Notes under the pieces: generated by a model
Seen by the model: the letters and a program-made list of their open reading frames with translations, nothing else
Told to the model about the DNA's origin: nothing
Database searches by the model: none
Position numbers and translations under genes: made by a program
DNA from: Candidatus Latescibacterota bacterium
GTDB lineage: Bacteria > Latescibacterota > UBA2968 > UBA8231
Assembly (NCBI GenBank): GCA_965217585.1
Contig: OZ244561.1
Location: 832,001 to 896,000, forward strand
Length of the DNA: 64,000 nt
Reading direction: 5' to 3'
Part shown: positions 1-64,000 of the stretch, piece by piece
Position numbering within the stretch: the first letter of the stretch is position 1
Layout of the letters: every line of letters begins with the position of its first letter

Positions 1-348
1 CACCGGCCCCAACGCCGTTGTGCCGCCCAGCGCCACATAGAAGGTGCGCGCCACCCAGATCAGCAGTGGGGTGAGGGCGGCTAGGATGGCAATGAGTAGT
101 TCCAACCGGGCGTAGAGTGCGAGGGGATTCCGGCTGCGATCGGCTCGCCGTCCGAGCCAGATCCCCCCGGCACCCAGTCCCCCTAGAAAGACAGCCAAGA
201 CAGCGGCCGAGGCCGAGGTGCTGGCTCCGAAAACGAGCCTAAATTCCCGCAGCCAGACCACCTGATAAACCAGGGCGCACGACCCGGACCCGAAGAGCAA
301 AACAGCGGCGCGGGTCAGCGGTCGAACCCTGTGAATATATCCTGACAT
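1..348 (-). CDS. Fused MFS-like/spermidine synthase family membrane protein, N-terminal part (runs off the window)
   Basis: Not in the ORF track. Manual translation from ATG at 348 (GGAG upstream) gives MSGYIHRVRPLTRAAVLLFGSGSCALVYQVVWLREFRLVFGASTSASAAVLAVFLGGLGAGG...RNPLALYARLELLIA, the typical N-terminus of membrane-fused spermidine-synthase-like proteins. Confidence 0.85.
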   Translation of the reverse strand, partial: MSGYIHRVRPLTRAAVLLFGSGSCALVYQVVWLREFRLVFGASTSASAAVLAVFLGGLGAGGIWLGRRADRSRNPLALYARLELLIAILAALTPLLIWVARTFYVALGGTTALGPV

Positions 349-473
349 CCACCGGCTCCTCTCTACACTATCCTCAGATTTACTAAATTGTTGTGCCTAT
401 AGGCAATTGATATGTTTCAAGCGGACCGAGGTAGAGGAGTATTGATGATCCCCGACGTGCATACGAGCGTAGC

Positions 474-2417
474 ATGGCGAACATTTTGAGCCCATCGTCT
501 TTTAGCCTGACAGGCCTGTTAGTGGGTACCTTTTTTGCCCTCTTGGTGGGCCTGGGCGCTCCCTACGCTCTCTTTGTATTGCAGGGCTCTTTCATGGCCA
601 AGACGCCGGCCTCGCTGATTGCCCTCTTTCTGTTCTTTCTCCTGCTCTTTTTTATCAACACCCTCTTGGGCATGATGCGCAGATACTTCGCCCTGACCAA
701 GGCGGACCTGGTCCTGATCTACATTATGATGCTAATGGCCGCGACCGTGCCCACGCAGGCATTCGTGGGGACCCTGATCCCGGTCATTGCCGGACTCTAC
801 TATTACGCCACCCCGGAAAACCGCTGGGAGGACATCTTCTTCCCCTATGTCTCGCCTTGGCTGGCACCGCAGGATTTTGCGCTGGTCAAGGATCTGTTCG
901 AGGGAATCCCGGCAAGTAAGGCCATACCCTGGGGGGTGTGGGCGACCATCCTAGGGTATTGGTACGTGTTTTTTTTAGCATTGAGTTTCTTGATGATCTG
1001 TATGAGTACCATTCTCCATCGGCAGTGGTCCCAGCACGAGCGCCTAGCGTACCCCATGGTACAACTGCCCTTGCAAATGATCGAGACCGGTGAAAGTCCC
1101 CTGGAGCGGTTGCGGCCTTTTTTTAAGAACGGGGTAATGTGGCTGGGTTTTTTCGTACCCTTCACGCTCTTTAGTTTAACCGGGCTGCACCACTATTTTT
1201 CTTTCGTGCCGCCGGTGTCCATCGGCTTGGGCACCTTCTGGTTCTTTCGGGATACTATCTGGATAGAGACGTGGCTTAGTTATGCATGGGTGGGCTTTTC
1301 CTACTTGGTCAGTCTGGAAATCTCCTTCAGCATCTGGTTCTTTTTTTTATTGGCCAAAGTCCAAGAGGGCACCTTCAATATTTTCGGCATCTCCAGCAAT
1401 GAGCAGTTGAGTTTCTACTCCTATTCTCAGACGGCAGATCTGACCCACCAATCCATGGGGGCCTGTCTGGTATTCGTATTCTACGGTTTGTGGATAGCCC
1501 GTCGGCATTTGCGAGAGGTGGTCACCAAGGCGTGGAATCCCGCGGCAGGCATAGACGATTCCGCTGAGCTGCTGTCCTACCGCACTGCGGTCTGCGGCTT
1601 GTTGGGCAGTGTACTCTTCCTAGCACTGTGGTTGTGGCATACGGGGATTCCCCTCATCGTGCTGCCGATGTTTATGGGGGTTTGCCTCGTATTCTACATC
1701 ATGGTCACTCGCGTGGTCGCTGCCGCTGGAGTAGTCACCGTGCGCTCGCCCATGGCCGCGGCTTTCTTCGTGATCTCCGGTGTGGGCACCTCGCTGATTG
1801 GCACCAAGGGGCTGGTAGCACTGACCTTTACCTATATCTGGCAGGGGGAGATGCGGCTTTTCCCGCTGCTTGCCTGCGCCAATAGCTTGAAGTTAGCGGA
1901 AATCATCCCTGGTTCGAAAAAGCGCCTGTTCTGGGGTATGATCATCGCGTTGATCTGTGGCCTGGCAGGGGCGACATGGGTCATTCTGGGGTTGAGCTAC
2001 AAGTACGGAGGGATCAATCTGGGGTTTTTCATGACGGCCCAAAGCGTGCGCGTCTTCGAAGATATGGCCCGACCGCTGCAGAATCCGAGCCTAATGAATT
2101 TGCGCGGCTGGGTCTTCACCGGCGTTGGCGGCCTCATCGAAGGGCTGCTGATGTTCGCCCATCATCGCTTTTTCTGGTGGCCGCTGCATCCTCTCGGTTT
2201 CGTGATCGGCGTGGGTTGGCTGACCGGACAGATTTGGTTTTCCGTGCTGGTCGCCTGGCTGCTGAAGCTGATCGTCCTGAAATACGGCGGCAGCAAACTC
2301 TACAATCAAACCAAGCCGTTTTTCTTAGGCATGATCTTGGGGGAAGCGACTGTTGCCGGAACCTGGCTGGTGATCGACTGGATCGCGGGCGAGACAGGGA
2401 ATTTCTTGACCTTTTGA
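474..2417 (+). CDS. DUF6785/DUF6784-type multi-pass membrane protein (putative OPT-like transporter), paralog 1
   Basis: 647 aa, mostly hydrophobic helices; motifs QWSQHERLAYPMVQLPL and WWPLHPLGF...KPFFLGMILGE; clear paralog of 25796-27736. Confidence 0.75.
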   Translation: MANILSPSSFSLTGLLVGTFFALLVGLGAPYALFVLQGSFMAKTPASLIALFLFFLLLFFINTLLGMMRRYFALTKADLVLIYIMMLMAATVPTQAFVGTLIPVIAGLYYYATPENRWEDIFFPYVSPWLAPQDFALVKDLFEGIPASKAIPWGVWATILGYWYVFFLALSFLMICMSTILHRQWSQHERLAYPMVQLPLQMIETGESPLERLRPFFKNGVMWLGFFVPFTLFSLTGLHHYFSFVPPVSIGLGTFWFFRDTIWIETWLSYAWVGFSYLVSLEISFSIWFFFLLAKVQEGTFNIFGISSNEQLSFYSYSQTADLTHQSMGACLVFVFYGLWIARRHLREVVTKAWNPAAGIDDSAELLSYRTAVCGLLGSVLFLALWLWHTGIPLIVLPMFMGVCLVFYIMVTRVVAAAGVVTVRSPMAAAFFVISGVGTSLIGTKGLVALTFTYIWQGEMRLFPLLACANSLKLAEIIPGSKKRLFWGMIIALICGLAGATWVILGLSYKYGGINLGFFMTAQSVRVFEDMARPLQNPSLMNLRGWVFTGVGGLIEGLLMFAHHRFFWWPLHPLGFVIGVGWLTGQIWFSVLVAWLLKLIVLKYGGSKLYNQTKPFFLGMILGEATVAGTWLVIDWIAGETGNFLTF

Positions 2418-2443
2418 AAGGCCGGAGTTACCTAACTCTGCCG

Positions 2444-4096
2444 CTAACGCTGGGGATTGGGCTGCACAACCCGCAATATTTGATTGGTAGGCACTTGGTG
2501 CAGTCGTTGGACCTGGCCGTCTGGCCAGTGAACTTCCACTTCGGCGCGTTCGGCTTGGTCCAAACCAAAATGAAGGCGGGGATCGTGGCTGGACAGGTAG
2601 CTGCCGCCGGACTGGCGCTCGCGAATTTGGCGGCGACCGCTGGCCGTGACCACGACGCGGGCCCCCAGACCATCTCGCAGCAAGGCCCCTTTTAGCTCGA
2701 CTAGAAGCCAGCGACGGCGGTTGCCTCCGTCGTTGCGCAGCAACTGGGGCCTGTCGGCTTGGTTAGACACCAGAATATCGAGATCGCCGTCGTTATCGTA
2801 GTCGGCTACGGCTGTGCCCCGGCCCACGTTGGCGGCCCGCCAATCGGGGCCGAGGCTGGCCGAGACATCCTCGAAGCGCTTCCCATTCTCATTGCGCAAC
2901 ATCTGGTCGGGTTGGGCATAGGTAGTGCTTGAGTCTATCAGCGCAATCTTGTCCAGCACGTGGCCGTTGGCCACGAACAGGTCCAAGTCTGCGTCGTGGT
3001 CATAGTCCAGAAACTTAGTGCCGAATCCCAAGGGGGCCAGCGTCGGTTGGGTCAGGTCTACTTGGTCCGTCACATCGTCGAAGTGGCCCGGAGCACTGTT
3101 GTGGTAAAGGGTATTGGTCTCGCGGGCGAAATTGGTGACAAACAGGTCCTGCCAGCCATCGTCGTCGTAATCTCCGAAATCCACCCCCATACCCGCCTCG
3201 GGTTTGCCATACTGGTTGTAGCGACCTCCGGCCTGCAGGCCCGTCTCGACGAAGTGGCCCCTCCGGTTCTGGTAGAGAAAGTTCATGGTGGCGTCATTGG
3301 CCACGTAAACATCGGTATCGCCGTCTAAGTCGTAGTCCGAGAAGGCCACGCCCAGTCCGCGGCCCTTGAGTCCGATGCCGCTTTCCAAGGACACATCGCT
3401 GAAGTGGTCGCCGTCGTTGCGGTAGAGAATATCTGCGCTGGGAGCAAAGGTCTGGGGTTCGCAGTAAGTGCGTATCTTGCCGCGCTTGCAGACGACGTTG
3501 CGATTCAGAGCGAAGTCCACGTAGTTGACGACGAAGAGATCCAGATCCCCATCCAGATCGTAGTCGAGAAAACCGCTGCTGCTGCCCCAGCGTCCATCCC
3601 CCACGCCGGCGCGCTTCGTCACGTCCTCAAAGCGGCCGTCCCCGCCGTTGCGCAGCAGCGTGTTGGATCCGTAGTTGGTTACGTAGAGATCCTGGTCCCC
3701 ATCGTTGTCGTAGTCGGCGGCAGTACAGCCCATACCATAGTTAGGGTCTCCAGTGCCGGAGGTCTCTGTTGCAGCGACGAATGTGCCTTCTCCAGTATTG
3801 CGGTACAGTCTGTTGATCGGCCGCGGATCCGGAACGGCACCGACGAGATAGGTGCCATTGACCAAATAGATATCCTGCCAGCCATCGCCATCACTGTCGA
3901 AAAAGGCGGCTCCAGAGCCAAAGGTTTCGACGTAGTAGTACTCACCTGAAAAACCATTGTAGTGGCGGAAATCCAGACCGGAAATCTGTGCGACTTCGGC
4001 GTATTGCACCCTCTCATTGGCTGGAGTAGAGTCCAATTCTCCCCCGCAGGAGCACAGCAGAAACGCCAGGCATAAGAGACTAGATATAAACTTCAT
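2444..4096 (-). CDS. CRTAC1-like FG-GAP/VCBS repeat lipoprotein with C-terminal ASPIC/UnbV domain
   Basis: Repeated DxDxDGDxDL motifs (ADYDNDGDQDLYV, LDYDLDGDLDLFV, SDYDLDGDTDVYV); C-terminal GGSYLSSHDPRLHFGL...VHWPDG. Start moved to ATG 4096 (MKFISSLLCLAFLLCSC, lipoprotein-like). Confidence 0.88.
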   Translation of the reverse strand: MKFISSLLCLAFLLCSCGGELDSTPANERVQYAEVAQISGLDFRHYNGFSGEYYYVETFGSGAAFFDSDGDGWQDIYLVNGTYLVGAVPDPRPINRLYRNTGEGTFVAATETSGTGDPNYGMGCTAADYDNDGDQDLYVTNYGSNTLLRNGGDGRFEDVTKRAGVGDGRWGSSSGFLDYDLDGDLDLFVVNYVDFALNRNVVCKRGKIRTYCEPQTFAPSADILYRNDGDHFSDVSLESGIGLKGRGLGVAFSDYDLDGDTDVYVANDATMNFLYQNRRGHFVETGLQAGGRYNQYGKPEAGMGVDFGDYDDDGWQDLFVTNFARETNTLYHNSAPGHFDDVTDQVDLTQPTLAPLGFGTKFLDYDHDADLDLFVANGHVLDKIALIDSSTTYAQPDQMLRNENGKRFEDVSASLGPDWRAANVGRGTAVADYDNDGDLDILVSNQADRPQLLRNDGGNRRRWLLVELKGALLRDGLGARVVVTASGRRQIRERQSGGSYLSSHDPRLHFGLDQAERAEVEVHWPDGQVQRLHQVPTNQILRVVQPNPQR

Positions 4097-4145
4097 TTTT
4101 TGACTATGACTTTTCGCAGCCGCACTGCCGATAGACGGGCATAGA

Positions 4146-5753
4146 TCAGGATAGCAGGAAAGCGGCGACCGCGGCGACAAAAAGTGCCCAACAGATCCAG
4201 CCCAGTAGAGATTCGGTGGCCACTAGGAGACGGATGGGGCCGCTAGGCAGACAGGGGGTGGGGCCCATATGGATAAAAATCCGCAGACTGAAGAAGATCC
4301 ATGCCCACCAGGAAGAGGGACGAGGTTCGGGTCTGTCCCCCCAAAAAGAGCGCAAAAGACGATAGAGTAAGGCAAAAGTCAGGATGCAAATGCCAGCAAG
4401 CGGTCCCAAAAACCACGGCTTGGCACCGTAGTACATGGTCGGCCTCAGTAGCTGGAGCCAGTACCATTCTCCCGCTCTCCAGTCCAAGCTCCGGCGCCGA
4501 TGCTCCAGCCACGCCGTCCAACAGGCTCTAGCCTCGTCGTCCAGACCTTGGGTACGCAATTGATGTCGCAGGACCGCGTAGATTGGAGATAGGTCCTCCA
4601 AGCCGGAGCTTTCTTCGGCGGCCAGATGGCCTTCCATTTGGGACCAGTGGACGAGCAGGCGATCGAAAGTGGCGTGCTGCAGATAAATCAAGGCGCTATC
4701 GGCAAAGCTAACTTGGCGCTGAAAAGTCGACTGGGCGGGAAGCCTCAGATCCAGCACGGTAGTTTTGCTGTGTCTCAGGTCCAAGGTCCCGTCGAAGAAG
4801 GCATTGAGTTGCAGACCAGCGCGGAACTGGGCACCGGTAAACGCGGCATCCATGACAAAGAGACTGCCCTCGAACGAAGCCGTATCGAGAAAGATGGCGT
4901 GGGCAAAGCGGGCGGGAAGGGCGAAGATGAGACGGCGAAAGAAAGCCGGGCCGGCAAAGACGGCCTGGTCGAAGGCGATCTCGCCGGTAACTCGCGCCTT
5001 GTCAAAATAAAAAGCGCGCGCTAGGCGGGCACTCTGGAAAAAAGTCTTGTCCTTAAAGCGGCTACCCGCGAAAGAGACCTCTTTTTGCCAGGTGGTCTCC
5101 TTAAACGAGGCGACGCCTTCAAAGAAGGCATCCCGGAAATTGGCCCGGCCGGCGAAACGAGCGCCTTCGAAATAGGCACCGTCCCCAAACTGGACGCGAT
5201 CAAAGGCCGCTTCGGCCCCCTCGAAATCGGCTTCGATAAAAGACCCAGTCCCTGCGAAGTGGCTGCCGGTAAAATCGGCCCGCTCCACAAACGCGGCCCG
5301 TTTGAAATTGGCCTGCCAAAGGGAACGGCAGTCCTGCAAATCCAGGACGGATTCGAAGCGGGCTTCCGGCATGGATAAACCCCTGGCAAAAACAGTGCGG
5401 GCAAAGCGCACCGGGCGGCGAAAGACCAACCCCTTAAAATCTACTTCGCCGAGAAAATAAACCGCTTCGAAGTCGAGATCCGCCCTTACTGTATCGATGC
5501 CAGCCGACGCGGCGAAGAGCCCACCTTCGAAGGCCGTCTGGCGGTACGTGAGCGTCGTCTGCTCGCCGCCCTGGAGCAGTTGAGCGACCAAGACCGCGGT
5601 CGGCACGAGGGCATACGTCTGGCCGTCAATGGCGATAGTGCGCTCAGGGGTAGGAGCCATGCCGTGGACCGACCAAGGCGCAAACAGGAGGAGTACGAGA
5701 GGAAACCAGTAGCCGATCCTGCCGGCCTTCACTAGGTCAGACCCACCAGCCAT
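4146..5753 (-). CDS. Pentapeptide-repeat protein with signal peptide and C-terminal membrane (ion-channel-like) domain
   Basis: Long (A/T/V)xFxxAxF periodicity (ANFKRAAFVERADFTGSHFAGTGSFIEADF...); hydrophobic C-terminal helices. Start uncertain; the ORF is open from 5828. Confidence 0.8.
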   Translation of the reverse strand: MAGGSDLVKAGRIGYWFPLVLLLFAPWSVHGMAPTPERTIAIDGQTYALVPTAVLVAQLLQGGEQTTLTYRQTAFEGGLFAASAGIDTVRADLDFEAVYFLGEVDFKGLVFRRPVRFARTVFARGLSMPEARFESVLDLQDCRSLWQANFKRAAFVERADFTGSHFAGTGSFIEADFEGAEAAFDRVQFGDGAYFEGARFAGRANFRDAFFEGVASFKETTWQKEVSFAGSRFKDKTFFQSARLARAFYFDKARVTGEIAFDQAVFAGPAFFRRLIFALPARFAHAIFLDTASFEGSLFVMDAAFTGAQFRAGLQLNAFFDGTLDLRHSKTTVLDLRLPAQSTFQRQVSFADSALIYLQHATFDRLLVHWSQMEGHLAAEESSGLEDLSPIYAVLRHQLRTQGLDDEARACWTAWLEHRRRSLDWRAGEWYWLQLLRPTMYYGAKPWFLGPLAGICILTFALLYRLLRSFWGDRPEPRPSSWWAWIFFSLRIFIHMGPTPCLPSGPIRLLVATESLLGWICWALFVAAVAAFLLS

Positions 5754-5811
5754 GCGATCGTTTGCTGCAAGAGGCCCATCCTCTGCGATAGGCCGGCACC
5801 CACCAAGGAGT

Positions 5812-7356
5812 TTAAAACGGCTTCGCAAGGCTTTTTTCGCTTTCCTCAGCGAGTTGACTCAAACGGCGAGCCTGCTCCAAGTGGAAGTGGCTCTTTTCGA
5901 CCTGTCCCAATTTGGCGTAGACATCGCCCAGATAGCGGTGGATCCGGGGATTTTCAGGATCTAATTCCGCTGACCGGGCGTAGGCGTGCAGAGCTTCGGC
6001 GACATGCCTTTCTTTCATGTGGGCAACGCCCAAGTTGAGATAGGCTGCTGCATAGTTGGGGCGCAACGAGATCGCTTTGGAAAATTGGCTTATAGCTGCC
6101 GCTAGGTTCCCGGTGCGCGCCTCCACCAAGCCCAGACTGAAGGCGACTTCGGGCAAGTCCGGATCGAGGCGGGTGGCTTGTTCGAGGGCTTGGCGGGCCT
6201 GGACGTAGTCGCCTTTTTTGAGGTAGACCCCCCCCAGGCGCATGTGGCTTATCGCATCCTCTTCGTCCAGAGCAATGCCTTTTTGGAAGCAGTAGATCGC
6301 CTCGTCATAGGCGGCTTTCCAAGTGAGCAATATGCCCAGACTAATGTGGGCATTTTTATGCTCAGCATTGAGTTCAATTACATTGCGGTACTCGAGCTCG
6401 GCCCGTTCGTAGTCGCCCCTCAGGACGTGGTTGAGGGCCATATTGTAGCGCGCCGTCGCCGGGCCTATCGGTACATGACCGGTAGTGGGCATCGACAGTT
6501 CGGAGTAGAGGCCGCGATCAAACTGGCGCAAAAATTCCGATCGTTCTAGATGCCGCCGGCCCTCTTCCCGGCGTCCCAGGCGCAGGTAGATACCGCCCAA
6601 GTTGGTATGCACTTGCGGCGAATAGGGGTTGAGCGAGACGGCCTTTTCCAGCGTTTTTAGGGCTTCCTGGTACTGGCCCCGGGCGCTGTGTAGCAGACCC
6701 AGATGGAAGAACCCCTCGGCATCCTCTGGATCGTGCCTAGTCGCTTGCCGGAGGTAGGTCAGGGCTTGTTCTGTAGCTCCCTGTTTGCGGTAGAGCAAAC
6801 CTAGCTTTTTATAGGCTGGAGCCAGGGTGGAATCGGCGGCTAGGGCGGCCAGATACGTCTGCTCCGCCAGGTCCGCGCTGTCCCGATAGGTGTAAATGAG
6901 GCCCAAATTGTAGTGGGTAGTCGCCCGCTGTGGATCCAAGGCGAGGGCCCTTTGGAAAGCGGCTAGGGCGGCATCTGTGTCGCTGTACTGCACCTCGGCA
7001 AAGGCTCTGGCCGTGTGTATAACGCCAAGTATATCGTAAAGTTCGGCCTCTTCGGGGCCGAGAGCCATTGCCCGCTCCACCGCCTGTTGGGCCTCGGTGA
7101 ATTGGCCCATAGCCAGATGGGAACGGGCCAGATAGCGGTAGGTCTCGCGCCCCTCGCCGCCCTGTTCGAGCGCCTTTTGGAAAGCCGCGATGGCGAGCTG
7201 GTGATTACCCGCTAGAAAGTGCTGGAGACCGCGCTCGAAAAGCGGATCGGCCCCAACTTCCTCCAATTCCCCGCTCTTTGCACAAGCCGCCAGCATAGGT
7301 GTGGAGGCAGCGATCAAAAAGCGGACTATGAGCGAGCAGATGAACGGGATAGCCAT
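5812..7356 (-). CDS. Tetratricopeptide repeat protein, probably exported or lipoprotein
   Basis: Multiple TPR motifs (THYNLGLIY, AYKKLGLLY, VHTNLGGIY, AYLNLGVAH); N-terminal hydrophobic stretch ending LAAC. Confidence 0.88.
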   Translation of the reverse strand: MAIPFICSLIVRFLIAASTPMLAACAKSGELEEVGADPLFERGLQHFLAGNHQLAIAAFQKALEQGGEGRETYRYLARSHLAMGQFTEAQQAVERAMALGPEEAELYDILGVIHTARAFAEVQYSDTDAALAAFQRALALDPQRATTHYNLGLIYTYRDSADLAEQTYLAALAADSTLAPAYKKLGLLYRKQGATEQALTYLRQATRHDPEDAEGFFHLGLLHSARGQYQEALKTLEKAVSLNPYSPQVHTNLGGIYLRLGRREEGRRHLERSEFLRQFDRGLYSELSMPTTGHVPIGPATARYNMALNHVLRGDYERAELEYRNVIELNAEHKNAHISLGILLTWKAAYDEAIYCFQKGIALDEEDAISHMRLGGVYLKKGDYVQARQALEQATRLDPDLPEVAFSLGLVEARTGNLAAAISQFSKAISLRPNYAAAYLNLGVAHMKERHVAEALHAYARSAELDPENPRIHRYLGDVYAKLGQVEKSHFHLEQARRLSQLAEESEKSLAKPF

Positions 7357-7400
7357 CGGTCAGTGGTCCGCGCCAGATTGAATATTTTCCTGCACAGCGT

Positions 7401-9140
7401 CTATATTTTATCGACAACATCACCCTGCCGCAGCTCGTGCATCCGCGCCAAATTTTCTGCAAAGATGGCAACGGGGTACTGCTGCCGCAGACCACGGACA
7501 TAGTTCACATAGCCATTTCTGGCCTTGTCGATCTTCACATAAGCCCGGGCCCGCCGCTGGGAATTGTCATCGTAGGGATATGTTTCGCGCTTGCGCTCCT
7601 CGACCTTGAATACTGAATATCCTTCCTCGACCTTGATTGGCCCCCCCACTGCACCCACTTCCAGTGCCTGGACCGCCTCGTAAATCCGCGGGTACAGGTT
7701 TTGGGTGTACATATTGAGTTTCAACCTAGCTCCATGGTGTCCGCTTTCCTCGCGCTTGGTGTATTGCTGCGCCAGGCGTTGCGGATCTTGGGTCTCTTGG
7801 AGTTCCTCCTTGAGACGCTGGGCCAGAGAATCAGCGGGCACCAGAATCTCGATGATGGTGGCGGTTTCGGGCGAGGTAAACTTTTTGGGGTTGGCCTCGT
7901 AAAAGGCGCGGGCTTCTTCGTCGCTGACCGTCAAGTGCTGGTCTACCTGGCGCCAGCGCAAAACACTGGCGAGCAGTTCTTGGCGCTTCGCCTCCAGTTT
8001 TTTTCGCAGGCCTGGGTCCCGGTCTAGCCCAGCGGAGCGGGCCGCTGCCATTACCAGATTCTGGGGCACGATCATCCGTTCGATAATGGACGCCACTTGG
8101 ACGCTATCTTGCAGACTGCGGTAATCGACCTGGGCTTCTTGGACGATCAGAAAAAAATCCTCGATGGTGACTTGGCCTCCCTCGTACAAGCAGATTATCT
8201 CTTTGCTCTCCGCTTGGGGAGGCATAAAATCCGCATCCGCCAGGTCCGGGACCATCCGAGTGATCAACGCAATCTTATCGCGCTGCAAACGAGGGTTGTA
8301 CACCTTGCGCAATGAGTCGATTACCGCCGCCCGGCGTTGGTCTATTTTGGCGGTCAGCAGTTCTTGGTATACGATCTCTTCCGCAGCGCGGAGCGGCACC
8401 GGCATCTCGTCCAGAATCTTGAAGATCACGTAGTGGACCTGGCCGGCGTGCCCCATGGGGACGGGATTGGATACGGCACCCGTCTTTAGGTGGTAGATGT
8501 GATCTGCTATGGTCTTTTCCACCTGATCCTTCATCATATACACCCCGCTATCGCCGCCGCGCGCTCCGGTTTCCCGGTGCACCGATCGCTCCTGTGCCAG
8601 TTGCTGAAAATCGCCGCCGGCCTCGAGTTCGGCCAGCACTTGCAGGGCATCATCCTCGGTCTTCAGCATGATGCCGCTAAAGCGGAGGGCACGGTCTCGA
8701 TGAGTCCGACGGTAGTGCTCTTCTCGCTCTTGCTCGGTGATGACAATCTGGCTTCTCACCGCCCGATCTCTGTAGAGGTCGAAGAGGAGGGTGCGCTCGT
8801 ACTGGGTTATCTTTCGCCTGAACCTGGGATCATCCTCAATGTCCATAGCGCGCGCTTCCATTAGCAGTATTTTCTTGTCGATCTGACTCTCCAAGAGTTC
8901 TCGGTCGATTTCCAAGGGCGTGGAACCTTCCTTCATGCTCTCGGGAATGCTGGCACTAAAAATCTGAAAATCGGCAACTTCGATCTGCTCATTTCCCACC
9001 GTAGCCAGAACGGGATATTCCGCGGGTTTGGTCGAACAGCCGCACAGGTGAGCCAGTAGGAAACCGGCACCGGCGAGTACCTTGAAGTAGATGCAATTAG
9101 TCGATGGGTTCACTTTCCCTCCCAGCATGCATTGGCGCAC
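7401..9140 (-). CDS. Parvulin-type peptidyl-prolyl isomerase / SurA-PrsA-like chaperone lipoprotein (two rotamase domains)
   Basis: LCGC lipobox-like; VLATVGNEQI; FQQLAQERS...GARGGDSG; VGGPIKVEEGYSVFKV. Paralog of the partial gene at 62499. Start uncertain. Confidence 0.82.
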   Translation of the reverse strand: MRQCMLGGKVNPSTNCIYFKVLAGAGFLLAHLCGCSTKPAEYPVLATVGNEQIEVADFQIFSASIPESMKEGSTPLEIDRELLESQIDKKILLMEARAMDIEDDPRFRRKITQYERTLLFDLYRDRAVRSQIVITEQEREEHYRRTHRDRALRFSGIMLKTEDDALQVLAELEAGGDFQQLAQERSVHRETGARGGDSGVYMMKDQVEKTIADHIYHLKTGAVSNPVPMGHAGQVHYVIFKILDEMPVPLRAAEEIVYQELLTAKIDQRRAAVIDSLRKVYNPRLQRDKIALITRMVPDLADADFMPPQAESKEIICLYEGGQVTIEDFFLIVQEAQVDYRSLQDSVQVASIIERMIVPQNLVMAAARSAGLDRDPGLRKKLEAKRQELLASVLRWRQVDQHLTVSDEEARAFYEANPKKFTSPETATIIEILVPADSLAQRLKEELQETQDPQRLAQQYTKREESGHHGARLKLNMYTQNLYPRIYEAVQALEVGAVGGPIKVEEGYSVFKVEERKRETYPYDDNSQRRARAYVKIDKARNGYVNYVRGLRQQYPVAIFAENLARMHELRQGDVVDKI

Positions 9141-9318
9141 CTGATAGGTGCGCTGCGGGAAGCATAATAACGGGCATATAAGGAGGCGAGGTGCCTTGAA
9201 AAAACTTGCTCTGGCGGAAGCTAATACCTTAATATTGCTCTCGTTTAATGTGGCTTTCGTTGGCCAGAAGTGCGCAATTCGAGGATTGCGTTTTCCATAG
9301 TTCTACTGCGGGTTTTCA

Positions 9319-11655
9319 TTGGATAAACTAGTGCCTAGTGCCACCTCTGTCTCTGCAGCCCCAGCTTCCATTAGATCGAAATTTAACCACCAAACCAGAG
9401 GTTTTCGTCCTTGCCCCACTGTGCCCGCCCAAGCGAGCGGATCCGCGGGATGGCGTCGGATCCGGATAGTGCTGGCAATCTATGGTGTTCTGGTATTTTT
9501 CGAAACTCCAATTGCCGCCGAACTCATCGTCGTCGGTGGGCCCCAAGGTCTGAGCTGGCAGAGCGGAGGAGGCACCATCCCCGCCTCGGTGATCCGCACC
9601 AGTCGCAGCGTTGAGCGCACCAATACGCCGGGTAGCGTCATCGACTTCGATCCCGAGGCGCGAACTAACTGGATTTTCCCCCAGCGCGCCGATACTTCGC
9701 GCAATATTGCCGTCGGTGCTACCGCCGAGAATCGCGGTGGCAGCATTCGCTCGCTCAACAATCCGGGCGTCCGCAGCCAGCTATCCAACTTGATCGACGA
9801 CAACGGCCTTACGGCGTTGGACCTGCGGCCGACGGCCAGCGGTCAAAGCATTGGTGCCTTGGGGCTGCTCATCGACCTGGATTTGGGCGCCCCATTCGGC
9901 GTCAACCGCTTCAAATTCTTTCCCCGCAACGCCGATCCCGCTTTCCCCGCGCCCGACTTCCCCTTCCAGAACGACTTTATGCGAGCCTTTGAAATTTTTG
10001 TCAACGACGGCTCGGCTCAGAACCAGCGCGAGGGTGTGCCGATCCTGGAAACCTCCGTGCTGGTGGGCCAAAACGAAGAGGCGGTGGTGGATATCCGCAT
10101 CCCCCCCCAGTACATCCGCTTTATTCGCCTCAAATCCCTGACTGCCACCGGATTCGAAATCGCCGAATTTCAGGTCTTTGGCATCGGTTTCGTGCCCGAA
10201 GCCGTGTATTTGTCCAATATCTTTGACTTTGAAGATCTGGCCTTGCTGGGCAACCTGCGCTGGTCCCAAGACGCGCTTGGCGACCCCGACCGGGCCAGTG
10301 CTTGGATCCGCACGCGCACTGGGCGCGATCCTCAACCAGTAGAATTCAACAAAATCCGGCCGGGCGAACGGATCTTCGGCACCTCCGACATTGAGGTGCC
10401 CTGGAAACAGGCCGCCGATGTGGAGGACGAAGACCTCGCCAACCTGATCGAATCGGTCCTCGATAACGAGTCGGTTGATGTGCGGCAAGCTATGGGTGTC
10501 TTTGCAGAGTTGTCCCTTGCGCGCCAGGAACTCATCACCCTCGACGCAGCAGACTACGCCAAGCTGAAGCGCGAAGCCAAAGGCGGCATCCGCGACGATG
10601 TGGTCAATTGGAGCGGCTGGTCTCCCCCCTATCCGGCGACGGGCATTGTCGCCACAGGTCGACTAGAGGACCTCAGCACCGGGATCCCAATAGTCTCGCC
10701 TGGACCCCGGCGCTATTTTCAGTTTCAAATCCAATTCTTCAGCGAGGATTTCGGGGCGGCTGCGGGGGTGGGAGGCTTGGCTTTTGAGGTGCTCACCCCT
10801 CCCTTTGCCGAACAGCTCATTGCCGAAATTGCGCCGCGCACAGTCGCATTGGGCGAGAGCACCCGTTTCACTTACGCCGTGCTCGTTCTGTCCAGGCCGG
10901 GCAAGGACAGGGGCTTCGACCGCCTCGAGATCGATACTCCGCTGCGGGTCACTTCAGTTGGCCAGATCCGGATTCACCGGGGCAAGCAAATCATCCAAGA
11001 GAGCGATTTCTCTGCTGCTGATCTGGACAATCTGCCCGTCTCCGAGAATGGCATGACCATCGTCGAGGTCCGGGACGACGGCTTTGTCCTCTCCTTTCCC
11101 CCCATCGCCGAAGACGGTCTCGTTCTCAGCGTCGAATTCGAAAATGCCGTTCTGGGCTTTGGCACGGCCTTTAGCGGTCGGGTGCAGGAAGGCTCGGCGA
11201 ACACGGGGATATGGCAGGAAGTGATGGCTGGCAACGCCTTCGATCTGGGCTTATTGGGCGTGGATGATCCGGACGTATCGCCCCAGGCTTCCCTGCTGAG
11301 CGGAAATCTCTCCGTGGCCGTGCCCATTTCCAGCAATCTGCTCATTAACGCAGTTCCCGAACCCAATGTTTTCACCCCCAATGGGGACGGAGTCAACGAC
11401 CAGGTATCCATACGCTACGACATCGCCAACATCGTGAGTTCGGCTCCGTTGCAGATCCGCATCTTCGATTTGGCCGGCCGGCCGATCCGGCAGCTCTACG
11501 CAGGAGCCGACCCCAGCGGCCGCTTCTCCCGAATCTGGGATGGCCGGGACGATGGCGGACAGTTGGTTGCTCCGGGGCACTATCTGTTCAACATTGACCT
11601 CGATGCAGCTACAGGTGCCGAGCGTGCGGTGGGTTTGATTAGGCTGGTCTATTGA
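9319..11655 (+). CDS. Cassette protein A1: secreted protein with discoidin-like domain and C-terminal FlgD-Ig / gliding-motility-CTD-like domain
   Basis: IDLDLGAPFGVNRFKFFPR...FEIAEFQVFG; C-terminal FTPNGDGVND...IFDLAGR...WDGRDDGGQLVAPGHY...LVY. Paralog of 32647-34890. True start probably later than the TTG at 9319 (signal-like segment ...LAIYGVLVFFETPIAA-ELIVVG). Confidence 0.75.
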   Translation: MDKLVPSATSVSAAPASIRSKFNHQTRGFRPCPTVPAQASGSAGWRRIRIVLAIYGVLVFFETPIAAELIVVGGPQGLSWQSGGGTIPASVIRTSRSVERTNTPGSVIDFDPEARTNWIFPQRADTSRNIAVGATAENRGGSIRSLNNPGVRSQLSNLIDDNGLTALDLRPTASGQSIGALGLLIDLDLGAPFGVNRFKFFPRNADPAFPAPDFPFQNDFMRAFEIFVNDGSAQNQREGVPILETSVLVGQNEEAVVDIRIPPQYIRFIRLKSLTATGFEIAEFQVFGIGFVPEAVYLSNIFDFEDLALLGNLRWSQDALGDPDRASAWIRTRTGRDPQPVEFNKIRPGERIFGTSDIEVPWKQAADVEDEDLANLIESVLDNESVDVRQAMGVFAELSLARQELITLDAADYAKLKREAKGGIRDDVVNWSGWSPPYPATGIVATGRLEDLSTGIPIVSPGPRRYFQFQIQFFSEDFGAAAGVGGLAFEVLTPPFAEQLIAEIAPRTVALGESTRFTYAVLVLSRPGKDRGFDRLEIDTPLRVTSVGQIRIHRGKQIIQESDFSAADLDNLPVSENGMTIVEVRDDGFVLSFPPIAEDGLVLSVEFENAVLGFGTAFSGRVQEGSANTGIWQEVMAGNAFDLGLLGVDDPDVSPQASLLSGNLSVAVPISSNLLINAVPEPNVFTPNGDGVNDQVSIRYDIANIVSSAPLQIRIFDLAGRPIRQLYAGADPSGRFSRIWDGRDDGGQLVAPGHYLFNIDLDAATGAERAVGLIRLVY

Positions 11656-11674
11656 ATTAACGCGGGGAGCGGGT

Positions 11675-14458
11675 TTGAGATTATTAAGACGCGATGGCCT
11701 CATCATCCTAGTCGGCTTGCTGCTGAGTGGCCCCAACTACGCCCAAGATTACGGCGGACGTCTGGGGACCCCAAGGGGCGGCCAAGTCCACTTTGAGCCC
11801 CGGGGCCCTGGGGTTCTTTTTGGGGCGTTGGACCCGGCCGTCAAGAAGTGGTATGTGCCGCAGGAACTGTTTGCAGACTATGGCTGGCGGCAATGGCAAT
11901 ACTCCAATTATGCCAGAGAATCCTATCAACGCTATGTCAATACCGCGCTGGAAGGGGACTATTTCTACGATTTCTACGGCAATTTTATCGGCCGTGGCTG
12001 GCTGATCTACGACTGGCGTCAAAACCAACCCCAGCAACTGGGTAGTAGCATTTTCAAGGACTCCCTCTTTGGCAACTGGTTCAATTCCGTCGTCATCGGC
12101 GGCGAATCTCAGGGGCAGTACCACTATTCCATAACTGTGGGCAATCAGATCCGCACGACCCTCACGCCGATGACCTTCTCCAAGCCCGCATTCAACGGCG
12201 TGCAAATCGATTTCGCCGCCGACAAGTACGCGGCGACCATACTAACTTCGCGGATCGGCGATCCCGTCACCGGCCAGACCGGGGAACCTGCGAGCCTGAC
12301 CAATACCACCGGCATGCTCGGGGCTCGGGCCACGGTTCAGTTGGGCGATTTTGTCGAAGTGGGTGCAACCCTGGTCAATGCCCGCAATAGCAGTACCAGC
12401 CTCGACCTGTTCAACGGCAATCTGGTCGCTGGCAGCCTAGTCGCCGGCCAGAGTAGCAAGCCGGTGACGGCCATTGCCATCGTACTGAGCGACGATACTC
12501 CGGAGGATGGCAAAGGAGGTGCGGCGCTTTTCTCTCATCAGGTGCGCATCGTCAGCCTGAACTTTGCCACCAATGAGGAGGAAATTTCAACCCTCGAGGA
12601 TGTGGTCCGTCCGGGCTCTGAATGGCCCGTCGTCTTCGGAGGATTCCGTCGCTCCCGGTTCGTGGCCGCCGATGGCGCAGAGCGCATTATTCTGAACTAC
12701 GACTTCAACGATCCAGGCTATGTAGGCCCCGATCCCACTGCGATTGTCAAAGTAGAATTCGACTACGTTCTGGCCAATGACTTCAAGATCGAGATGTGGT
12801 CCGACCGACAGACCGGCAAGCAAAACCAGCCTGCGCCGCCAATAAGTTCCGAAATTATCAGCGCTGCCCAACCCGCTCTCCTGACCGTGCGTCGGGCAGC
12901 GGGCAATGTCCAGGATGCTTCCAATCTACAGCGAGTCCAATTCGCTTATGGTCTGCCCACAGCCAACTTGGTAGGGGGGTTCACGCTCTCGGCAACCAGT
13001 CTGTGGGGTTTTGATTTCTACGGGGAGTGGGACCGCAATAGACGCTATAGCCAGTATCCCAATGCCGCTCTTTTCAGCGCGGGGAAAAAACACCAGACCG
13101 CCCACCGCGAAGCGGATGCCTGGCATTTTAACCTCTCCAGACAGATCTATCCCTGGTTCGGCTATGCCGAAGTCTACTCCTTCGACGAAGCCTATTCCAC
13201 TTCCGCCTTTCTGACCGATGCCAACGGAGATATACACTACGACGACCCTCAGCGCTACCTCTACGAATTTGTCGAGGACAACGATGACCAAGATCGCTTT
13301 GCGGATTGGATTCGCTTCGGCACTGCCAGCGATCGGCTCATCTTCCCCGGCTGGGACGAGAACAATGATTTCATTTCGGACTTCAATCAGAACGACAATT
13401 CTTCGGTGGCCAACCTCGTACCCGACTACGACGAGCCCTTTCTGCGCTACGAGGTCGATCGGCCCGAATTTCTCTTTGGCATCGACCTGAACAACAACAA
13501 TTGGATCGATCGCTTTGAGGACGACGACCTAGCGGACTATCCCTACAAACCCGACCGGCGCGGCTACAACGCTTTTCTTGGGGTCAACCTGAATCCGGCA
13601 GCCCGCTTGATCCTCGGCCACACTGACGAGAAAATGCCTTCGAGCGAAGGTAAAAATCGCACCACCTACGCCCTCCTTACCTTCGACCGGAACGATCCCA
13701 AGCTCGGGCGCCTGCGTTTTTTTGCAATGCTCAAACGGAGTGCAGACACCATTCCCGACGACCGCAGAGAACCCACGCCCTTCATCGATGCGCCACCTAT
13801 TCAGCCCATCGTGCGGGACCTCCTGTCGGCCCAGGACACCTGGATTAACACTACCTGGATCGGCTGGGATAATAAAGGCAGAAGCCGGCTGACCTTCGTC
13901 AACAAGCTAAAGTACGAGATCTTCCACCAAAACGGGGCGCTGGGTCTCGACCGGGAAGGACGCCGCCTGAGGAGAAACGCCAGCTTCTTAGGGCTGATCA
14001 ACAAAGTGGACTACACCTATCCAGTACATCGCTTTGAGGTGCGGCCCCAATTAAAGAGCGAGTTCCTGCGCCAGATACCCTTCGTGCGCCAGCAGGAAAA
14101 GCGGCAAAACTGGATCGCTACCCTCCAACTGCTGGCCGGCTTTCCCCTCCTGCGCCATACCCAGATCGAGGCTGGCTGCGAGTTGCTTTGGTTCCGGGAT
14201 CTAGTGCGGGACGAAGAAGAATTGCTCGAATTGGGTCTGGCGCAAGAGACCGGAGATCTGCAGTCCACGATCCTGGCGATGCAGCTATCCACCAACTCTG
14301 CCTACCAAGGCTATCAGCTAATCACCCAGATTGGCTTTCGCGTCGGCCGCACCCGCAATGAGATCCTGCGCGGAGGCGAGGGGGACCGCTTAGAAAAAGC
14401 CCACGAGAGCAATAACGAGATGACCAGCTTTATCACCGTCTACGCTGGAATCGAATAA
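11675..14458 (+). CDS. Cassette protein B1: large exported protein, probable outer-membrane beta-barrel with Asp/Asn-rich Ca-binding-like segment
   Basis: Signal peptide ending NYA-QDYG; alternating hydrophobic beta-strand pattern in the C-terminal part; ends ...SFITVYAGIE; close paralog of 34902-37721. Confidence 0.65.
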   Translation: MRLLRRDGLIILVGLLLSGPNYAQDYGGRLGTPRGGQVHFEPRGPGVLFGALDPAVKKWYVPQELFADYGWRQWQYSNYARESYQRYVNTALEGDYFYDFYGNFIGRGWLIYDWRQNQPQQLGSSIFKDSLFGNWFNSVVIGGESQGQYHYSITVGNQIRTTLTPMTFSKPAFNGVQIDFAADKYAATILTSRIGDPVTGQTGEPASLTNTTGMLGARATVQLGDFVEVGATLVNARNSSTSLDLFNGNLVAGSLVAGQSSKPVTAIAIVLSDDTPEDGKGGAALFSHQVRIVSLNFATNEEEISTLEDVVRPGSEWPVVFGGFRRSRFVAADGAERIILNYDFNDPGYVGPDPTAIVKVEFDYVLANDFKIEMWSDRQTGKQNQPAPPISSEIISAAQPALLTVRRAAGNVQDASNLQRVQFAYGLPTANLVGGFTLSATSLWGFDFYGEWDRNRRYSQYPNAALFSAGKKHQTAHREADAWHFNLSRQIYPWFGYAEVYSFDEAYSTSAFLTDANGDIHYDDPQRYLYEFVEDNDDQDRFADWIRFGTASDRLIFPGWDENNDFISDFNQNDNSSVANLVPDYDEPFLRYEVDRPEFLFGIDLNNNNWIDRFEDDDLADYPYKPDRRGYNAFLGVNLNPAARLILGHTDEKMPSSEGKNRTTYALLTFDRNDPKLGRLRFFAMLKRSADTIPDDRREPTPFIDAPPIQPIVRDLLSAQDTWINTTWIGWDNKGRSRLTFVNKLKYEIFHQNGALGLDREGRRLRRNASFLGLINKVDYTYPVHRFEVRPQLKSEFLRQIPFVRQQEKRQNWIATLQLLAGFPLLRHTQIEAGCELLWFRDLVRDEEELLELGLAQETGDLQSTILAMQLSTNSAYQGYQLITQIGFRVGRTRNEILRGGEGDRLEKAHESNNEMTSFITVYAGIE

Positions 14459-17359
14459 ATGAAACGGGATGTGCTGCCTAAAGGGCGGCTTCTTTCAGTC
14501 CAAGTGCTTCTGGTATTGGTCTGCTCCTCGGCCGTCTCCGCCCAGACCGACTACGATCATCGCCTCGGCAGACAGCAGGGAGCGGGGCGTATCTATGGCA
14601 CAACGGGGCCAACCACACTATTGGAGGCGCTGGATCCCACCGTCCATCGCTGGTACTTGCCACAAGAGCTGTTCGCGGAATACGGCCGGCGTCAGTGGCG
14701 CTACACCAACTACGCCCGGGAGCCTTATTTGCGCTACCTCAGCCGGGGGCAGGAGGGCCTCTTCTTCTACGATGTGTACGGCAATTTCACTACCCGGGGT
14801 TGGCTCGTATACGACTGGCGCCAGACCCAGCCTTTGCCCTTTGACGCCAGTCAGCTCACCAAACCCGGACGCTACGATAGCTGGTTCCAGCGCCTGCTCA
14901 TCTCATCCGATGCCAGCGGCGACTACAACTATTCGATCATCATCGGCGATGAGATCAATGCCACGCTGACCCCCATGACCTTTCGCAAGGCGGGTTTCAA
15001 TGGCGTGGTAGCCAATCTGGGAACCAGCCGCTTCCAGGCCACGAGCTTATTTTCCCGGGTCTCGGCACCCAGCATCGCCATTGACCCCCTAGCGCCCACC
15101 GCTTCGGTTGCGAACTTTACCAACCTCGTCGCCGGGCGTCTTCAGGCCGACATCCTCCCCCATCTCTCCCTAGGTCTGACCCTGGTCAATGCCCACAACG
15201 GCAACGGCTCCAGCGAGAGTTTTAAAGACAATCCCTTCCAAGGCTCGCTGACCACAGGCCAGTTAGAGCGGCGCCAAAACTTAGTCATAGTGCGTCTCGG
15301 CGACGATTCGCCCGAGGATGGCGAGGGCGGTGCCATACTTTTTGCGCAGGAGGTGGAAATTGCCCTCAAACTCAAACGCCAGATCGTGGCCGGAGACTCA
15401 GTGACCGTCGTGGCCAAGGACACCCTCATCGCGGGCAGCAGCATCGGCTTTAGACCGCTGCGCCAGGGTGGTAAACTGCGCGATGGATTCTTGACAGCCG
15501 ATGGGGCCGAGTCCATTACCCTCAAGTACGTGCTCGCACCCGAGGAAGGGGAGAGCGAAGAAAGCAGCCTGCGCCTGGCCCTGCAGCGGCGTCTGGGGAT
15601 GAGCCTGGCAGAGGCAGAGGACGCTATAAGCAGCATCGAAAACGTGCGCTTCCACTTGCTTATGGCCAACGACTACCGCATCGAAGTGAGCTCGGACCGG
15701 CAGACCAATGCCGTCGGCCAGCCCCAATTCCTGCTGGTCGCTCAAGCTCCGGGAAATATCAAAAACCGGGCGAACCAACGCGAGATCATCTTCGACTACG
15801 GTCTGCCCACGGCCAACCAACTCTTCGGGATTAGCGCCGAGGTGCGCAATTTCCGTGGATTTGATTTCTATGGAGAATTCAACCTGAACAACCAGTACCG
15901 CAAATACCCGGGCATCAGCGCCAAAAGTCACCGAGCTTTTGCGGGTATCGTAGGAGAGGAGCAAGCCATCGGCTGGATGGCGAATTTGTCCAAGCGAACT
16001 GGCCCTTGGCACCTTTTCGCAGAAGCGTTTGGCATGGACGCAACCTACACCACCAGTGTCCTGCCCGTCGATAGCCGCGGCGTGACCGACTATTCACCCG
16101 CAGCCACGGTCCGCCTCTACGATTTTGTCGACGACAACGACGACCAAGACCGCCATCCCGACCAACTGCGGATCTTCCAGGGCAGCTTGATTCCCCTGCC
16201 CGGAGAGCGCTTCAGGATCCGCCCTAGGGGCTCGGCCGATCCGGCTGTTTTCCCCGGCTACGACGAGAATGGCGATTTCATCTCCGACTTCAACCAAAAC
16301 AGCAACGGAGACCGGGAAAATTTCTTCCCCGACTACGAGGAGCCTTTCCTGCGCTATTATTCAGATCGACCGGATTTTCTCTTCGGGGTGGATCTCAACA
16401 ACAACGGCTGGATCGACCGCTTCGAGAACGACGATCGGCCGGATTATCCCTATAAAAAAGACCACTGGGGCCATAACCTCTACGCCAGCCTCCAGTTCAA
16501 TCCACAGATCAAATTGACCGTAGGGCGTCTGCATCAGACCAAGCGCCAAGACGATCGCCGCAATACCACGATGTACGGACTGTTCACCTTTTCTAAAGAC
16601 TGGTCCGGGCGCGGCAAGCTCCGACTCTTCGACATGCTGAAAAAGGCCCGGGACACCATCGCTGACCCCCTCTCCCAATGGATGCTGCCCCCGACCCAAT
16701 TCGGCCAACCCGCCGAGACCAGCGGACTCCATATACCCGTGCCCGATGCCTTGGCCGCCAAGGACACCTATATCAATACCTTTTACGCCGACTGGGAGCA
16801 AAGCACCCAGCGTTGGGCTTCTCTGCACCGGTTCAAGTGGGAGATCTGGCAACAGGCCAAAAGTGGGGATGCCCTCAACGCACTGGGTAGCGAGGGGAGT
16901 AGCGACAGGAGGACTTCGGGTTTTCTGGGTTTAATCAATAAAATAGAGCATCTGTTCTATCTGGGTCCCCTGACCATAGCGCCCAAATTCAAGAGCGAAT
17001 TCCTGCGCCGGGTGCCCTTCACCCAGACCGAGGAAAAGCAGCGCTCGTGGGACGCCTTGTTCTTTTTAACCGCCGCCCTTCCCTTGCTGCGCTCCACCGA
17101 GGTGGAAATGGGTGTGGAACACCGGCAGTTCTTCGATCTGCAAAAGCGAGAGGACGGCCTAGGTGCCGGTCGCTTTAGCGGAGACTTCGGAGGTTGGGTC
17201 CTGGCTCTGCAGTTGACCACCCAGAACCCCTATCAGGGATACGAGTTGACCACCCAACTGGGCCTGCGCTTTGAACGACGCACTCTAGAGGTAGTGGGTG
17301 GCGAAGGTGCCAACCGGAGCTCGGGACTGGCTTTTCTTTCGATCTTCGCAGGCTTTTGA
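14459..17359 (+). CDS. Cassette protein C1: paralog of B, probable outer-membrane beta-barrel
   Basis: ATG directly follows the TAA of B1; signal ending VSA-QTDY; shares LDPxVxxWYxPQEL, RGWLxYDWRQxQP, TLTPMTFxK and the acidic segment with B; ends ...AFLSIFAGF (terminal Phe, beta-signal-like). Confidence 0.65.
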   Translation: MKRDVLPKGRLLSVQVLLVLVCSSAVSAQTDYDHRLGRQQGAGRIYGTTGPTTLLEALDPTVHRWYLPQELFAEYGRRQWRYTNYAREPYLRYLSRGQEGLFFYDVYGNFTTRGWLVYDWRQTQPLPFDASQLTKPGRYDSWFQRLLISSDASGDYNYSIIIGDEINATLTPMTFRKAGFNGVVANLGTSRFQATSLFSRVSAPSIAIDPLAPTASVANFTNLVAGRLQADILPHLSLGLTLVNAHNGNGSSESFKDNPFQGSLTTGQLERRQNLVIVRLGDDSPEDGEGGAILFAQEVEIALKLKRQIVAGDSVTVVAKDTLIAGSSIGFRPLRQGGKLRDGFLTADGAESITLKYVLAPEEGESEESSLRLALQRRLGMSLAEAEDAISSIENVRFHLLMANDYRIEVSSDRQTNAVGQPQFLLVAQAPGNIKNRANQREIIFDYGLPTANQLFGISAEVRNFRGFDFYGEFNLNNQYRKYPGISAKSHRAFAGIVGEEQAIGWMANLSKRTGPWHLFAEAFGMDATYTTSVLPVDSRGVTDYSPAATVRLYDFVDDNDDQDRHPDQLRIFQGSLIPLPGERFRIRPRGSADPAVFPGYDENGDFISDFNQNSNGDRENFFPDYEEPFLRYYSDRPDFLFGVDLNNNGWIDRFENDDRPDYPYKKDHWGHNLYASLQFNPQIKLTVGRLHQTKRQDDRRNTTMYGLFTFSKDWSGRGKLRLFDMLKKARDTIADPLSQWMLPPTQFGQPAETSGLHIPVPDALAAKDTYINTFYADWEQSTQRWASLHRFKWEIWQQAKSGDALNALGSEGSSDRRTSGFLGLINKIEHLFYLGPLTIAPKFKSEFLRRVPFTQTEEKQRSWDALFFLTAALPLLRSTEVEMGVEHRQFFDLQKREDGLGAGRFSGDFGGWVLALQLTTQNPYQGYELTTQLGLRFERRTLEVVGGEGANRSSGLAFLSIFAGF

Positions 17360-17431
17360 TAGGCGCTTGGCCTCTTACTTGCAGGCTGGGTGCACTATTC
17401 GGACTCCTCGAGCGGTGTTCTACAAAAAAGT

Positions 17432-17460
17432 TTGACATTCTTTCTTAGATGTCGTATTTA
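17432..17460 (+). promoter_or_regulatory. Putative sigma70 promoter for small secreted protein S1
   Basis: Perfect TTGACA at 17432 followed 17 nt later by TATTTA(T), in an AT-rich intergenic region; the -10 match is imperfect. Confidence 0.4.
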
Positions 17461-17542
17461 TGAAAAATTAGCTTATATAGCAGTCCTAAATGACTTGAAA
17501 GCACGGAATGTTCATCGGCACGGTCTCTTCTGCCTATAAGAA

Positions 17543-17569
17543 GTCATTCCCGCGCAAGCGGGAATCCAG
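17543..17569. repeat. REP-like palindromic element (GTCATTCCCGCGCAAGCGGGAATCCAG)
   Basis: ATTCCCGC-GCAA-GCGGGAAT hairpin; same family as the dimer at 30590-30643; resembles CGTC-type REP / dRS3-like palindromes. Confidence 0.8.
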
Positions 17570-17650
17570 TCTTGAATGATTTAGGGTTGCTATATGACCA
17601 TCTCGATTAGGCTATTTTACCATCTATATCTCCCTCATCAAGGAGGCAAT

Positions 17651-18586
17651 ATGTCCAAAAACGCGCTATCGGCTGCTCTCGCCATAGTATTTCTCGGATT
17701 GACCAGTGCTGCATTTGCCCACCTACCCGACAAAGTCTTTGGTGCCTTTCAGTGGCCAACGAACCAACTGCCTACCCTAGACGGTGATATTTCCGAGTGG
17801 GAGGCCGCGGTCCCGGCAGAATTGTGGATTGATATCAACCGGGACCACACGGATACCGTGCTGGGCGGCAAGGCGGTCGACACGGCCGATCTGTTTTTTC
17901 GCTACGCAGTCGGCTGGAACGACGAGTTAGATCGAATCTACTTTGTCCACGACCGCTTCGACGACCTCTACGACCGCAGCGGGGACAAGGACGACACCAT
18001 TGAGATCGGCTGGGATGCGGACCACAGCGGGGGCAATTTCTGGCACGACAACGACGAGGTCCAGGAAGACCAGTGGCGCAAAATGGGCCAGCAGGCCCAG
18101 AGCGGCCACTTTGCCTGGCCGGCCCTCGGCACGGGAGAAGGTCAGAGCAGTTGGTTCTGGTTCTGGATGACCGACCTAGGTCCCGGGGTCCAGTGGCCCG
18201 ACGACGAGCCCTATGCCTGCTGCGCCGATTCTTTTACGCTCGAAGGTGGTCAGGACGCTGAAACGTCGCTCCAAGCCGAATGGTATGTGACGGGTTGGGA
18301 CGATTACAACTACAATGGGCCCGATCAAAGTGTTCAGCACGACTTTGTCGAAGGCGAAATCGTCGGTATTGGCTTTGCGGTCCACGACACCGACGAAGTC
18401 ACTGTGGACGACAATGGCGATGAAGTGCCTGCTTTCACCAAGTATGTGCTGGGCGGCGAGAATCTGATTTTCGGAGATGCCAGCTTCTTCAGCGACTTCC
18501 AACTGCTTCCGGTCTGTGCCGATTGCTTGCCAACTGCGGTGGAGAACGATTCCTGGGGCCGCGTCAAAGCCTCTTTTGCACCCTAG
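17651..18586 (+). CDS. Small acidic secreted protein S1 (CBM9/DOMON-like ligand-binding fold suspected) with C-terminal TAVENDSWGRVKASF motif
   Basis: AGGAGG RBS at 17641 before ATG 17651; signal peptide ending AFA-H; PTLDGDISEW, IEIGWDADHSGG, IVGIGFAVHDTD; paralog of 29458-30375. Confidence 0.7.
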   Translation: MSKNALSAALAIVFLGLTSAAFAHLPDKVFGAFQWPTNQLPTLDGDISEWEAAVPAELWIDINRDHTDTVLGGKAVDTADLFFRYAVGWNDELDRIYFVHDRFDDLYDRSGDKDDTIEIGWDADHSGGNFWHDNDEVQEDQWRKMGQQAQSGHFAWPALGTGEGQSSWFWFWMTDLGPGVQWPDDEPYACCADSFTLEGGQDAETSLQAEWYVTGWDDYNYNGPDQSVQHDFVEGEIVGIGFAVHDTDEVTVDDNGDEVPAFTKYVLGGENLIFGDASFFSDFQLLPVCADCLPTAVENDSWGRVKASFAP

Positions 18587-18615
18587 CTGATTGGCACCGA
18601 GTTCAATAAAATAAA

Positions 18616-18660
18616 AAGGAGGGTGGATCGCTCAAGCGATCCACCCTCCTTACTTTTTAT
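18616..18660 (+). terminator. Intrinsic terminator / stabilising hairpin after S1
   Basis: 17-bp perfect inverted repeat AAGGAGGGTGGATCGCT / AGCGATCCACCCTCCTT followed by ACTTTTTAT. Confidence 0.85.
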
Positions 18661-18682
18661 CGATAATTACAGGGTCTGAACC

Positions 18683-20632
18683 ATGCTGCAGCCTATTTCA
18701 TCCTTTTTTTTGCTCGCGCTTTACTGTCTGCTCTGCTCGGACTTTTTCACTGGGCGGCCGGCGGCAGCACTGACGATTTACCGCATCGGCGGTGAGCAGT
18801 TGCCGGCACCGGTGCTGGATGCCCCATTCGATTTTGTCCAGCTATCGTGGCGAGAAGTTGATGCAAGCCGGCACGGCAGCACCCATCAACTCGCAGTACT
18901 GCCCGAGCACATCGCCCCCCAGCGCCTGGATCCCAATATAAATCTCACGTCCCAACTCGCAGCGATCGGGGGCAAAATCCAGCACCTGAATTGGGCTGGC
19001 TGGCAGAAGCCCACCGACGAAGACGCGCTGATCTTTGATGCGGATACGTCCACGGCCTATTTGGGGGACGGCCGTTTTTCCCGCTCAGTCGGCGATCCGC
19101 CCCAGAAGAATTGGCTCTTCGACTTTGGTGGCGATTTCTTTATCGAGCGGATCCGCTTTTTTCCGCGCCAGCGCTTTTTGAGCGACCGCTTTATCGAACA
19201 CTTCATCATCGGCATCAGAGACTCGGATCCGCTCAAGGAAGGCTCGCGGGCATTCGTCGTGGGTCAGGTCAGGGTCGGCAGCCGACCGCTGGATTTTGAC
19301 ATCGTCTACAATATAGATGAAAACAGCGCGCCGGTGCTTGATCTGGAACTGCCGCCGGTGCCCATCTCCCAGCTCCTTTTCCACGGCTTCAAGAACAACC
19401 GTGGAATCTGGGAAATCGCCGAATTTCAAATCTTTGGATCCGGCTTTGCTCCCTCCGCCAGCTATGTGTCCAACGTCATCGAACTGGGCGGAGTAGCCAG
19501 CCTAGGTACCCTATCTTGGTCAGGGCAGCAGGATCTAGGTGCCCGCATCGAGCTACGAATGCGCAGCGGCGATGACGACGATCCCAACACCTATTGGCGT
19601 TTTACCTTCAACGGCGACACCCAGAGCCGCTTCGACAACGGCGGCAAGCCGCTGGACCGGCAGAGCCACCGGCGGCTGGAATCGGGCGAGCGGGCGGGCA
19701 TTACCCACGATACCGAGCACTGGCAGTTCTGGTCGCCACCTTTCGCTTGGGCCTCCGGTTCCAGCCCTATGGCCGGTTCCAAATCGAGGCAGTTTGTCCA
19801 ATTTAAGGTCGATATCTCCTCGACGAAGGAGGCGTCGGGGCGGCTAGACTACTTGCAGTTCTCCGCCTCTACTCCGCCCGTAGCCAGGGAAGCGTTGGGC
19901 GAGATCGTCCCCATTGCAACGACGCCTGGGACCGTCACCTCTTTTACCTACAAACTAAAACCCCGTCTGGACCAGGCCGATCTGGGGTTTGATACCATAG
20001 CCATCGATACGCCCGTGCAACCAGTGGGTGTGGATTCGGTGCGCATCAGCGGTCAAAGCGTTGCGTTTGACCTAGCGCGAATAGACGAGAGGGGGTTTGC
20101 CGTGCGCATTCCACGCATCGATTTTCAGCGCACCCAAGAGTTGATTGAGGTCGTCTTTCGGGCTGAAATTTTTGAGTTTGCCACCATCTTCTCGGGCCGT
20201 CTTTTCGACAGCCAGCGCCCCCACGAAGTGCCGCATACCGTGTCGCCAGGCGATGCGGATGAGCGGGTGGACAGTGACGACTTGCAAGTGGACCTCGAGC
20301 ATCTAGAACAGCAGGCTCTGCGCTCCCTGCGGCTGATCCCAGCAACCTGCACCCCCAATGGAGACGGCATCAACGACATCGTGCATATCGAATACGAGCT
20401 GTTAAATCTGACCGAGGCGGTGGCAGTGCAGGTCTTGCTCTACGACCTGTCGGGCCGCTCTTTGGGTCCGCTATACCGGGGCGAGGCGGCCAGTGGTCGT
20501 TTTAGCACCACTTGGACGGGTCGAGACCAGAATGGCGCGCTCCTAGCTCCCGGGCTTTATATCCTGCGCCTGAAAGTGGATGCGGATAAAGGCGAGGAGA
20601 GCCGTGGTCGCGTGGTCTCTTTGCTATACTGA
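18683..20632 (+). CDS. Cassette protein D1: secreted discoidin-like + FlgD-Ig/CTD protein
   Basis: Signal then LTIYRIGGE; FDFGGDFFIERIRFFPR, WEIAEFQIFG; C-terminal CTPNGDGIND...WTGRDQNG...PGLY...LLY; paralog of 40726-42732. Confidence 0.75.
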   Translation: MLQPISSFFLLALYCLLCSDFFTGRPAAALTIYRIGGEQLPAPVLDAPFDFVQLSWREVDASRHGSTHQLAVLPEHIAPQRLDPNINLTSQLAAIGGKIQHLNWAGWQKPTDEDALIFDADTSTAYLGDGRFSRSVGDPPQKNWLFDFGGDFFIERIRFFPRQRFLSDRFIEHFIIGIRDSDPLKEGSRAFVVGQVRVGSRPLDFDIVYNIDENSAPVLDLELPPVPISQLLFHGFKNNRGIWEIAEFQIFGSGFAPSASYVSNVIELGGVASLGTLSWSGQQDLGARIELRMRSGDDDDPNTYWRFTFNGDTQSRFDNGGKPLDRQSHRRLESGERAGITHDTEHWQFWSPPFAWASGSSPMAGSKSRQFVQFKVDISSTKEASGRLDYLQFSASTPPVAREALGEIVPIATTPGTVTSFTYKLKPRLDQADLGFDTIAIDTPVQPVGVDSVRISGQSVAFDLARIDERGFAVRIPRIDFQRTQELIEVVFRAEIFEFATIFSGRLFDSQRPHEVPHTVSPGDADERVDSDDLQVDLEHLEQQALRSLRLIPATCTPNGDGINDIVHIEYELLNLTEAVAVQVLLYDLSGRSLGPLYRGEAASGRFSTTWTGRDQNGALLAPGLYILRLKVDADKGEESRGRVVSLLY

Positions 20633-20675
20633 AGATTGACTGGCAAGTCTTGGTCTTAACCGGGGGCGATCATCT

Positions 20676-23222
20676 ATGAGGTGGATCTATCTGGCAGCTA
20701 CCGTCTTTGGCCTGATCGGCGCCGGAGCGGTTGGAGCACAGACCGAGGGCTACCGCCTCACCGACGACCGGATCATCGTCGACACCCGTCAGTCCTGGCA
20801 AAACTGGCAATTTCCTCAGGGCACATTGGAGCTTGCAGCAGACGGCCAGGTACGGCCCCGGCGCTTGCGGCGCAACATCAACGCCGGGCTCGATATCGTG
20901 GATTTTTTGCGGCGCTATCCACCGCGGTCCGCCAAAGGCAAATCCCCTGAGGAAATCACCTTATTGGACGCCATTCAGGCTGGTTCCAACCGCGAGCAAG
21001 TGGTACATGTGCTGGATGGGGATCATAGCACGTACTGGGAGCCGACCCCGATTGACCAGGAGGCAGATCTAGCTTCTCTGTGGTGGTTTGCAGTAGATCT
21101 TGGCCGCCTGACTTTCATTGAGAAGATCGTGCTTAAATTTGCCGACGAAGGCCAGGGCGACCCCTTCCTGCTCTTCGACGTTCTCGTTTCGAACGGACTG
21201 GCCTCGTCGCGGCTGTCCGGCAATCAGACTCCCCAATTCAAGAGCGTCCTGCGGACCTTAAAACCCAATAAGAGCCAGCGACTTTTCGCAATCGACTTCC
21301 GCGATATTGTGGAGGTGGGTGGCGAAGGAGCTCGCCTAGTCAAGGTGGTCATAACCGGCAGCGACTTGGAACGAGGTCAGGAGATCGACCCCGCAGCATA
21401 CGAGCGCCTAGCGGAGGCTGACCGGGGAGCGATCGACTACTTCAAGCGCCAGCCCGATGGGCGGGAGGCCGTGGTCAAGCAGACGCTCTACGAGCAACTG
21501 GAGCCGGAGCGCCAAGGTCCTGTGCGCTACTACCGCCGGGAGCGCCCCCGTCTGGCCGAATTAGAGGTGTGGACTGAAGGCGACGAAATCGCCGGAGATG
21601 CCATCGCCCGCGGTGGCTTTATAAGCTCCAACCGCAATCTCAATGTGGCCTCCTTCCTCGACAGCGATCTAAGCACCTTTTCCTTTTTGCAGTTCGACGA
21701 TCTGGACATGGAGATCGTCTCCGACCTAGGGGGCCATTTCTGGATCGATACCCACCGGCAATTTTACCATATCGGCGGGAGCGCCGCTTCCTCCAGCTTT
21801 CCCAGTTACAAGCTGGATTTTTCGGACGGTAGTCGCGCTCCGGACGGCAGCCTGAGATGGCGCAATGCGGTGGAGCGGGAACAGATCCCAATTTTCGACG
21901 CCCAAGTGGAGGGCAATGAATTTGCACTGCTCAAGGCCCGATTTTTCCGCTTCCAGTGGACTGCAACCGGCGGTGCCGCGGTGTTGGCCGAACTCCAGTT
22001 CTACGGGCGCGGCTATCAACCCGAAGTTTATTTGCAGTCGGACCTGGTCCGGCTGGGAGGACGCCGCAATCTGCTCTCTATTGACTGGGAGGCAGATAGT
22101 CCCCCGGGGACTCAGGTGCTAATTCAGACCCGCACCGGCAATGAACTGGGGCAAGTCCTCCACTATTTTGACAAAGGCGGCAACGAGGTCACCGAAGCGG
22201 AGTACCGGGATATGCTCTCCTTTTCTAGGGGCGATAGTATTCCAGAGGCCGTGCCGGGCAGCGATTGGAGCGACTGGAGCGAACCTTATGCCGACCCTAC
22301 CGGCAGTCCCATACTCTCCCCTTCACCGCGCGAGTTCCTCAAGATCCGAGCCACGCTGCTGTCGGACAATCCGGATACCAGCGCCGCGCTCAGGGCCATC
22401 CATATCGACTTCGCCAAGCCTCTGGTCCAAAGTATAGTGGGCGAGGTCTTCCCCGCCCAAGTCGATTCGCTGGGCGTAGAACGCCGCTTTTCACTCTATA
22501 TCCGGCCCCAATTTGCCGCTGGCGACATCGGCTTTGACGAGTTGCTGCTGAGAGCTTCAGCCGACATGCAGCTACAATTTTCTGGGCTCTACGGAGGGCA
22601 GGCCAACGATTTTGCCGCAGAATCACAGCTAGAGGGCGTTGTCCGCCTGCCTAGCCGCCAGGACAGCCTGCATCTAAAATTTTCGGGCATCGACCCCTCA
22701 GATGAGATCGAGTTGCTGCGGCTCGATTTTACTACCGCCCTCTTTTCTACCGGAACGATCCTGCGGGCGGCCCTGCGCCACAGCACCTCCGGCGGAGAGG
22801 GCTGGCAACGAGTAGATCCAGGCGATGCCCTAGCCTCGGTTGCCAGTAATACGACCACGCTGCTGGGCACGGCGCAGAGCAAGGCCCTGCTAATAGACGT
22901 AGAGGTGCATCCGCCCGTGTTCACACCCAATGGAGACGGGATCAACGATAGTGCAGACCTAGTCTTTAAGGTCGTCCGTCTCAGCGACGACAGTCCCGTC
23001 GAGTTGAGCATCTACGATCTGAGTGGCCGGCGCATCCGCCACCTAGTCGAAAGGCGATCCCTGAGCACGGGCCAGTACCGCATGAGTTGGGACGGCCGGG
23101 ATGATACCGGCGCGAAAGTGGCACCAGGTATCTATTGCGGGCGTTTGCGCATCGACGCGGAACTTGCGGGAGCCGGGGTCACAGACCGGGAAGTACTGCG
23201 AACTATTGCCGTGACCTATTGA
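20676..23222 (+). CDS. Cassette protein E1: secreted protein with two discoidin-like segments + FlgD-Ig/CTD
   Basis: Signal ending VGA-QTEG; WWFAVDLGRL...RERPRLAELEVW; second DLGGHFWID...LAELQFYG; C-terminal FTPNGDGIND...WDGRDDTG...PGIY...VTY; paralog of 42763-45543. Confidence 0.75.
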   Translation: MRWIYLAATVFGLIGAGAVGAQTEGYRLTDDRIIVDTRQSWQNWQFPQGTLELAADGQVRPRRLRRNINAGLDIVDFLRRYPPRSAKGKSPEEITLLDAIQAGSNREQVVHVLDGDHSTYWEPTPIDQEADLASLWWFAVDLGRLTFIEKIVLKFADEGQGDPFLLFDVLVSNGLASSRLSGNQTPQFKSVLRTLKPNKSQRLFAIDFRDIVEVGGEGARLVKVVITGSDLERGQEIDPAAYERLAEADRGAIDYFKRQPDGREAVVKQTLYEQLEPERQGPVRYYRRERPRLAELEVWTEGDEIAGDAIARGGFISSNRNLNVASFLDSDLSTFSFLQFDDLDMEIVSDLGGHFWIDTHRQFYHIGGSAASSSFPSYKLDFSDGSRAPDGSLRWRNAVEREQIPIFDAQVEGNEFALLKARFFRFQWTATGGAAVLAELQFYGRGYQPEVYLQSDLVRLGGRRNLLSIDWEADSPPGTQVLIQTRTGNELGQVLHYFDKGGNEVTEAEYRDMLSFSRGDSIPEAVPGSDWSDWSEPYADPTGSPILSPSPREFLKIRATLLSDNPDTSAALRAIHIDFAKPLVQSIVGEVFPAQVDSLGVERRFSLYIRPQFAAGDIGFDELLLRASADMQLQFSGLYGGQANDFAAESQLEGVVRLPSRQDSLHLKFSGIDPSDEIELLRLDFTTALFSTGTILRAALRHSTSGGEGWQRVDPGDALASVASNTTTLLGTAQSKALLIDVEVHPPVFTPNGDGINDSADLVFKVVRLSDDSPVELSIYDLSGRRIRHLVERRSLSTGQYRMSWDGRDDTGAKVAPGIYCGRLRIDAELAGAGVTDREVLRTIAVTY

Positions 23223-23293
23223 TGGCCAATATTGCACCTTGGGATTCGCTTTTTTAATCCTCAGCAAAGATAAATTTCCACGAAAGGTATTCT

Positions 23294-25108
23294 ATGCTAG
23301 AAAAGCTCAAAATGAGCTACCGTGGCCCCAGAGAGTTTGTCGTGACCCCGCGCGAAAAACAGTCGCTGCACCTAGGTCTGGAATGTCCCCAAGGCCTGCC
23401 CGCCGGAACCGAAATTCGCGCTACAATCCGCAATTTTCGCGCTTTCGGCGATATGGACTGGATCCTAGAGGGCATAGAAGTGGCAGAGGGACGCGGCCGT
23501 CTGGTAGTGGGACATGGTCCACCGCGCACCTGGGATGAGATGATGCGGGGAGCGGGGACGCCCGGTGGAGGCGGGCTGATAGGGGGCGAACACAATCAGC
23601 TCCACCTATGCACTGCTGTGGTGGCAGAGGCACTGGGCGAAAACGCGCAGGTTATGGTGCATCTCCAAGCCACTCCTACGACCTACGCCGGGCTCGACGC
23701 CGGGCTCGAATTGCGGGTCCGCCCACAGGGAGCTAACGCCTTCTCGAACATAGGAGCACCCGTCCAGATACGCAGTATCCCCGGAAGCCCATCTCGTCTA
23801 GAAGTGCGGACCACCTCGATGGCCGACGATTCGGGCAGCATACGCGTTGTGTTATTCGCCACCGACGCTTTGGCCAATCCGGTCCCTACCTATCGGGGCA
23901 AGTTGGCGCTGAAATCAACCGGGCACGTCGAAGGCCTTCCCGCCGAGGTAGTCATCGGCGAACAAGACGAAGGCCGCTGCGAACTCGAAAATCTGCGGGT
24001 CTCCCCCGGAATCCCGGTGCGCTTCGAAGCGCTCGATAGCCAGCTCGGGCTCGCAGCGACCAGCTCGGCGGTTGTGGACCAATTCTCTGAAAAGCGGCAC
24101 TTCTTTGGCGCCATCCACTTTCACACGGACCTTTCACTGGATGGCGGTCGGCAACTGAGCGAGGCCTACGCTTATGCCCGGGACTATTTAAACCTCGATG
24201 TGGTCGCGGCGACAGACCACGCACCCCTAGGCCAGGCCTGGGAAGAAACGCTCAGAGTCAATCAAAGCTTTTACCAGCCGGGCCGCTTTGTCACTCTGCC
24301 GGCTTGGGAGAGTTCCAATATTCTGGGACACGCCAATATCTATTTGCGTTCTCCCGACGTCGATGCCGGTCCCGGCTACTGGCAGCCCGAACTCAATCCA
24401 TCCGCAATACCCTGGCCCGAAGACGCCGTAGTGGTGCCGCACCACACGAATATCGCGGGAGGACAATACTGGTCCCATTACCACTGGTCGACGCCTAATG
24501 AACGCGTCCGGCTCGTCGAGGTCGTGCAAGGACGGGGCAACTTTGAAGCCGATGAGCTGGATGAGGCCTGGGGCATAATCAATGGCGGACACAAAGCCTC
24601 TGTGCAGAATGCACTGTCAATGGGGTGGCGACTGGGCTTTGTGGGCGGCACGGATAATCACCACGGTTTTCCGACGCAAATGGGCGGCAAATATATCGGG
24701 CTAACCTGTTTCCTAGCTAGCGAACTGACCCGCGATGCCGTCTGGCAGGCCATGGACCAGCGCTCTACGTACGCCACTTCGGGCGTGCCTATTCTGTGTC
24801 AGTTTTCCGTGAATGGCAATTCGCTGGGAAGCGCCGCTTGCCTAGGAAAAGACGAAGAAGTGTTCTTTGACGCCTCCCTGCACGGCACGGCTCCCATTGA
24901 GGTGGTTGAGATCATTTCCAATGGTCAATGCGTTTGGCGCGCCACGCCCGGAGAGTGGGATGTCGAGCTAAATGCAGTCTCTTTGCCCGCTCCAGCAGGC
25001 AGAGAAGCCTACTATTACCTGCGTCTGCGCCAGGTGGATGGGCACAAGGCTTGGCTGAGCCCGGTGTGGCTCGAGCGCAAAGGATCACCTACGCAGATAC
25101 GACCTTGA
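23294..25108 (+). CDS. DUF3604 / PHP-like metallohydrolase
   Basis: Metal-ligand motifs FGAIHFHT, AATDH, GHANIY, VPHH, GFVGGTDNH; RSTYATSG; C-terminal YYYLRLRQVDGHKAWLSPVW. Confidence 0.75.
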   Translation: MLEKLKMSYRGPREFVVTPREKQSLHLGLECPQGLPAGTEIRATIRNFRAFGDMDWILEGIEVAEGRGRLVVGHGPPRTWDEMMRGAGTPGGGGLIGGEHNQLHLCTAVVAEALGENAQVMVHLQATPTTYAGLDAGLELRVRPQGANAFSNIGAPVQIRSIPGSPSRLEVRTTSMADDSGSIRVVLFATDALANPVPTYRGKLALKSTGHVEGLPAEVVIGEQDEGRCELENLRVSPGIPVRFEALDSQLGLAATSSAVVDQFSEKRHFFGAIHFHTDLSLDGGRQLSEAYAYARDYLNLDVVAATDHAPLGQAWEETLRVNQSFYQPGRFVTLPAWESSNILGHANIYLRSPDVDAGPGYWQPELNPSAIPWPEDAVVVPHHTNIAGGQYWSHYHWSTPNERVRLVEVVQGRGNFEADELDEAWGIINGGHKASVQNALSMGWRLGFVGGTDNHHGFPTQMGGKYIGLTCFLASELTRDAVWQAMDQRSTYATSGVPILCQFSVNGNSLGSAACLGKDEEVFFDASLHGTAPIEVVEIISNGQCVWRATPGEWDVELNAVSLPAPAGREAYYYLRLRQVDGHKAWLSPVWLERKGSPTQIRP

Positions 25109-25616
25109 TATACGCTCCGTTTCTATAGAGTCTCTCCAGGGTCTTTTTCCCGGTTGGGTCAAATTCGATCCACTTCCCGCTTCCCATAGAAAAAGTGCCT
25201 TCCCCTCTTAGTTGTTCGTTCTCGTCCACATAAATCCACTTCCCGTTAAATCGCCCATTTTTATAGTTTATCTCTTCTTTTACTTTTCCATTTCTGTAAT
25301 ACTCGACCCATCTTCCCTCGCTTTTATCATCCTTAAAGCGGCCCTCGTAGCGCAGCTCACCGCTAGCGAAATATCCGACCCATTTACCATGTTTTTGCCC
25401 GTTTTTGTATTCCCCTTTGTATTCTACCCCACCATCGGCGTGGTAGGCGATCCATTGTCCGTCCTTATGGCCGTTGTCGTATGTGCCTTCTTTGCATATC
25501 TTGCCGCTTTCGTAATACTCAATCCTCTTTCCGTGCAGTTTTCCATCTTTGTAGCTGGCTCGGCTTTTTATTTTTTCACTCGGATAGTGGTCTAGGCGAT
25601 ATTCATCTTCCTCCAT
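25089..25616 (-). CDS. MORN-variant repeat protein (YwqK-like)
   Basis: Repeats of YxxGxxxGxWxxYxxxG (YKDGKLHGKRIEYYESG, YKNGQKHGKWVGYFASG, YKNGRFNGKWIYVDEN); AAGGAGG upstream of ATG 25616. Confidence 0.8.
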   Translation of the reverse strand: MEEDEYRLDHYPSEKIKSRASYKDGKLHGKRIEYYESGKICKEGTYDNGHKDGQWIAYHADGGVEYKGEYKNGQKHGKWVGYFASGELRYEGRFKDDKSEGRWVEYYRNGKVKEEINYKNGRFNGKWIYVDENEQLRGEGTFSMGSGKWIEFDPTGKKTLERLYRNGAYIKVVSA

Positions 25617-25795
25617 GAGTTCAGCTCCTCCTTGCCAAATCGAAAAATAGCCCGCGTCGGGAAATGGGCCAGCGATCGAGAGCGAATATATAAGTCTCAT
25701 TGTCCGTTGCCAAAACAAGGACACCTGGGAAGCTATTAGTGATCATCGACGCTCATACCCAATACTGTCCAACCTCTAGCCGGTCCACCTCACCC

Positions 25796-27736
25796 ATGCC
25801 ACCTGAACCCGTTAAATCCCCGTTCACCTTCAAAGGCATCGTTGTCGGGGCCCTCTTCTCACTGATAGTCAGCCTCTGCGCGCCCTTTGTTGTCTTTATG
25901 CTTCAGGCCTCCTCCGTGGGTATCAACAGTTCGTCGCCCGGTGCCATCTTTTTCTTTTTTGTGCTCACCCTCTTCGTCAACCTCGTCCTCGGGCTGATTA
26001 AGCGTCAGTTTGCCCTAGGCCGGGCCGACCTCATCCTCGTTTACTCCATGCTGCTGATGGCGGTAACCCTGCCGACCTACAATTTCCTTAACTATCTGAT
26101 CGGCATGATTTCCTCCCCCTACTACATGGCCTCGCCGGAGAACAATTTCGCCGAAGTTTATCTACCTCATATCCCTGACTGGATGGTACCCCAAGATGAA
26201 AAGGCCGTTTTTGCACTCTACGAGGGATTGCCAAGCGGCCAATCCATACCCTGGGCCGCGTGGATCGAACCCCTGTCGCACTGGTTTGCTTTCTTTTTAT
26301 GCTTGAGCTTTATGATGATATGTATGGCCACTATTTTACATCGTCAGTGGTCGGTCCACGAGCGTCTTAGTTATCCTATGACGCAGCTGCCCCTGCAGAT
26401 GATCGAAGGCACGAGTCCGGGGCAGGTGGCACCCTTTTTTTTTAAAAAACTGATGTGGCTCGGCTTTGCCGTGCCTTTCATTCTATTCAGTTTTTCGGGG
26501 TTAAACCACTACCTGCCGATCGTGCCCGAATTTCCCTTTTACATCGCCTGGATTCACTGGTTTCGCGATATCAACACCTGGGGAGAAGGCCTGGCGCTCA
26601 GTTACGCCTGGCTCGGGTTTTTCTATCTGGTCGATTTGAATATTTCCCTCAGCATTTGGTTCTTTTTTTTAATAGGCAAGCTCCAAGACGGACTCTTCCG
26701 CACCTTGGGCATTCACAGCACCGAGCAGCTGAGTCAGTACGAGTACTCCCAGTTGGCAGATCTGACCCATCAGGCCGTGGGCGCTACCATAGTCTTTGTA
26801 CTCTTTGGCTTGTGGACGGCCAGGCACCACTTGCGGGATGTGGTAGCCACGGCCTGGCGGCCGGCCAGTGGCGTCGACGACAGCGAGGAGCTGATGTCCT
26901 ACCGCCTGGCTTTTTTTGGTCTGATCGCCAGTTTGCTCTTTGTCTGTTTCTGGCTGTGGCGCTCGGGGCTTCCCCCCGTCGTCATTCCCGTTTTTCTCTT
27001 TATTTGCCTGATCTACTACATTCTCATCACCCGGGTCGTCTCGGCCGGTGGTGTGCCCACGGCTCGGCCCCCGCTAGTGGCACCTTATTTCATCATCTCG
27101 GGACTAGGCACTTCGATTCTGGGCGCCAAAGGCATGGTAGCCCTGTGCTTCACTATGGTGTGGCAGGCGGAAATGCGCCTCTTTCCCATGCTCGCCTGCG
27201 CCAACGCGCTCAAGCTGGCCGAATCGGTCCGCGGCTCGAAGAGGCGCCTTTTGCTGGGCCTGCTACTGGCTCTGGTGTGCAGTATGGTCGGCGGGACGGC
27301 GATGAATTTGCATCTGGGGTACACCTATGGCGGCATTAACCTAGGGTCCTATGCCGGCTTTGGCGGCAACTGGGACCTGTGGTTGTCGCTGATGCACAAT
27401 CCCCGGGGGATGGATGTGCGCGGTTGGGTCTTCACCGGCCTCGGCGGTGTCTTCGAGGCTTTTCTGATGGTCGCCCAGAAGCGCTGGTACTGGTGGCCGT
27501 TCCACCCTTTGGGTTTTCCTTTGGCCATTGGCTGGCTCACCAGCGAGATATGGTTTGCCGCCCTGCTCGCCTGGCTGTGCAAATTGACGATTCTGCACTT
27601 TGGCGGTCCCAAGATCTACCGCATTTTAAAGCCCTTTTTCTTGGGCTTGATCTTAGGCGAAGTCTCCGTCGCCGCTTTCTGGGCCGTCATCGATACGTTG
27701 CTGGGCGGGAGCGGCAATGTCATAACCTACATGTGA
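25796..27736 (+). CDS. DUF6785/DUF6784-type multi-pass membrane protein, paralog 2
   Basis: QWSVHERLSYPMTQLPL, WWPFHPLGF, KPFFLGLILGE; collinear with 474-2417. Start set at ATG 25796 by alignment with paralog 1. Confidence 0.75.
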   Translation: MPPEPVKSPFTFKGIVVGALFSLIVSLCAPFVVFMLQASSVGINSSSPGAIFFFFVLTLFVNLVLGLIKRQFALGRADLILVYSMLLMAVTLPTYNFLNYLIGMISSPYYMASPENNFAEVYLPHIPDWMVPQDEKAVFALYEGLPSGQSIPWAAWIEPLSHWFAFFLCLSFMMICMATILHRQWSVHERLSYPMTQLPLQMIEGTSPGQVAPFFFKKLMWLGFAVPFILFSFSGLNHYLPIVPEFPFYIAWIHWFRDINTWGEGLALSYAWLGFFYLVDLNISLSIWFFFLIGKLQDGLFRTLGIHSTEQLSQYEYSQLADLTHQAVGATIVFVLFGLWTARHHLRDVVATAWRPASGVDDSEELMSYRLAFFGLIASLLFVCFWLWRSGLPPVVIPVFLFICLIYYILITRVVSAGGVPTARPPLVAPYFIISGLGTSILGAKGMVALCFTMVWQAEMRLFPMLACANALKLAESVRGSKRRLLLGLLLALVCSMVGGTAMNLHLGYTYGGINLGSYAGFGGNWDLWLSLMHNPRGMDVRGWVFTGLGGVFEAFLMVAQKRWYWWPFHPLGFPLAIGWLTSEIWFAALLAWLCKLTILHFGGPKIYRILKPFFLGLILGEVSVAAFWAVIDTLLGGSGNVITYM

Positions 27737-27744
27737 GAAGAGAT

Positions 27745-28503
27745 TCAAATGCCGACTTCGCTTGGGCGATAGGGTTCACCGCCTTCAAGTCGCCGCTCCC
27801 AATCACTCACTCCGGGCTCTGGGACGCCGAAGAGCTGGCGTCGATTGTGGGATTGGGTAATCCGCTGCTGAATGGACGCGGGCAGGTCCCGGTAGTCATA
27901 CTGCGTCTTCATCCACGAGCGGACGTACGAGTACTCGAGCACTTTGCGGTCGCTGTTACTGCGGTTGTGAAAGCGGGCGTGCCAGCAGTAGCCGTTGAAG
28001 AGCACCGCGTCGCCGGCTTTGGCCGCTAGCTTGGCGTGATGTGGCATATCCTCGTGATTCTCAATGTCGGGCAAGGGATGTCCCATCTCAAAGCGATGGC
28101 TGCCGGGAACGATGGCGAAGGTGGCACCGTTTTCGGGGACGTCCACCAGATAGGTGAAGACTTTGGTCATGATCAGCGAGTCCGGCAAATACACGCCCGT
28201 TATGTCGCAAAGATCGCAGTGCCAGCCGCCGCCCGATTCGGTGTTGGCTTCCCTGACGCCTCCATGGGCATAGCGCAGTTGCACATCCTCCCCTAGAACC
28301 GCTCGCACGACTGGGAAGATGGCGGGGTGATCCACCATATCGACGAACACCTCGTCCTGATGGAGAAGGTCGTAAAGCGAGTCATTCTTCGCCGCCTGGT
28401 CAAAGGCATTGAGTACCCGCTCCACCTCGGCACCCGACAGCGCCCCGCGGATAAAGACAAATCCCTGTGAGTTATACTGTTGCCTGGCTTGTTCGGGTGT
28501 CAT
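27745..28503 (-). CDS. Phytanoyl-CoA dioxygenase (PhyH) family Fe(II)/2-oxoglutarate oxygenase
   Basis: QGFVFIRGALS, WHCD (HxD), VPGSH, AGDAVLFNGYCWHA..N.S..DR; facial triad intact. Confidence 0.85.
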   Translation of the reverse strand: MTPEQARQQYNSQGFVFIRGALSGAEVERVLNAFDQAAKNDSLYDLLHQDEVFVDMVDHPAIFPVVRAVLGEDVQLRYAHGGVREANTESGGGWHCDLCDITGVYLPDSLIMTKVFTYLVDVPENGATFAIVPGSHRFEMGHPLPDIENHEDMPHHAKLAAKAGDAVLFNGYCWHARFHNRSNSDRKVLEYSYVRSWMKTQYDYRDLPASIQQRITQSHNRRQLFGVPEPGVSDWERRLEGGEPYRPSEVGI

Positions 28504-28536
28504 ATTGGGGCCCAGTTTTTCGTAAAGTTTGGCAAT

Positions 28537-29334
28537 TTAATGATTTGGCTCGGTGCCCTTGCCGACGCTGCTCAACGGCGAGTAGCGTCTCTGAGGAAGG
28601 CCATCCGAGCGCGGATAGCCCTTTACCTTGCCCGTCCAATAACTGGGCGCGGCGGCGACGCCGAAAAGGTGGGCGAGGTTATCGCTGGCAGCGATCGTCT
28701 CCAGCGCCTGCGGCGATAGCTCTGGCAAGGCCTGTCGCATCCAGCTATGGACGTAGGAGTATTCGAGCAGTCGCAGAGCTACATCAGCGCGGTTGCCCGT
28801 GCGCGCCTGCCAGAGATTGCCGTGCAGCACTGCGGCCGACCCCGCCTTTAGGCGCAGCGGCAGGTGGTGGGGCATCTCTTCTATGTAGGTGATAGCGGGA
28901 AACGGGACTTCAGCTTTGCAACGGTGGCTCGCCGGAACCACAGTCAGACAGCCACCGTCGGGTGGGGTATCGTCTATGCACACGAATAGCTGGAGGCACA
29001 GGTTGGAGGCGGCATGATGGACCCCGAGCATGCCGGCGACCTTCCGGTGCCAACCCCTGCCGGCTGCTCCGGGCTCGACTGAGATAGCGGCAAGGGAGCG
29101 CAGAGACACATCGTCGGATAAGATCCGATGGATTATTGGGAACAGATTCGGATGTTCTGCCAGGTGGATGAAACAGTCGTCTTGATTGGGCAGATCTTCC
29201 ACAGCGCCTACCTGCGCGGCCTCAGCAAAAGCGCGTCGGACGCGGTCGAGCTCATCTGCACTCAGGGCATCTTCGACGCGGAGATAACCCTGGCTTTCGT
29301 ATTCGGCCTGCTGCCACTCGGTCAACTCATTCAC
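28537..29334 (-). CDS. PhyH-family paralog with degenerate iron-binding triad
   Basis: Aligns to the neighbour (QGYLRVEDALS, VPASH, LEYSYVHSW) but has WHRK for WHCD and LWQAR for CWHAR. Confidence 0.78.
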   Translation of the reverse strand: MNELTEWQQAEYESQGYLRVEDALSADELDRVRRAFAEAAQVGAVEDLPNQDDCFIHLAEHPNLFPIIHRILSDDVSLRSLAAISVEPGAAGRGWHRKVAGMLGVHHAASNLCLQLFVCIDDTPPDGGCLTVVPASHRCKAEVPFPAITYIEEMPHHLPLRLKAGSAAVLHGNLWQARTGNRADVALRLLEYSYVHSWMRQALPELSPQALETIAASDNLAHLFGVAAAPSYWTGKVKGYPRSDGLPQRRYSPLSSVGKGTEPNH

Positions 29335-29388
29335 CTCTCATTTCGTTCACAGATTATGAGTTGGGCCGGCCTCGAACTGGGACCAATA

Positions 29389-29432
29389 TACAAACTCTCC
29401 CGCTGTAGCCAGAGCCAGCGGGAGAGTTTGTA
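29389..29432 (-). terminator. Strong hairpin downstream of S2 (terminator or mRNA stabiliser)
   Basis: 17-bp perfect inverted repeat TACAAACTCTCCCGCTG / CAGCGGGAGAGTTTGTA with a 10-nt loop, 25 nt after the S2 stop. Confidence 0.75.
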
Positions 29433-29457
29433 GCAAAAAATTAAATGGTTGGAGCTT

Positions 29458-30375
29458 TTACCGATTGAAAGAGGCCTTGATATGGCCCCAAGTATCGTTT
29501 TCGACGGCCGTCGCTAGCAGTTCCGTGTTGACCGGCAAGAGAACCCAGTCCGGTAGGAAGTCGGCGTTTTCGGAAGATTCATTGAAGTTGAGGGCCCAGT
29601 CGGAGAAGACTTCGCCGGTCTCTTCATTGCCGCAGCACAGGCCCACGTCCCCGTCCTTGTGGCGGGCTGCCAAGCCGATGATCTCCCCTTCTTGCAGATC
29701 GTGGATGATACTGCCTTCGGGATCTTGCCAGTTGAAATCGTCCCACCACACGTGCCACAGCTCGATTTGCCAGTTGTATTCCTGGCCCAGTTCGGGCTCG
29801 GTCCACTGATAGGCGCCATCGGAATAAGGTTCCCCCCGATACCAATCGGCCTGGGTCATCCAGTGCCAGTTCCAAGGTACTCCAACCTCTTCCGTTTTGC
29901 TGTGGAAGAAGAAGTGGGAAATCTGGGCGTGGCGGTTGCGCTGACGTTGCGCTTCCTCATCGCTCTGCCCTTCCGAACTCCAGTAGAGCCCACCCGAATG
30001 ATCGGCATCGACGGCTAGTTCGATATCGTCGCGCTGGTGGCTCCAATAGTCATCGTAGCGATCATAAGCCAAGTAGATGCGCTCGGTTTCGTCGTTCCAG
30101 CCAAAGGTAAAACGCACGGCTAAATCAGACGCATCCGGCTCGGTATCAGTGACATCAATTTGGGTGATCAAGAGGTTGTTTAGATCCTGTTCGGTGATCC
30201 ACAACTCCTCTGGCACGATATCCCACTCAGACAAATCGGCATCCAGAACCGGTAATTGCGAAGTGGGCCATTGCCACATCTCGAAGATTACGCCCGGCGG
30301 ATCGTGGGCACCAGCGGATGTGGTAAAACCGAGCGCTATGGTAAAGGCCACAACACCCTTTAAGAGCTTGCTCAT
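29458..30375 (-). CDS. Small acidic secreted protein S2, paralog of S1, with C-terminal TAVENDTWGHIKASF motif
   Basis: AAGGAGG RBS; signal ending AGA-H; QWPTSQLPVLDADLSEW, GWNDETERIY, DADHSGG, HDLQEGEIIG. Confidence 0.7.
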   Translation of the reverse strand: MSKLLKGVVAFTIALGFTTSAGAHDPPGVIFEMWQWPTSQLPVLDADLSEWDIVPEELWITEQDLNNLLITQIDVTDTEPDASDLAVRFTFGWNDETERIYLAYDRYDDYWSHQRDDIELAVDADHSGGLYWSSEGQSDEEAQRQRNRHAQISHFFFHSKTEEVGVPWNWHWMTQADWYRGEPYSDGAYQWTEPELGQEYNWQIELWHVWWDDFNWQDPEGSIIHDLQEGEIIGLAARHKDGDVGLCCGNEETGEVFSDWALNFNESSENADFLPDWVLLPVNTELLATAVENDTWGHIKASFNR

Positions 30376-30452
30376 AGATTCCTCCTTGTGGAAGGGCAGG
30401 AGCGCTTATGGATTGGAGAGGCTACACTGTCTTTTTGTAGCTACCATTTTAG

Positions 30453-30470
30453 TATAGATAACCATCTATA
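30453..30470. promoter_or_regulatory. Palindromic candidate operator overlapping the likely S2 promoter
   Basis: TATAGAT-AACC-ATCTATA; on the minus strand it lies between TTGACT/TTGCAG and TATACT. Confidence 0.35.
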
Positions 30471-30589
30471 GACTGCAAGTCAATGTTTTCTTAATAGCCA
30501 ATCGGGACGCAGCAAATGTATAATTTACGTTGATAAAACATCTATATCGCTCATTTTGGTCTTTCAATTAAGTTTATTGCCTGAATCCA

Positions 30590-30643
30590 CTGGACTCCCG
30601 CTTTCGCGGGAGTGACGTCATTCCCGCGAAAGCGGGAATCCAG
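30590..30643. repeat. Inverted dimer of REP-like palindromes
   Basis: CTGGACTCCCGCTTTCGCGGGAGTGAC directly abutting GTCATTCCCGCGAAAGCGGGAATCCAG; the units are reverse complements apart from two compensating substitutions. Confidence 0.85.
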
Positions 30644-30708
30644 ACTAAAAGACCAAAATAAAAATGGCAACTAACCTTTTTGAAACACCAATTTAGCGCG
30701 GCGTTAAA

Positions 30709-32601
30709 TTGTTTAAAAAACGCACACAAGCCGAATCTTTTGGCATTTTCTCCATTCCGTGGGGTGTATTCGTCCTAGCTTTGGCCATGCGGGTGGCCTA
30801 CATTTTCCAGCTCGAGACCAGTCCTCTGTTTGCCCACCCCCCCGTCGACGGCCTCACCTACGTAGAGCACGCCGAGGACCTAGCATCGGGGAACTGGCTG
30901 GGACGGGGTCGGGAAGCCTTCTGGCAACCGCCTCTATATCCCTATATGCTGGGCCTGTTATATGCTCTCTCTCCCGATCTATTTTTTTACGCGGTACGCT
31001 TTTTTCAGGCGCTCTGCGGCGCTTTGCTCTGCGTCCTGACTTGGTCGCTAGGACGACAGCTTTTCAATACCGCGGTCGGCGCAGTGGCGGCCGGCGCTGC
31101 CGCCCTCTATGGCCCGCTGATCTTTTTTGCCGGCGAAATACTTCCGGCCACGATGGGTAATTTTCTCAATATGGCGGGATTGGCGCTGCTGCTTAGGGCC
31201 CTTCGTCGCCCCTCTTTTTTGCGATTTGCCGGGGCGGGCCTGGTGTTTGGTCTGGCCGTTCTGACGGTGGCCACCGTGCTCAGCTTCGCGCTCGGGGCCG
31301 CTATCTACGTCTGCTACGAGATCCGCAAGCAAAACCGGTCTTTGCTGGAACAGTTGCTCCTGCCCAGCGCCTTGCTGTTGGGTTTGCTCGTAGCCATCGC
31401 CCCAGTGACCGTGCGCAACTACGCCATCGGTGGCGATGCCGTGCTCATCTCTTCCAATGCCGGCATCAATTTCTACCTTGGCAATAATCCGGATTACCAG
31501 CGCACGGTGAATGTTCGTCCGGGATGGGAATGGTACGAACTGTTGAACCGGGCCAGAGCCGAGGCCCAAGCCGAACGGCTGGTGCAGCAATCCGATTTTT
31601 ACATGGACAAAGCCCGAGAGTACCTAGTCGCCCGACCCGTTGATTATTTGCTCCTGCTGGCCCAAAAAACCCACCTTTTCTGGCAGGGCGATGAAATTGG
31701 CCGCAATCAGGACCTGTATTTTTGGCGCCGCTATACAGCCATCCTGAGCGCGACTATGTGGAAATGGGGCCTTGCCTTTCCCTTCGGTCTGGTCGGTCCT
31801 CTGGCGCTGGTGGGCCTCTCACTGGCCATTCGCCATCGCGCTTTCTCCTTGCCCCTTTTGTTTGTCGTGCTGTACGCCCTTTCCGTCATCGCCTTTTTCG
31901 TAACGGCGCGTTATCGCCTGCCGGTTATTCCCCTGCTGCTGGTGTACGCCACTTATGGTGGGTACTGCGCTGTGAATGCCCTGCGGCAGCGCTGTTTCTC
32001 GGCTACTGCCGCCATGGCCGCAGGGGTGATCTTTTGTATGGTGTTCGCCAATGTGGGTCTGGCACCAATGAATATGGAGGGCGACGCCGCCGTGCACTAC
32101 AATCTGGGCAATGCCTACGCCAAAGAGGGCGAACTGGAAAGGGCACAAGCGGCATTCGAGCGGGCCGTACACTTTGATTCGGCCTACTGGCAGGCGTGGT
32201 ACAATTTGGCATCTGTCCAGGCCGCCCAAGGCCAGGCCGGCGCTGCGATCCCCACTTTTCAACGGGTGTTGAGGGTCTATCCGCAAAGAGTCATGGTGTG
32301 GATCAGCCTGGCTCGGGCCCACCGCCAGCTCGGGGAAAACGACCGGGCCCTAAAAGCCTACGAAATCGCCCTCCGCCGCAATCCCTCGGCATTTAATTTT
32401 TACGGCTCTTATAGCGAGTTGATCGATCTGTACTTGCAACAAGACCAAGCCCCCAAGGCGGAGCAAGTGCTGGAAATCGCGTCTAAATACCATCCCGCGG
32501 AGGCCCAGCGCCTCAGAGGCCTTTATGGAAAGGGTGCATTACCGCGAAACGAGGCGGTTGAGCGGCAGTTGCCGTTTCTGTACATTCCCGGCCGTCCGTG
32601 A
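30709..32601 (+). CDS. GT-C (ArnT/PMT-like) membrane glycosyltransferase fused to C-terminal TPRs
   Basis: PPVDGLTY, FWQPPLYPYMLG, ISSNAGINFYLGN, FFVTARYRLPVIP; then TPRs (VHYNLGNAY, AWYNLASV). Confidence 0.8.
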   Translation: MFKKRTQAESFGIFSIPWGVFVLALAMRVAYIFQLETSPLFAHPPVDGLTYVEHAEDLASGNWLGRGREAFWQPPLYPYMLGLLYALSPDLFFYAVRFFQALCGALLCVLTWSLGRQLFNTAVGAVAAGAAALYGPLIFFAGEILPATMGNFLNMAGLALLLRALRRPSFLRFAGAGLVFGLAVLTVATVLSFALGAAIYVCYEIRKQNRSLLEQLLLPSALLLGLLVAIAPVTVRNYAIGGDAVLISSNAGINFYLGNNPDYQRTVNVRPGWEWYELLNRARAEAQAERLVQQSDFYMDKAREYLVARPVDYLLLLAQKTHLFWQGDEIGRNQDLYFWRRYTAILSATMWKWGLAFPFGLVGPLALVGLSLAIRHRAFSLPLLFVVLYALSVIAFFVTARYRLPVIPLLLVYATYGGYCAVNALRQRCFSATAAMAAGVIFCMVFANVGLAPMNMEGDAAVHYNLGNAYAKEGELERAQAAFERAVHFDSAYWQAWYNLASVQAAQGQAGAAIPTFQRVLRVYPQRVMVWISLARAHRQLGENDRALKAYEIALRRNPSAFNFYGSYSELIDLYLQQDQAPKAEQVLEIASKYHPAEAQRLRGLYGKGALPRNEAVERQLPFLYIPGRP

Positions 32602-32646
32602 ATTTGTGGCCGCGTTCTCGCTTAGTTTCACTGAAAAGGGACTGAC

Positions 32647-34890
32647 GTGAAAAAGAGAATCCCCCTGCTCGTGATTTCTTGGCTGAGCGCGGCAAATATC
32701 GGGAGCGCGGTCGAAGAAATCGTCCTCGTTGGCAGCAGTGGATCATTGCCGTGGCGAGAAGGGGGTGGGACCATTGCGCCGACTGCGATCTTGGATGAGT
32801 CCACCGTCAATCAGACCAATACCCCCGGTGGAGTGATCGACTTCGAGTCCATTGATTTCCCCGGGTGGATTTTTCCGCAAAGGGTCGACACGACCGACAA
32901 CATTCTCATCGGCCTCACCAGCAAAGAGCGCGGCGGCTCGATCAGCAGTCCCATCCCCAGTGCCCAAGTCAGCTTCAAAGACGATTACAAAAAATTGATC
33001 GACGCCGACGGTCAAACAGCGTTGGAAGTAAGAGCTACTTCCAGCGCCTCCAGTGCCGGTGCGCTCGGTCTGATCTTAGAATTCGATCTCAACGCACTAT
33101 TCGCCGTCAATCGCATCCGATTTTTTCCCCGCAATGCCGCTCCCCAACTGCCGGCACCTGACTTTCCCTTTCAGAACGATTTTATCAAGGGGTACGAGAT
33201 TTTTATCAATGACGGCCGGCCCGAATCCCATCTCAACGGTCGCCCGATATGGACGACAATCGCCCTCGAAGGCCAGAACGAGGAAGCGGTCGTCGATCTG
33301 CTCATCCCCACTCAATTCGTGCGCCAGATACGCTTCAAATCGCTTACGACAGCCGACTTCGAGATTGCCGAGTTCCAGGTTTTTGCCGAGGGGTTTGTGC
33401 CGCAGGCGACCTATCTGTCCAATGTATTCGATTTTGGCGAGCCGGCCTTGCTGGGCCACTTGCGCTGGACCCAAGAAACCATCGGTGACTCCGTGCTCTC
33501 GGATATGCAAATTCGCACGCGCACGGGTGTGGATCCCGAGCCGGTCGAGTTTACCCGAGTCGGCATCCAGAGTATCGGCCTGGCCGAGGTGAGCCGCACG
33601 GTGGGGGGCGTGTCGAATCTGGAAGAAATTCGGGTCAAAGTACCCTGGAAGCGCCCTCAAGACGTGGAGGACGATGAACTTAGAACTTTGGTCGAAACCG
33701 AGCTAGAGGACGATTTGCTGAGCGGAGAAGAGGCGCTTTTGGCCTGGACCCGGCTGCCACTAAAACTGCGAGCACAGCTCGAGATTTCGCAAGCCGAGTA
33801 CGGCAAGATCAAAGAGCGGGGGCCGATTCGCGATGATCTGACGAACTGGAGTCCTTGGTCTCCCCCGTACTCGGCCGCCGGTATGGTCGAAGCCCAAGCC
33901 TTGGAAATACCCGGGTCGGGAACGCCGATGCTCTCTCCCAATCCCCGCCGCTATTTTCAATTTATGGTCGAGTTTGCCAGCCGGGGCTTTGACGCGGCCT
34001 CCGGCTTGAGGGCCTTAGCCTTTGATCTGTCCACGCCGGCTCTGGCCGATACCCTCATCGGGGAAGTGTTTCCCCGGCACGCCGACGTCGGTGCAGCGAC
34101 TGTTTTCACCTACGCCGTCCTGGCGAAGATTGGCCAGACGACGGCCGGTTTTGACCAATTGGAGATCGAGACGCCGCTTAAGGTGGAGTCCATTGGCATG
34201 GTAGAGGTCCACGGGCCCGATGGCGAGATCGAATCGGCCGATTTTTCAGCGCGCTCATTGGACGATCTCCCCGTCGAAGCAGGCAGCGGCTTTGCGGTGT
34301 TGGCCGTCTCAGACCATGGCCTACTTTTGCACTTGCCGCCAGTGAACCAAAATAATGCGCTCGTCAAGTTGGAATTCGCAACAGCGGTTTTGCGTTTTGG
34401 CACGGTATTCTCGGCTCGAGTGTTCAAGACCGAAGTCGGCGCAGTGGGACAAAATATACTCGCGGGCAATGCGGCGGATTTAGGACGAGGGACACTAGTA
34501 GATCCCGATCTAGTCCGCATTGGCGCTTCTGTTCCCACCAATCTGACCGTAGAGGTGGCCATAAGCAACGATCTATTGACCAATGTGCGCGCTGCGCCAG
34601 TCGCATTTACACCCAATGGGGATCAAATCAACGATCACACTTCTATTCACTACGATATCACCAATATAGCTAGTCCCGTTCTCGTGGAGATCGAACTATT
34701 TGATTTGGCCGGCCGAGCGATCAGGTCTCTGCAAATGGCAAAACAGACCAGCGGGCGTTTTGCCATTGCCTGGGAGGGCACCGATGGTGAGGGTCGGCTC
34801 GTGCCTCCGGGGCATTACATATACACCGTTACGCTGAACGCCGATACCGGCGCTGACAGCAGGGTCGGTGCCGTCGGCGTTGTCTATTAA
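32647..34890 (+). CDS. Cassette protein A2 (paralog of A1)
   Basis: Shares W..GGGTI, TNTPG.VIDF, WIFPQR.DT, FPRNA...PAPDFPFQNDF, GQNEEAVVD, FEIAEFQVF with A1; C-terminal FTPNGDQIND...WEGTDGEG...PGHY...VVY. Confidence 0.75.
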   Translation: MKKRIPLLVISWLSAANIGSAVEEIVLVGSSGSLPWREGGGTIAPTAILDESTVNQTNTPGGVIDFESIDFPGWIFPQRVDTTDNILIGLTSKERGGSISSPIPSAQVSFKDDYKKLIDADGQTALEVRATSSASSAGALGLILEFDLNALFAVNRIRFFPRNAAPQLPAPDFPFQNDFIKGYEIFINDGRPESHLNGRPIWTTIALEGQNEEAVVDLLIPTQFVRQIRFKSLTTADFEIAEFQVFAEGFVPQATYLSNVFDFGEPALLGHLRWTQETIGDSVLSDMQIRTRTGVDPEPVEFTRVGIQSIGLAEVSRTVGGVSNLEEIRVKVPWKRPQDVEDDELRTLVETELEDDLLSGEEALLAWTRLPLKLRAQLEISQAEYGKIKERGPIRDDLTNWSPWSPPYSAAGMVEAQALEIPGSGTPMLSPNPRRYFQFMVEFASRGFDAASGLRALAFDLSTPALADTLIGEVFPRHADVGAATVFTYAVLAKIGQTTAGFDQLEIETPLKVESIGMVEVHGPDGEIESADFSARSLDDLPVEAGSGFAVLAVSDHGLLLHLPPVNQNNALVKLEFATAVLRFGTVFSARVFKTEVGAVGQNILAGNAADLGRGTLVDPDLVRIGASVPTNLTVEVAISNDLLTNVRAAPVAFTPNGDQINDHTSIHYDITNIASPVLVEIELFDLAGRAIRSLQMAKQTSGRFAIAWEGTDGEGRLVPPGHYIYTVTLNADTGADSRVGAVGVVY

Positions 34891-34901
34891 AAGCCTACGA
34901 G

Positions 34902-37721
34902 GTGAGCATGTCATCTGCATTGGGCCTATGGGCAAACCGCAATGAGCTGGGGGGATTCTTCCTGCTATTGTCGCTTTTGCTCGGTGTTGGCCGCTCGGAG
35001 GCCCAGGACTACGGATCTCGCCTCGGGACCCAGCGCGGCGGCGAGGTGAGCTTTGAACCCCGCGGCCCGGGGGTCCTATTCGGGGCGCTCGACCCGTCGG
35101 TGCGCAAATGGTACGTGCCGCAGGAATTGTACAACGAATACCAGTGGCGTCAGTGGGAATATTCCAACTACGCGCGTCAGCCCTACCAGCGCTATGTCAA
35201 TACCGCGCTCGAAGGCAATTACTTCTACGATATCTACGGCCATTACGTCACGCGCGGATGGCTGGTGTACGACTGGCACCAGGACCAGCCCCAGGCCCTG
35301 GGCAGCAGCGTCTTTAAGGATGGCCGCTTCAACGACTGGTTCAACAATCTCACGGTGAGTAGCGATTCCAAGGGCCAGTTTTCCTATGCGATCACAGTCG
35401 GCAACGAGATCCGCACCACCCTCACCCCCATGACATTTTCCAAGCCTCGTTTTAATGGGCTCCAGATGGACTTCGCGGCAGATAAATACCTAGCCACCAT
35501 CCTTGCCTCGCGCATAAGTGATCCGGCTACGGGCGTGACCCCACAGCCTGCTAGAGTCTCCAATTCCACCAGTCTCATTGGCGGACGGGCGACCGTGCAA
35601 GTGGGCGACTTCATCACCCTCGGCGGCACCTTGGTGGACGCCCGCAACGCCAATACCGGATTGGACGTATTCAGCGGCGATCTGATCGCCGGTAGCCTGA
35701 CGGCCGGCCAGTCTTCAACACCGGTCACCGCCATCGCCATGGTGCTGAGCGACGATTCACCAGAAGACGGGGTCGGAGGAGCCGCCCTTTTCAGCCACGA
35801 CATTCGCATCACCGCCCGCAATTTCGATACGGAGCTAGAGACGGTCTTCACGCTCCAGCAAGTGGTGCGCGAGGGGCTCGAGTGGCCGGTCATTTTTGGC
35901 GGGTTTCCCAAAGAGGGCTTCACGGCCGCCGACGGCGACGAGCGCATTGTCTTGAACTACGATTTCAACAGCCCGGCCTACGTCGGTCCTGATCCGCTCT
36001 CGATTGTCAGGGTCGAATTCGACTACGTATTAGCCAATGACTTCAAAGTGGAAATGTGGTCGAACAAGCAGACCGGCCGGCGCTCCACCCCGGCACCGCC
36101 CATCACCAGCCAAGTCATCGAGGAAAGTGAACCCGCCCTGATTGTGCTGCGGCGGGCGGAGGGCAATGTGCGAGATATATCGAACTTGCAACGGGTGCGG
36201 TATGAATACGGTTTGCCCACGGCCAATATGGTTGGGGGCTTCACCATCGAGGGCAAAGATGTATTTGGCTTTGATTTCAACGGGGAGTGGGACCGCAATC
36301 TGCGCTTTTTTCAGTATCCCAATCCCGCCATTTTTTCGGCTAGCGGCAATCACGAAATCTCTTCGCTGCACGCCGATGCCTATTTTTTCAACCTATCCAG
36401 ACAGCAATACCCGTGGTTCGGTTTTTTTGAGGGCTATTCCATCGCCGAAGACTATTCGACGACGGCGGCATTCGTCGTCGACCACTCCGGTGACATTCTC
36501 TACGATTCGCCCACGACCGCCTTCTACGAATTCGTCGACGACAACGACGATCAAGACCGTGCACCCGATTGGGTGCGCCGGGGGCAATCAGTCGGCGATA
36601 ATATTGTTTTTCCCGGCTGGGATGAAAATAACGACTTCATCTCCGACTTCAATCAGAACGACAACGCCACCATACCCAATAGCTTGCCCGATTACGAAGA
36701 ACCTTTTCTGAGATTCGCGGTGGACCGTCCGGAGTTTCTCTTCGGCATCGATCTCAACAACAACGACTGGATCGACCGCTTTGAAGACGATGTGCTGCCG
36801 GACTATCTCTACAAGGCCGACCGCAGCGGGTACAATGCTTTTGTGGGGCTCGACATCGCTCCGAATGTGCGTCTTTTGCTGGGACGGGTGGACGAGCGCA
36901 TGTTTTCCCAGCAGCGAGAAAACGAATCCACCTATGGATTATTCACCTTTGACCGCAACTGGGCGGGTTTTGGACGCGTGCGGGTTTTCGCAATGCTCAA
37001 GCGGGTGAAAGACACCATCCCGGACGATCGCCGGGCGCCATCGCCGTACTTAACGGCCCCGGCCCGACCGCTGGTGCCGGATATTTTGCCGGCCGCGGAT
37101 ACCTGGGTCAACTCGTCGTTCATCGCCGTCGATCATCTCGGAGTGCCGGGCCTCGAATTAACCTCTAAGCTGAAATACGACTTCTACCATCAAGTGCTAG
37201 ACGATCCAAGGGACCTCAATGAACGGCCCCTCCGCGATTTTACCAGTTTTTTTGGTATGATCAACAAAGCGTCTTATACCGCGGAATGGGGTCCCTTTTT
37301 GCTGCGACCCGGTCTAAAGAGCGAGTACTTTCGGCGGAGCGAATTCTTGCAGGAAGAGGAGCCCCGCCAACACTGGGCCGGGATCGCCCAAGTGTTGGCT
37401 CAGACGCGGCTGACACCCAATACCAGAATCGAAGCGGGACTCGAGTTGTTGCGCTTGCGCGATCTGGTCGCCGACGAAGACGACATGCTCGCCAGAGGAG
37501 TCGCGGCAGAGACCGGAGATCTGACTTCGACTCAGGTCGCCGTCCAACTGTCGGTCACCTCGGGATACCTCGGGTATATCCTCACCACTCAGGTCGGGTT
37601 GCGGGTCGGGCACATCGGCACGGAGCGCATTCGCGAAGCTGCGCCGGGCGTCTTTGAGAAAGGGAGTAAAGGGCGCTCGGAAACGACCAGTTTTATCACG
37701 GTTTTTGCAGGGGTCGAGTAA
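34902..37721 (+). CDS. Cassette protein B2 (paralog of B1), probable outer-membrane beta-barrel
   Basis: SEA-QDYGSRLGTQRGGEVSFEPRGPGVLFGALDP; same acidic segment; ends ...TSFITVFAGVE. Confidence 0.65.
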   Translation: MSMSSALGLWANRNELGGFFLLLSLLLGVGRSEAQDYGSRLGTQRGGEVSFEPRGPGVLFGALDPSVRKWYVPQELYNEYQWRQWEYSNYARQPYQRYVNTALEGNYFYDIYGHYVTRGWLVYDWHQDQPQALGSSVFKDGRFNDWFNNLTVSSDSKGQFSYAITVGNEIRTTLTPMTFSKPRFNGLQMDFAADKYLATILASRISDPATGVTPQPARVSNSTSLIGGRATVQVGDFITLGGTLVDARNANTGLDVFSGDLIAGSLTAGQSSTPVTAIAMVLSDDSPEDGVGGAALFSHDIRITARNFDTELETVFTLQQVVREGLEWPVIFGGFPKEGFTAADGDERIVLNYDFNSPAYVGPDPLSIVRVEFDYVLANDFKVEMWSNKQTGRRSTPAPPITSQVIEESEPALIVLRRAEGNVRDISNLQRVRYEYGLPTANMVGGFTIEGKDVFGFDFNGEWDRNLRFFQYPNPAIFSASGNHEISSLHADAYFFNLSRQQYPWFGFFEGYSIAEDYSTTAAFVVDHSGDILYDSPTTAFYEFVDDNDDQDRAPDWVRRGQSVGDNIVFPGWDENNDFISDFNQNDNATIPNSLPDYEEPFLRFAVDRPEFLFGIDLNNNDWIDRFEDDVLPDYLYKADRSGYNAFVGLDIAPNVRLLLGRVDERMFSQQRENESTYGLFTFDRNWAGFGRVRVFAMLKRVKDTIPDDRRAPSPYLTAPARPLVPDILPAADTWVNSSFIAVDHLGVPGLELTSKLKYDFYHQVLDDPRDLNERPLRDFTSFFGMINKASYTAEWGPFLLRPGLKSEYFRRSEFLQEEEPRQHWAGIAQVLAQTRLTPNTRIEAGLELLRLRDLVADEDDMLARGVAAETGDLTSTQVAVQLSVTSGYLGYILTTQVGLRVGHIGTERIREAAPGVFEKGSKGRSETTSFITVFAGVE

Positions 37722-37723
37722 AG

Positions 37724-40665
37724 ATGAATTCGCGCGCCTGGCGCCTCTGGGCAGTGACGGTCGTAGGACTGGCCGGTGCCGCCTCTGCCCAGCCGGAGTA
37801 CGGCTATCGGCTAGGCGAACGAGTCGGCGACCATGTCGTCTATTCCACCCGTGGCGTGCCGATTTATACCGCAGCCCTAGAGCCCACAGTACAGCGCTGG
37901 TATTTACCAGCCAGTTTATTCTCCGAAAACCACCACCACCAATGGGAATACACCAACTACGCCCGGGATCCCTTCCTGCGCTACGTCAGTTCCAGCTTGG
38001 AAGGAAATCTGTTCTACGATGGCTTTGGCAGCCTAATCACTCGCGGCTGGCTCATTTACGACTGGCGTCAGGTGCAGCCGCGCATCGCCGAAAGCTCTCA
38101 GATATTCAAGGCGAGCCAGTACATGCGATGGTTCAACAGGCAATTGCTGGCCGTCGACAGCAAGGGAGATTACAGCTTCTCCATCCTCGTCGGCGACGAA
38201 CTCAATACTACACTGACGCCGATGACGTTCAGAAAGGCCGGCTTCAATGGGATCATGGCCAACTTGGCGACTAATCGCCTGCGCCTCACAGGACTCTTTT
38301 CCCGCATCTCGGGACCGGTGCTGCTAGAGACCGTGGGCCTGGTCGATCCCAGAGTCAACTCCACCAATCTGGTAGCGGGCCGCACCGAAGTGGATCTGTT
38401 CACGGGCTTGACCATAGGACTGAATCTGGTCAATTCCCACACTTCTAATGGCAGTCGGGAAAGTTTCGCCGGCAACCCCTTCAAGGGCGAGCTATCGACG
38501 GGCCAGCTCGAGGACGCACTGCGCTCGGTCCTAGTGCGGCTCAGCGATGACTCACCAGAAGACGGCGAGGCAGGGGCCATCCTCATCGCTAGGGACATCG
38601 AGATAAAAACCAAGCTCAAACGTCCTTCCCCTGCGGATCCAGCGGTATTAGTGGAGCGGGATACCCTCATTGTCGGCAGTTCTTTTGGCTTCGACGCCAG
38701 CCAAATTCAGGGTGGTTCGGTGAGGAACGGTCTGCTCGTGGCCGACGGGGCCGAGAGCATTGTATTGCATTACGTCTTGGCTCCTGCGCAGGGCGAGAGC
38801 GAAAAAGGCTCCTTGCGGCTGTTGCTGCAGCAGCGACTAAATCTGAGCCTAGCAGAGGCCCAAGATGTAATCCAGGCGATCGAAAATGTGCGCTTTCGCC
38901 TAATATTGGCCAACGACTATCGCGTGGAAATGAGCTCGGATCGGCAGACCAACCGCTTTGGCGTGCCCCAATTCCTGCCGGTCACCAGAGCCGCAGGCAA
39001 TATCAAGAATGAGACCAACAGCCGCGAGGTGGTTTTCGACTATGGTCTGCCCACGGCCAATCTGCTGTACGGCCTCAGCGCCGAATGGCGCAATATGCGC
39101 GGTTTCGATTTCTACGGGGAAGTAAATATCAATTCCAACTATCGGAAATACCCGAATCGGCACCAAAAGCATCACCGCGCAATTGCGGGCATTGCAGGTG
39201 ACAAAAGGTCGCTGGGCTGGCTGGCTACTCTCTCTTGGCAAAGCTACCCTTGGTCGGCATTCTTGGAAGGCTTTGGCATGGACGACTCCTATTCCACCAG
39301 CGTTCGTCCCGTGCCCCCATCTGGAGTTGCCAACTACGCCCCCGAAGCCACCGAGGTTCTCTACGATTTTGTCGAAGACAACGACGACCAGGATCGCCAA
39401 CCCGATCAAAAGCGCGCCAATCAGGGTAGTCTGGTGCCGCCACAAGTAGGCGATTTTGACATCGACCAGACCGGAGTCGCCGACCCAGAAGTCTTCCCGG
39501 GTTATGACGAAAACGGAGATTTCATTTCTGATTTCAACCAGAACCACAATCCCATCCGCCGCAACCTGCTGCCCGATTATGACGAACCGTTTTTGCGCTA
39601 CCACTCCGACCGGCCCGAGTTTCTCTTTGGCATGGATCTGAACAACAACAACTGGGTCGATCGCTTCGAGAACGACGATTTGCCCGATTACCCGTACAAA
39701 AAAGATCACTGGGGCTACAATGCCTACAGTAGCCTCCAACTCGGTCCGCAAGCCAAGCTGACTCTCGGACAGCTACGGCAGGAAAAACGCGAGACGAGCG
39801 AGGAGAATCTGACGACTATGGCCTCCTAACCGCGGTCGAGGATCTGCCGGGCAAGGGCCGCCTGCGCCTCTTCGATATGTTGAGATTGGCTAAGGACGAT
39901 ATCCCCGACCCCTTGTCGCAGTGGATCGTATCCACGCCCGAATTTGGCGATCCGGGAGTCGACAGTGGGCGTCATGTCCAAATTCTAGATCGCCTAGGGG
40001 CCGCAGATACGTGGATCAACACCTTCTATGCGGACTGGAAATACGCCAGTCCGAACCAGTGGAGTACCTTTCACCGGTTTAAATGGGAAACCTGGCGTCA
40101 GCGCAATACGGGCAATCGCTTGCTCGTCGATGACGAGGGCAGTCAGGTGGGCACCGGCGGCGAATCCGTCGCTATCTACGACCCCCTCGGTCCACAAGGC
40201 CGCAACGGTCGCCGGTCCTCGGGGTTTTCGGGCTTAATCGACAAGGTGGAATACCAGTATTCGTGGCGGGGTTTGACCATCTCGCCCAAAGCGAAAAGCG
40301 AGTTCCTCAGCCAGACCCCCTTCGACCGGACAGTGGACAAACGCCGCACCTGGGACGCGCTTTTCTTTTTGCAGATCCACTTTCTCGTCCTGCGCACGAC
40401 CAGGATCGAAGGCGGTTTGGAACAGCGGTTCTTCTACAATGTCCTAAACTCGGAAGAAAATCTGCAAGTCGGACAGCTCAGCGGCGATTTTCGCGGCACG
40501 GTGCTGGCGCTCCAACTCACGAATCCAAGTACCTATTTGGGCTACAAATTGATCGCGGAGGTGGGCATGCGCTACGATCGGAGATCCCTAGAAAGGGTCG
40601 GCGGCAAACGCCAGCAGAAGGCCTCGGGTCTGTTCTTCGCCTCCATCCTGGCGGGTCTGCGCTGA
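37724..40665 (+). pseudogene. Cassette protein C2 (paralog of C1), split by a 1-nt deletion near 39816 (real lesion or assembly error)
   Basis: ORF 37724-39829 matches the N-terminal part of C1 and ORF 39877-40665 its C-terminus. Adding one base in ...CTG ACG AC-TAT GGC CTC CTA... restores NLTTYGLLTAVEDLPGKGRLRLFDML (C1: NTTMYGLFTFSKDWSGRGKLRLFDML), giving 980 aa. Confidence 0.85.
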
Positions 40666-40725
40666 GTCGATAGTACTTTGTATATAATTATATGGTGTAG
40701 CACCCCTGAAAAAGAGGAGCGAATA

Positions 40726-42732
40726 ATGCCATTGGTCCAAATAGGCCGCCTGGCGTCTCTGCTGTGTTTTGGATTCTGTCTCGCCCTTTGGGGGCACCAA
40801 GACAGCGGGGCATTGACGGTTTACCGGATCGGCGGCGAAGATCTGCCCGCGCCCGAGGCGGCCGATTTCGGCGTTCCACCCGAATCTTTCCGCTTCGAGC
40901 AGCGGTCTTGGCTGTCTTTCGAGGATGACGACTTTGGCAGCGCCAACCTGCTCGACCTAGCACCGGGTCATATTCGGCCCCAGACTCTGGACAAAGAGAT
41001 CAATCTCACGCCGTTGATCCGCGAGCGAGGGGGGTCCATCAAGATCAACGACGGCTACGGCTGGAAAGACGAGGCGCAGCTAGATTTTCTCTTTGACGAC
41101 GACGAGACCACGGCCTTTTCAGGGGATACGGGGGGCAGTCTGCGCTGTGCTAATGGCACCCCGGGGAGAGGAGGCATCATGGATGCCCTCGGGGGCGATC
41201 CCATTGCGCAATGCAGGTATTTCAAATTCGATTTGGGCGGGGCGTTTATCATCGACCGGGTTCGATTTTTTGGCACTCCGAGACGAGGCGATACCTTTTT
41301 TCCCCGGTCCTTCCGGTTGGGCACAAACGACGGGGATGCGCTCAAAGACGGAGAGCGGGAGATCAAGTTGACCTGGCGCGGCAAAGCCTTCGTCGACTGG
41401 GATGTCGTTGTCGAGCGCCTGGAGAACACGGACGCGGTCCTGGACTTTCAATTGCCTCTCGAGCCCGTGCAAATCCTCATATTCGAGGCTCTTCAGGGCA
41501 AATGGGAAATCGCCGAGTTGCAGATTTTTGGCACGGGGTCGGCCCCCTTTGCCAGCTACATTTCGAGTATTATCGATTTGGGCGGCCCGGCCGTGCTGGG
41601 AGAATTGACCTGGTCCGGCAACCAATCACCGACAGGGCGCATCGACCTGACTGCCCGCGGTGGCGACACGTCCGATCCCAATACGTACTGGCGTTTTACC
41701 TTCAGAGGGGATGAAAGGTCTCGTTTCAATGCCAATGGCCAACCCCTCAGTCGCCGCGCCTACGCCAAGTTGGAAGGGGGAGAGAAGGCGGGCATAACCC
41801 CCGACGAACAGAATTGGGAACTGTGGCCACCTTTTTTTTCTTATGGGGATGGCCGTGCCGAGATGAGCCGTCTCAAACCCCGTCAGTTCCTCCAGTTCAA
41901 GGCCGATTTCCACTCGCCGCCAGGAGGGGAAAACAGCCGGCTCGACTATCTCCAATTCGCCGTTACGCAACCGCCCATGGCAGCAGGAGTCGTAGCCGAA
42001 ATAGCACCCGCTGTCGTCGGCGCTGGCGAGCCGACGCGGTTTATTTACAAGATATTGCCCCAGATCCAACTGGGGGAGTCGGGTTTCGACACTATTGAAA
42101 TCCGCACGCCCATCGAGCCGCGGCTCGAATCCGTGTCCATTAGCGGCACCGAAGTGGAGTGGGCGGTCCTGCGGGTGGACGCCACCGGTCTGGAAGTGCG
42201 GATTCCCCGCATCGGCGACGACCGTTCGGGGGAGTTGATCGAAGTCGTTTTCGAGGCAGAGGTGTTCCGTTTTGGCACGGTATTTCCCGGCGCGGTCTGG
42301 GACAGCGAACGGCCCTACGAAGTGCGCCAACCAGTGACGCCGGGCAATGCCGACGATCTGGTGGATAACAACAGGCTCAGTGTGGCTCTGCAACAAACGG
42401 GCAAGCAGTCCATAGGGCGCTTCGAGCTGTCTTCTCGGGTGGTAACGCCAAATGGAGATCTGGCCAATGACGAGTTGCTGATCGAGTACGACCTCATCAA
42501 TGTCGATAGCGCTGGCGCTGGCATCGCCCGGCTCGAACTCTACGGGCTGGCGGGAGCGCGCATCGGGGTGTTGCAGCAAACCCAGATAACCAGCGGCCGG
42601 ATTCATTTCTCGTGGCCCGGCACCGATGGCGATGGTCAGGTGCTGCCGCCGGGCCTCTATATCCTCCGGCTGGCTGTCGCCGCGGACCGCGCTACGGACA
42701 CGGCGTTTCGCTCCGTAGCAGTGGCGTATTAG
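40726..42732 (+). CDS. Cassette protein D2 (paralog of D1)
   Basis: GAGGAG RBS before ATG 40726; LTVYRIGGE, DPNTYWRFTF.GD..SRF, LEGGEKAGIT, RLDYLQF shared with D1; VTPNGDLAND...WPGTDGDG...PGLY...VAY. Confidence 0.75.
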   Translation: MPLVQIGRLASLLCFGFCLALWGHQDSGALTVYRIGGEDLPAPEAADFGVPPESFRFEQRSWLSFEDDDFGSANLLDLAPGHIRPQTLDKEINLTPLIRERGGSIKINDGYGWKDEAQLDFLFDDDETTAFSGDTGGSLRCANGTPGRGGIMDALGGDPIAQCRYFKFDLGGAFIIDRVRFFGTPRRGDTFFPRSFRLGTNDGDALKDGEREIKLTWRGKAFVDWDVVVERLENTDAVLDFQLPLEPVQILIFEALQGKWEIAELQIFGTGSAPFASYISSIIDLGGPAVLGELTWSGNQSPTGRIDLTARGGDTSDPNTYWRFTFRGDERSRFNANGQPLSRRAYAKLEGGEKAGITPDEQNWELWPPFFSYGDGRAEMSRLKPRQFLQFKADFHSPPGGENSRLDYLQFAVTQPPMAAGVVAEIAPAVVGAGEPTRFIYKILPQIQLGESGFDTIEIRTPIEPRLESVSISGTEVEWAVLRVDATGLEVRIPRIGDDRSGELIEVVFEAEVFRFGTVFPGAVWDSERPYEVRQPVTPGNADDLVDNNRLSVALQQTGKQSIGRFELSSRVVTPNGDLANDELLIEYDLINVDSAGAGIARLELYGLAGARIGVLQQTQITSGRIHFSWPGTDGDGQVLPPGLYILRLAVAADRATDTAFRSVAVAY

Positions 42733-42762
42733 CTGTGCGGGTTGGCGCCGGGAGTGCTTGCT

Positions 42763-45543
42763 ATGCCTAAAATCTCGCCTAGAATTTTTATAATCGGCGC
42801 GAGCGCTTTCTGGCTCCTCAGCGGATGGACCTCAATCCGCGCTCAGACCACCAACGAGTTTCGCACCCGACCGAACCAGATCGTCGTGAGCGCCCAGAGC
42901 CATTGGGAGGATTGGGACTTTCCCGCCGGCACTCTTGAGATTTCCCCCCGTGGGGCAGTACGGCCGCGCCGCTGGAATCGCAATACAGACGCCACTGAGG
43001 ACATTGTCGATTTTCTGCGCTTCCAGCTCGAAGCGTCACAACGCGATCCCACGCTGTTCAAAATTCCCCAGCGCCTGCAGGGCAAGGAGGTCGCTGAAAT
43101 CTCTCTGCGAGATGCCGTCGTGGCAGCAGGTTCGAACCCCGCAGGAGTAGTCAATGTCCTCGACGGCGACCCCACTACCTTTTGGGAACCAGCGCCGCTG
43201 CCGGCGGGTGTGGATCCGGCGGGTGTGGATGTCGGCGCCCTTTGGTGGTTTACGGTGGATCTGGGACGTCTGGTTTTCCTCAAGAAAATCGAGCTGAAAT
43301 TCGTCGATGAAGATCTGGGCGACCCCTTCCTGTTGTACGATGTCCTCGTATCGGACGGGCGCAAACCCATTGCCGCCCAATCGGGAAACGCCCCACCCGA
43401 ATTTTTCCCCGTCCTGATCTCTCTCAAGCCCAATAAGACCCAACGCAGCGTCGAGGTGGACCTGCGCGGCATCACGGGTCGCAGAGAATTGGGCGGCGAG
43501 CAGGATGAGTTTCTGGCGGAACAGATCCAATTTGAGGATTTGGCGGAGGAGTCTGGTGCGACCACAGACATGGCGACGCTGGTCGGACGTTTTGTCCAGG
43601 TCGTCATAAGAGGCAGCGACCTGAACCGAGGCCGCCAGATCGCCAAAGCGGAATTCGAGCAACTCGCCCCGGCCGATACGGGCGCGGTTGAGTATTACAA
43701 AAAACTGCCCGACGGCGGCCAGTTGCAAGTATCGAGGCAAGTCTACTTCGACCGCCTCGCAGAGGAAAAGCGCGGCGACATCCGCTATTATATCCGCGAG
43801 CGCCCGCGCTTAGCCGAGCTCAAGGTCTGGGTCGAAGGGGATGATATCTTCCACGGGACATTGCGCCGGGGCGGGATCATAAGCTCGCCCGATCCCCGCA
43901 ATGGAGCGATCCTCCTCGATGGCGATGTGGACTCCGCTCATTTTCTCGACCTCTACCGAGATCCCAAATTCAATTTGGGTCCCATCGGCACGGTGACTTT
44001 CGATCTGGGATCGTTTTTCTGGCTAGACGCGCAAAGGATGACCTATACATTCATCGATAACGACGCCCATACTTTTGGTAACTATACCCTAGAAGTTTCG
44101 GATGGCAGCAGGGAGCCCGATGGCAGCCTCAAGTGGTCCATCAGCGTAGATCGCAGACAGACCGAAACCTTGGGCGGTTTGATCGGCAAGATCACGGAGG
44201 GCAATAACTTCGATCCCGTCGTTGGCCGTTTTTTCAAGATCCAGTGGAATGTCCAACCCATCGCCGCGAGGATCCTGACCGCACTGAGTGAGTTCCAGCT
44301 TTTCGGCGCTGGCTTTCAGCCCCAAGTCGAGCTGACGTCGGAGCGCATACCTTTGGGAAACAGCAAAAATTTGCTGTCTATCGAATGGGATGCCGATACG
44401 CCGCCCGGCACCAAGATAGAGCTACAGACGCGGACGGGGGACACCTTCAGTCCGGATACGCTCTACTATCACGGAGACAATATAAGACTCTACGAAGGAG
44501 GTGCTGTAGAATACTACACTCGCAGAAACCGGCGCGACAAAGGCAACAAAATAGGCATCTGGGTCGATGGGCCGGAGTGGGAAAAGTCCTTTAGTGCACC
44601 GTACGAAAACGCCGCCGGCAGCCCCATCACCTCGCCCTCACCGCGCCAATTTGTCCGCATTCGAGCCACGTTGTTCTCCAACGAGCCAGAAGTCCACGCC
44701 ACCCTCAAAGAGATCCGGCTCAATTTTGCCGCGCCGGTGGCTCGGCACCTGTTGGGCGAAGTTACCCCTACCCAGGTCGACAGCCTCGGCGTCCAGCGTC
44801 CTTTTTCGGTATACATCCGGCCGGATACCGTCAGTGCCGGAGGATTCGATCAGCTCTTGCTCGCAGCCCCCCCCCAGATGCGTCTGACCTATCGCGGGCT
44901 ATACGGGGGCAAAGGCAGCGATTTTTCGCCGGCCGCCGATCTGGCCTCTCTGGAGATCGCAGAGGTCGATGTCCGCAGCGATCGCTCGGATAGCCTGCAT
45001 CTGACTTTTCCGGCCGTACTGTCGGAGTCGGATATTGAACTGTTCCGCCTCGATTTCGCCACGGCTCTTTTCACGGTAAGTGCACCGCTGAGAGCAGCCC
45101 TGCGGCGGGGAGACGACGGTTGGTGGCAGCGCGTGGACGCGGGAGACGCCGCCGCGCAAGTCACCGACAACGATCTAACGCTGGTCGCGCTACCGAGGCG
45201 CAAGGAAATTTTCCGCAACTTAGCGATCGAGCCGCAGGTATTTACGCCCAATGGGGACGACATAAACGATGCGGTGAGGTTTATATTCGACGTCGTGTTG
45301 ATCCGTCAGAACAGTGCCGTCGAAATCCATATCCACGATCTGGGCGGTCGCCGGGTGAGAAGCATTTCCGAGCGGCGTCCGGTGGTCACTGGTGCCCATG
45401 CGCTCGAATGGGACGGCAGAGACCATGCTGGAAATCTCGTGGCGCCCGGCGTGTACGTCGTCCTGCTCAAGATCGATGCCAATACGGAGGGGGCTGGCCT
45501 CGACGCGAGAGATCTCGCCCGCACGGTGGCGGTCGCCTACTAG
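42763..45543 (+). CDS. Cassette protein E2 (paralog of E1)
   Basis: IRA-QTTN; W.FP.GTLE, LWWFTVDLGRL, GDPFLLYDVLVS, RERPRLAEL, QTRTG, SPSPR shared with E1; FTPNGDDIND...WDGRDHAG...PGVY...VAY. Start set at ATG 42763. Confidence 0.75.
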   Translation: MPKISPRIFIIGASAFWLLSGWTSIRAQTTNEFRTRPNQIVVSAQSHWEDWDFPAGTLEISPRGAVRPRRWNRNTDATEDIVDFLRFQLEASQRDPTLFKIPQRLQGKEVAEISLRDAVVAAGSNPAGVVNVLDGDPTTFWEPAPLPAGVDPAGVDVGALWWFTVDLGRLVFLKKIELKFVDEDLGDPFLLYDVLVSDGRKPIAAQSGNAPPEFFPVLISLKPNKTQRSVEVDLRGITGRRELGGEQDEFLAEQIQFEDLAEESGATTDMATLVGRFVQVVIRGSDLNRGRQIAKAEFEQLAPADTGAVEYYKKLPDGGQLQVSRQVYFDRLAEEKRGDIRYYIRERPRLAELKVWVEGDDIFHGTLRRGGIISSPDPRNGAILLDGDVDSAHFLDLYRDPKFNLGPIGTVTFDLGSFFWLDAQRMTYTFIDNDAHTFGNYTLEVSDGSREPDGSLKWSISVDRRQTETLGGLIGKITEGNNFDPVVGRFFKIQWNVQPIAARILTALSEFQLFGAGFQPQVELTSERIPLGNSKNLLSIEWDADTPPGTKIELQTRTGDTFSPDTLYYHGDNIRLYEGGAVEYYTRRNRRDKGNKIGIWVDGPEWEKSFSAPYENAAGSPITSPSPRQFVRIRATLFSNEPEVHATLKEIRLNFAAPVARHLLGEVTPTQVDSLGVQRPFSVYIRPDTVSAGGFDQLLLAAPPQMRLTYRGLYGGKGSDFSPAADLASLEIAEVDVRSDRSDSLHLTFPAVLSESDIELFRLDFATALFTVSAPLRAALRRGDDGWWQRVDAGDAAAQVTDNDLTLVALPRRKEIFRNLAIEPQVFTPNGDDINDAVRFIFDVVLIRQNSAVEIHIHDLGGRRVRSISERRPVVTGAHALEWDGRDHAGNLVAPGVYVVLLKIDANTEGAGLDARDLARTVAVAY

Positions 45544-45636
45544 CGCCTCTGGACAGAAATCCTTCCCCGCAAACCAGGAAATCACTTATGCCCATAGGCA
45601 CTAGTACTGCCACCCGGATGATCACCAGGTTCAACA

Positions 45637-46401
45637 ATGCCGGATGCTAAAACAATTCGTCGCCAGATTAGCACCGGCGAGTGGCGAGGTACGACCGTTG
45701 GCAGGGCGGGGCGTTATGTGCAGACCGGCTTGGTCATTCTCCGCCAAGCCGAGGCTTATGATTTTCTCGTCTTCTGCCAGCGCAACCCGCAGCCGTGTCC
45801 GCTGCTCGAAGTGACAGACCCGGGTTGTCCGACGCCGAAAACACTGGCACCGGGCGCGGATATTCGCCATGCGGTCGGGCTATACTCGGTCTGGCGCGGC
45901 GGTGAGTTGGTGGAAGAAGTGACCGATATTGCGCCGTTGTGGCAGGATGATTTCGTCGCCTTTTTTTTAGGGTCGAGCCTGACTTTTTTGCAAGCTCTGG
46001 CCGACGCCGGGTGCGTCAGTTCGGTTGGCGTCGTGTTATATAAAACCAATATCATGTGCAAACCGGCGGGGCGTTTTGCCGGGCCGATGGTAGTGACCAT
46101 GCAAACCTTGCCGGCGGCAAAGGTGGCGCGCGCCGTGCAGGTGACTTCGCGATTCCAGGCCACGCACGGGGCCCCGATACACATTGGCGATCCAGCAGCC
46201 ATCGGCATCACCGACCTTGCGCAAACCATTGGCCCCGCGCCCCCCAACGGCATTCCCACCGGCGATGTAGCGCTATTTTGGGCCTGTAGTGTTACACCTC
46301 AGACGGTGGCGCAGGCTTCCGCCATTCCATTCATGATAACCCATTCGACGGGACACGGCTTTGTCACCGATCTCAAAGACCACGACCTAGCCGTGCCGTG
46401 A
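45637..46401 (+). CDS. DUF1445 / D-glutamate cyclase-like putative hydro-lyase
   Basis: AYDFLVFCQRNPQPCPLLEV, GPMVVTM, HGAPIHIGDPAAIGITDL, FWACSVTPQ, ITHSTGH. Confidence 0.85.
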   Translation: MPDAKTIRRQISTGEWRGTTVGRAGRYVQTGLVILRQAEAYDFLVFCQRNPQPCPLLEVTDPGCPTPKTLAPGADIRHAVGLYSVWRGGELVEEVTDIAPLWQDDFVAFFLGSSLTFLQALADAGCVSSVGVVLYKTNIMCKPAGRFAGPMVVTMQTLPAAKVARAVQVTSRFQATHGAPIHIGDPAAIGITDLAQTIGPAPPNGIPTGDVALFWACSVTPQTVAQASAIPFMITHSTGHGFVTDLKDHDLAVP

Positions 46402-46411
46402 GCAGCGGATA

Positions 46412-46452
46412 GAGCGCTAAAAAAAGGGACTTATATACTGATTTTAGCGCTC
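46412..46452. repeat. 11-bp inverted repeat in the intergenic gap before the pRiA4b-like gene
   Basis: GAGCGCTAAAA (46412-46422) and TTTTAGCGCTC (46442-46452), 19-nt AT-rich spacer. Confidence 0.55.
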
Positions 46453-46473
46453 CAGTAGACGGGATTGCAGGCC

Positions 46474-47796
46474 ATGACGGCAGCCATTCAGATCAGCGCA
46501 ACAGAGCCGACCGCATTACTAAAGGATTTTTCTGAGTTCACTACTTACTTGACACATCACCCAGTGATCCTGGCTACGGCTCGGGAATTCATCGGCGGCA
46601 GGGATCTCTGTGCTCTCAACGAGGCTATGAGCGAGCCCGTGCCGGAGACGACAACCCGGACGCGCCAGACGCTCTATCCCCAATTGCATTTGTTCTACCA
46701 TCTCGCACTGGCGGGTGAACTATTTCACAAAGTGCCCGGCAAGGGTGGAAAACTCATACTCGAAGCTACGGATCGCCTCGCGCAGTACGAAGAGTTGAAG
46801 CTAACGGAACGCTACTTTTTCCTGCTGGAGACCTTCTGGGTGGATTGCGACTGGAAAAAACTGCAATCGGGCCACGGTGTCCGTCTCGATCCTCCATACG
46901 AAGTGCCGCCGGTCATCGAGTTGCTGGGCGAGCCCGCAGCAGCAAGAAAGAAAAAGAAGTGGAAGGATATATTCGCTCGGAGCCTCTCTTCCCTAGAATA
47001 CTTGGTGCTGCACCTTGCGGCATTCGGGTTCTGGCGGGTCGAACTCGATCGCGAGACCAAGGGACGGTCGAAGCACGATATCCGGTTTAAACGGATTGAA
47101 CTGACGGAATTTGGCGCGACACTGGCACCGATCTTGGCCGGTGAGCGGGACTTTCTTCATTGGAATCTACCGACCCGGCGGCAAGCGTTCGGCGAGTGGA
47201 AGGCCAAACCAGGCGATCCACTTGACGAGAAGAGAGTTTCTATATGCCGATTAGTGACGGGGACGAAAACGAGATTGGAGAAAAAATCTCCCGAAATATA
47301 TGGGGGACGGGCCGACGAGCCGTTTTACCAGCCTTTTGAGCCACTGGTTGATATGGAAGAACTCAAGCGCGGTTTGCCACGGAAGCGCATTGAGTTCAAG
47401 GACGGTATTTACTGTTTCAACGTTGCCTTAAAGAAAAATCTCTGGCGGCGGATTGAGACGGCGGGTGGGCATACGCTGGAGGATCTGCACCATGCCATCC
47501 AGGAGGCCTACGGTTTCGACGACGACCATCTCTACGCCTTCTTTATGGACGGCGAATTCTGGTCCGACGACAAGTTCACGTCGCCACATGACGAGGAAGG
47601 CCCTCATGTGGACGAGACGCAGATCGGGGAGTTGGATCTGTCGGAGGGGCAGCGCATGCTCTACCTGTTCGACTACGGGGACGAATGGCTTTTTCAGATC
47701 GCGGTGGAAGCGATTCGCAAAAGCGGGGCACGACCCCACAAGCCGAAGGTCGTAGGACAGAAGGGAAAAGCGCCTGAACAATACGAGTATTATTGA
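46474..47796 (+). CDS. Plasmid pRiA4b ORF-3-like domain protein (C-terminal domain)
   Basis: LWRRIE...TLEDLHHAIQEAYGFDDDHLYAF...YLFDYGDEW; N-terminal region of unknown function. Confidence 0.8.
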   Translation: MTAAIQISATEPTALLKDFSEFTTYLTHHPVILATAREFIGGRDLCALNEAMSEPVPETTTRTRQTLYPQLHLFYHLALAGELFHKVPGKGGKLILEATDRLAQYEELKLTERYFFLLETFWVDCDWKKLQSGHGVRLDPPYEVPPVIELLGEPAAARKKKKWKDIFARSLSSLEYLVLHLAAFGFWRVELDRETKGRSKHDIRFKRIELTEFGATLAPILAGERDFLHWNLPTRRQAFGEWKAKPGDPLDEKRVSICRLVTGTKTRLEKKSPEIYGGRADEPFYQPFEPLVDMEELKRGLPRKRIEFKDGIYCFNVALKKNLWRRIETAGGHTLEDLHHAIQEAYGFDDDHLYAFFMDGEFWSDDKFTSPHDEEGPHVDETQIGELDLSEGQRMLYLFDYGDEWLFQIAVEAIRKSGARPHKPKVVGQKGKAPEQYEYY

Positions 47797-47800
47797 CTGA

Positions 47801-47852
47801 TCAAAAGTCCCCGACCTAGCTCGCAAATCAGAGCTAGGCTGGAGACTTTTGA
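47801..47852. terminator. Imperfect inverted repeat between convergent genes, probable bidirectional terminator
   Basis: TCAAAAGTC-cccga-CCTAGCTC / GAGCTAGG-ctgga-GACTTTTGA. Confidence 0.6.
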
Positions 47853-47905
47853 ATATGTCTACGGCTTTACTCCTAAAGCAAGCAGGACGACAGAATACAA
47901 GCTGC

Positions 47906-50900
47906 TCAGGCTGGGGCCTCGGCCCGTTCCAGCAGCTTGGCGAAGTCGTAGTTGACGCTGGTGACGCCAAAGTCGGGTTCGCGCTGGAAGGGGTGGCGCA
48001 AATAGCTTACGCGGTGACTGCCGCCGTCCAAAAACTCGACTATGGCGAGAATGAAGTCGTCGGGTTTATTGAGGCTGTAGAGAATTTCGTTTTTGGTCAC
48101 CGTGATGGTCGCTGCCCCGCTTGCGCGGCCCTTGACCTCAATGAAGCGCAGCCGCCCCGTGTCGGGCACCCGCGACTCGATATCGTAGCCGAGTTTGTCA
48201 AATTCCCGATCCGTCGGCCCATAGCCGAGGCCGCGTTCTACTTCCATGACAATAGCCCGTGCCCGTGCGGCAACCTCCTGCGTATCCACAGGTGATCGGC
48301 GTCCCACCATAGCGTCCACCAGTCCCTGCGGCACCACCAGCAAGCCGCCGAGCACCACTGGCGATAGCGGTGAAAGCTGTGCTTCAAGTTGCAATTCCTG
48401 TAGCCTCTTGTGCAGCCGAGTCTGCAACGCATCGGCCCGTTTGCGAGCTTCGTCCGAGTTGAGCCGAGCACCGCTGACGCCAGCCTGCTCTTGGAGCTTG
48501 AGCTGTTCGGCGCGGTGATCCCAGTAGGAGATTTCCTTGGTCAGACGGTCCTTGACCGCAGCTTCAGTCTTGTCGATCAACGCCAGCTTGGGATCGCGGA
48601 CTTGGGCTAGATGCTCGGGGACGACTTGAGCCACTGCATAGGCTTGCGCCTTCTGCTCCATTTCTCGGTTGATCCACGCGCATTCCGGTCGCTCCAAGAT
48701 GGCCTCAACGCTAGGCTCGTCTTGGGCCAGCGGCCGATAGTCCAAGTAGGGGGCGTAGTGGAGGTGGCGAGCGTTGCCAGCGACGTCGATTTCGACGTAG
48801 AGCATCTGCTTGGAGACCATCCGGCGGTTGCCCGCCCGCGTTCGGCTCGCGTCTTGAATGGCGTGTTCGAGATAGAAAAGCACGCGCGGTGTCTGCCCCG
48901 GATCGCGCTCGTCAACGAGCACTGCTCCGCGCTTGAGCAGGTCGCGGTGCTGCTCCAGCGTCAGGTCGAGGACGGCGTCTAGTAAGGGGTGTCCCGGGCA
49001 GACGAACGCCGCCGCTGGCTGGCCGGGGGGCGCGACCAGCGATTTGTCGAAGGCGATCCGTTCGTAGCGGGGGAGCACACTTTGGTTGCGGATCGGCGGG
49101 GGGACATGCGTAACCTCGTAGCGGCGCGGCTCACGCTGCCGGGCCGAGCCACCGATTTGCTGGAACGCCTCCAAAAAAAACGCCTCAATGTAATGTGGCT
49201 GTAGGCGGCGCGCCTCGGCCCGCTCCATCTCTTCGCGCACCCTCTGCACACGGCTGGCGTCCATCGCGTCATGGACGAGTTGATGCTCCTCCAGCAGGTC
49301 CTGCAGCGAGCTATGGTCGAGTGCCTGATCGACCGCGGTGTCGAGGCGTGCGCGAACTTCTGGCTGCTCGCCGTAGCGGATGGCTTCGAGCAGAAGGTCG
49401 CGCAACGGCCGCCCCTCGAATTCGAGCTTGCCGAGCACGTCAAACACCTGACCGCCTAGGGCCTGCCGCGCCTGTTCTAGTTTTGTCAGCAGTCGCTGGT
49501 AAACATCACCCTCGCGGGTTTGGTCCGCGACCAGATTCCACAGGTGGCACACTTCCGTCTGGCCGATTCGGTGGATGCGGCCGAAGCGCTGCTCTAGGCG
49601 GTTCGGGTTCCAGGGGAGGTCGTAGTTGACCATCAGGTGCGCTCGCTGGAGGTTGATCCCTTCGCCAGCGGCATCGGTGGCCAGCAGCACCTGTACCGCT
49701 GGGTCGTGGCGGAAGGCTTCCTGCGCTTGGTGGCGATCCTCGCGGGCCATGCCCCCGTGAATGATTACTACCGACTCTGCACGTCCAAGCAACGTGGTGA
49801 TGCGGTCTTGCAGGTAGCGGAGTGTGTCGCGGTGCTCCGTGAAGAGTACCAGCTTCTGCGTAGGGGAGGACATTGGACGCGGGATTTCGCCACTGCCGTA
49901 GGGAGCTGTCGGTTCCCCGATCTGGCCCGCTATACCCGCCGTCGTAAAGACCTCGCTGAGCAGGCTGGCAAGTTCCCGCCACTTCGCGTCTCCACCGCGG
50001 CGACGGACGTCAAGCGCACGATTTTCCAGCATCTTCAGGGTGTCGATTTCCGCCTTCAACTCGGTGATGGAGCGGGCGGCGGTCGCTTGGTCGAGGATGC
50101 GCGTTTCGGCGGCTTCGACCTCGTGCCCTGGTGCGTCGTCGAGATCCTCGATGTCTTCGGCATCAAGCTCTGTGACTGTGGACGCGGCCAAGCCGGGACG
50201 CCGGGACTCCTCCAACTCGCATAGGCGGCTCTCCAAACGCTCTCGTCGTCGGCGCAGCGACTGGTAGATCGCCTCGGGAGACGAAGCGAGCCGCCGCTGG
50301 AGGATCGTCAGGGCGAAGCCGACCGTGCCGGCCCGCTTGGCGTTGGCGAGTGCATCCGCCCGATTGAACTCCTCCCGCACATAGTCGGTGACTGCCTCGT
50401 AGAGCTGGGCTTCCGCCTCTGAGAGCTGGTACGGCACGGTGTAGGCTATGCGCTCGGGAAACAGCGGCTTGCCATCGAACTTGAGCAGCCGCTCCTTGAC
50501 CATGCGCCGCATCAAGTCCGAGACATCGGCCACGTGGACGCCATCGCGGAAGCGGCCCTCAAAGCGGTCGCTGTCGAGCAGCGCCATGAAGAGTTGGAAG
50601 TCTTCTTCCTTGCCATTGTGCGGCGTCGCCGTCATCAGCAGGAAGTGGCGCGTCAATGTCGATAATAACTGTCCCAGTCGATAGCGCTTCGTGTAGTGGA
50701 TCTCGCCTCCGAAGAAACTGGCCGACATCTTGTGCGCCTCGTCGCATACTACCAGATCCCAGCCAGTATCTGGTGCTTGGAGCTTCTGCTGAACCTGTTC
50801 GTCGCGCGCTAGTTTGTCGAGGCGCGCGATGACGAGGTTGGCCTCCAAAAACCAGTTGCCGGTGCGGGCGGCTTCGAGCTTGTCGTTGGTCATAATCTCA

Positions 50901-51433
50901 AAGGGCAACTGGAAGCGCTGAGAGAGTTCGTCCTGCCATTGCTCGGCGAGGCTGCCGGGGCAGACGATCAGGCACCGTTCGAGATCTCCACGGGCGATCA
51001 ACTCCCTGATGAGTAGGCCCGCCATGATGGTCTTACCGGCACCCGGATCGTCGGCGAGGAGAAAGCGCAGCGGCTGGCGCGGTAGCATGGATTCGTACAC
51101 CGCGGTGATCTGATGGGGCAATGGCTCGACGACCGAGGTGTGGACTGCCAGTACGGGATCGAACAGATGCGCAAGGCGAATGCGCAGGGCCTCAGACACC
51201 AGCCGGAATAGGGCCCCATCGCCGTCAAAGCTCCACGGCTGCCCCTGTTCGACTACTTCAATCCGCGCCTCGTCAGAGCGGTAGAGCAGCTCATTGGCCA
51301 CCTTGCCGTCCGGCGTCTTGTAGGTCAGTTCCAGGGCCTCGGAGCCAAACCACTGCACGCTGACGACCACCACGAGGCCATCGGTGAGAATGCCGCGCAC
51401 TGCGGCGTTAGGCTGGAGGTCTTCGAGCGTCAC
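47906..51433 (-). CDS. SNF2-family helicase with C-terminal DUF3883 (PD-(D/E)xK) nuclease domain
   Basis: LADDPGAGKT, DEAH, TATPHNG, ATDAAGEGINLQ, WNPNRLEQRFGRIHRIGQ; GYDIES...FIEVKG. Start set at GTG 51433, 7 nt after the DUF499 stop. Confidence 0.9.
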   Translation of the reverse strand: MTLEDLQPNAAVRGILTDGLVVVVSVQWFGSEALELTYKTPDGKVANELLYRSDEARIEVVEQGQPWSFDGDGALFRLVSEALRIRLAHLFDPVLAVHTSVVEPLPHQITAVYESMLPRQPLRFLLADDPGAGKTIMAGLLIRELIARGDLERCLIVCPGSLAEQWQDELSQRFQLPFEIMTNDKLEAARTGNWFLEANLVIARLDKLARDEQVQQKLQAPDTGWDLVVCDEAHKMSASFFGGEIHYTKRYRLGQLLSTLTRHFLLMTATPHNGKEEDFQLFMALLDSDRFEGRFRDGVHVADVSDLMRRMVKERLLKFDGKPLFPERIAYTVPYQLSEAEAQLYEAVTDYVREEFNRADALANAKRAGTVGFALTILQRRLASSPEAIYQSLRRRRERLESRLCELEESRRPGLAASTVTELDAEDIEDLDDAPGHEVEAAETRILDQATAARSITELKAEIDTLKMLENRALDVRRRGGDAKWRELASLLSEVFTTAGIAGQIGEPTAPYGSGEIPRPMSSPTQKLVLFTEHRDTLRYLQDRITTLLGRAESVVIIHGGMAREDRHQAQEAFRHDPAVQVLLATDAAGEGINLQRAHLMVNYDLPWNPNRLEQRFGRIHRIGQTEVCHLWNLVADQTREGDVYQRLLTKLEQARQALGGQVFDVLGKLEFEGRPLRDLLLEAIRYGEQPEVRARLDTAVDQALDHSSLQDLLEEHQLVHDAMDASRVQRVREEMERAEARRLQPHYIEAFFLEAFQQIGGSARQREPRRYEVTHVPPPIRNQSVLPRYERIAFDKSLVAPPGQPAAAFVCPGHPLLDAVLDLTLEQHRDLLKRGAVLVDERDPGQTPRVLFYLEHAIQDASRTRAGNRRMVSKQMLYVEIDVAGNARHLHYAPYLDYRPLAQDEPSVEAILERPECAWINREMEQKAQAYAVAQVVPEHLAQVRDPKLALIDKTEAAVKDRLTKEISYWDHRAEQLKLQEQAGVSGARLNSDEARKRADALQTRLHKRLQELQLEAQLSPLSPVVLGGLLVVPQGLVDAMVGRRSPVDTQEVAARARAIVMEVERGLGYGPTDREFDKLGYDIESRVPDTGRLRFIEVKGRASGAATITVTKNEILYSLNKPDDFILAIVEFLDGGSHRVSYLRHPFQREPDFGVTSVNYDFAKLLERAEAPA

Positions 51434-51440
51434 TCTCGAC

Positions 51441-54400
51441 CTATTCCCGTTCAAAACCCTGGCTGGAGAACTTGAGCGTCCGGCTGTTCTCGGTGACGGT
51501 GCGCACGACGTGATCGGGCGCACCCGAGGGGATTTCGGCTTCTATCTCTAGGGTCACGGTCACTTTCGCACCTACCAAGCCGGAGAGATGGGCAATGACC
51601 TCATCGGCAATCTGGCTTGCGTCGCGGCCGACGCGGGTAGCATCGAGGGTCACGGCCCCGTGAAAGCGCCGCGCTTTCTGCTCAGGTGGGGGAGGCGTTG
51701 GCTCTGGATGGGTGCCGGTACCGGCCGACGCGCTGGCATTCGTCTCAGCGACGCCGACGCCCGCCCCGGTTGCCGATGACGCTGGCTCTGCCTCCTGCTG
51801 TGCGATCGCGGCTGCGGGCTTGACTAGCAGCCCATCGCTCGCAGGATCAAGCAGGGGGACCTCACGGCCACAGCGGAGTCCGCGATAGCGGCTCGTGGCT
51901 TCATCGAAGGCATCGGCATAAGCGAACGATTCATCTCTCCAGAGGAGAAGCCCCAACCCGTCTTGAATGGCTGCAATTAGGACCTCTGGACCAGCGAGAC
52001 GGGGCAGGTAGAGATAGCGGGCGAAGTGGTCTGCCAACTGGCGGATTTCTACGTGATCGCCACGCCACAAGGGCACCCGGTCGAGTTCCATTCGCAGGCG
52101 CGTGCCCGCGAGCGCCGGTACCAACAGCTCTTCCGACCGCAGTTTCTTGCTGGCGCGCACGGCGAGCGGGTCCTGCCCAGCCAGCCGCAGAGCCTGCCAC
52201 TCGACTGCCGCTTGGGGTGTGGACTGCACTGGCACTAGGAGCCACTGGTAGGCCTCCGGCAGCCGTCCCACCACGGCACCATCCTCCGACTTCAACTGTG
52301 CTTCGGCCTGCCGCACCTGATGCGGGTCGAGGTTCAGGGTCTCTTTGTCTTGGAGGATGGACGACCACGCCAACCAGCGACGAACCGCTTCATCCAGGTC
52401 CTGCAAGCGGGTCTGGTCCACGGCGAGGAAGACCAGCGTATTGCGAAAGAGGCGCGGGGTGTTGCCGCGATTTTCAAGTATGGCGGTGGCCGCGGCCTGC
52501 GCCTTGCTGTTCGACCCGCTGCTGTGCGGGTGCTCAGTCCCCAGCACCACCAGACGAGCGTCCATATCGTCGGGGATGTCAGCGCCGGATTGCGGCACCG
52601 TATGGATGCGCTGGAAATCGCCCGTGCTGCGTAAATCGGCACGCAACCGCTGCTCGATCTCAGCCACCACCGGCGCGGGATCGCGCCTGAATTGATCGGC
52701 CCGGTCTTCCGCCAGCTTAGTGACAGTCGGCTGTGTTGAGTACCAGTAGCGCGGGCCATCCTGATAGAGAAAGGTCGCCTGCGTGCTCAGACGACGCAGG
52801 GCATCGCCAAAGATCGCCGGTGTTTCACCCGGCATTGCGGAGCCGAGCTTTATGCGGCGGTCCTCAATGCCGCGATTGGCTACCGAGGTCGTCGGTGCAG
52901 AGCCGAGGTACACGGTGCGCGCCACCCGACGAGTCGCCGAGAACTTGCCTAGGTTCGCCACCTCGCCGTCAATGTGCTGCGGCAGCGCATTCGGGCCATC
53001 CACATCCGCCTCGATGATCGGCGTCCAGTTGTCGGACAGATAGCGGGTCAACTCGTTGCGGACGTGCAGGTCGTCGATGGGGATGTGCGCTGGCATGATC
53101 AGCGGGTTGCGGTCGCCGCGTTCCCACAGACTGTGGATGACCGCGGCCATCAGACGCAGGACGCCACGGGTGCGCTGAAATTTCACTAGTGCGGACCAGT
53201 CCGTGTAGAGCCGGTCAAAGACCTCGGGATGGATTGGATAGGCGGCACGCAGGCGACGCTCGTAGTCGGCATCTCGACATTCGGCAGGGAACTCCTGCTG
53301 CTGGGCGCGGTAGAAGTCGGCGAAGGTGCGTGAGACATTGTCGCGGGCCGTGAATTGCTCGCGCTCGCTCAAGGGTTCAAATAGGCGGCGGCGCACGATC
53401 TCGAAGCCTTCTTCGGTACTCGCCGGCGTCCATGAGGATTCGACGCGGCCAATGACATTCTTGAGCCGCGCCAGCGCCGCCCGGCCACGGAGGCCACCGA
53501 CTTCCTCGTCTTCACCTTGGGCATGGGGGGAGGTCGCCGTATCCGATGACGGCAAGCTGATCACCAGCAGGCAACAATTCGCCGCCCGCGCGGATTCGGT
53601 CAAGGTCTGGGCAAAGCTGAAGTGGGTTTCAAAACTGCCGGCTGGCAGGTCTGCGTCGTCGTGCAACTGGCGGGCGTAGGCAACCCATTCGTCGATCAGA
53701 ATGAGGCACGGGCCGTATTCGTTCATCAGTTCGCGGAGGATGTCGCCTGGGTTGGTGGCGCGCTCGTCGTCTTGTCGCACTTTGTCGAATGCCGCTTTGC
53801 CGCCGAGTTGCCAAGCGAGTTCGCCCCACAGCGTCCTGACCAAGGTGCCGTCGTCTTTTGCCGACGGGTTGCCGGGCGAGATCTTGTTGCCGACCAGCAC
53901 GACTCGTTTGACGTGGTCGGGCCGTGCGGCGATTTCGGTTGACGCGATCAGGTCGTCGATGCCGAGCAACTCGCCGGTTGGCATTCCAGAGAATAGATGG
54001 TACAGGGCTAGCATCGAGTGGGTCTTGCCGCCACCGAAGTTGGTCTGTAGTTCCACCACTGGATCGCCGCCCTGACTGCTCAGCCGCTGCATCGCTCCGC
54101 TGAGCAGGCTCTTCAGGCTCTCCGTCAGATAGGTGCGGCGAAAAAACTCCGCTGGGTTGCGGTACTCGTCCGTGCCTTCACCGATATGGACCTGCCACAG
54201 GTCCGCGGCGAACTCGGCCTGCTGGTAGCCGCCGCTGGCCACGTCGCGATGCGGGGCCACGACCTCGCGCCAGGGCTTCAGGCTGCCGGTGGCTTGGCTC
54301 TCAACGGTGGTGCCCGCGCCGCGCCGGCGTTCGCTGCGCGCCTGCTCCTCAAAGACCAGACGGCGCAGTTCCATCTTCATGCGATTGACCTCGTCTGCTT

Positions 54401-54779
54401 GCGATGCGGAAACGGCCGTCAGCAGGCGGGCGACGGAGTCGAGAGTGCGGTCGGCGTCATCGCTGGAGAAGCTGTCTTGGTGCGCCCACTTGTTGCGCTG
54501 GTCGCGGATTTCGTTGACGAGGCTGCGCTCGGCACGGCCCAGTACAGTGCGGAACACGTCGTTCCACGTTTCCCACATTAGCTTGAGGAGTGCGGCTACG
54601 TCCCACTGCTCTATGGGCTTGTCCGTCAGGTGTGGATCATCGACAAAGCGCCGGATCGTGTCCATATGTACGCCACCGGCCTTGATTTTGTCTTGGAGTT
54701 CGCGCTCGACAAATGGGCCAAGCCCGGCCTTGAGGAGTTCGAGTGCTTTGCCGACGCGTTCTTGATTGGTAATAGCCAT
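51441..54779 (-). CDS. DUF499 AAA+ ATPase with N-terminal Swt1-like HEPN domain
   Basis: RNKWAH (Rx4H); LKPWREVVAPH.DV..G....AEFAADL; Walker A QTNFGGGKTH; LILIDEW; YPIHPE; FQRTRGVLRL. Confidence 0.9.
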   Translation of the reverse strand: MAITNQERVGKALELLKAGLGPFVERELQDKIKAGGVHMDTIRRFVDDPHLTDKPIEQWDVAALLKLMWETWNDVFRTVLGRAERSLVNEIRDQRNKWAHQDSFSSDDADRTLDSVARLLTAVSASQADEVNRMKMELRRLVFEEQARSERRRGAGTTVESQATGSLKPWREVVAPHRDVASGGYQQAEFAADLWQVHIGEGTDEYRNPAEFFRRTYLTESLKSLLSGAMQRLSSQGGDPVVELQTNFGGGKTHSMLALYHLFSGMPTGELLGIDDLIASTEIAARPDHVKRVVLVGNKISPGNPSAKDDGTLVRTLWGELAWQLGGKAAFDKVRQDDERATNPGDILRELMNEYGPCLILIDEWVAYARQLHDDADLPAGSFETHFSFAQTLTESARAANCCLLVISLPSSDTATSPHAQGEDEEVGGLRGRAALARLKNVIGRVESSWTPASTEEGFEIVRRRLFEPLSEREQFTARDNVSRTFADFYRAQQQEFPAECRDADYERRLRAAYPIHPEVFDRLYTDWSALVKFQRTRGVLRLMAAVIHSLWERGDRNPLIMPAHIPIDDLHVRNELTRYLSDNWTPIIEADVDGPNALPQHIDGEVANLGKFSATRRVARTVYLGSAPTTSVANRGIEDRRIKLGSAMPGETPAIFGDALRRLSTQATFLYQDGPRYWYSTQPTVTKLAEDRADQFRRDPAPVVAEIEQRLRADLRSTGDFQRIHTVPQSGADIPDDMDARLVVLGTEHPHSSGSNSKAQAAATAILENRGNTPRLFRNTLVFLAVDQTRLQDLDEAVRRWLAWSSILQDKETLNLDPHQVRQAEAQLKSEDGAVVGRLPEAYQWLLVPVQSTPQAAVEWQALRLAGQDPLAVRASKKLRSEELLVPALAGTRLRMELDRVPLWRGDHVEIRQLADHFARYLYLPRLAGPEVLIAAIQDGLGLLLWRDESFAYADAFDEATSRYRGLRCGREVPLLDPASDGLLVKPAAAIAQQEAEPASSATGAGVGVAETNASASAGTGTHPEPTPPPPEQKARRFHGAVTLDATRVGRDASQIADEVIAHLSGLVGAKVTVTLEIEAEIPSGAPDHVVRTVTENSRTLKFSSQGFERE

Positions 54780-54867
54780 GTCTTATTCCTTATAAATAGC
54801 TCTTGGTCGCCGTGCGACAGATTGCGCTCGTCCACGGTCCAAGTTGAGTTTCTTGGAGCCGAGGACG

Positions 54868-54915
54868 CAAACGAAGAAGTGAAGCATAGTCAGTATTTGC
54901 AAGTCTTGGCAATAG
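54868..54915 (-). promoter_or_regulatory. Putative sigma70 promoter of the DUF499-helicase unit (copy 1 of a duplicated sequence)
   Basis: Minus strand TTGCCA-N18-TATGCT; core CATAGTCAGTATTTGCAAGT matches 62316-62335 at 19/20. Confidence 0.6.
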
Positions 54916-55096
54916 GACTTGACCGTAAAAACGAAAAGGCTAGCCCAGAGTTCACTGGGTGGATTTTTAGAGAGTACGCAGAAGGGTTGGCTTCCGCGGC
55001 GAAGGTACTTTGCTAATCCCTAAAGGTTTCACTCATGGGTTGTGTCCGATACAGGCGAACCCGGCACGGCCCTGGCCTCCCCGCTGTGCTTCGGCC

Positions 55097-55113
55097 TTGG
55101 CATGGATATTGCA
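55097..55113 (+). promoter_or_regulatory. Candidate sigma54 (-24/-12) promoter upstream of the Rpn gene
   Basis: TTGGCATGGATATTGCA = TGGCA(T)-N5-TTGCA with exact GG-N10-GC spacing, 86 nt before the ATG. Confidence 0.45.
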
Positions 55114-55187
55114 ATTAGGAATTACGAATAGCCCCAACCGACCCTCGTCCGGTTCGGACGGCTTGGTACGCTCTAATTCCTAATTGC
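55111..55187. repeat. Nested inverted repeat immediately upstream of the Rpn gene
   Basis: 14-bp perfect arms GCAATTAGGAATTA / TAATTCCTAATTGC enclosing an inner hairpin CGTCCG-GTT-CGGACG. Confidence 0.75.
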
Positions 55188-55199
55188 CAATAGATCGCC

Positions 55200-56108
55200 A
55201 TGGCCGAATTCGATACCATCTCCAAGCACTTCATCCACACCTACCCGGCCGACTTCGTCCGCTTCGCCCTCCAGCGCGATGACATCGAAGTCGTCGAAGT
55301 GCTGGACACTGAGCAACCTACGGTCGAAGTGCGCCGTACAGACAGCCTCCTCCGCATACGCATCGCTGGCGAGGACGCCTTAGTCCACCACGAATTTCAA
55401 ACCACCGACCACCCGGCCATGCCCCGCCGCATGGCCGGCTACATCGGCCGCAGTATCGAGCACTACGGCCTGCCGGTGTACGCCCACGTCCTCTACCTGC
55501 GCCCGGCCTCCGGGCGACGTGACCCAGGGTACTATATTCAAGAGCATCCAGACTATCCGGTCGTGATCCGCTACAAAGTGATCCGCCTGAGCCAGCTCGC
55601 CGGTCAAGCCGTGCTCGACTGCGAGTTTGTGGGCTTGCTGCCCTTTGCGCCGTTGATGCAGCCGCCAGCCGGTCAGACCGAGGCGGCGTGGTTAGAGCAG
55701 TGTGTGGCACGGGCGGCAGCCCTGCCGCTGGATCGGTCGGTCAAGGCCGATTTTCTCGCGGGGCTGGCGATTTTGAGTGGGTTGGTGTATAATCCGCAGA
55801 CGATCATGGCCATTGTTTCCAAGGAGAACCTCATGGACCTCATCCGCGAATCCTCCTTTGCCCAGTACCTCGCCGAAAATGCCCGTGAGGAGGGAATCAA
55901 GCAAGGCATTGAGCAAGGCATTGAGCAAGGGATCCAAGAAAGCATCCAAGAAGTGTTGGCCCTGCGCTTTCAGCCGGAGGATATGCACTTGTTGGCCAGT
56001 CGCATTGGGGCCATTGACGATGTGCAGCGCCTCAAGCAGTTGCATCGGGCGGCCATCCAGATGCCCAGTCTCGCAGCCTTCAGGCGTCTGTTAAACGCCG
56101 ACGAGTAG
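55200..56108 (+). CDS. Rpn-family (YhgA-like) PD-(D/E)xK nuclease / putative transposase
   Basis: FDTISK...RRTDSLL...HHEFQT...MPRRMAGY...LPVYAHVLYL; LLPFAPL; C-terminal EEGIKQGIEQGIEQG repeat and helical tail. Confidence 0.85.
   Translation: MAEFDTISKHFIHTYPADFVRFALQRDDIEVVEVLDTEQPTVEVRRTDSLLRIRIAGEDALVHHEFQTTDHPAMPRRMAGYIGRSIEHYGLPVYAHVLYLRPASGRRDPGYYIQEHPDYPVVIRYKVIRLSQLAGQAVLDCEFVGLLPFAPLMQPPAGQTEAAWLEQCVARAAALPLDRSVKADFLAGLAILSGLVYNPQTIMAIVSKENLMDLIRESSFAQYLAENAREEGIKQGIEQGIEQGIQESIQEVLALRFQPEDMHLLASRIGAIDDVQRLKQLHRAAIQMPSLAAFRRLLNADE
55833..56108 (+). CDS. Putative intragenic small protein (RpnS-like antitoxin), 91 aa, in frame within Rpn
   Basis: AAGGAG at 55821-55826, 6 nt before an in-frame ATG (MDLIRESSFAQYLAENAREEG...), at the position where Rpn genes are known to re-initiate. 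Confidence 0.6.
   Translation: MDLIRESSFAQYLAENAREEGIKQGIEQGIEQGIQESIQEVLALRFQPEDMHLLASRIGAIDDVQRLKQLHRAAIQMPSLAAFRRLLNADE
55901..55930 (+). repeat. 12-bp coding tandem repeat (GCAAGGCATTGA x2.5) in the Rpn C-terminus
   Basis: Encodes QGIE QGIE QG, a typical variable repeat of Rpn tails. Confidence 0.75.
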
Positions 56109-56224
56109 GCCCGCCGCGTAACCCGCCCGCCCGAGCCATAGGTCCGCGCACCCAAGGGATCACCACAAAACGCGCACCTGTCCTGCCTAAAGGCAGGGTG
56201 AAGCTGGCGTGACATATAGTTTTG

Positions 56225-56272
56225 TTAGGGCCTCTTAGGTGCAGATGTATCAACCACGCATCTTTCTGGCAT
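56225..56272 (-). pseudogene. 15-codon remnant of a PIN-domain (DUF3368/VapC-like) toxin
   Basis: ATG overlapping the end of UPF0175 reads MPERCVVDTSAPKRP*; VVDTS is the first PIN strand with its catalytic Asp, at the position where the partner toxin is expected. Confidence 0.6.
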
Positions 56273-56525
56273 TCTCGAAGTCCTTTTTTAACTCTTCACG
56301 AGTTAGATTCGCAACAGGAACTTTGTACGACTTCAAAATATCAAAAAAAGCCACTCTACCTAGGCCGGCGAGTTCTGCGGCCCGTCCTGAGGATAGGCGA
56401 CCAATTTCATAGAGCTTTGCTGCCAAAAGTATTCGTGCTTCCTGTGCAAATTCATCAGGGGTTTCTTTTAGCGCATCTAGAATGTTGGCGGGGCATTCAA
56501 TTTTTATAGACGTCATCTTCGGCAT
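56250..56525 (-). CDS. UPF0175 family predicted antitoxin
   Basis: EARILLAAKLYEIGRLSSGRAAELAGLGRVAF; start at ATG 56525 or 56516. Confidence 0.85.
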   Translation of the reverse strand: MPKMTSIKIECPANILDALKETPDEFAQEARILLAAKLYEIGRLSSGRAAELAGLGRVAFFDILKSYKVPVANLTREELKKDFENARKMRG

Positions 56526-56569
56526 GGTGCTTGCCCTTGGTCTTGTTGTGTAGCTTGCGTTCGACAAAC

Positions 56570-56980
56570 TTATTCAGCGGTTGTGCGCCGCTCAAACTCG
56601 GCTGCTATCGAGTTGTAAACCTCTCGTGCCTGCGACACCGCCTGTTCGGCATCAGTCGCTGTGGCCTCTTGCCAATCGCCTGGATACCGTGCCTCGACAG
56701 CCCATTCCGTCAATTGAGCAAGATCAGTGTGTGTACGCCGCACCGACCAAGTATCTGGGAGAAGGTTGCGCAAGGCATCTAGGTCGTGTCGGAACGGAAA
56801 GTCTATTCCCTCCAGTACCAGTGCTGCCTTCAACGCCTTTTCTGCAGCTTGCTGGGAGAGGAAACAGGCGTGACGAGGGGAGGACCCATCCGCTGCTAGC
56901 AAGCGTTGTGCAGCATCGATATCCTCCGTCGCGAAACGAAGCCAGCGGCGAGCTTCGTCAACTAGTTCAGGGGCGTTCAT
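56570..56980 (-). CDS. HEPN domain protein (partner of MNT)
   Basis: WLRFATEDI..A..L, ACFLSQQAAEKALKA, FRHDL, EARYPG. Confidence 0.85.
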   Translation of the reverse strand: MNAPELVDEARRWLRFATEDIDAAQRLLAADGSSPRHACFLSQQAAEKALKAALVLEGIDFPFRHDLDALRNLLPDTWSVRRTHTDLAQLTEWAVEARYPGDWQEATATDAEQAVSQAREVYNSIAAEFERRTTAE

Positions 56981-57293
56981 AGAGAACCTTCCCTTCGCGG
57001 AGAGCTGAACGCAACACGGTTCCCACGAGATGCCCGCGACGAGCGACTTCTTCGGGAGTCGCTACCACTATGTCCTTGCAGACTGGCAGATCGCCCAAGG
57101 CCCGGCGGATCTCGATAGCCGTGTGCCGCTTGTCGGACACATTGGGCAGAATTACGAGCAGGTCCACGTCGCTCCATTCGGTTGCCGTGCCCCGTGCATG
57201 GGACCCGAAGAGGACGACCCGCGAAGGCTGGAAGCCTCTCACGATGCGGTCCACCATAGTTGATATGAATGTTTCCGATGCGGCTACGTTCAT
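56967..57293 (-). CDS. Minimal nucleotidyltransferase (MNT) domain protein
   Basis: [10 protein letters not shown]...SDVDLLV; DIVVAT; ATGA-coupled to the methyltransferase stop. Confidence 0.88.
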
Positions 57294-60196
57294 GTTGCAC
57301 CTCCCGCAGCTCCATCACCGAACAGCCCGCCCTGTTCGAGCGGTGCCTCCTGCCGCTCCTTGCGCGCCAGATCGGCGATTTCGGGCCAGCTCTGTACCAG
57401 GCTGTTGTAGGAGAGGGCTTCGGCGGCGCGGCGCTTGCGTTCGCAGATGGTGTAGAGGCGGTAGGCCAGTTCGCGGGCGATGTCGGCGGATGCGCCGAGT
57501 TGGGCCTCGACCCGCGCTGCTTCTGGCTCGCCGCCGGTTTCTAAGGCGCGGATTAGGTGGTGGACTGCTTCCCACACGGTGAGCCGGTCGTCGGTGGTTG
57601 GGTCCCAGTCGTCGGCTAACTCGTCTGGGCGCAGCAGGCGCACCTTGCCGGCGCTGGAGGCGAGGATGCCGCCTTCGACGATGCCGGCGATGCTGGTGTT
57701 TTTGGCTTTGGACAGGGTTTCGGCGACGCCGTATTCGCCTTCGTCGAAGCCTTGCTGCTCGAACCACGCCAAGGCCCAGCGGCTGTCGGCGTCAAAGTCG
57801 CCTTCCTGCTCGGCGAGCACTTCGTCGAGTAGCTGGTTGATGAGCGCTAGGGCCTCGCGCACCGAGACGGGATTGCCCTCGGCGTCGAGCACTTTGGCGT
57901 AGCGGGTGAATACCGCCATGCCGGGGCCGATGGCGGCTTGGGCGAGATCGACTGGGGCGATGTTGCCGGATTGCAGGTGGGCGAGGGCAGTGGGGAGCTC
58001 GGCCCTCAACGCGGCGACGAATTCGCGGCGGGTGGCCATTGGCGCATCGGCAGGGCGTTGGCGGCAGACGAGGACGATGCTGGAGGCGAGGGCGTTCTGT
58101 TCAAAGGCTCGGAGTCCCTTCGGTTGTTCAGTCCGCATCGGCCAAGTGCCGGTGACGGAGAAGCCTGACTGAATGACTGCGGCTAGGAAAGTCTCCCAGC
58201 CGGTGCTAGCAGTGCCGGTTTCGCCTTTGGTCTCGGACTGCTTGAAGGCATAGTAGATGGTGACAGGAAAACTGGGATGAGATTGTTCCGAAAGGCGGCG
58301 CATCGCCTGTGTCATACCGTCGAGGAAGAAGGTCTCTGCCGCGTCCTTACTCCCGTGTCGGTACGGGGTTGCCACCAACTCTTCGGCCTTCGGAACGGCG
58401 AGCGTAGCGAAGAGATCAGGAAACACCGGTTTTAGAGAGTGGCGCAGCCAGACGTAGAAAAAGTCCGACAGATCAGCGTAGACGATGTTGTCGTAATACG
58501 GAGGGTCGGTAGAGATGACTTTCGCGTCGGAGATTGTTTGGTTAACCGCATCCTCTTGGGAAGCTACAGAGGGGATCAACCGATTGAACTGCTTATCTAC
58601 GACTTCGCAAACAGACTTGACCGTTCCGAAGATATCGCCACCGGCACCTGCAAGTGGATTGGTCTCAGCGAAATCCCAGACCATTGGCAAAGCCTGTCTG
58701 CCGAATGTTGCGACAAGCCTGTCCATTCTGTGCTCCCATATACAAAGGCTCGTATTCCGATTGCAACCCTTACTCTGGGCAAACGCCAGATACACACCCA
58801 TCGCCTCGGCATACGCCATCGCGCCAGCACCCTCATTCCGTAGCGGTCGTACGTCATTGGGCAAATCGGCGCTGGCGGCATCCTGCTTGACGCGCTCCAT
58901 TGCTTCCGTTACCAAGTCGGAGAAGGTAGTCAGGGCGACCAGTTGGCGGGGGGTGAAGAGGTCTGCAAAGGTACTCATGCCGTAGAGAGGGAGCTGATCT
59001 CGACACTTACCGATTAATTCATTATCCGGCCGCCACTCTGGCGTCGCTTGGTCTGCAACCGCCTCCTGATCTGGCCTCGGCGCAAGATAAACCCTGCCCC
59101 GATCTCCCCCGACCACGATCGCCATTAGCCGTGCCCCCATCCGCCCGGCCTGCCCCTCGGCCTTGATATAGCCCCCTGCAATCGGTGTCCCCGACATCAC
59201 GCAGCGGAAGTTTGCTCCTCGCGCCAGCTTGGTCCCCACCTTCGCCGCCTCCGCATCCTCCGGCGTTCCCACCTTCACCACAAACCGATACCCACGCCCC
59301 TCAATCACCGGCTCGACATACGCCTCCTTCCCCTTCTTCGTCGAAAGCATAAAGGTCGCGGCCAGCGGAACCTCCACATCGGCAAACGCCGGATTCGGGC
59401 TTCTCACCGTCCGCGCCCACAGCCATGCAATCACCGTCAGCTTGCGCCCCTTGTATCGTTCAAGATCGGGCCGCTCCCGCACCATCTCCTCGGTAATCTC
59501 AACCTGCGGATACAGATGCCCAATGCGCCGCTTGGCCTCGTCGCGCATCCACTGGCCATAGTAGCGCACATCCTCGGCTAGCCCCTGCGCCCCCTTCCAT
59601 TCGCGCTCGATCAGACTCCTTTCCTCGCGGGACACCGGATTCACCGGCGACTGACCGGCGAACTTCGGCGGTATCTCGATCATGGCCTTGTTGATGAGCA
59701 CTGCCACCGGATTGAGGTCGCTGGCATGAGCCTCAAGCCCCAACCGCTGCGCTTCCAACGGCAAGGCACCGCCGCCAGCAAACGGATCGTGAAAGGCCGG
59801 CAGCTTGTCCGGGTCGAACAGTTCGGCAGCGCGCGGATGATCGGCATGGTCGGCACAGGTTCGCCGCCAACTCTTGCGAATCTCCGTCCGCGCCCGTTCC
59901 AGCACCTTCTCGTTAGTGGTGTTTTCCCACTTCACCAATTCTTCGATGAGGCGAAACAGCCGCTCGCGCTCCTTTTCCTGGTCGGCCTCCGTAGGGAACA
60001 GATCGGGGCTGGCCGACGGATCATCGACCATCTGCGCAAAAATCACCGCCCGCGCCGCCGCCAACGGCCGCCGCGCCCACCACAAATGCAGCGTACTCGG
60101 ATGCCCGTGCCGAATCGACTTCTCCCGCGCCGACGCGGCATTGATCGCGTCGAGCGGCAGGGCGACTTCAATGAGCTTTTTGCGGGGAGCCGTCAT
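57290..60196 (-). CDS. DUF1156-containing N6-adenine DNA methyltransferase
   Basis: [10 protein letters not shown]...[22 protein letters not shown] (SAM-binding), TDPPYYDN (catalytic), [15 protein letters not shown]. Start set at ATG 60196 (ATGA overlap with the upstream stop). Confidence 0.9.
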
Positions 60197-60672
60197 GTGC
60201 CGAGCGCCTTGGTCAACTGTTCTTTGCACTTGATCAACCGGACGGGCTCGGCAGTTCCATGAAACCGCACTTGGTTGTGCTTGGCCTTCAATGCGTTCCG
60301 TTCCGCCGTATGGATACCACCGCCGTAGGCCACGACAGGGCGGAAGTTGACAGCCATCGTATTAGGGATAAGCTGTTCGGCGGCGTGGGCTCCCGCTTTG
60401 AGTTGTCGGACGATTCCGCTGGTGTCCAATTGGCCTTTCTTCAACTCCAGCGGCACGACCCAGCCGGGCTTGCTATGATCCTCGGCGACGAACAGGTAGT
60501 CGCAGCGTGTCTGATTCTTACCCAGTGGCGAGCCCTGTTCGTCGAAATCGATTACTAGGCGTGGTTGCGGCGCATCTTTTAGCGACACCGAGCATCCTTC
60601 CTTCTTGATACCTCTGTTTTCAATACACGTATTATTAACCTTCCCGCGAACCATTCCCACCAATCCCGTCAT
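60193..60672 (-). CDS. Hypothetical protein with PD-(D/E)xK-like motif
   Basis: RCDYLFVAE...VVPLELKKG...IVRQLKAG; ATGA overlaps with both neighbours. Confidence 0.6.
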
Positions 60673-62195
60673 TCGGGTTCTCCGATCCAGCTAGAAATAT
60701 CGGCCCAGTCGTTGTGGAGTACGCGTGCGACTTCATCAAATTCGGATGGATAAAGTCCTGAGTCGTCGAGACGAATTTCCCTCACTACCGATCCCTTCGG
60801 ACGGAGCCTCGGTTTGAACAGCCATGCTCCCACTTGGTCGGAACGCAGCGCGAAATCACCCCGGGGAATTTCCTTGCGGCGGGCTTTGGGAAGTTCGGAG
60901 CGCCGTACGATGTTGGCGAGTTCCTCTAGCACCCACTCGCTGTGAGTCGTGATTATCACCCTGATACCCGCATCAACGAGTGCGGCGATTTGGCGGATGA
61001 ATTCGACCTGCATACCCGGATGCAGGTGCGCTTCCGGCTCTTCAATGATCAAGGTCTCGCCGGGCTGAACAACATGGCGCATATACAAGACCACTGGCGC
61101 GAGTTCCGACACCATCGACGAGGTGTTCATCAGAGGTAGGGAATTTTTCCATCCGTCGGGTTTATAGAAAAACAGCGGATAGCCCATTGCCGACGTTTTG
61201 ATTTGAACCGAGCCTGTGAGGATCGCTTGCTCAATGTGCTTGGCTAGAGCGTCTGCTCCGTTGCTCTGACGTTCCGCAGGATCGCCCAACTTGATGAGCT
61301 GATTGAGAAAATCGGCGACAACACCCGAAAGGTCTGGCAGCGGATCTTCTCGATGAAGCCGAGGTTGCGCGGCGCGATTGATCAAGGAACTGATGACCAC
61401 GCGATGAGCGTGCATCACGCCGGTGCGGTCGGCGGGAAGATAATGAGCGGGGCGAGTCATCGGGCCGAGGATGAAGGAAAGGACGGAGTTGGCAAGGCGC
61501 TCCGACACTTCCGACACACCCGCCATTCTGTCTATATCGTTGCGCCAGCTAAGGAGTCTTGAAGAATAACTATATTTTTTCGGCGGTTTTGCAACCCGCA
61601 AAGGCACTGCCTCGGAGATCGCAGTAGTTAGCTGCGATCCCTTCTGCGTCATCGAAAGTGCGTATTTGAACGGTGCCGTGTTGCCACCTTCTCCCAATCC
61701 GCTGCTTTGCAGGGCAACCTCGGCATTATTGCTGCCCGGATGGCGAATCAAATCCTTTGTGCCATCTACACCGAAACACCTCGTGATTTCCTCAGCGAGT
61801 ACTTCTTTAAAAAGACCATCGACGTGTCGGAGTTGCCGAAGTACCAAATCTGCGACCGGAGCCGACAGAGCCACATTGCGCTCGTGGTTCTCCGCTTCCC
61901 ATGCTCGTAACGCTTGTAGGATGCGGTCGAATTCGGCGTCAAGCAGGCGGTTAAATTCGTTGTCGGGCAGATCGAGATCATCAAGTGAGCCGTTTGTAAT
62001 CGGCTGCATTATAGGGTAGGGACCGGCCCTAAAAAACCGATGCAGCGCATAGATCAGGATCGCCAAATAGGATTTCCCCGTGTTGCTCGGCCCAATGAAT
62101 ACGGTCAGTGGACGCAGATCGATCTTGGCCTCGACGATCGGCCCGAAATTGGCTACTTCGAGTTCAAGTGTGTCTTGTTTAGTTAGATCGTTCAT
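60669..62195 (-). CDS. ABC/AAA (AAA_15/AAA_21, AbiEii-like) ATPase
   Basis: NFGPI, Walker A GPSNTGKS, YLPADRTG, signature-like TSSMVSEL, Walker B IIEEPEAHLHP, ITTHS. Start set at ATG 62195 (GGAG upstream). Confidence 0.88.
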   Translation of the reverse strand: MNDLTKQDTLELEVANFGPIVEAKIDLRPLTVFIGPSNTGKSYLAILIYALHRFFRAGPYPIMQPITNGSLDDLDLPDNEFNRLLDAEFDRILQALRAWEAENHERNVALSAPVADLVLRQLRHVDGLFKEVLAEEITRCFGVDGTKDLIRHPGSNNAEVALQSSGLGEGGNTAPFKYALSMTQKGSQLTTAISEAVPLRVAKPPKKYSYSSRLLSWRNDIDRMAGVSEVSERLANSVLSFILGPMTRPAHYLPADRTGVMHAHRVVISSLINRAAQPRLHREDPLPDLSGVVADFLNQLIKLGDPAERQSNGADALAKHIEQAILTGSVQIKTSAMGYPLFFYKPDGWKNSLPLMNTSSMVSELAPVVLYMRHVVQPGETLIIEEPEAHLHPGMQVEFIRQIAALVDAGIRVIITTHSEWVLEELANIVRRSELPKARRKEIPRGDFALRSDQVGAWLFKPRLRPKGSVVREIRLDDSGLYPSEFDEVARVLHNDWADISSWIGEPE

Positions 62196-62299
62196 ATCTT
62201 CATTCTCCGTTCTAGCACCTCGTCTGGGCTGACGCGGCGTTGATTTTCGGAAGTTACAGGCTCTCGTCCATACGACCACCAGCACTGCAACAGCAAGCC

Positions 62300-62347
62300 C
62301 AAACGAAAAAGCGATCATAGTCAGTACTTGCAAGTTTGGACAAGTAG
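62300..62347 (-). promoter_or_regulatory. Putative sigma70 promoter of the ATPase-methyltransferase unit (copy 2 of the duplicated sequence)
   Basis: Minus strand TTGTCC-N18-TATGAT; the spacer contains the perfect palindrome ACTTGCAAGT. Confidence 0.6.
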
Positions 62348-62498
62348 AATCTAATTGAACAGTGTGCTTTGCGCTTTGCCCGGCAGCTCGGTCTCAAGGC
62401 CCTGACCGTTCCAGAATTCACCGTATATCTATACGAAATAGGGTAGTGCGTCACTTTGAAATTATTGTATATAATTCCCCCAAAAAAAGGTGCTATTA

Positions 62499-64000
62499 AT
62501 GTATTTCCCCGTCTTTGCTCGAACGGCCAAGTGCGATACTGCATGGACCATTTTGTCCGTCTGCTTTGTTCTAGCTTTGCAGGTCGGGTGCGGCTCAGAA
62601 CCCCAAAGCCATGTGGTCGCAAGGATAGCGGGGCAAGAAATCACCACGGTCGAACTGCAAGCGTTCGCCGCCCGCCTGCCGGACGGCATCCACGCAGGTA
62701 AGAGCGACAGTGAGGCCAATGTCATGGTCTTGAATGCGCTGATCGACAAAAAAGTGCTACTAGCCGAAGCAGAGGCGCAGCAATTGCAGAGCGATCCGGG
62801 CTTGGTCCTCGATTTATCCGCCTTCAGAGATCGGGAAATGATGAAGTTGTACAACCAGCTCAAAGTGGATCAGCAGATTTCGATTGCACAAGAGGAACTG
62901 ATCGAACTGTACCGGGACGAGGCTTGGGACAGAGCGCTGCGCCTTGCAGCCATAGTGGTCGCAACGCGGGAGCAAGCCGACGAACTAGTAGCCGAACTCA
63001 ACAGCGGCAAGGCGTTCCGCCAGCTCGTCGACGCCTATTCTGTCGATGAGACAACCAAAGCCTGGGGTGGAGACACGGGACGCTATTTGTCCAGAGACAC
63101 CGCCGATGAATCCCTGCGGGAATTATTGACCCTGCAGGTGGGTGACCTATCGGAGCCGCTGCCCTTCGCCTATAAAGGAAAAAAGCACTACGCCGTATTC
63201 AAAGTACTAGACGAGATGCCCATTGCCTTAAACGAGGTGCAAGATGTCCTCGAGGAGAAAATTTTCGGCTCCAAACGAATTGCCCGCAGAGCGGCGTTGA
63301 CCGATTCGCTGGCGGGCGTCTACGAGCCTTTAGTAGATGCCGCTGGGGTGGCATTTTTGGCCGAGCGGTCAGCCGGCGGCCAAATCAATGTGTCCGAGGC
63401 GGAGGCCACTAGGCGCTTGGGTTCCTACCGCGACGGCGATCTGACCATTGGCGAATTTCTTTCCGTCGTGCTCCACAAAGCCGGTCCGGGGACCCGGCAC
63501 CAACTCGCCGATACTGCGTTGGTAGCGGCCAAGGTCCGCGGCCTGCTCACTGCCCAGATGCTACTCAAAGCATCCCACGCCCTGGGCCTAGATCGGGATT
63601 CTACCTTGGTAGCCAGCGTGGAAAACGAGCGCGAAAATCTACTCGTGAGTCTGCTGCGCAAGATCAATGTCGACGCCTATATCAGGGTTGCAGCAGCAGA
63701 AGCCCGCGCCTTCTACGACAAAAACCCCGAAAAATTTCGCTATCTCGAAGCCATTATAGCCGCAGAGGTTCTCTTGTCCAACGAAGAGGAAGCTCAGCGC
63801 GTAAAAGAGCAATTGCAAGAGGGAGCCGCTGCAGAACAATTGATCGCAAAATACGACACTCGCGGGGTCCATGGAGAAAAAAGGGGATTTGTGCGCCTCG
63901 ACGCCTACAAGCGACTTCACTACCCCCATATATACGATCTGTCCCAGGATATGGAAATAGGCCAAGTCGGCGGACCCATCAAGGTTGCGGAAGGGTATTC
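62499..64000 (+). CDS. Parvulin-type PPIase / SurA-like chaperone lipoprotein, paralog of 7401-9140 (3' end beyond the window)
   Basis: Not in the ORF track (no stop). Manual translation of the start and end: MYFPVFAR...VLALQVGCGSEPQSHVVARIAGQEI...LIDKKVLLAEA...DRALRL...GQVGGPIKVAEGY, collinear with the first PPIase. Confidence 0.82.
   Translation, partial: MYFPVFARTAKCDTAWTILSVCFVLALQVGCGSEPQSHVVARIAGQEITTVELQAFAARLPDGIHAGKSDSEANVMVLNALIDKKVLLAEAEAQQLQSDPGLVLDLSAFRDREMMKLYNQLKVDQQISIAQEELIELYRDEAWDRALRLAAIVVATREQADELVAELNSGKAFRQLVDAYSVDETTKAWGGDTGRYLSRDTADESLRELLTLQVGDLSEPLPFAYKGKKHYAVFKVLDEMPIALNEVQDVLEEKIFGSKRIARRAALTDSLAGVYEPLVDAAGVAFLAERSAGGQINVSEAEATRRLGSYRDGDLTIGEFLSVVLHKAGPGTRHQLADTALVAAKVRGLLTAQMLLKASHALGLDRDSTLVASVENERENLLVSLLRKINVDAYIRVAAAEARAFYDKNPEKFRYLEAIIAAEVLLSNEEEAQRVKEQLQEGAAAEQLIAKYDTRGVHGEKRGFVRLDAYKRLHYPHIYDLSQDMEIGQVGGPIKVAEGY

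Follow-up and report, generated by a model that had tools for sequence, protein, structure and literature searches.

Bacteroidota take up nutrients through SusC/SusD loci, which number dozens per genome and combine an outer-membrane protein with surface binders and accessory enzymes or transport. In the T9SS, the genes for cargo whose C-terminal domain (CTD) is of type B adjoin genes for dedicated outer-membrane proteins of the PorP/SprF type (PMC12618676, in part). SlpA forms a barrel of 30 strands whose pore contains metal-binding insertions, and it may anchor a surface layer (PMC9388160, in part).

The modules analysed here, from a Latescibacterota genome, are built from two protein families, B/C and A/D/E, and share features with each of these systems. 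As in SusC/SusD polysaccharide-utilisation loci (PULs), there are dozens of paralogous loci in which the gene for a probable outer-membrane protein of ~1000 aa stands with genes for putative surface binders, enzymes and transport, and the modules duplicate and diverge as units. Unlike SusC, B and C have neither a Plug domain nor homology to TonB receptors. A, D and E differ from SusD in that they appear not to be lipoproteins, lack any SusD match and carry a T9SS-like C-terminal domain; the binder subfamilies number three rather than one, and linked genes encode a parvulin isomerase and a DUF6785 protein. The type B CTD and PorP/SprF pairs of Flavobacterium and Porphyromonas likewise have special-CTD genes beside a dedicated probable outer-membrane protein gene, and A/D/E weakly match both the type B model TIGR04131 and CHU_C. 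The differences are that B/C are about three times larger than PorP/SprF (~300 aa), that three cargo subfamilies accompany each putative barrel, that the phylum is another one, and that the models tried detected no GldKLMN-type motor. With SlpA/OmpM of Deinococcus-Thermus and diderm Firmicutes, B/C share large size and insertions that are acidic and probably bind metal, and SlpA_C is the sole recurrent model match; its scores stay below the cut-off, B/C have no SLH domain or coiled-coil stalk, and they occur as very large sets of paralogues in loci of the substrate type rather than as one abundant structural protein. Taken together, we propose, in what is for us nearly an even call, that the modules are a Latescibacterota analogue of PULs for capture and import, assembled from parts unrelated to SusC/SusD.

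Two Cassettes in One Window

The window (the whole 64,000-nt stretch that was analysed) had been described, in a sequence-only reading, as carrying the same five genes, A-B-C-D-E, twice on the forward strand, and the ten ORFs were indeed found at those positions (Table 1). By BLASTP, the identity between counterparts is 47% over 732 aa for A1/A2, 61% over 911 aa for B1/B2, 59% over 698 aa plus 46% over 261 aa for C1/C2, 42% over 667 aa for D1/D2 and 44% over 930 aa for E1/E2. Since these values (42–61%, 46% for the C2 tail) exceed those of cross-position pairs (24–41%), each gene is closest to its positional counterpart, as had been claimed. The cross-position identities, 37–41% for B against C and 24–31% among A, D and E, bear out the proposed division into two superfamilies, between which profile comparison gave no homology (probability 0.2%). 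The gaps of 0 and 2 nt at the B-C junctions follow from the coordinates, and the signal peptides attributed to all ten proteins agree with an N-terminal hydrophobic stretch in 10/10 (10-aa Kyte-Doolittle mean 2.1–3.1).

Two other claims of that reading had to be amended. The five-gene cassette stood as regards the order, which does occur twice, and needed correction as regards the genes: C2 is frameshifted, with a stop at 39829 and resumption in another frame at 39877, and cassette 1 also contains X1. The orthologues of C2 at ≥90% identity in related genomes are intact in 8/8 cases (967–980 aa). Nor are the cassettes a plain duplication of one another; they are two among ~50 related modules in the genome.

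Table 1. Features of the two cassettes and their surroundings (window positions).
Feature	Position	Strand	Description
DUF6785, second copy	474-2417
Parvulin peptidyl-prolyl isomerase (f4)	7401-9140	-	Periplasmic-type, two parvulin domains; Pfam Rotamase_2, Rotamase, Rotamase_3
A1	9319-11655	+	A-subfamily secreted protein, T9SS-like, FlgD-Ig-like C-terminal domain; A clade of the 169-gene tree
B1	11675-14458	+	927 aa, signal-type N-terminus, B/C family, probable large outer-membrane beta-barrel
C1	14459-17359	+	966-aa B1 paralogue (38% identity); begins right behind the B1 stop; C-terminus ...IFAGF
Promoter-like TTGACA-17 nt-TATTTA	17432-17460	+	Upstream of X1; read by eye
X1	17651-18586	+	311-aa secreted CBM9-like protein (f2), between C1 and D1; ORF 17594-18586, likely ATG 17651
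Terminator-like hairpin	18616-18651	+	16-bp stem, between X1 and D1
D1	18683-20632	+	D-subfamily secreted protein, T9SS-like C-terminal domain
E1	20676-23222	+	E-subfamily secreted protein; discoidin (F5/8 type C) domain added at the N-terminus, T9SS-like domain at the C-terminus
DUF3604 / CehA-McbA family metallohydrolase	23294-25108	+	Pfam; NCBIfam NF038032 82.1 bits (cut-off 80)
DUF6785+DUF6784 polytopic membrane protein (f3)	25700-27736	+	Pfam 419 and 95 bits; 10-12 hydrophobic segments
X2	29458-30375	-	f2 paralogue of X1 (41% identity), upstream of cassette 2 and belonging to it
A2	32647-34890	+	Pfam and BLASTP
B2	34902-37721	+	939 aa; BLASTP identity to B1 61%
C2	37724-40665	+	Frameshift-split: 37724-39829 (701 aa) and 39877-40665 (262 aa)
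D2	40678-42732	+	Likely ATG 40726, in frame within the ORF
E2	42742-45543	+	Likely ATG 42763, in frame within the ORF

Copy Number, Composition and Conservation

The B/C family comprises 81 ORFs (~79 genes) in 52 loci of the 7.3-Mb genome, and its members differ from one another by 30–60%. The A/D/E family comprises 169 full-length genes, of which 138 lie no more than 12 kb from a B/C gene, a zone that covers 19.3% of the genome. B/C occupy 3.0% of the genome and A/D/E 5.2%, 8.2% for both. The genome-wide scan omitted ORFs shorter than 100 aa and those nested by more than 40% in a longer ORF, and the figure of 169 was reached by dropping matches that cover fewer than 300 profile positions (95 of 264). 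The tree of these 169 genes has three clades, with 32, 50 and 57 genes, and the three subfamilies A, D and E are of old origin.

There are 16 loci with precisely one gene each of A, D and E; nine of these have a single B/C gene and seven have two, and the remaining loci have other gene mixes; the fixed composition of three plus two genes that had been suggested does not, therefore, describe the modules in general. The B-C tandem of the cassette type is present in eight loci of the genome. In related genomes, the arrangement A-B-(PPIase)-C recurs in 72 of 79 loci, which sustains the idea of an envelope module whose two superfamilies have long been kept together. The gene order A-B-C-D-E itself is not conserved, given that 28 of the related loci have D/E downstream of A-B-C and 21 have them upstream. 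For 17 one-of-each loci, the correlation between the B, A, D and E distance matrices is r 0.76–0.94, a level reached by none of 2000 permutations.

Comparable gene numbers were seen in every one of the 63 genomes that were sampled from the same family. In public data, the B/C family forms 1284 clusters (50% identity), and the source names seen all read ‘hypothetical protein’; a search started from a divergent paralogue gave only 16 matches. The opinion that no named system has this make-up was confirmed for Pfam, NCBIfam, PDB sequences and the literature searched. The literature searches brought up no description of the system, and supplementary files may list the genes unnamed. The terms FG-GAP, outer membrane, TonB, FlgD and hypothetical are all absent from PMC7081726, and the part of PMC8163846 available to us mentions Latescibacterota solely for glycoside hydrolase enrichment.

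Genes Linked to the Module

The recurrent neighbours of the module, which the sequence-only reading did not include, encode a CBM9-like protein, a parvulin isomerase, a lipoprotein and a membrane protein with DUF6785. Of the 47 isomerase-family genes in the genome, 35 are located 12 kb or less from a B/C gene, a distance that takes in 19.3% of the genome, and a SurA/PrsA-like isomerase gene is present in 35 of the 52 B/C loci. The copy next to A1 is matched by the NCBIfam peptidylprolyl isomerase models below their equivalog cut-offs.

X1 and X2 belong to one family of CBM9-like proteins. A profile built from 23 paralogues finds PDB 1I82, a CBM9 structure, at E 2.6e-4, and Pfam CBM9_1 is found in 4 of the 23 (best E 6.6e-6), X1 itself being without match. 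Where the signal of X1 is predicted to be cleaved stands a His that is conserved in 93% of 97 members, and the C-terminal tag TAVE..SWGxIKxxF is shared by 27 of 38. X2 stays beside A2 in orthologous loci.

The DUF6785+DUF6784 protein is a candidate inner-membrane permease; only 36 of the 77 DUF6785 genes, however, have a B/C gene at 12 kb or less. By locus, DUF6785/6784 proteins accompany B/C in 32 cases, PhyH dioxygenases in 11 and sulfatases in 8. Recognisable glycoside hydrolases are few among the recurrent families of these loci.

The A, D and E Proteins and Their Putative Export

The A proteins pass the Pfam cut-off (27 bits each) for both CHU_C and FlgD_ig, with 34.1 and 30.4 bits, respectively, in A1 and 27.8 and 35.2 bits in A2. 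For FlgD_ig, E1 (30.3 bits) and E2 (31.1 bits) are above the cut-off and D1 (24.9 bits) and D2 (25.4 bits) below it; CHU_C is under the cut-off in D1 (26.8 bits, only just, as is its FlgD_ig score), E1 and E2 (weak) and absent in D2. F5_F8_type_C is matched by E1 at E 1.5e-4, below the cut-off, and weakly by E2. Most of the listed homologues have precomputed PF00754, PF22633, PF13585 or PF13860 matches, and domains of the F5/8 type C and NedA-like kinds are present in the E family. The earlier view of A, D and E as ligand binders finds support in the F5/8 type C domain on E and the T9SS-like C-terminal domain on all of them, and the proteins look secreted. It was also correct that no SusD motif is present, as A, D and E have no SusD-type Pfam match. 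A lipobox (L-x-[AG]-C) is absent in all six, less clearly so in D1 and D2, which have a Cys near the end of the hydrophobic segment.

Regarding the class of the C-terminal domain, TIGR04131 (type B) reaches at most 26.1 bits in A/D/E (cut-off 35), and TIGR04183 (type A) matches D1 only at E 0.069. Throughout the genome, TIGR04183 has 133 matches at E≤1e-3, of which 28 fall in A/D/E genes, nearly all under 30 bits: the share is 1 of 90 among matches of at least 30 bits and 27 of 43 among the weaker ones. The A/D/E domains also match the C-terminal domain of PorU, and 162 of the 169 genes encode a V-[AV]-Y terminus. Judged by these matches, they are a divergent, T9SS-like subclass apart from canonical type A. 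As for the machinery, the genome encodes SprA (604.8 bits, cut-off 200) and PorU (627.5 bits, cut-off 420), and a PorV-like gene adjoins that of PorU (153.8 bits against a cut-off of 250). GldM gave no match and GldK only sub-threshold matches of the FGE type, with controls that were silent or non-specific.

Such a CTD subclass, proper to A/D/E, could also belong to a platform for display or anchoring without import, where B/C would be the cognate outer-membrane shuttles or anchors of A/D/E and the modules would provide a varied repertoire for adhesion or host interaction. We regard this as rather unlikely. The tight linkage between CTD-protein genes and a probable outer-membrane protein gene recalls type B CTD cargo and PorP/SprF (PMC12618676 and PMC9143113, both in part), cargo and B/C do co-diverge, and discoidin and FG-GAP proteins are frequent adhesin modules; B/C, with 900–1000 aa, are nevertheless ~3x the size of PorP/SprF, and PorP_SprF (PF11751) had no match in 28 B/C members at E≤1 nor in the genome, in a scan in which the control genomes were silent as well. 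An anchor would leave the linked DUF6785 proteins, sulfatases, dioxygenases and metallohydrolase unexplained, and it offers no reason for one barrel to need exactly one member of each of three cargo subfamilies. Import by a PUL analogue is the reading retained below.

The B and C Proteins

B1 has no match in Pfam, NCBIfam or PDB sequences, and the B/C proteins in general have none there above threshold; PDB sequences yielded no meaningful match to B/C, whether they were searched by single sequence or with two profiles. Apart from the signal-type N-terminal segment, the proteins contain no hydrophobic helix. Covariation was computed by reduced-alphabet mean-field DCA on 437 sequences (Neff 242) and by full-alphabet runs on parts of the protein (517 sequences, Neff 303). 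Ten consecutive antiparallel ladders were obtained in residues 665–919 of B1, seven of them above the 99.9th percentile (2.69) and the other three at 2.24–2.47, which points to 11 or more strands in a beta-meander with short and long connections alternating. A contact between the first and last strands was not found (best N-to-C ladder 1.78, 99.9th percentile 3.44), an absence that weighs little at Neff/L ~0.3; closure of the barrel is thus unsupported by covariation. A hydrophobic-moment scan was uninformative.

The outer-membrane barrel model SlpA_C (PF21620) is the only recurring Pfam match of the family, found in 7 of 28 members at E≤1, around residues 400–520 of B1. The best scores are 29.9 and 27.3 bits (E 2.5e-7 and 1.6e-6), all matches being below the cut-off of 35, and the nine found in the genome at E≤1 fall without exception within B/C genes. 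On these grounds, B/C are probable large outer-membrane beta-barrels. Their C-terminal motif departs from the usual beta-signal: among 77 proteins (ORFs under 800 aa were left out), Phe is the last residue in only eight, and most end in Y-A-G-[LIV]-[EDQ]. The aromatic last residue of C1, by contrast, is a feature of the barrel type. Residues 535–627 of B1 form an Asp/Asn-rich stretch with invariant D/N columns, which probably binds calcium.

The absence of a plug, already suspected, was verified by Pfam scans of B1, C1, B2 and C2, none of which has Plug (PF07715); comparison of coordinates places all 25 Plug matches of the genome outside B/C genes. The possibility that B/C are TonB-dependent receptors was rejected, as the B-family alignment, compared by hhalign with the 24 such receptors that the genome encodes, reached a probability of 0.11% over 17 columns. 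No TonB-box-like element was seen in B/C, and the energy source for import is not apparent.

It might also be considered that B/C are not membrane proteins at all, and that they are secreted or periplasmic, calcium-binding, beta-rich scaffolds of extracellular, cellulosome-like assemblies that bind or degrade polymers. This we find improbable. The lack of covariation for closure, the atypical C-terminus, the invariant D/N columns and the failure of any PDB or Pfam barrel model to pass its threshold would fit a scaffold, but a meander in which 11 or more long strands run up and down without a break is unusual in soluble folds, and the sole recurrent model match is to an outer-membrane barrel. 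Moreover, B/C have no CTD or other export tag, unlike A/D/E, and a SurA-like chaperone gene is present in 35 loci. A structural role, in which SlpA/OmpM-like barrels would organise or tether the outer membrane under a surface layer of A/D/E, has in its favour the sub-threshold SlpA similarity and the possible anchoring function of SlpA (PMC9388160, in part) and is very improbable, since Pfam detects neither an SLH domain nor a coiled coil in B/C and ~79 paralogues so diverged, in 52 differently equipped loci, are ill-suited to it.

Proposed Mechanism and Implications

If the modules are analogues of PULs, B and C would be large outer-membrane beta-barrels, each with an inserted domain of ~180 aa and the Asp/Asn-rich stretch. 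A, D and E would be exported through the SprA/PorU-type (T9SS-like) pathway of the cell, and their own C-terminal domain subclass would keep them at the surface, on or beside the cognate barrel; one member of each old subfamily would be present. The discoidin-type domains of A/D/E may capture the ligand, probably a glycan or glycoconjugate, with the CBM9-like X protein contributing an extra binding module. The locus-specific parvulin isomerase would act as a periplasmic chaperone of barrel or cargo, the DUF6785/DUF6784 protein may move the product across the inner membrane, and each locus would have a different ligand.

A more demanding version is that the system arose independently of SusC/SusD: giant barrels of a family so far unclassified, lacking the TonB plug, would be loaded from the outside by a fixed, T9SS-delivered trio of discoidin-type binders (A, D and E) that know their own barrel through the CTD subclass, assisted by X with its conserved N-terminal His, the isomerase and DUF6785, so that secretion and uptake are coupled in ~50 modules per genome. 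We hold this version with rather low confidence.

In any case, ~8% of a 7.3-Mb genome is devoted to two protein families that are named in no curated library. Should the loci be PUL equivalents, they would explain the feeding of an uncultured, widespread FCB phylum, represent a second, independent solution for glycan capture at the outer membrane, tie the T9SS to uptake and provide annotation pipelines with a marker of substrate loci in the phylum. Even if they serve for anchoring only, their pairing of CTD and barrel would make up a class new outside Bacteroidota.

Candidate Regulatory Signals and Transcripts

Rfam has no match within the window. Promoter and terminator scans were, overall, not above shuffled sequences (10 vs 7.0±2.7, 25 vs 16.3±4.2, 7 vs 6.8±2.3 and 25 vs 19.4±4.5). 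The promoter-like element upstream of X1 was missed by the automated scan because its rule demands a T at the last position. Metatranscriptome contigs from two runs of one study, 90–99% alike, fall on X1, the isomerase, the 3′ end of C1, DUF3604 and DUF6785. The depth of the X1 contigs is 154 and 58.6, compared with 5.7–27.1 for the others listed, although contig depth cannot rank genes. In all runs, a high depth in the bin 17005–17671 coincides with a short repeated hairpin.

Gene Content of the Two Cassettes

The same large genes occur twice in the window, co-linearly and on the plus strand, as the sequence-only reading had it and as the ORF table and pairwise BLASTP bear out. It had also paired each gene with its positional counterpart, and BLASTP agrees: counterparts are 42-61% identical (A1/A2 47%, B1/B2 61%, C1/C2 59%, D1/D2 42% and E1/E2 44%), against 24-41% between different positions within each superfamily. 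Its division into two superfamilies stands as well, B and C being paralogues of 37-41% identity and A, D and E more distant paralogues of 24-31%, and so do the tight B-C junctions, with no gap between B1 and C1 and 2 nt between B2 and C2. The description as a five-gene cassette is right in that five genes are repeated, but cassette 1 holds a sixth gene, X1, which has its own promoter-like element (recognized by eye) and a strong Shine-Dalgarno sequence. The C2 reading frame is broken (see the table below). Orthologues of C2 are unbroken in eight of eight related-genome loci (967-980 aa), and the break is thus either a frameshift peculiar to this genome, with C2 on its way to becoming a pseudogene, or a fault of the long-read assembly.

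Features of the window and their positions
Feature	Position	Strand	Remark
DUF6785 protein	474-2417
Isomerase (parvulin peptidyl-prolyl isomerase)	7401-9140	-
Palindromic element	17546-17572		between C1 and X1
RNA-library contigs over X1	17624-18587		two runs of one study
X1	17651 (likely start)-18586		sixth gene of cassette 1
Terminator-like hairpin			behind X1; 16-bp stem
CehA/McbA-type metallohydrolase (DUF3604)	23294-25108
DUF6785 protein	25700-27736
X2	29458-30375	-	paralogue of X1, just upstream of cassette 2
C2 break	39827-39877		frame stops at 39829
Remainder of C2	39877-40665		different frame
D-glutamate cyclase family gene and PRiA4b ORF-3-like domain gene	45637-47796		directly after E2
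Two large overlapping genes	47906-54779	-	GC up to 0.63

Family Size and Types of Module in the Genome

The host genome is a single contig of 7.32 Mb. With genes called by a simple ORF caller and counts that depend on the thresholds chosen, a B-type profile retrieves 81 ORFs, corresponding to about 79 genes in 52 loci, and an A/D/E profile retrieves 264 ORFs, of which the 169 matching over more than 300 profile positions are taken as A/D/E genes and the other 95 share the C-terminal domain only. The B/C family makes up 3.0% of the genome and the A/D/E family 5.2%. The two are closely linked: no more than 12 kb separates 138 of the 169 A/D/E genes from a B/C gene, whereas just 19.3% of the genome is that close.

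In a maximum-likelihood tree of the 169 A/D/E proteins, the clades containing A1/A2, D1/D2 and E1/E2 comprise 32, 50 and 57 genes, respectively, and 30 genes belong to none of the three. Sixteen loci hold a single copy each of A, D and E, nine of them with one B/C gene and seven with two; most of the remaining loci are ADDE, ADEE, ADDDE or AAE variants, and a tandem B-C pair like that of the window is present at eight loci. A second class (six loci) combines one E-type gene, two genes outside the three clades and one B/C gene. The third consists of two or three divergent B/C genes in tandem with at most two A/D/E-type genes, and is a different type of module built on the same B/C family. Examples of this divergent subgroup, with profile scores of 180-350, are found at genome coordinates C1:3752202-3760726, 4386437-4395066 and 7034310-7042853; these tandems often adjoin DUF4159, lipoprotein and FG-GAP genes.

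Where A, D and E each occur once (17 loci), pairwise distances were compared between the families; the matrices for B, A, D and E are strongly correlated (r = 0.76-0.94; none of 2000 permutations as high), and module copies differ by 30-73%. This indicates that the modules have been duplicated and have diverged as units and that the copies are old; the correlation is no evidence of physical contact, because block duplication alone would produce the same result.

A further 600 ORFs lie no more than 12 kb from B/C genes; clustering them and scanning representatives against Pfam and NCBIfam yielded the recurrent families listed below. The DUF6785+DUF6784 proteins, which are polytopic, and the FG-GAP/ASPIC-UnbV proteins are very large expansions in this genome (77 and 120 genes).

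Families recurring beside B/C genes
Family	Genes	Loci	Genome-wide share near B/C genes
FG-GAP/ASPIC-UnbV proteins	71	39	62/120
X family	38	37	39/49
DUF6785+DUF6784 membrane proteins	36	32	36/77
Two-domain parvulin isomerase	35	35	35/47
Lipoprotein of ~255 aa without domain match	22	21	22/25
PhyH dioxygenases	18	11
Sulfatases	8
DUF4159 proteins	8

Distribution and Gene Order in Related Genomes

The B/C family was found in 94 of 151 sampled Latescibacterota genomes. All 63 genomes from the family to which the window belongs have it, each with tens of candidates at first look, and none was found in 49 genomes from two further families within the class. Public protein data contain 1284 B/C clusters at 50% identity. 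Among the matches listed, all homologues are named 'hypothetical protein' and come from Latescibacterota/Latescibacteria or 'Gemmatimonadota/-etes' MAGs; as the contig coordinates of five MAGs in the latter group coincide with those of genomes in the window's family or genus, the difference is one of naming.

Gene order was compared in 79 related loci, which were fetched by likeness to B1 and are thereby biased to the window's subtype, many of them coming from the same few genomes and not being independent samples. A precedes B in 74 of the 79, the arrangement A-B-(isomerase)-C is found in 72, and at least two D/E genes accompany A-B-C in 55. X is present in 55 loci and the isomerase in 52, in 11 of them between B and C. 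The D/E genes lie directly downstream of A-B-C in 28 loci and directly upstream in 21, so that of the proposed conserved A-B-C-D-E arrangement the gene set is kept but the order is not.

B and C as Probable Outer-Membrane Barrels

The B and C proteins possess a signal-type N-terminus and no hydrophobic helices elsewhere, and at normal thresholds neither Pfam nor NCBIfam nor the PDB sequences gave a match for them. That they have no TonB plug, as previously claimed, was confirmed by a Plug scan and a receptor profile comparison: the 25 Plug matches of the genome all lie outside B/C genes, and the profile-profile probability of homology with the genome's 24 receptors is 0.1%. B and C are not TonB-dependent receptors.

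A single model recurs: Pfam SlpA_C, which describes the outer-membrane barrel of SlpA from Deinococcus/Thermus. It matches seven of 28 diverse members at E<=1 and four of five additional metagenomic ones (the best at E 2.5e-7 and 1.6e-6, with 29.9 and 27.3 bits for a cut-off of 35). All nine SlpA_C matches of the whole genome are within B/C genes, and the matched region corresponds approximately to B1 residues 400-520. The divergent tandem subgroup is the source of these matches. Passages of a study on SlpA describe a 30-stranded barrel with insertions that carry acidic metal sites in the pore (PMC9388160). B/C carry, within residues 535-627, an invariant Asp/Asn-rich stretch.

Mean-field DCA of 517 B/C-family sequences (Neff 303) revealed ten antiparallel ladders in succession, with scores of 2.2-4.3 (99.9th percentile 2.69), at residues 665/687, 686/725, 724/748, 742/777, 777/794, 794/816, 819/850, 842/860, 870/887 and 887/919. 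Residues 665-919 are accordingly predicted to run up and down as a meander of 11 or more long strands, joined alternately by short and long connections. Covariation also places hairpins at 140-250 and 431-505, and the pairing of a strand at ~220-232 with ~434 suggests an inserted domain at 250-430. N-terminal and C-terminal strands show no contact in the covariation, for which the data are sparse. The conserved C-terminus reads F-I-T-V-Y-A-G-[LIV]-[EDQ], with a final Phe in only eight of 77 B/C proteins vs. 12 of the 24 TonB receptors. We consider it quite probable that B and C are outer-membrane barrels.

A, D, E and X as Putative Secreted Partners

Alignment of the six A/D/E proteins identifies a common discoidin-like domain with the terminal motif IAEFQ.FG, followed by several beta-rich middle domains and a C-terminal Ig-like domain. 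An additional F5/8 type C domain stands at the N-terminus of E; its match is weak in E1 and E2, but it is annotated in most of the 120 E homologues among the matches listed. The C-terminal domain (CTD) matches CHU_C and FlgD_ig near their cut-offs and also the PorU C-terminal domain; the last residue is Tyr in 162 of the 169 proteins, V-[AV]-Y being the commonest ending. The genome encodes SprA, PorU and a PorV-like protein adjoining PorU, and T9SS components are reported for other FCB phyla in parts of PMC11285876. TIGR04183, the canonical type A sorting domain, has 133 matches, and A/D/E genes account for one of the 90 strong and 27 of the 43 weak ones, which suggests that the putative A/D/E sorting domain is a separate subclass.

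A profile built from 23 X paralogues finds the CBM9 module in xylanase 10A of Thermotoga (PDB 1I82; E 2.6e-4), and Pfam CBM9_1 matches four of the 23. In 93% of 97 members a His directly follows the predicted signal cleavage site (between A and H), and a second conserved His lies in a D-x-D-H-S-G-G motif. An N-terminal histidine is the hallmark of copper 'histidine brace' proteins; a metal site at the one in X is speculative. A C-terminal tag, TAVE..SWGxIKxxF (residues ~295-311 in X1), is found in 39 of 5669 called proteins, namely 27 of 38 X paralogues and 12 other small secreted proteins; it could be a signal for sorting or docking that has so far gone unrecognised.

Proposed Function and Alternatives

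In its logic the module resembles systems of two known kinds: PULs, and CTD cargo served by cognate barrels. We tentatively favor the first likeness, in which the loci would be PUL-like modules for capture and import. The barrel, or B and C as a pair of barrels, would form the conduit through the outer membrane; A, D and E, one of each, would reach the surface via the SprA pathway and be retained at their own barrel by the CTD subclass; ligand binding would fall to the discoidin-type domains of these three and to the CBM9-like X; the isomerase would serve in assembly, and the product might cross the inner membrane via DUF6785. Uptake is preferred to pure display on account of the size of the barrel, the linkage to polytopic membrane proteins and to enzymes of catabolic type, a copy number like that of PULs, and the threefold excess of B/C genes (about 79) over TonB receptors (25). 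On the other hand, no plug or energy coupling is visible in the module, hydrolases are few among the recurrent neighbors, and DUF6785 has no known function. More doubtful is the bolder proposal that this is a new class of uptake machine coupled to the T9SS.

The second likeness underlies the main rival, a platform that anchors or shuttles a repertoire of surface adhesins, which seems rather unlikely. In Flavobacterium, genes for type B domain cargo are linked to those for their cognate shuttle proteins, which are PorP/SprF-like (PMC12618676), and here too a putative CTD subclass (A/D/E) is linked to a dedicated family of probable outer-membrane proteins (B/C); however, B/C are three times larger and show no sequence kinship to PorP/SprF. 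B and C as a soluble scaffold are improbable next to the predicted strand meander, and a structural, SlpA-like role, despite the SlpA_C matches, is very improbable. Membership tests of the module parts as SusC, SusD, PorP/SprF or SlpA failed. No curated family was found to cover B/C, X, the lipoprotein or the whole module, and no description of the module was found in the main texts of the literature searched, papers on these lineages included.

Other Observations in the Window

X1 is fully covered by RNA-library contigs about 97% alike, whose per-contig depths are 154 and 58.6, with 5.7-27.1 for the other RNA contigs listed on the window, a depth that cannot rank genes. The palindromic element upstream of X1 is of the GTCATTCCCGCG-loop-CGCGGGAATCCAG type and has 20 copies in the genome, with constant flanking ends (GTCA...CCAG). 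It falls in a bin of very high depth in all three runs, and is therefore probably common to other organisms too. The two overlapping genes on the minus strand encode a 1205-aa SNF2/helicase protein that has a NOV_C domain and a 1112-aa protein in which an N-terminal Swt1-like HEPN domain is combined with DUF499; this region, richer in GC than the ~0.57 found elsewhere, looks like a defence-type island.
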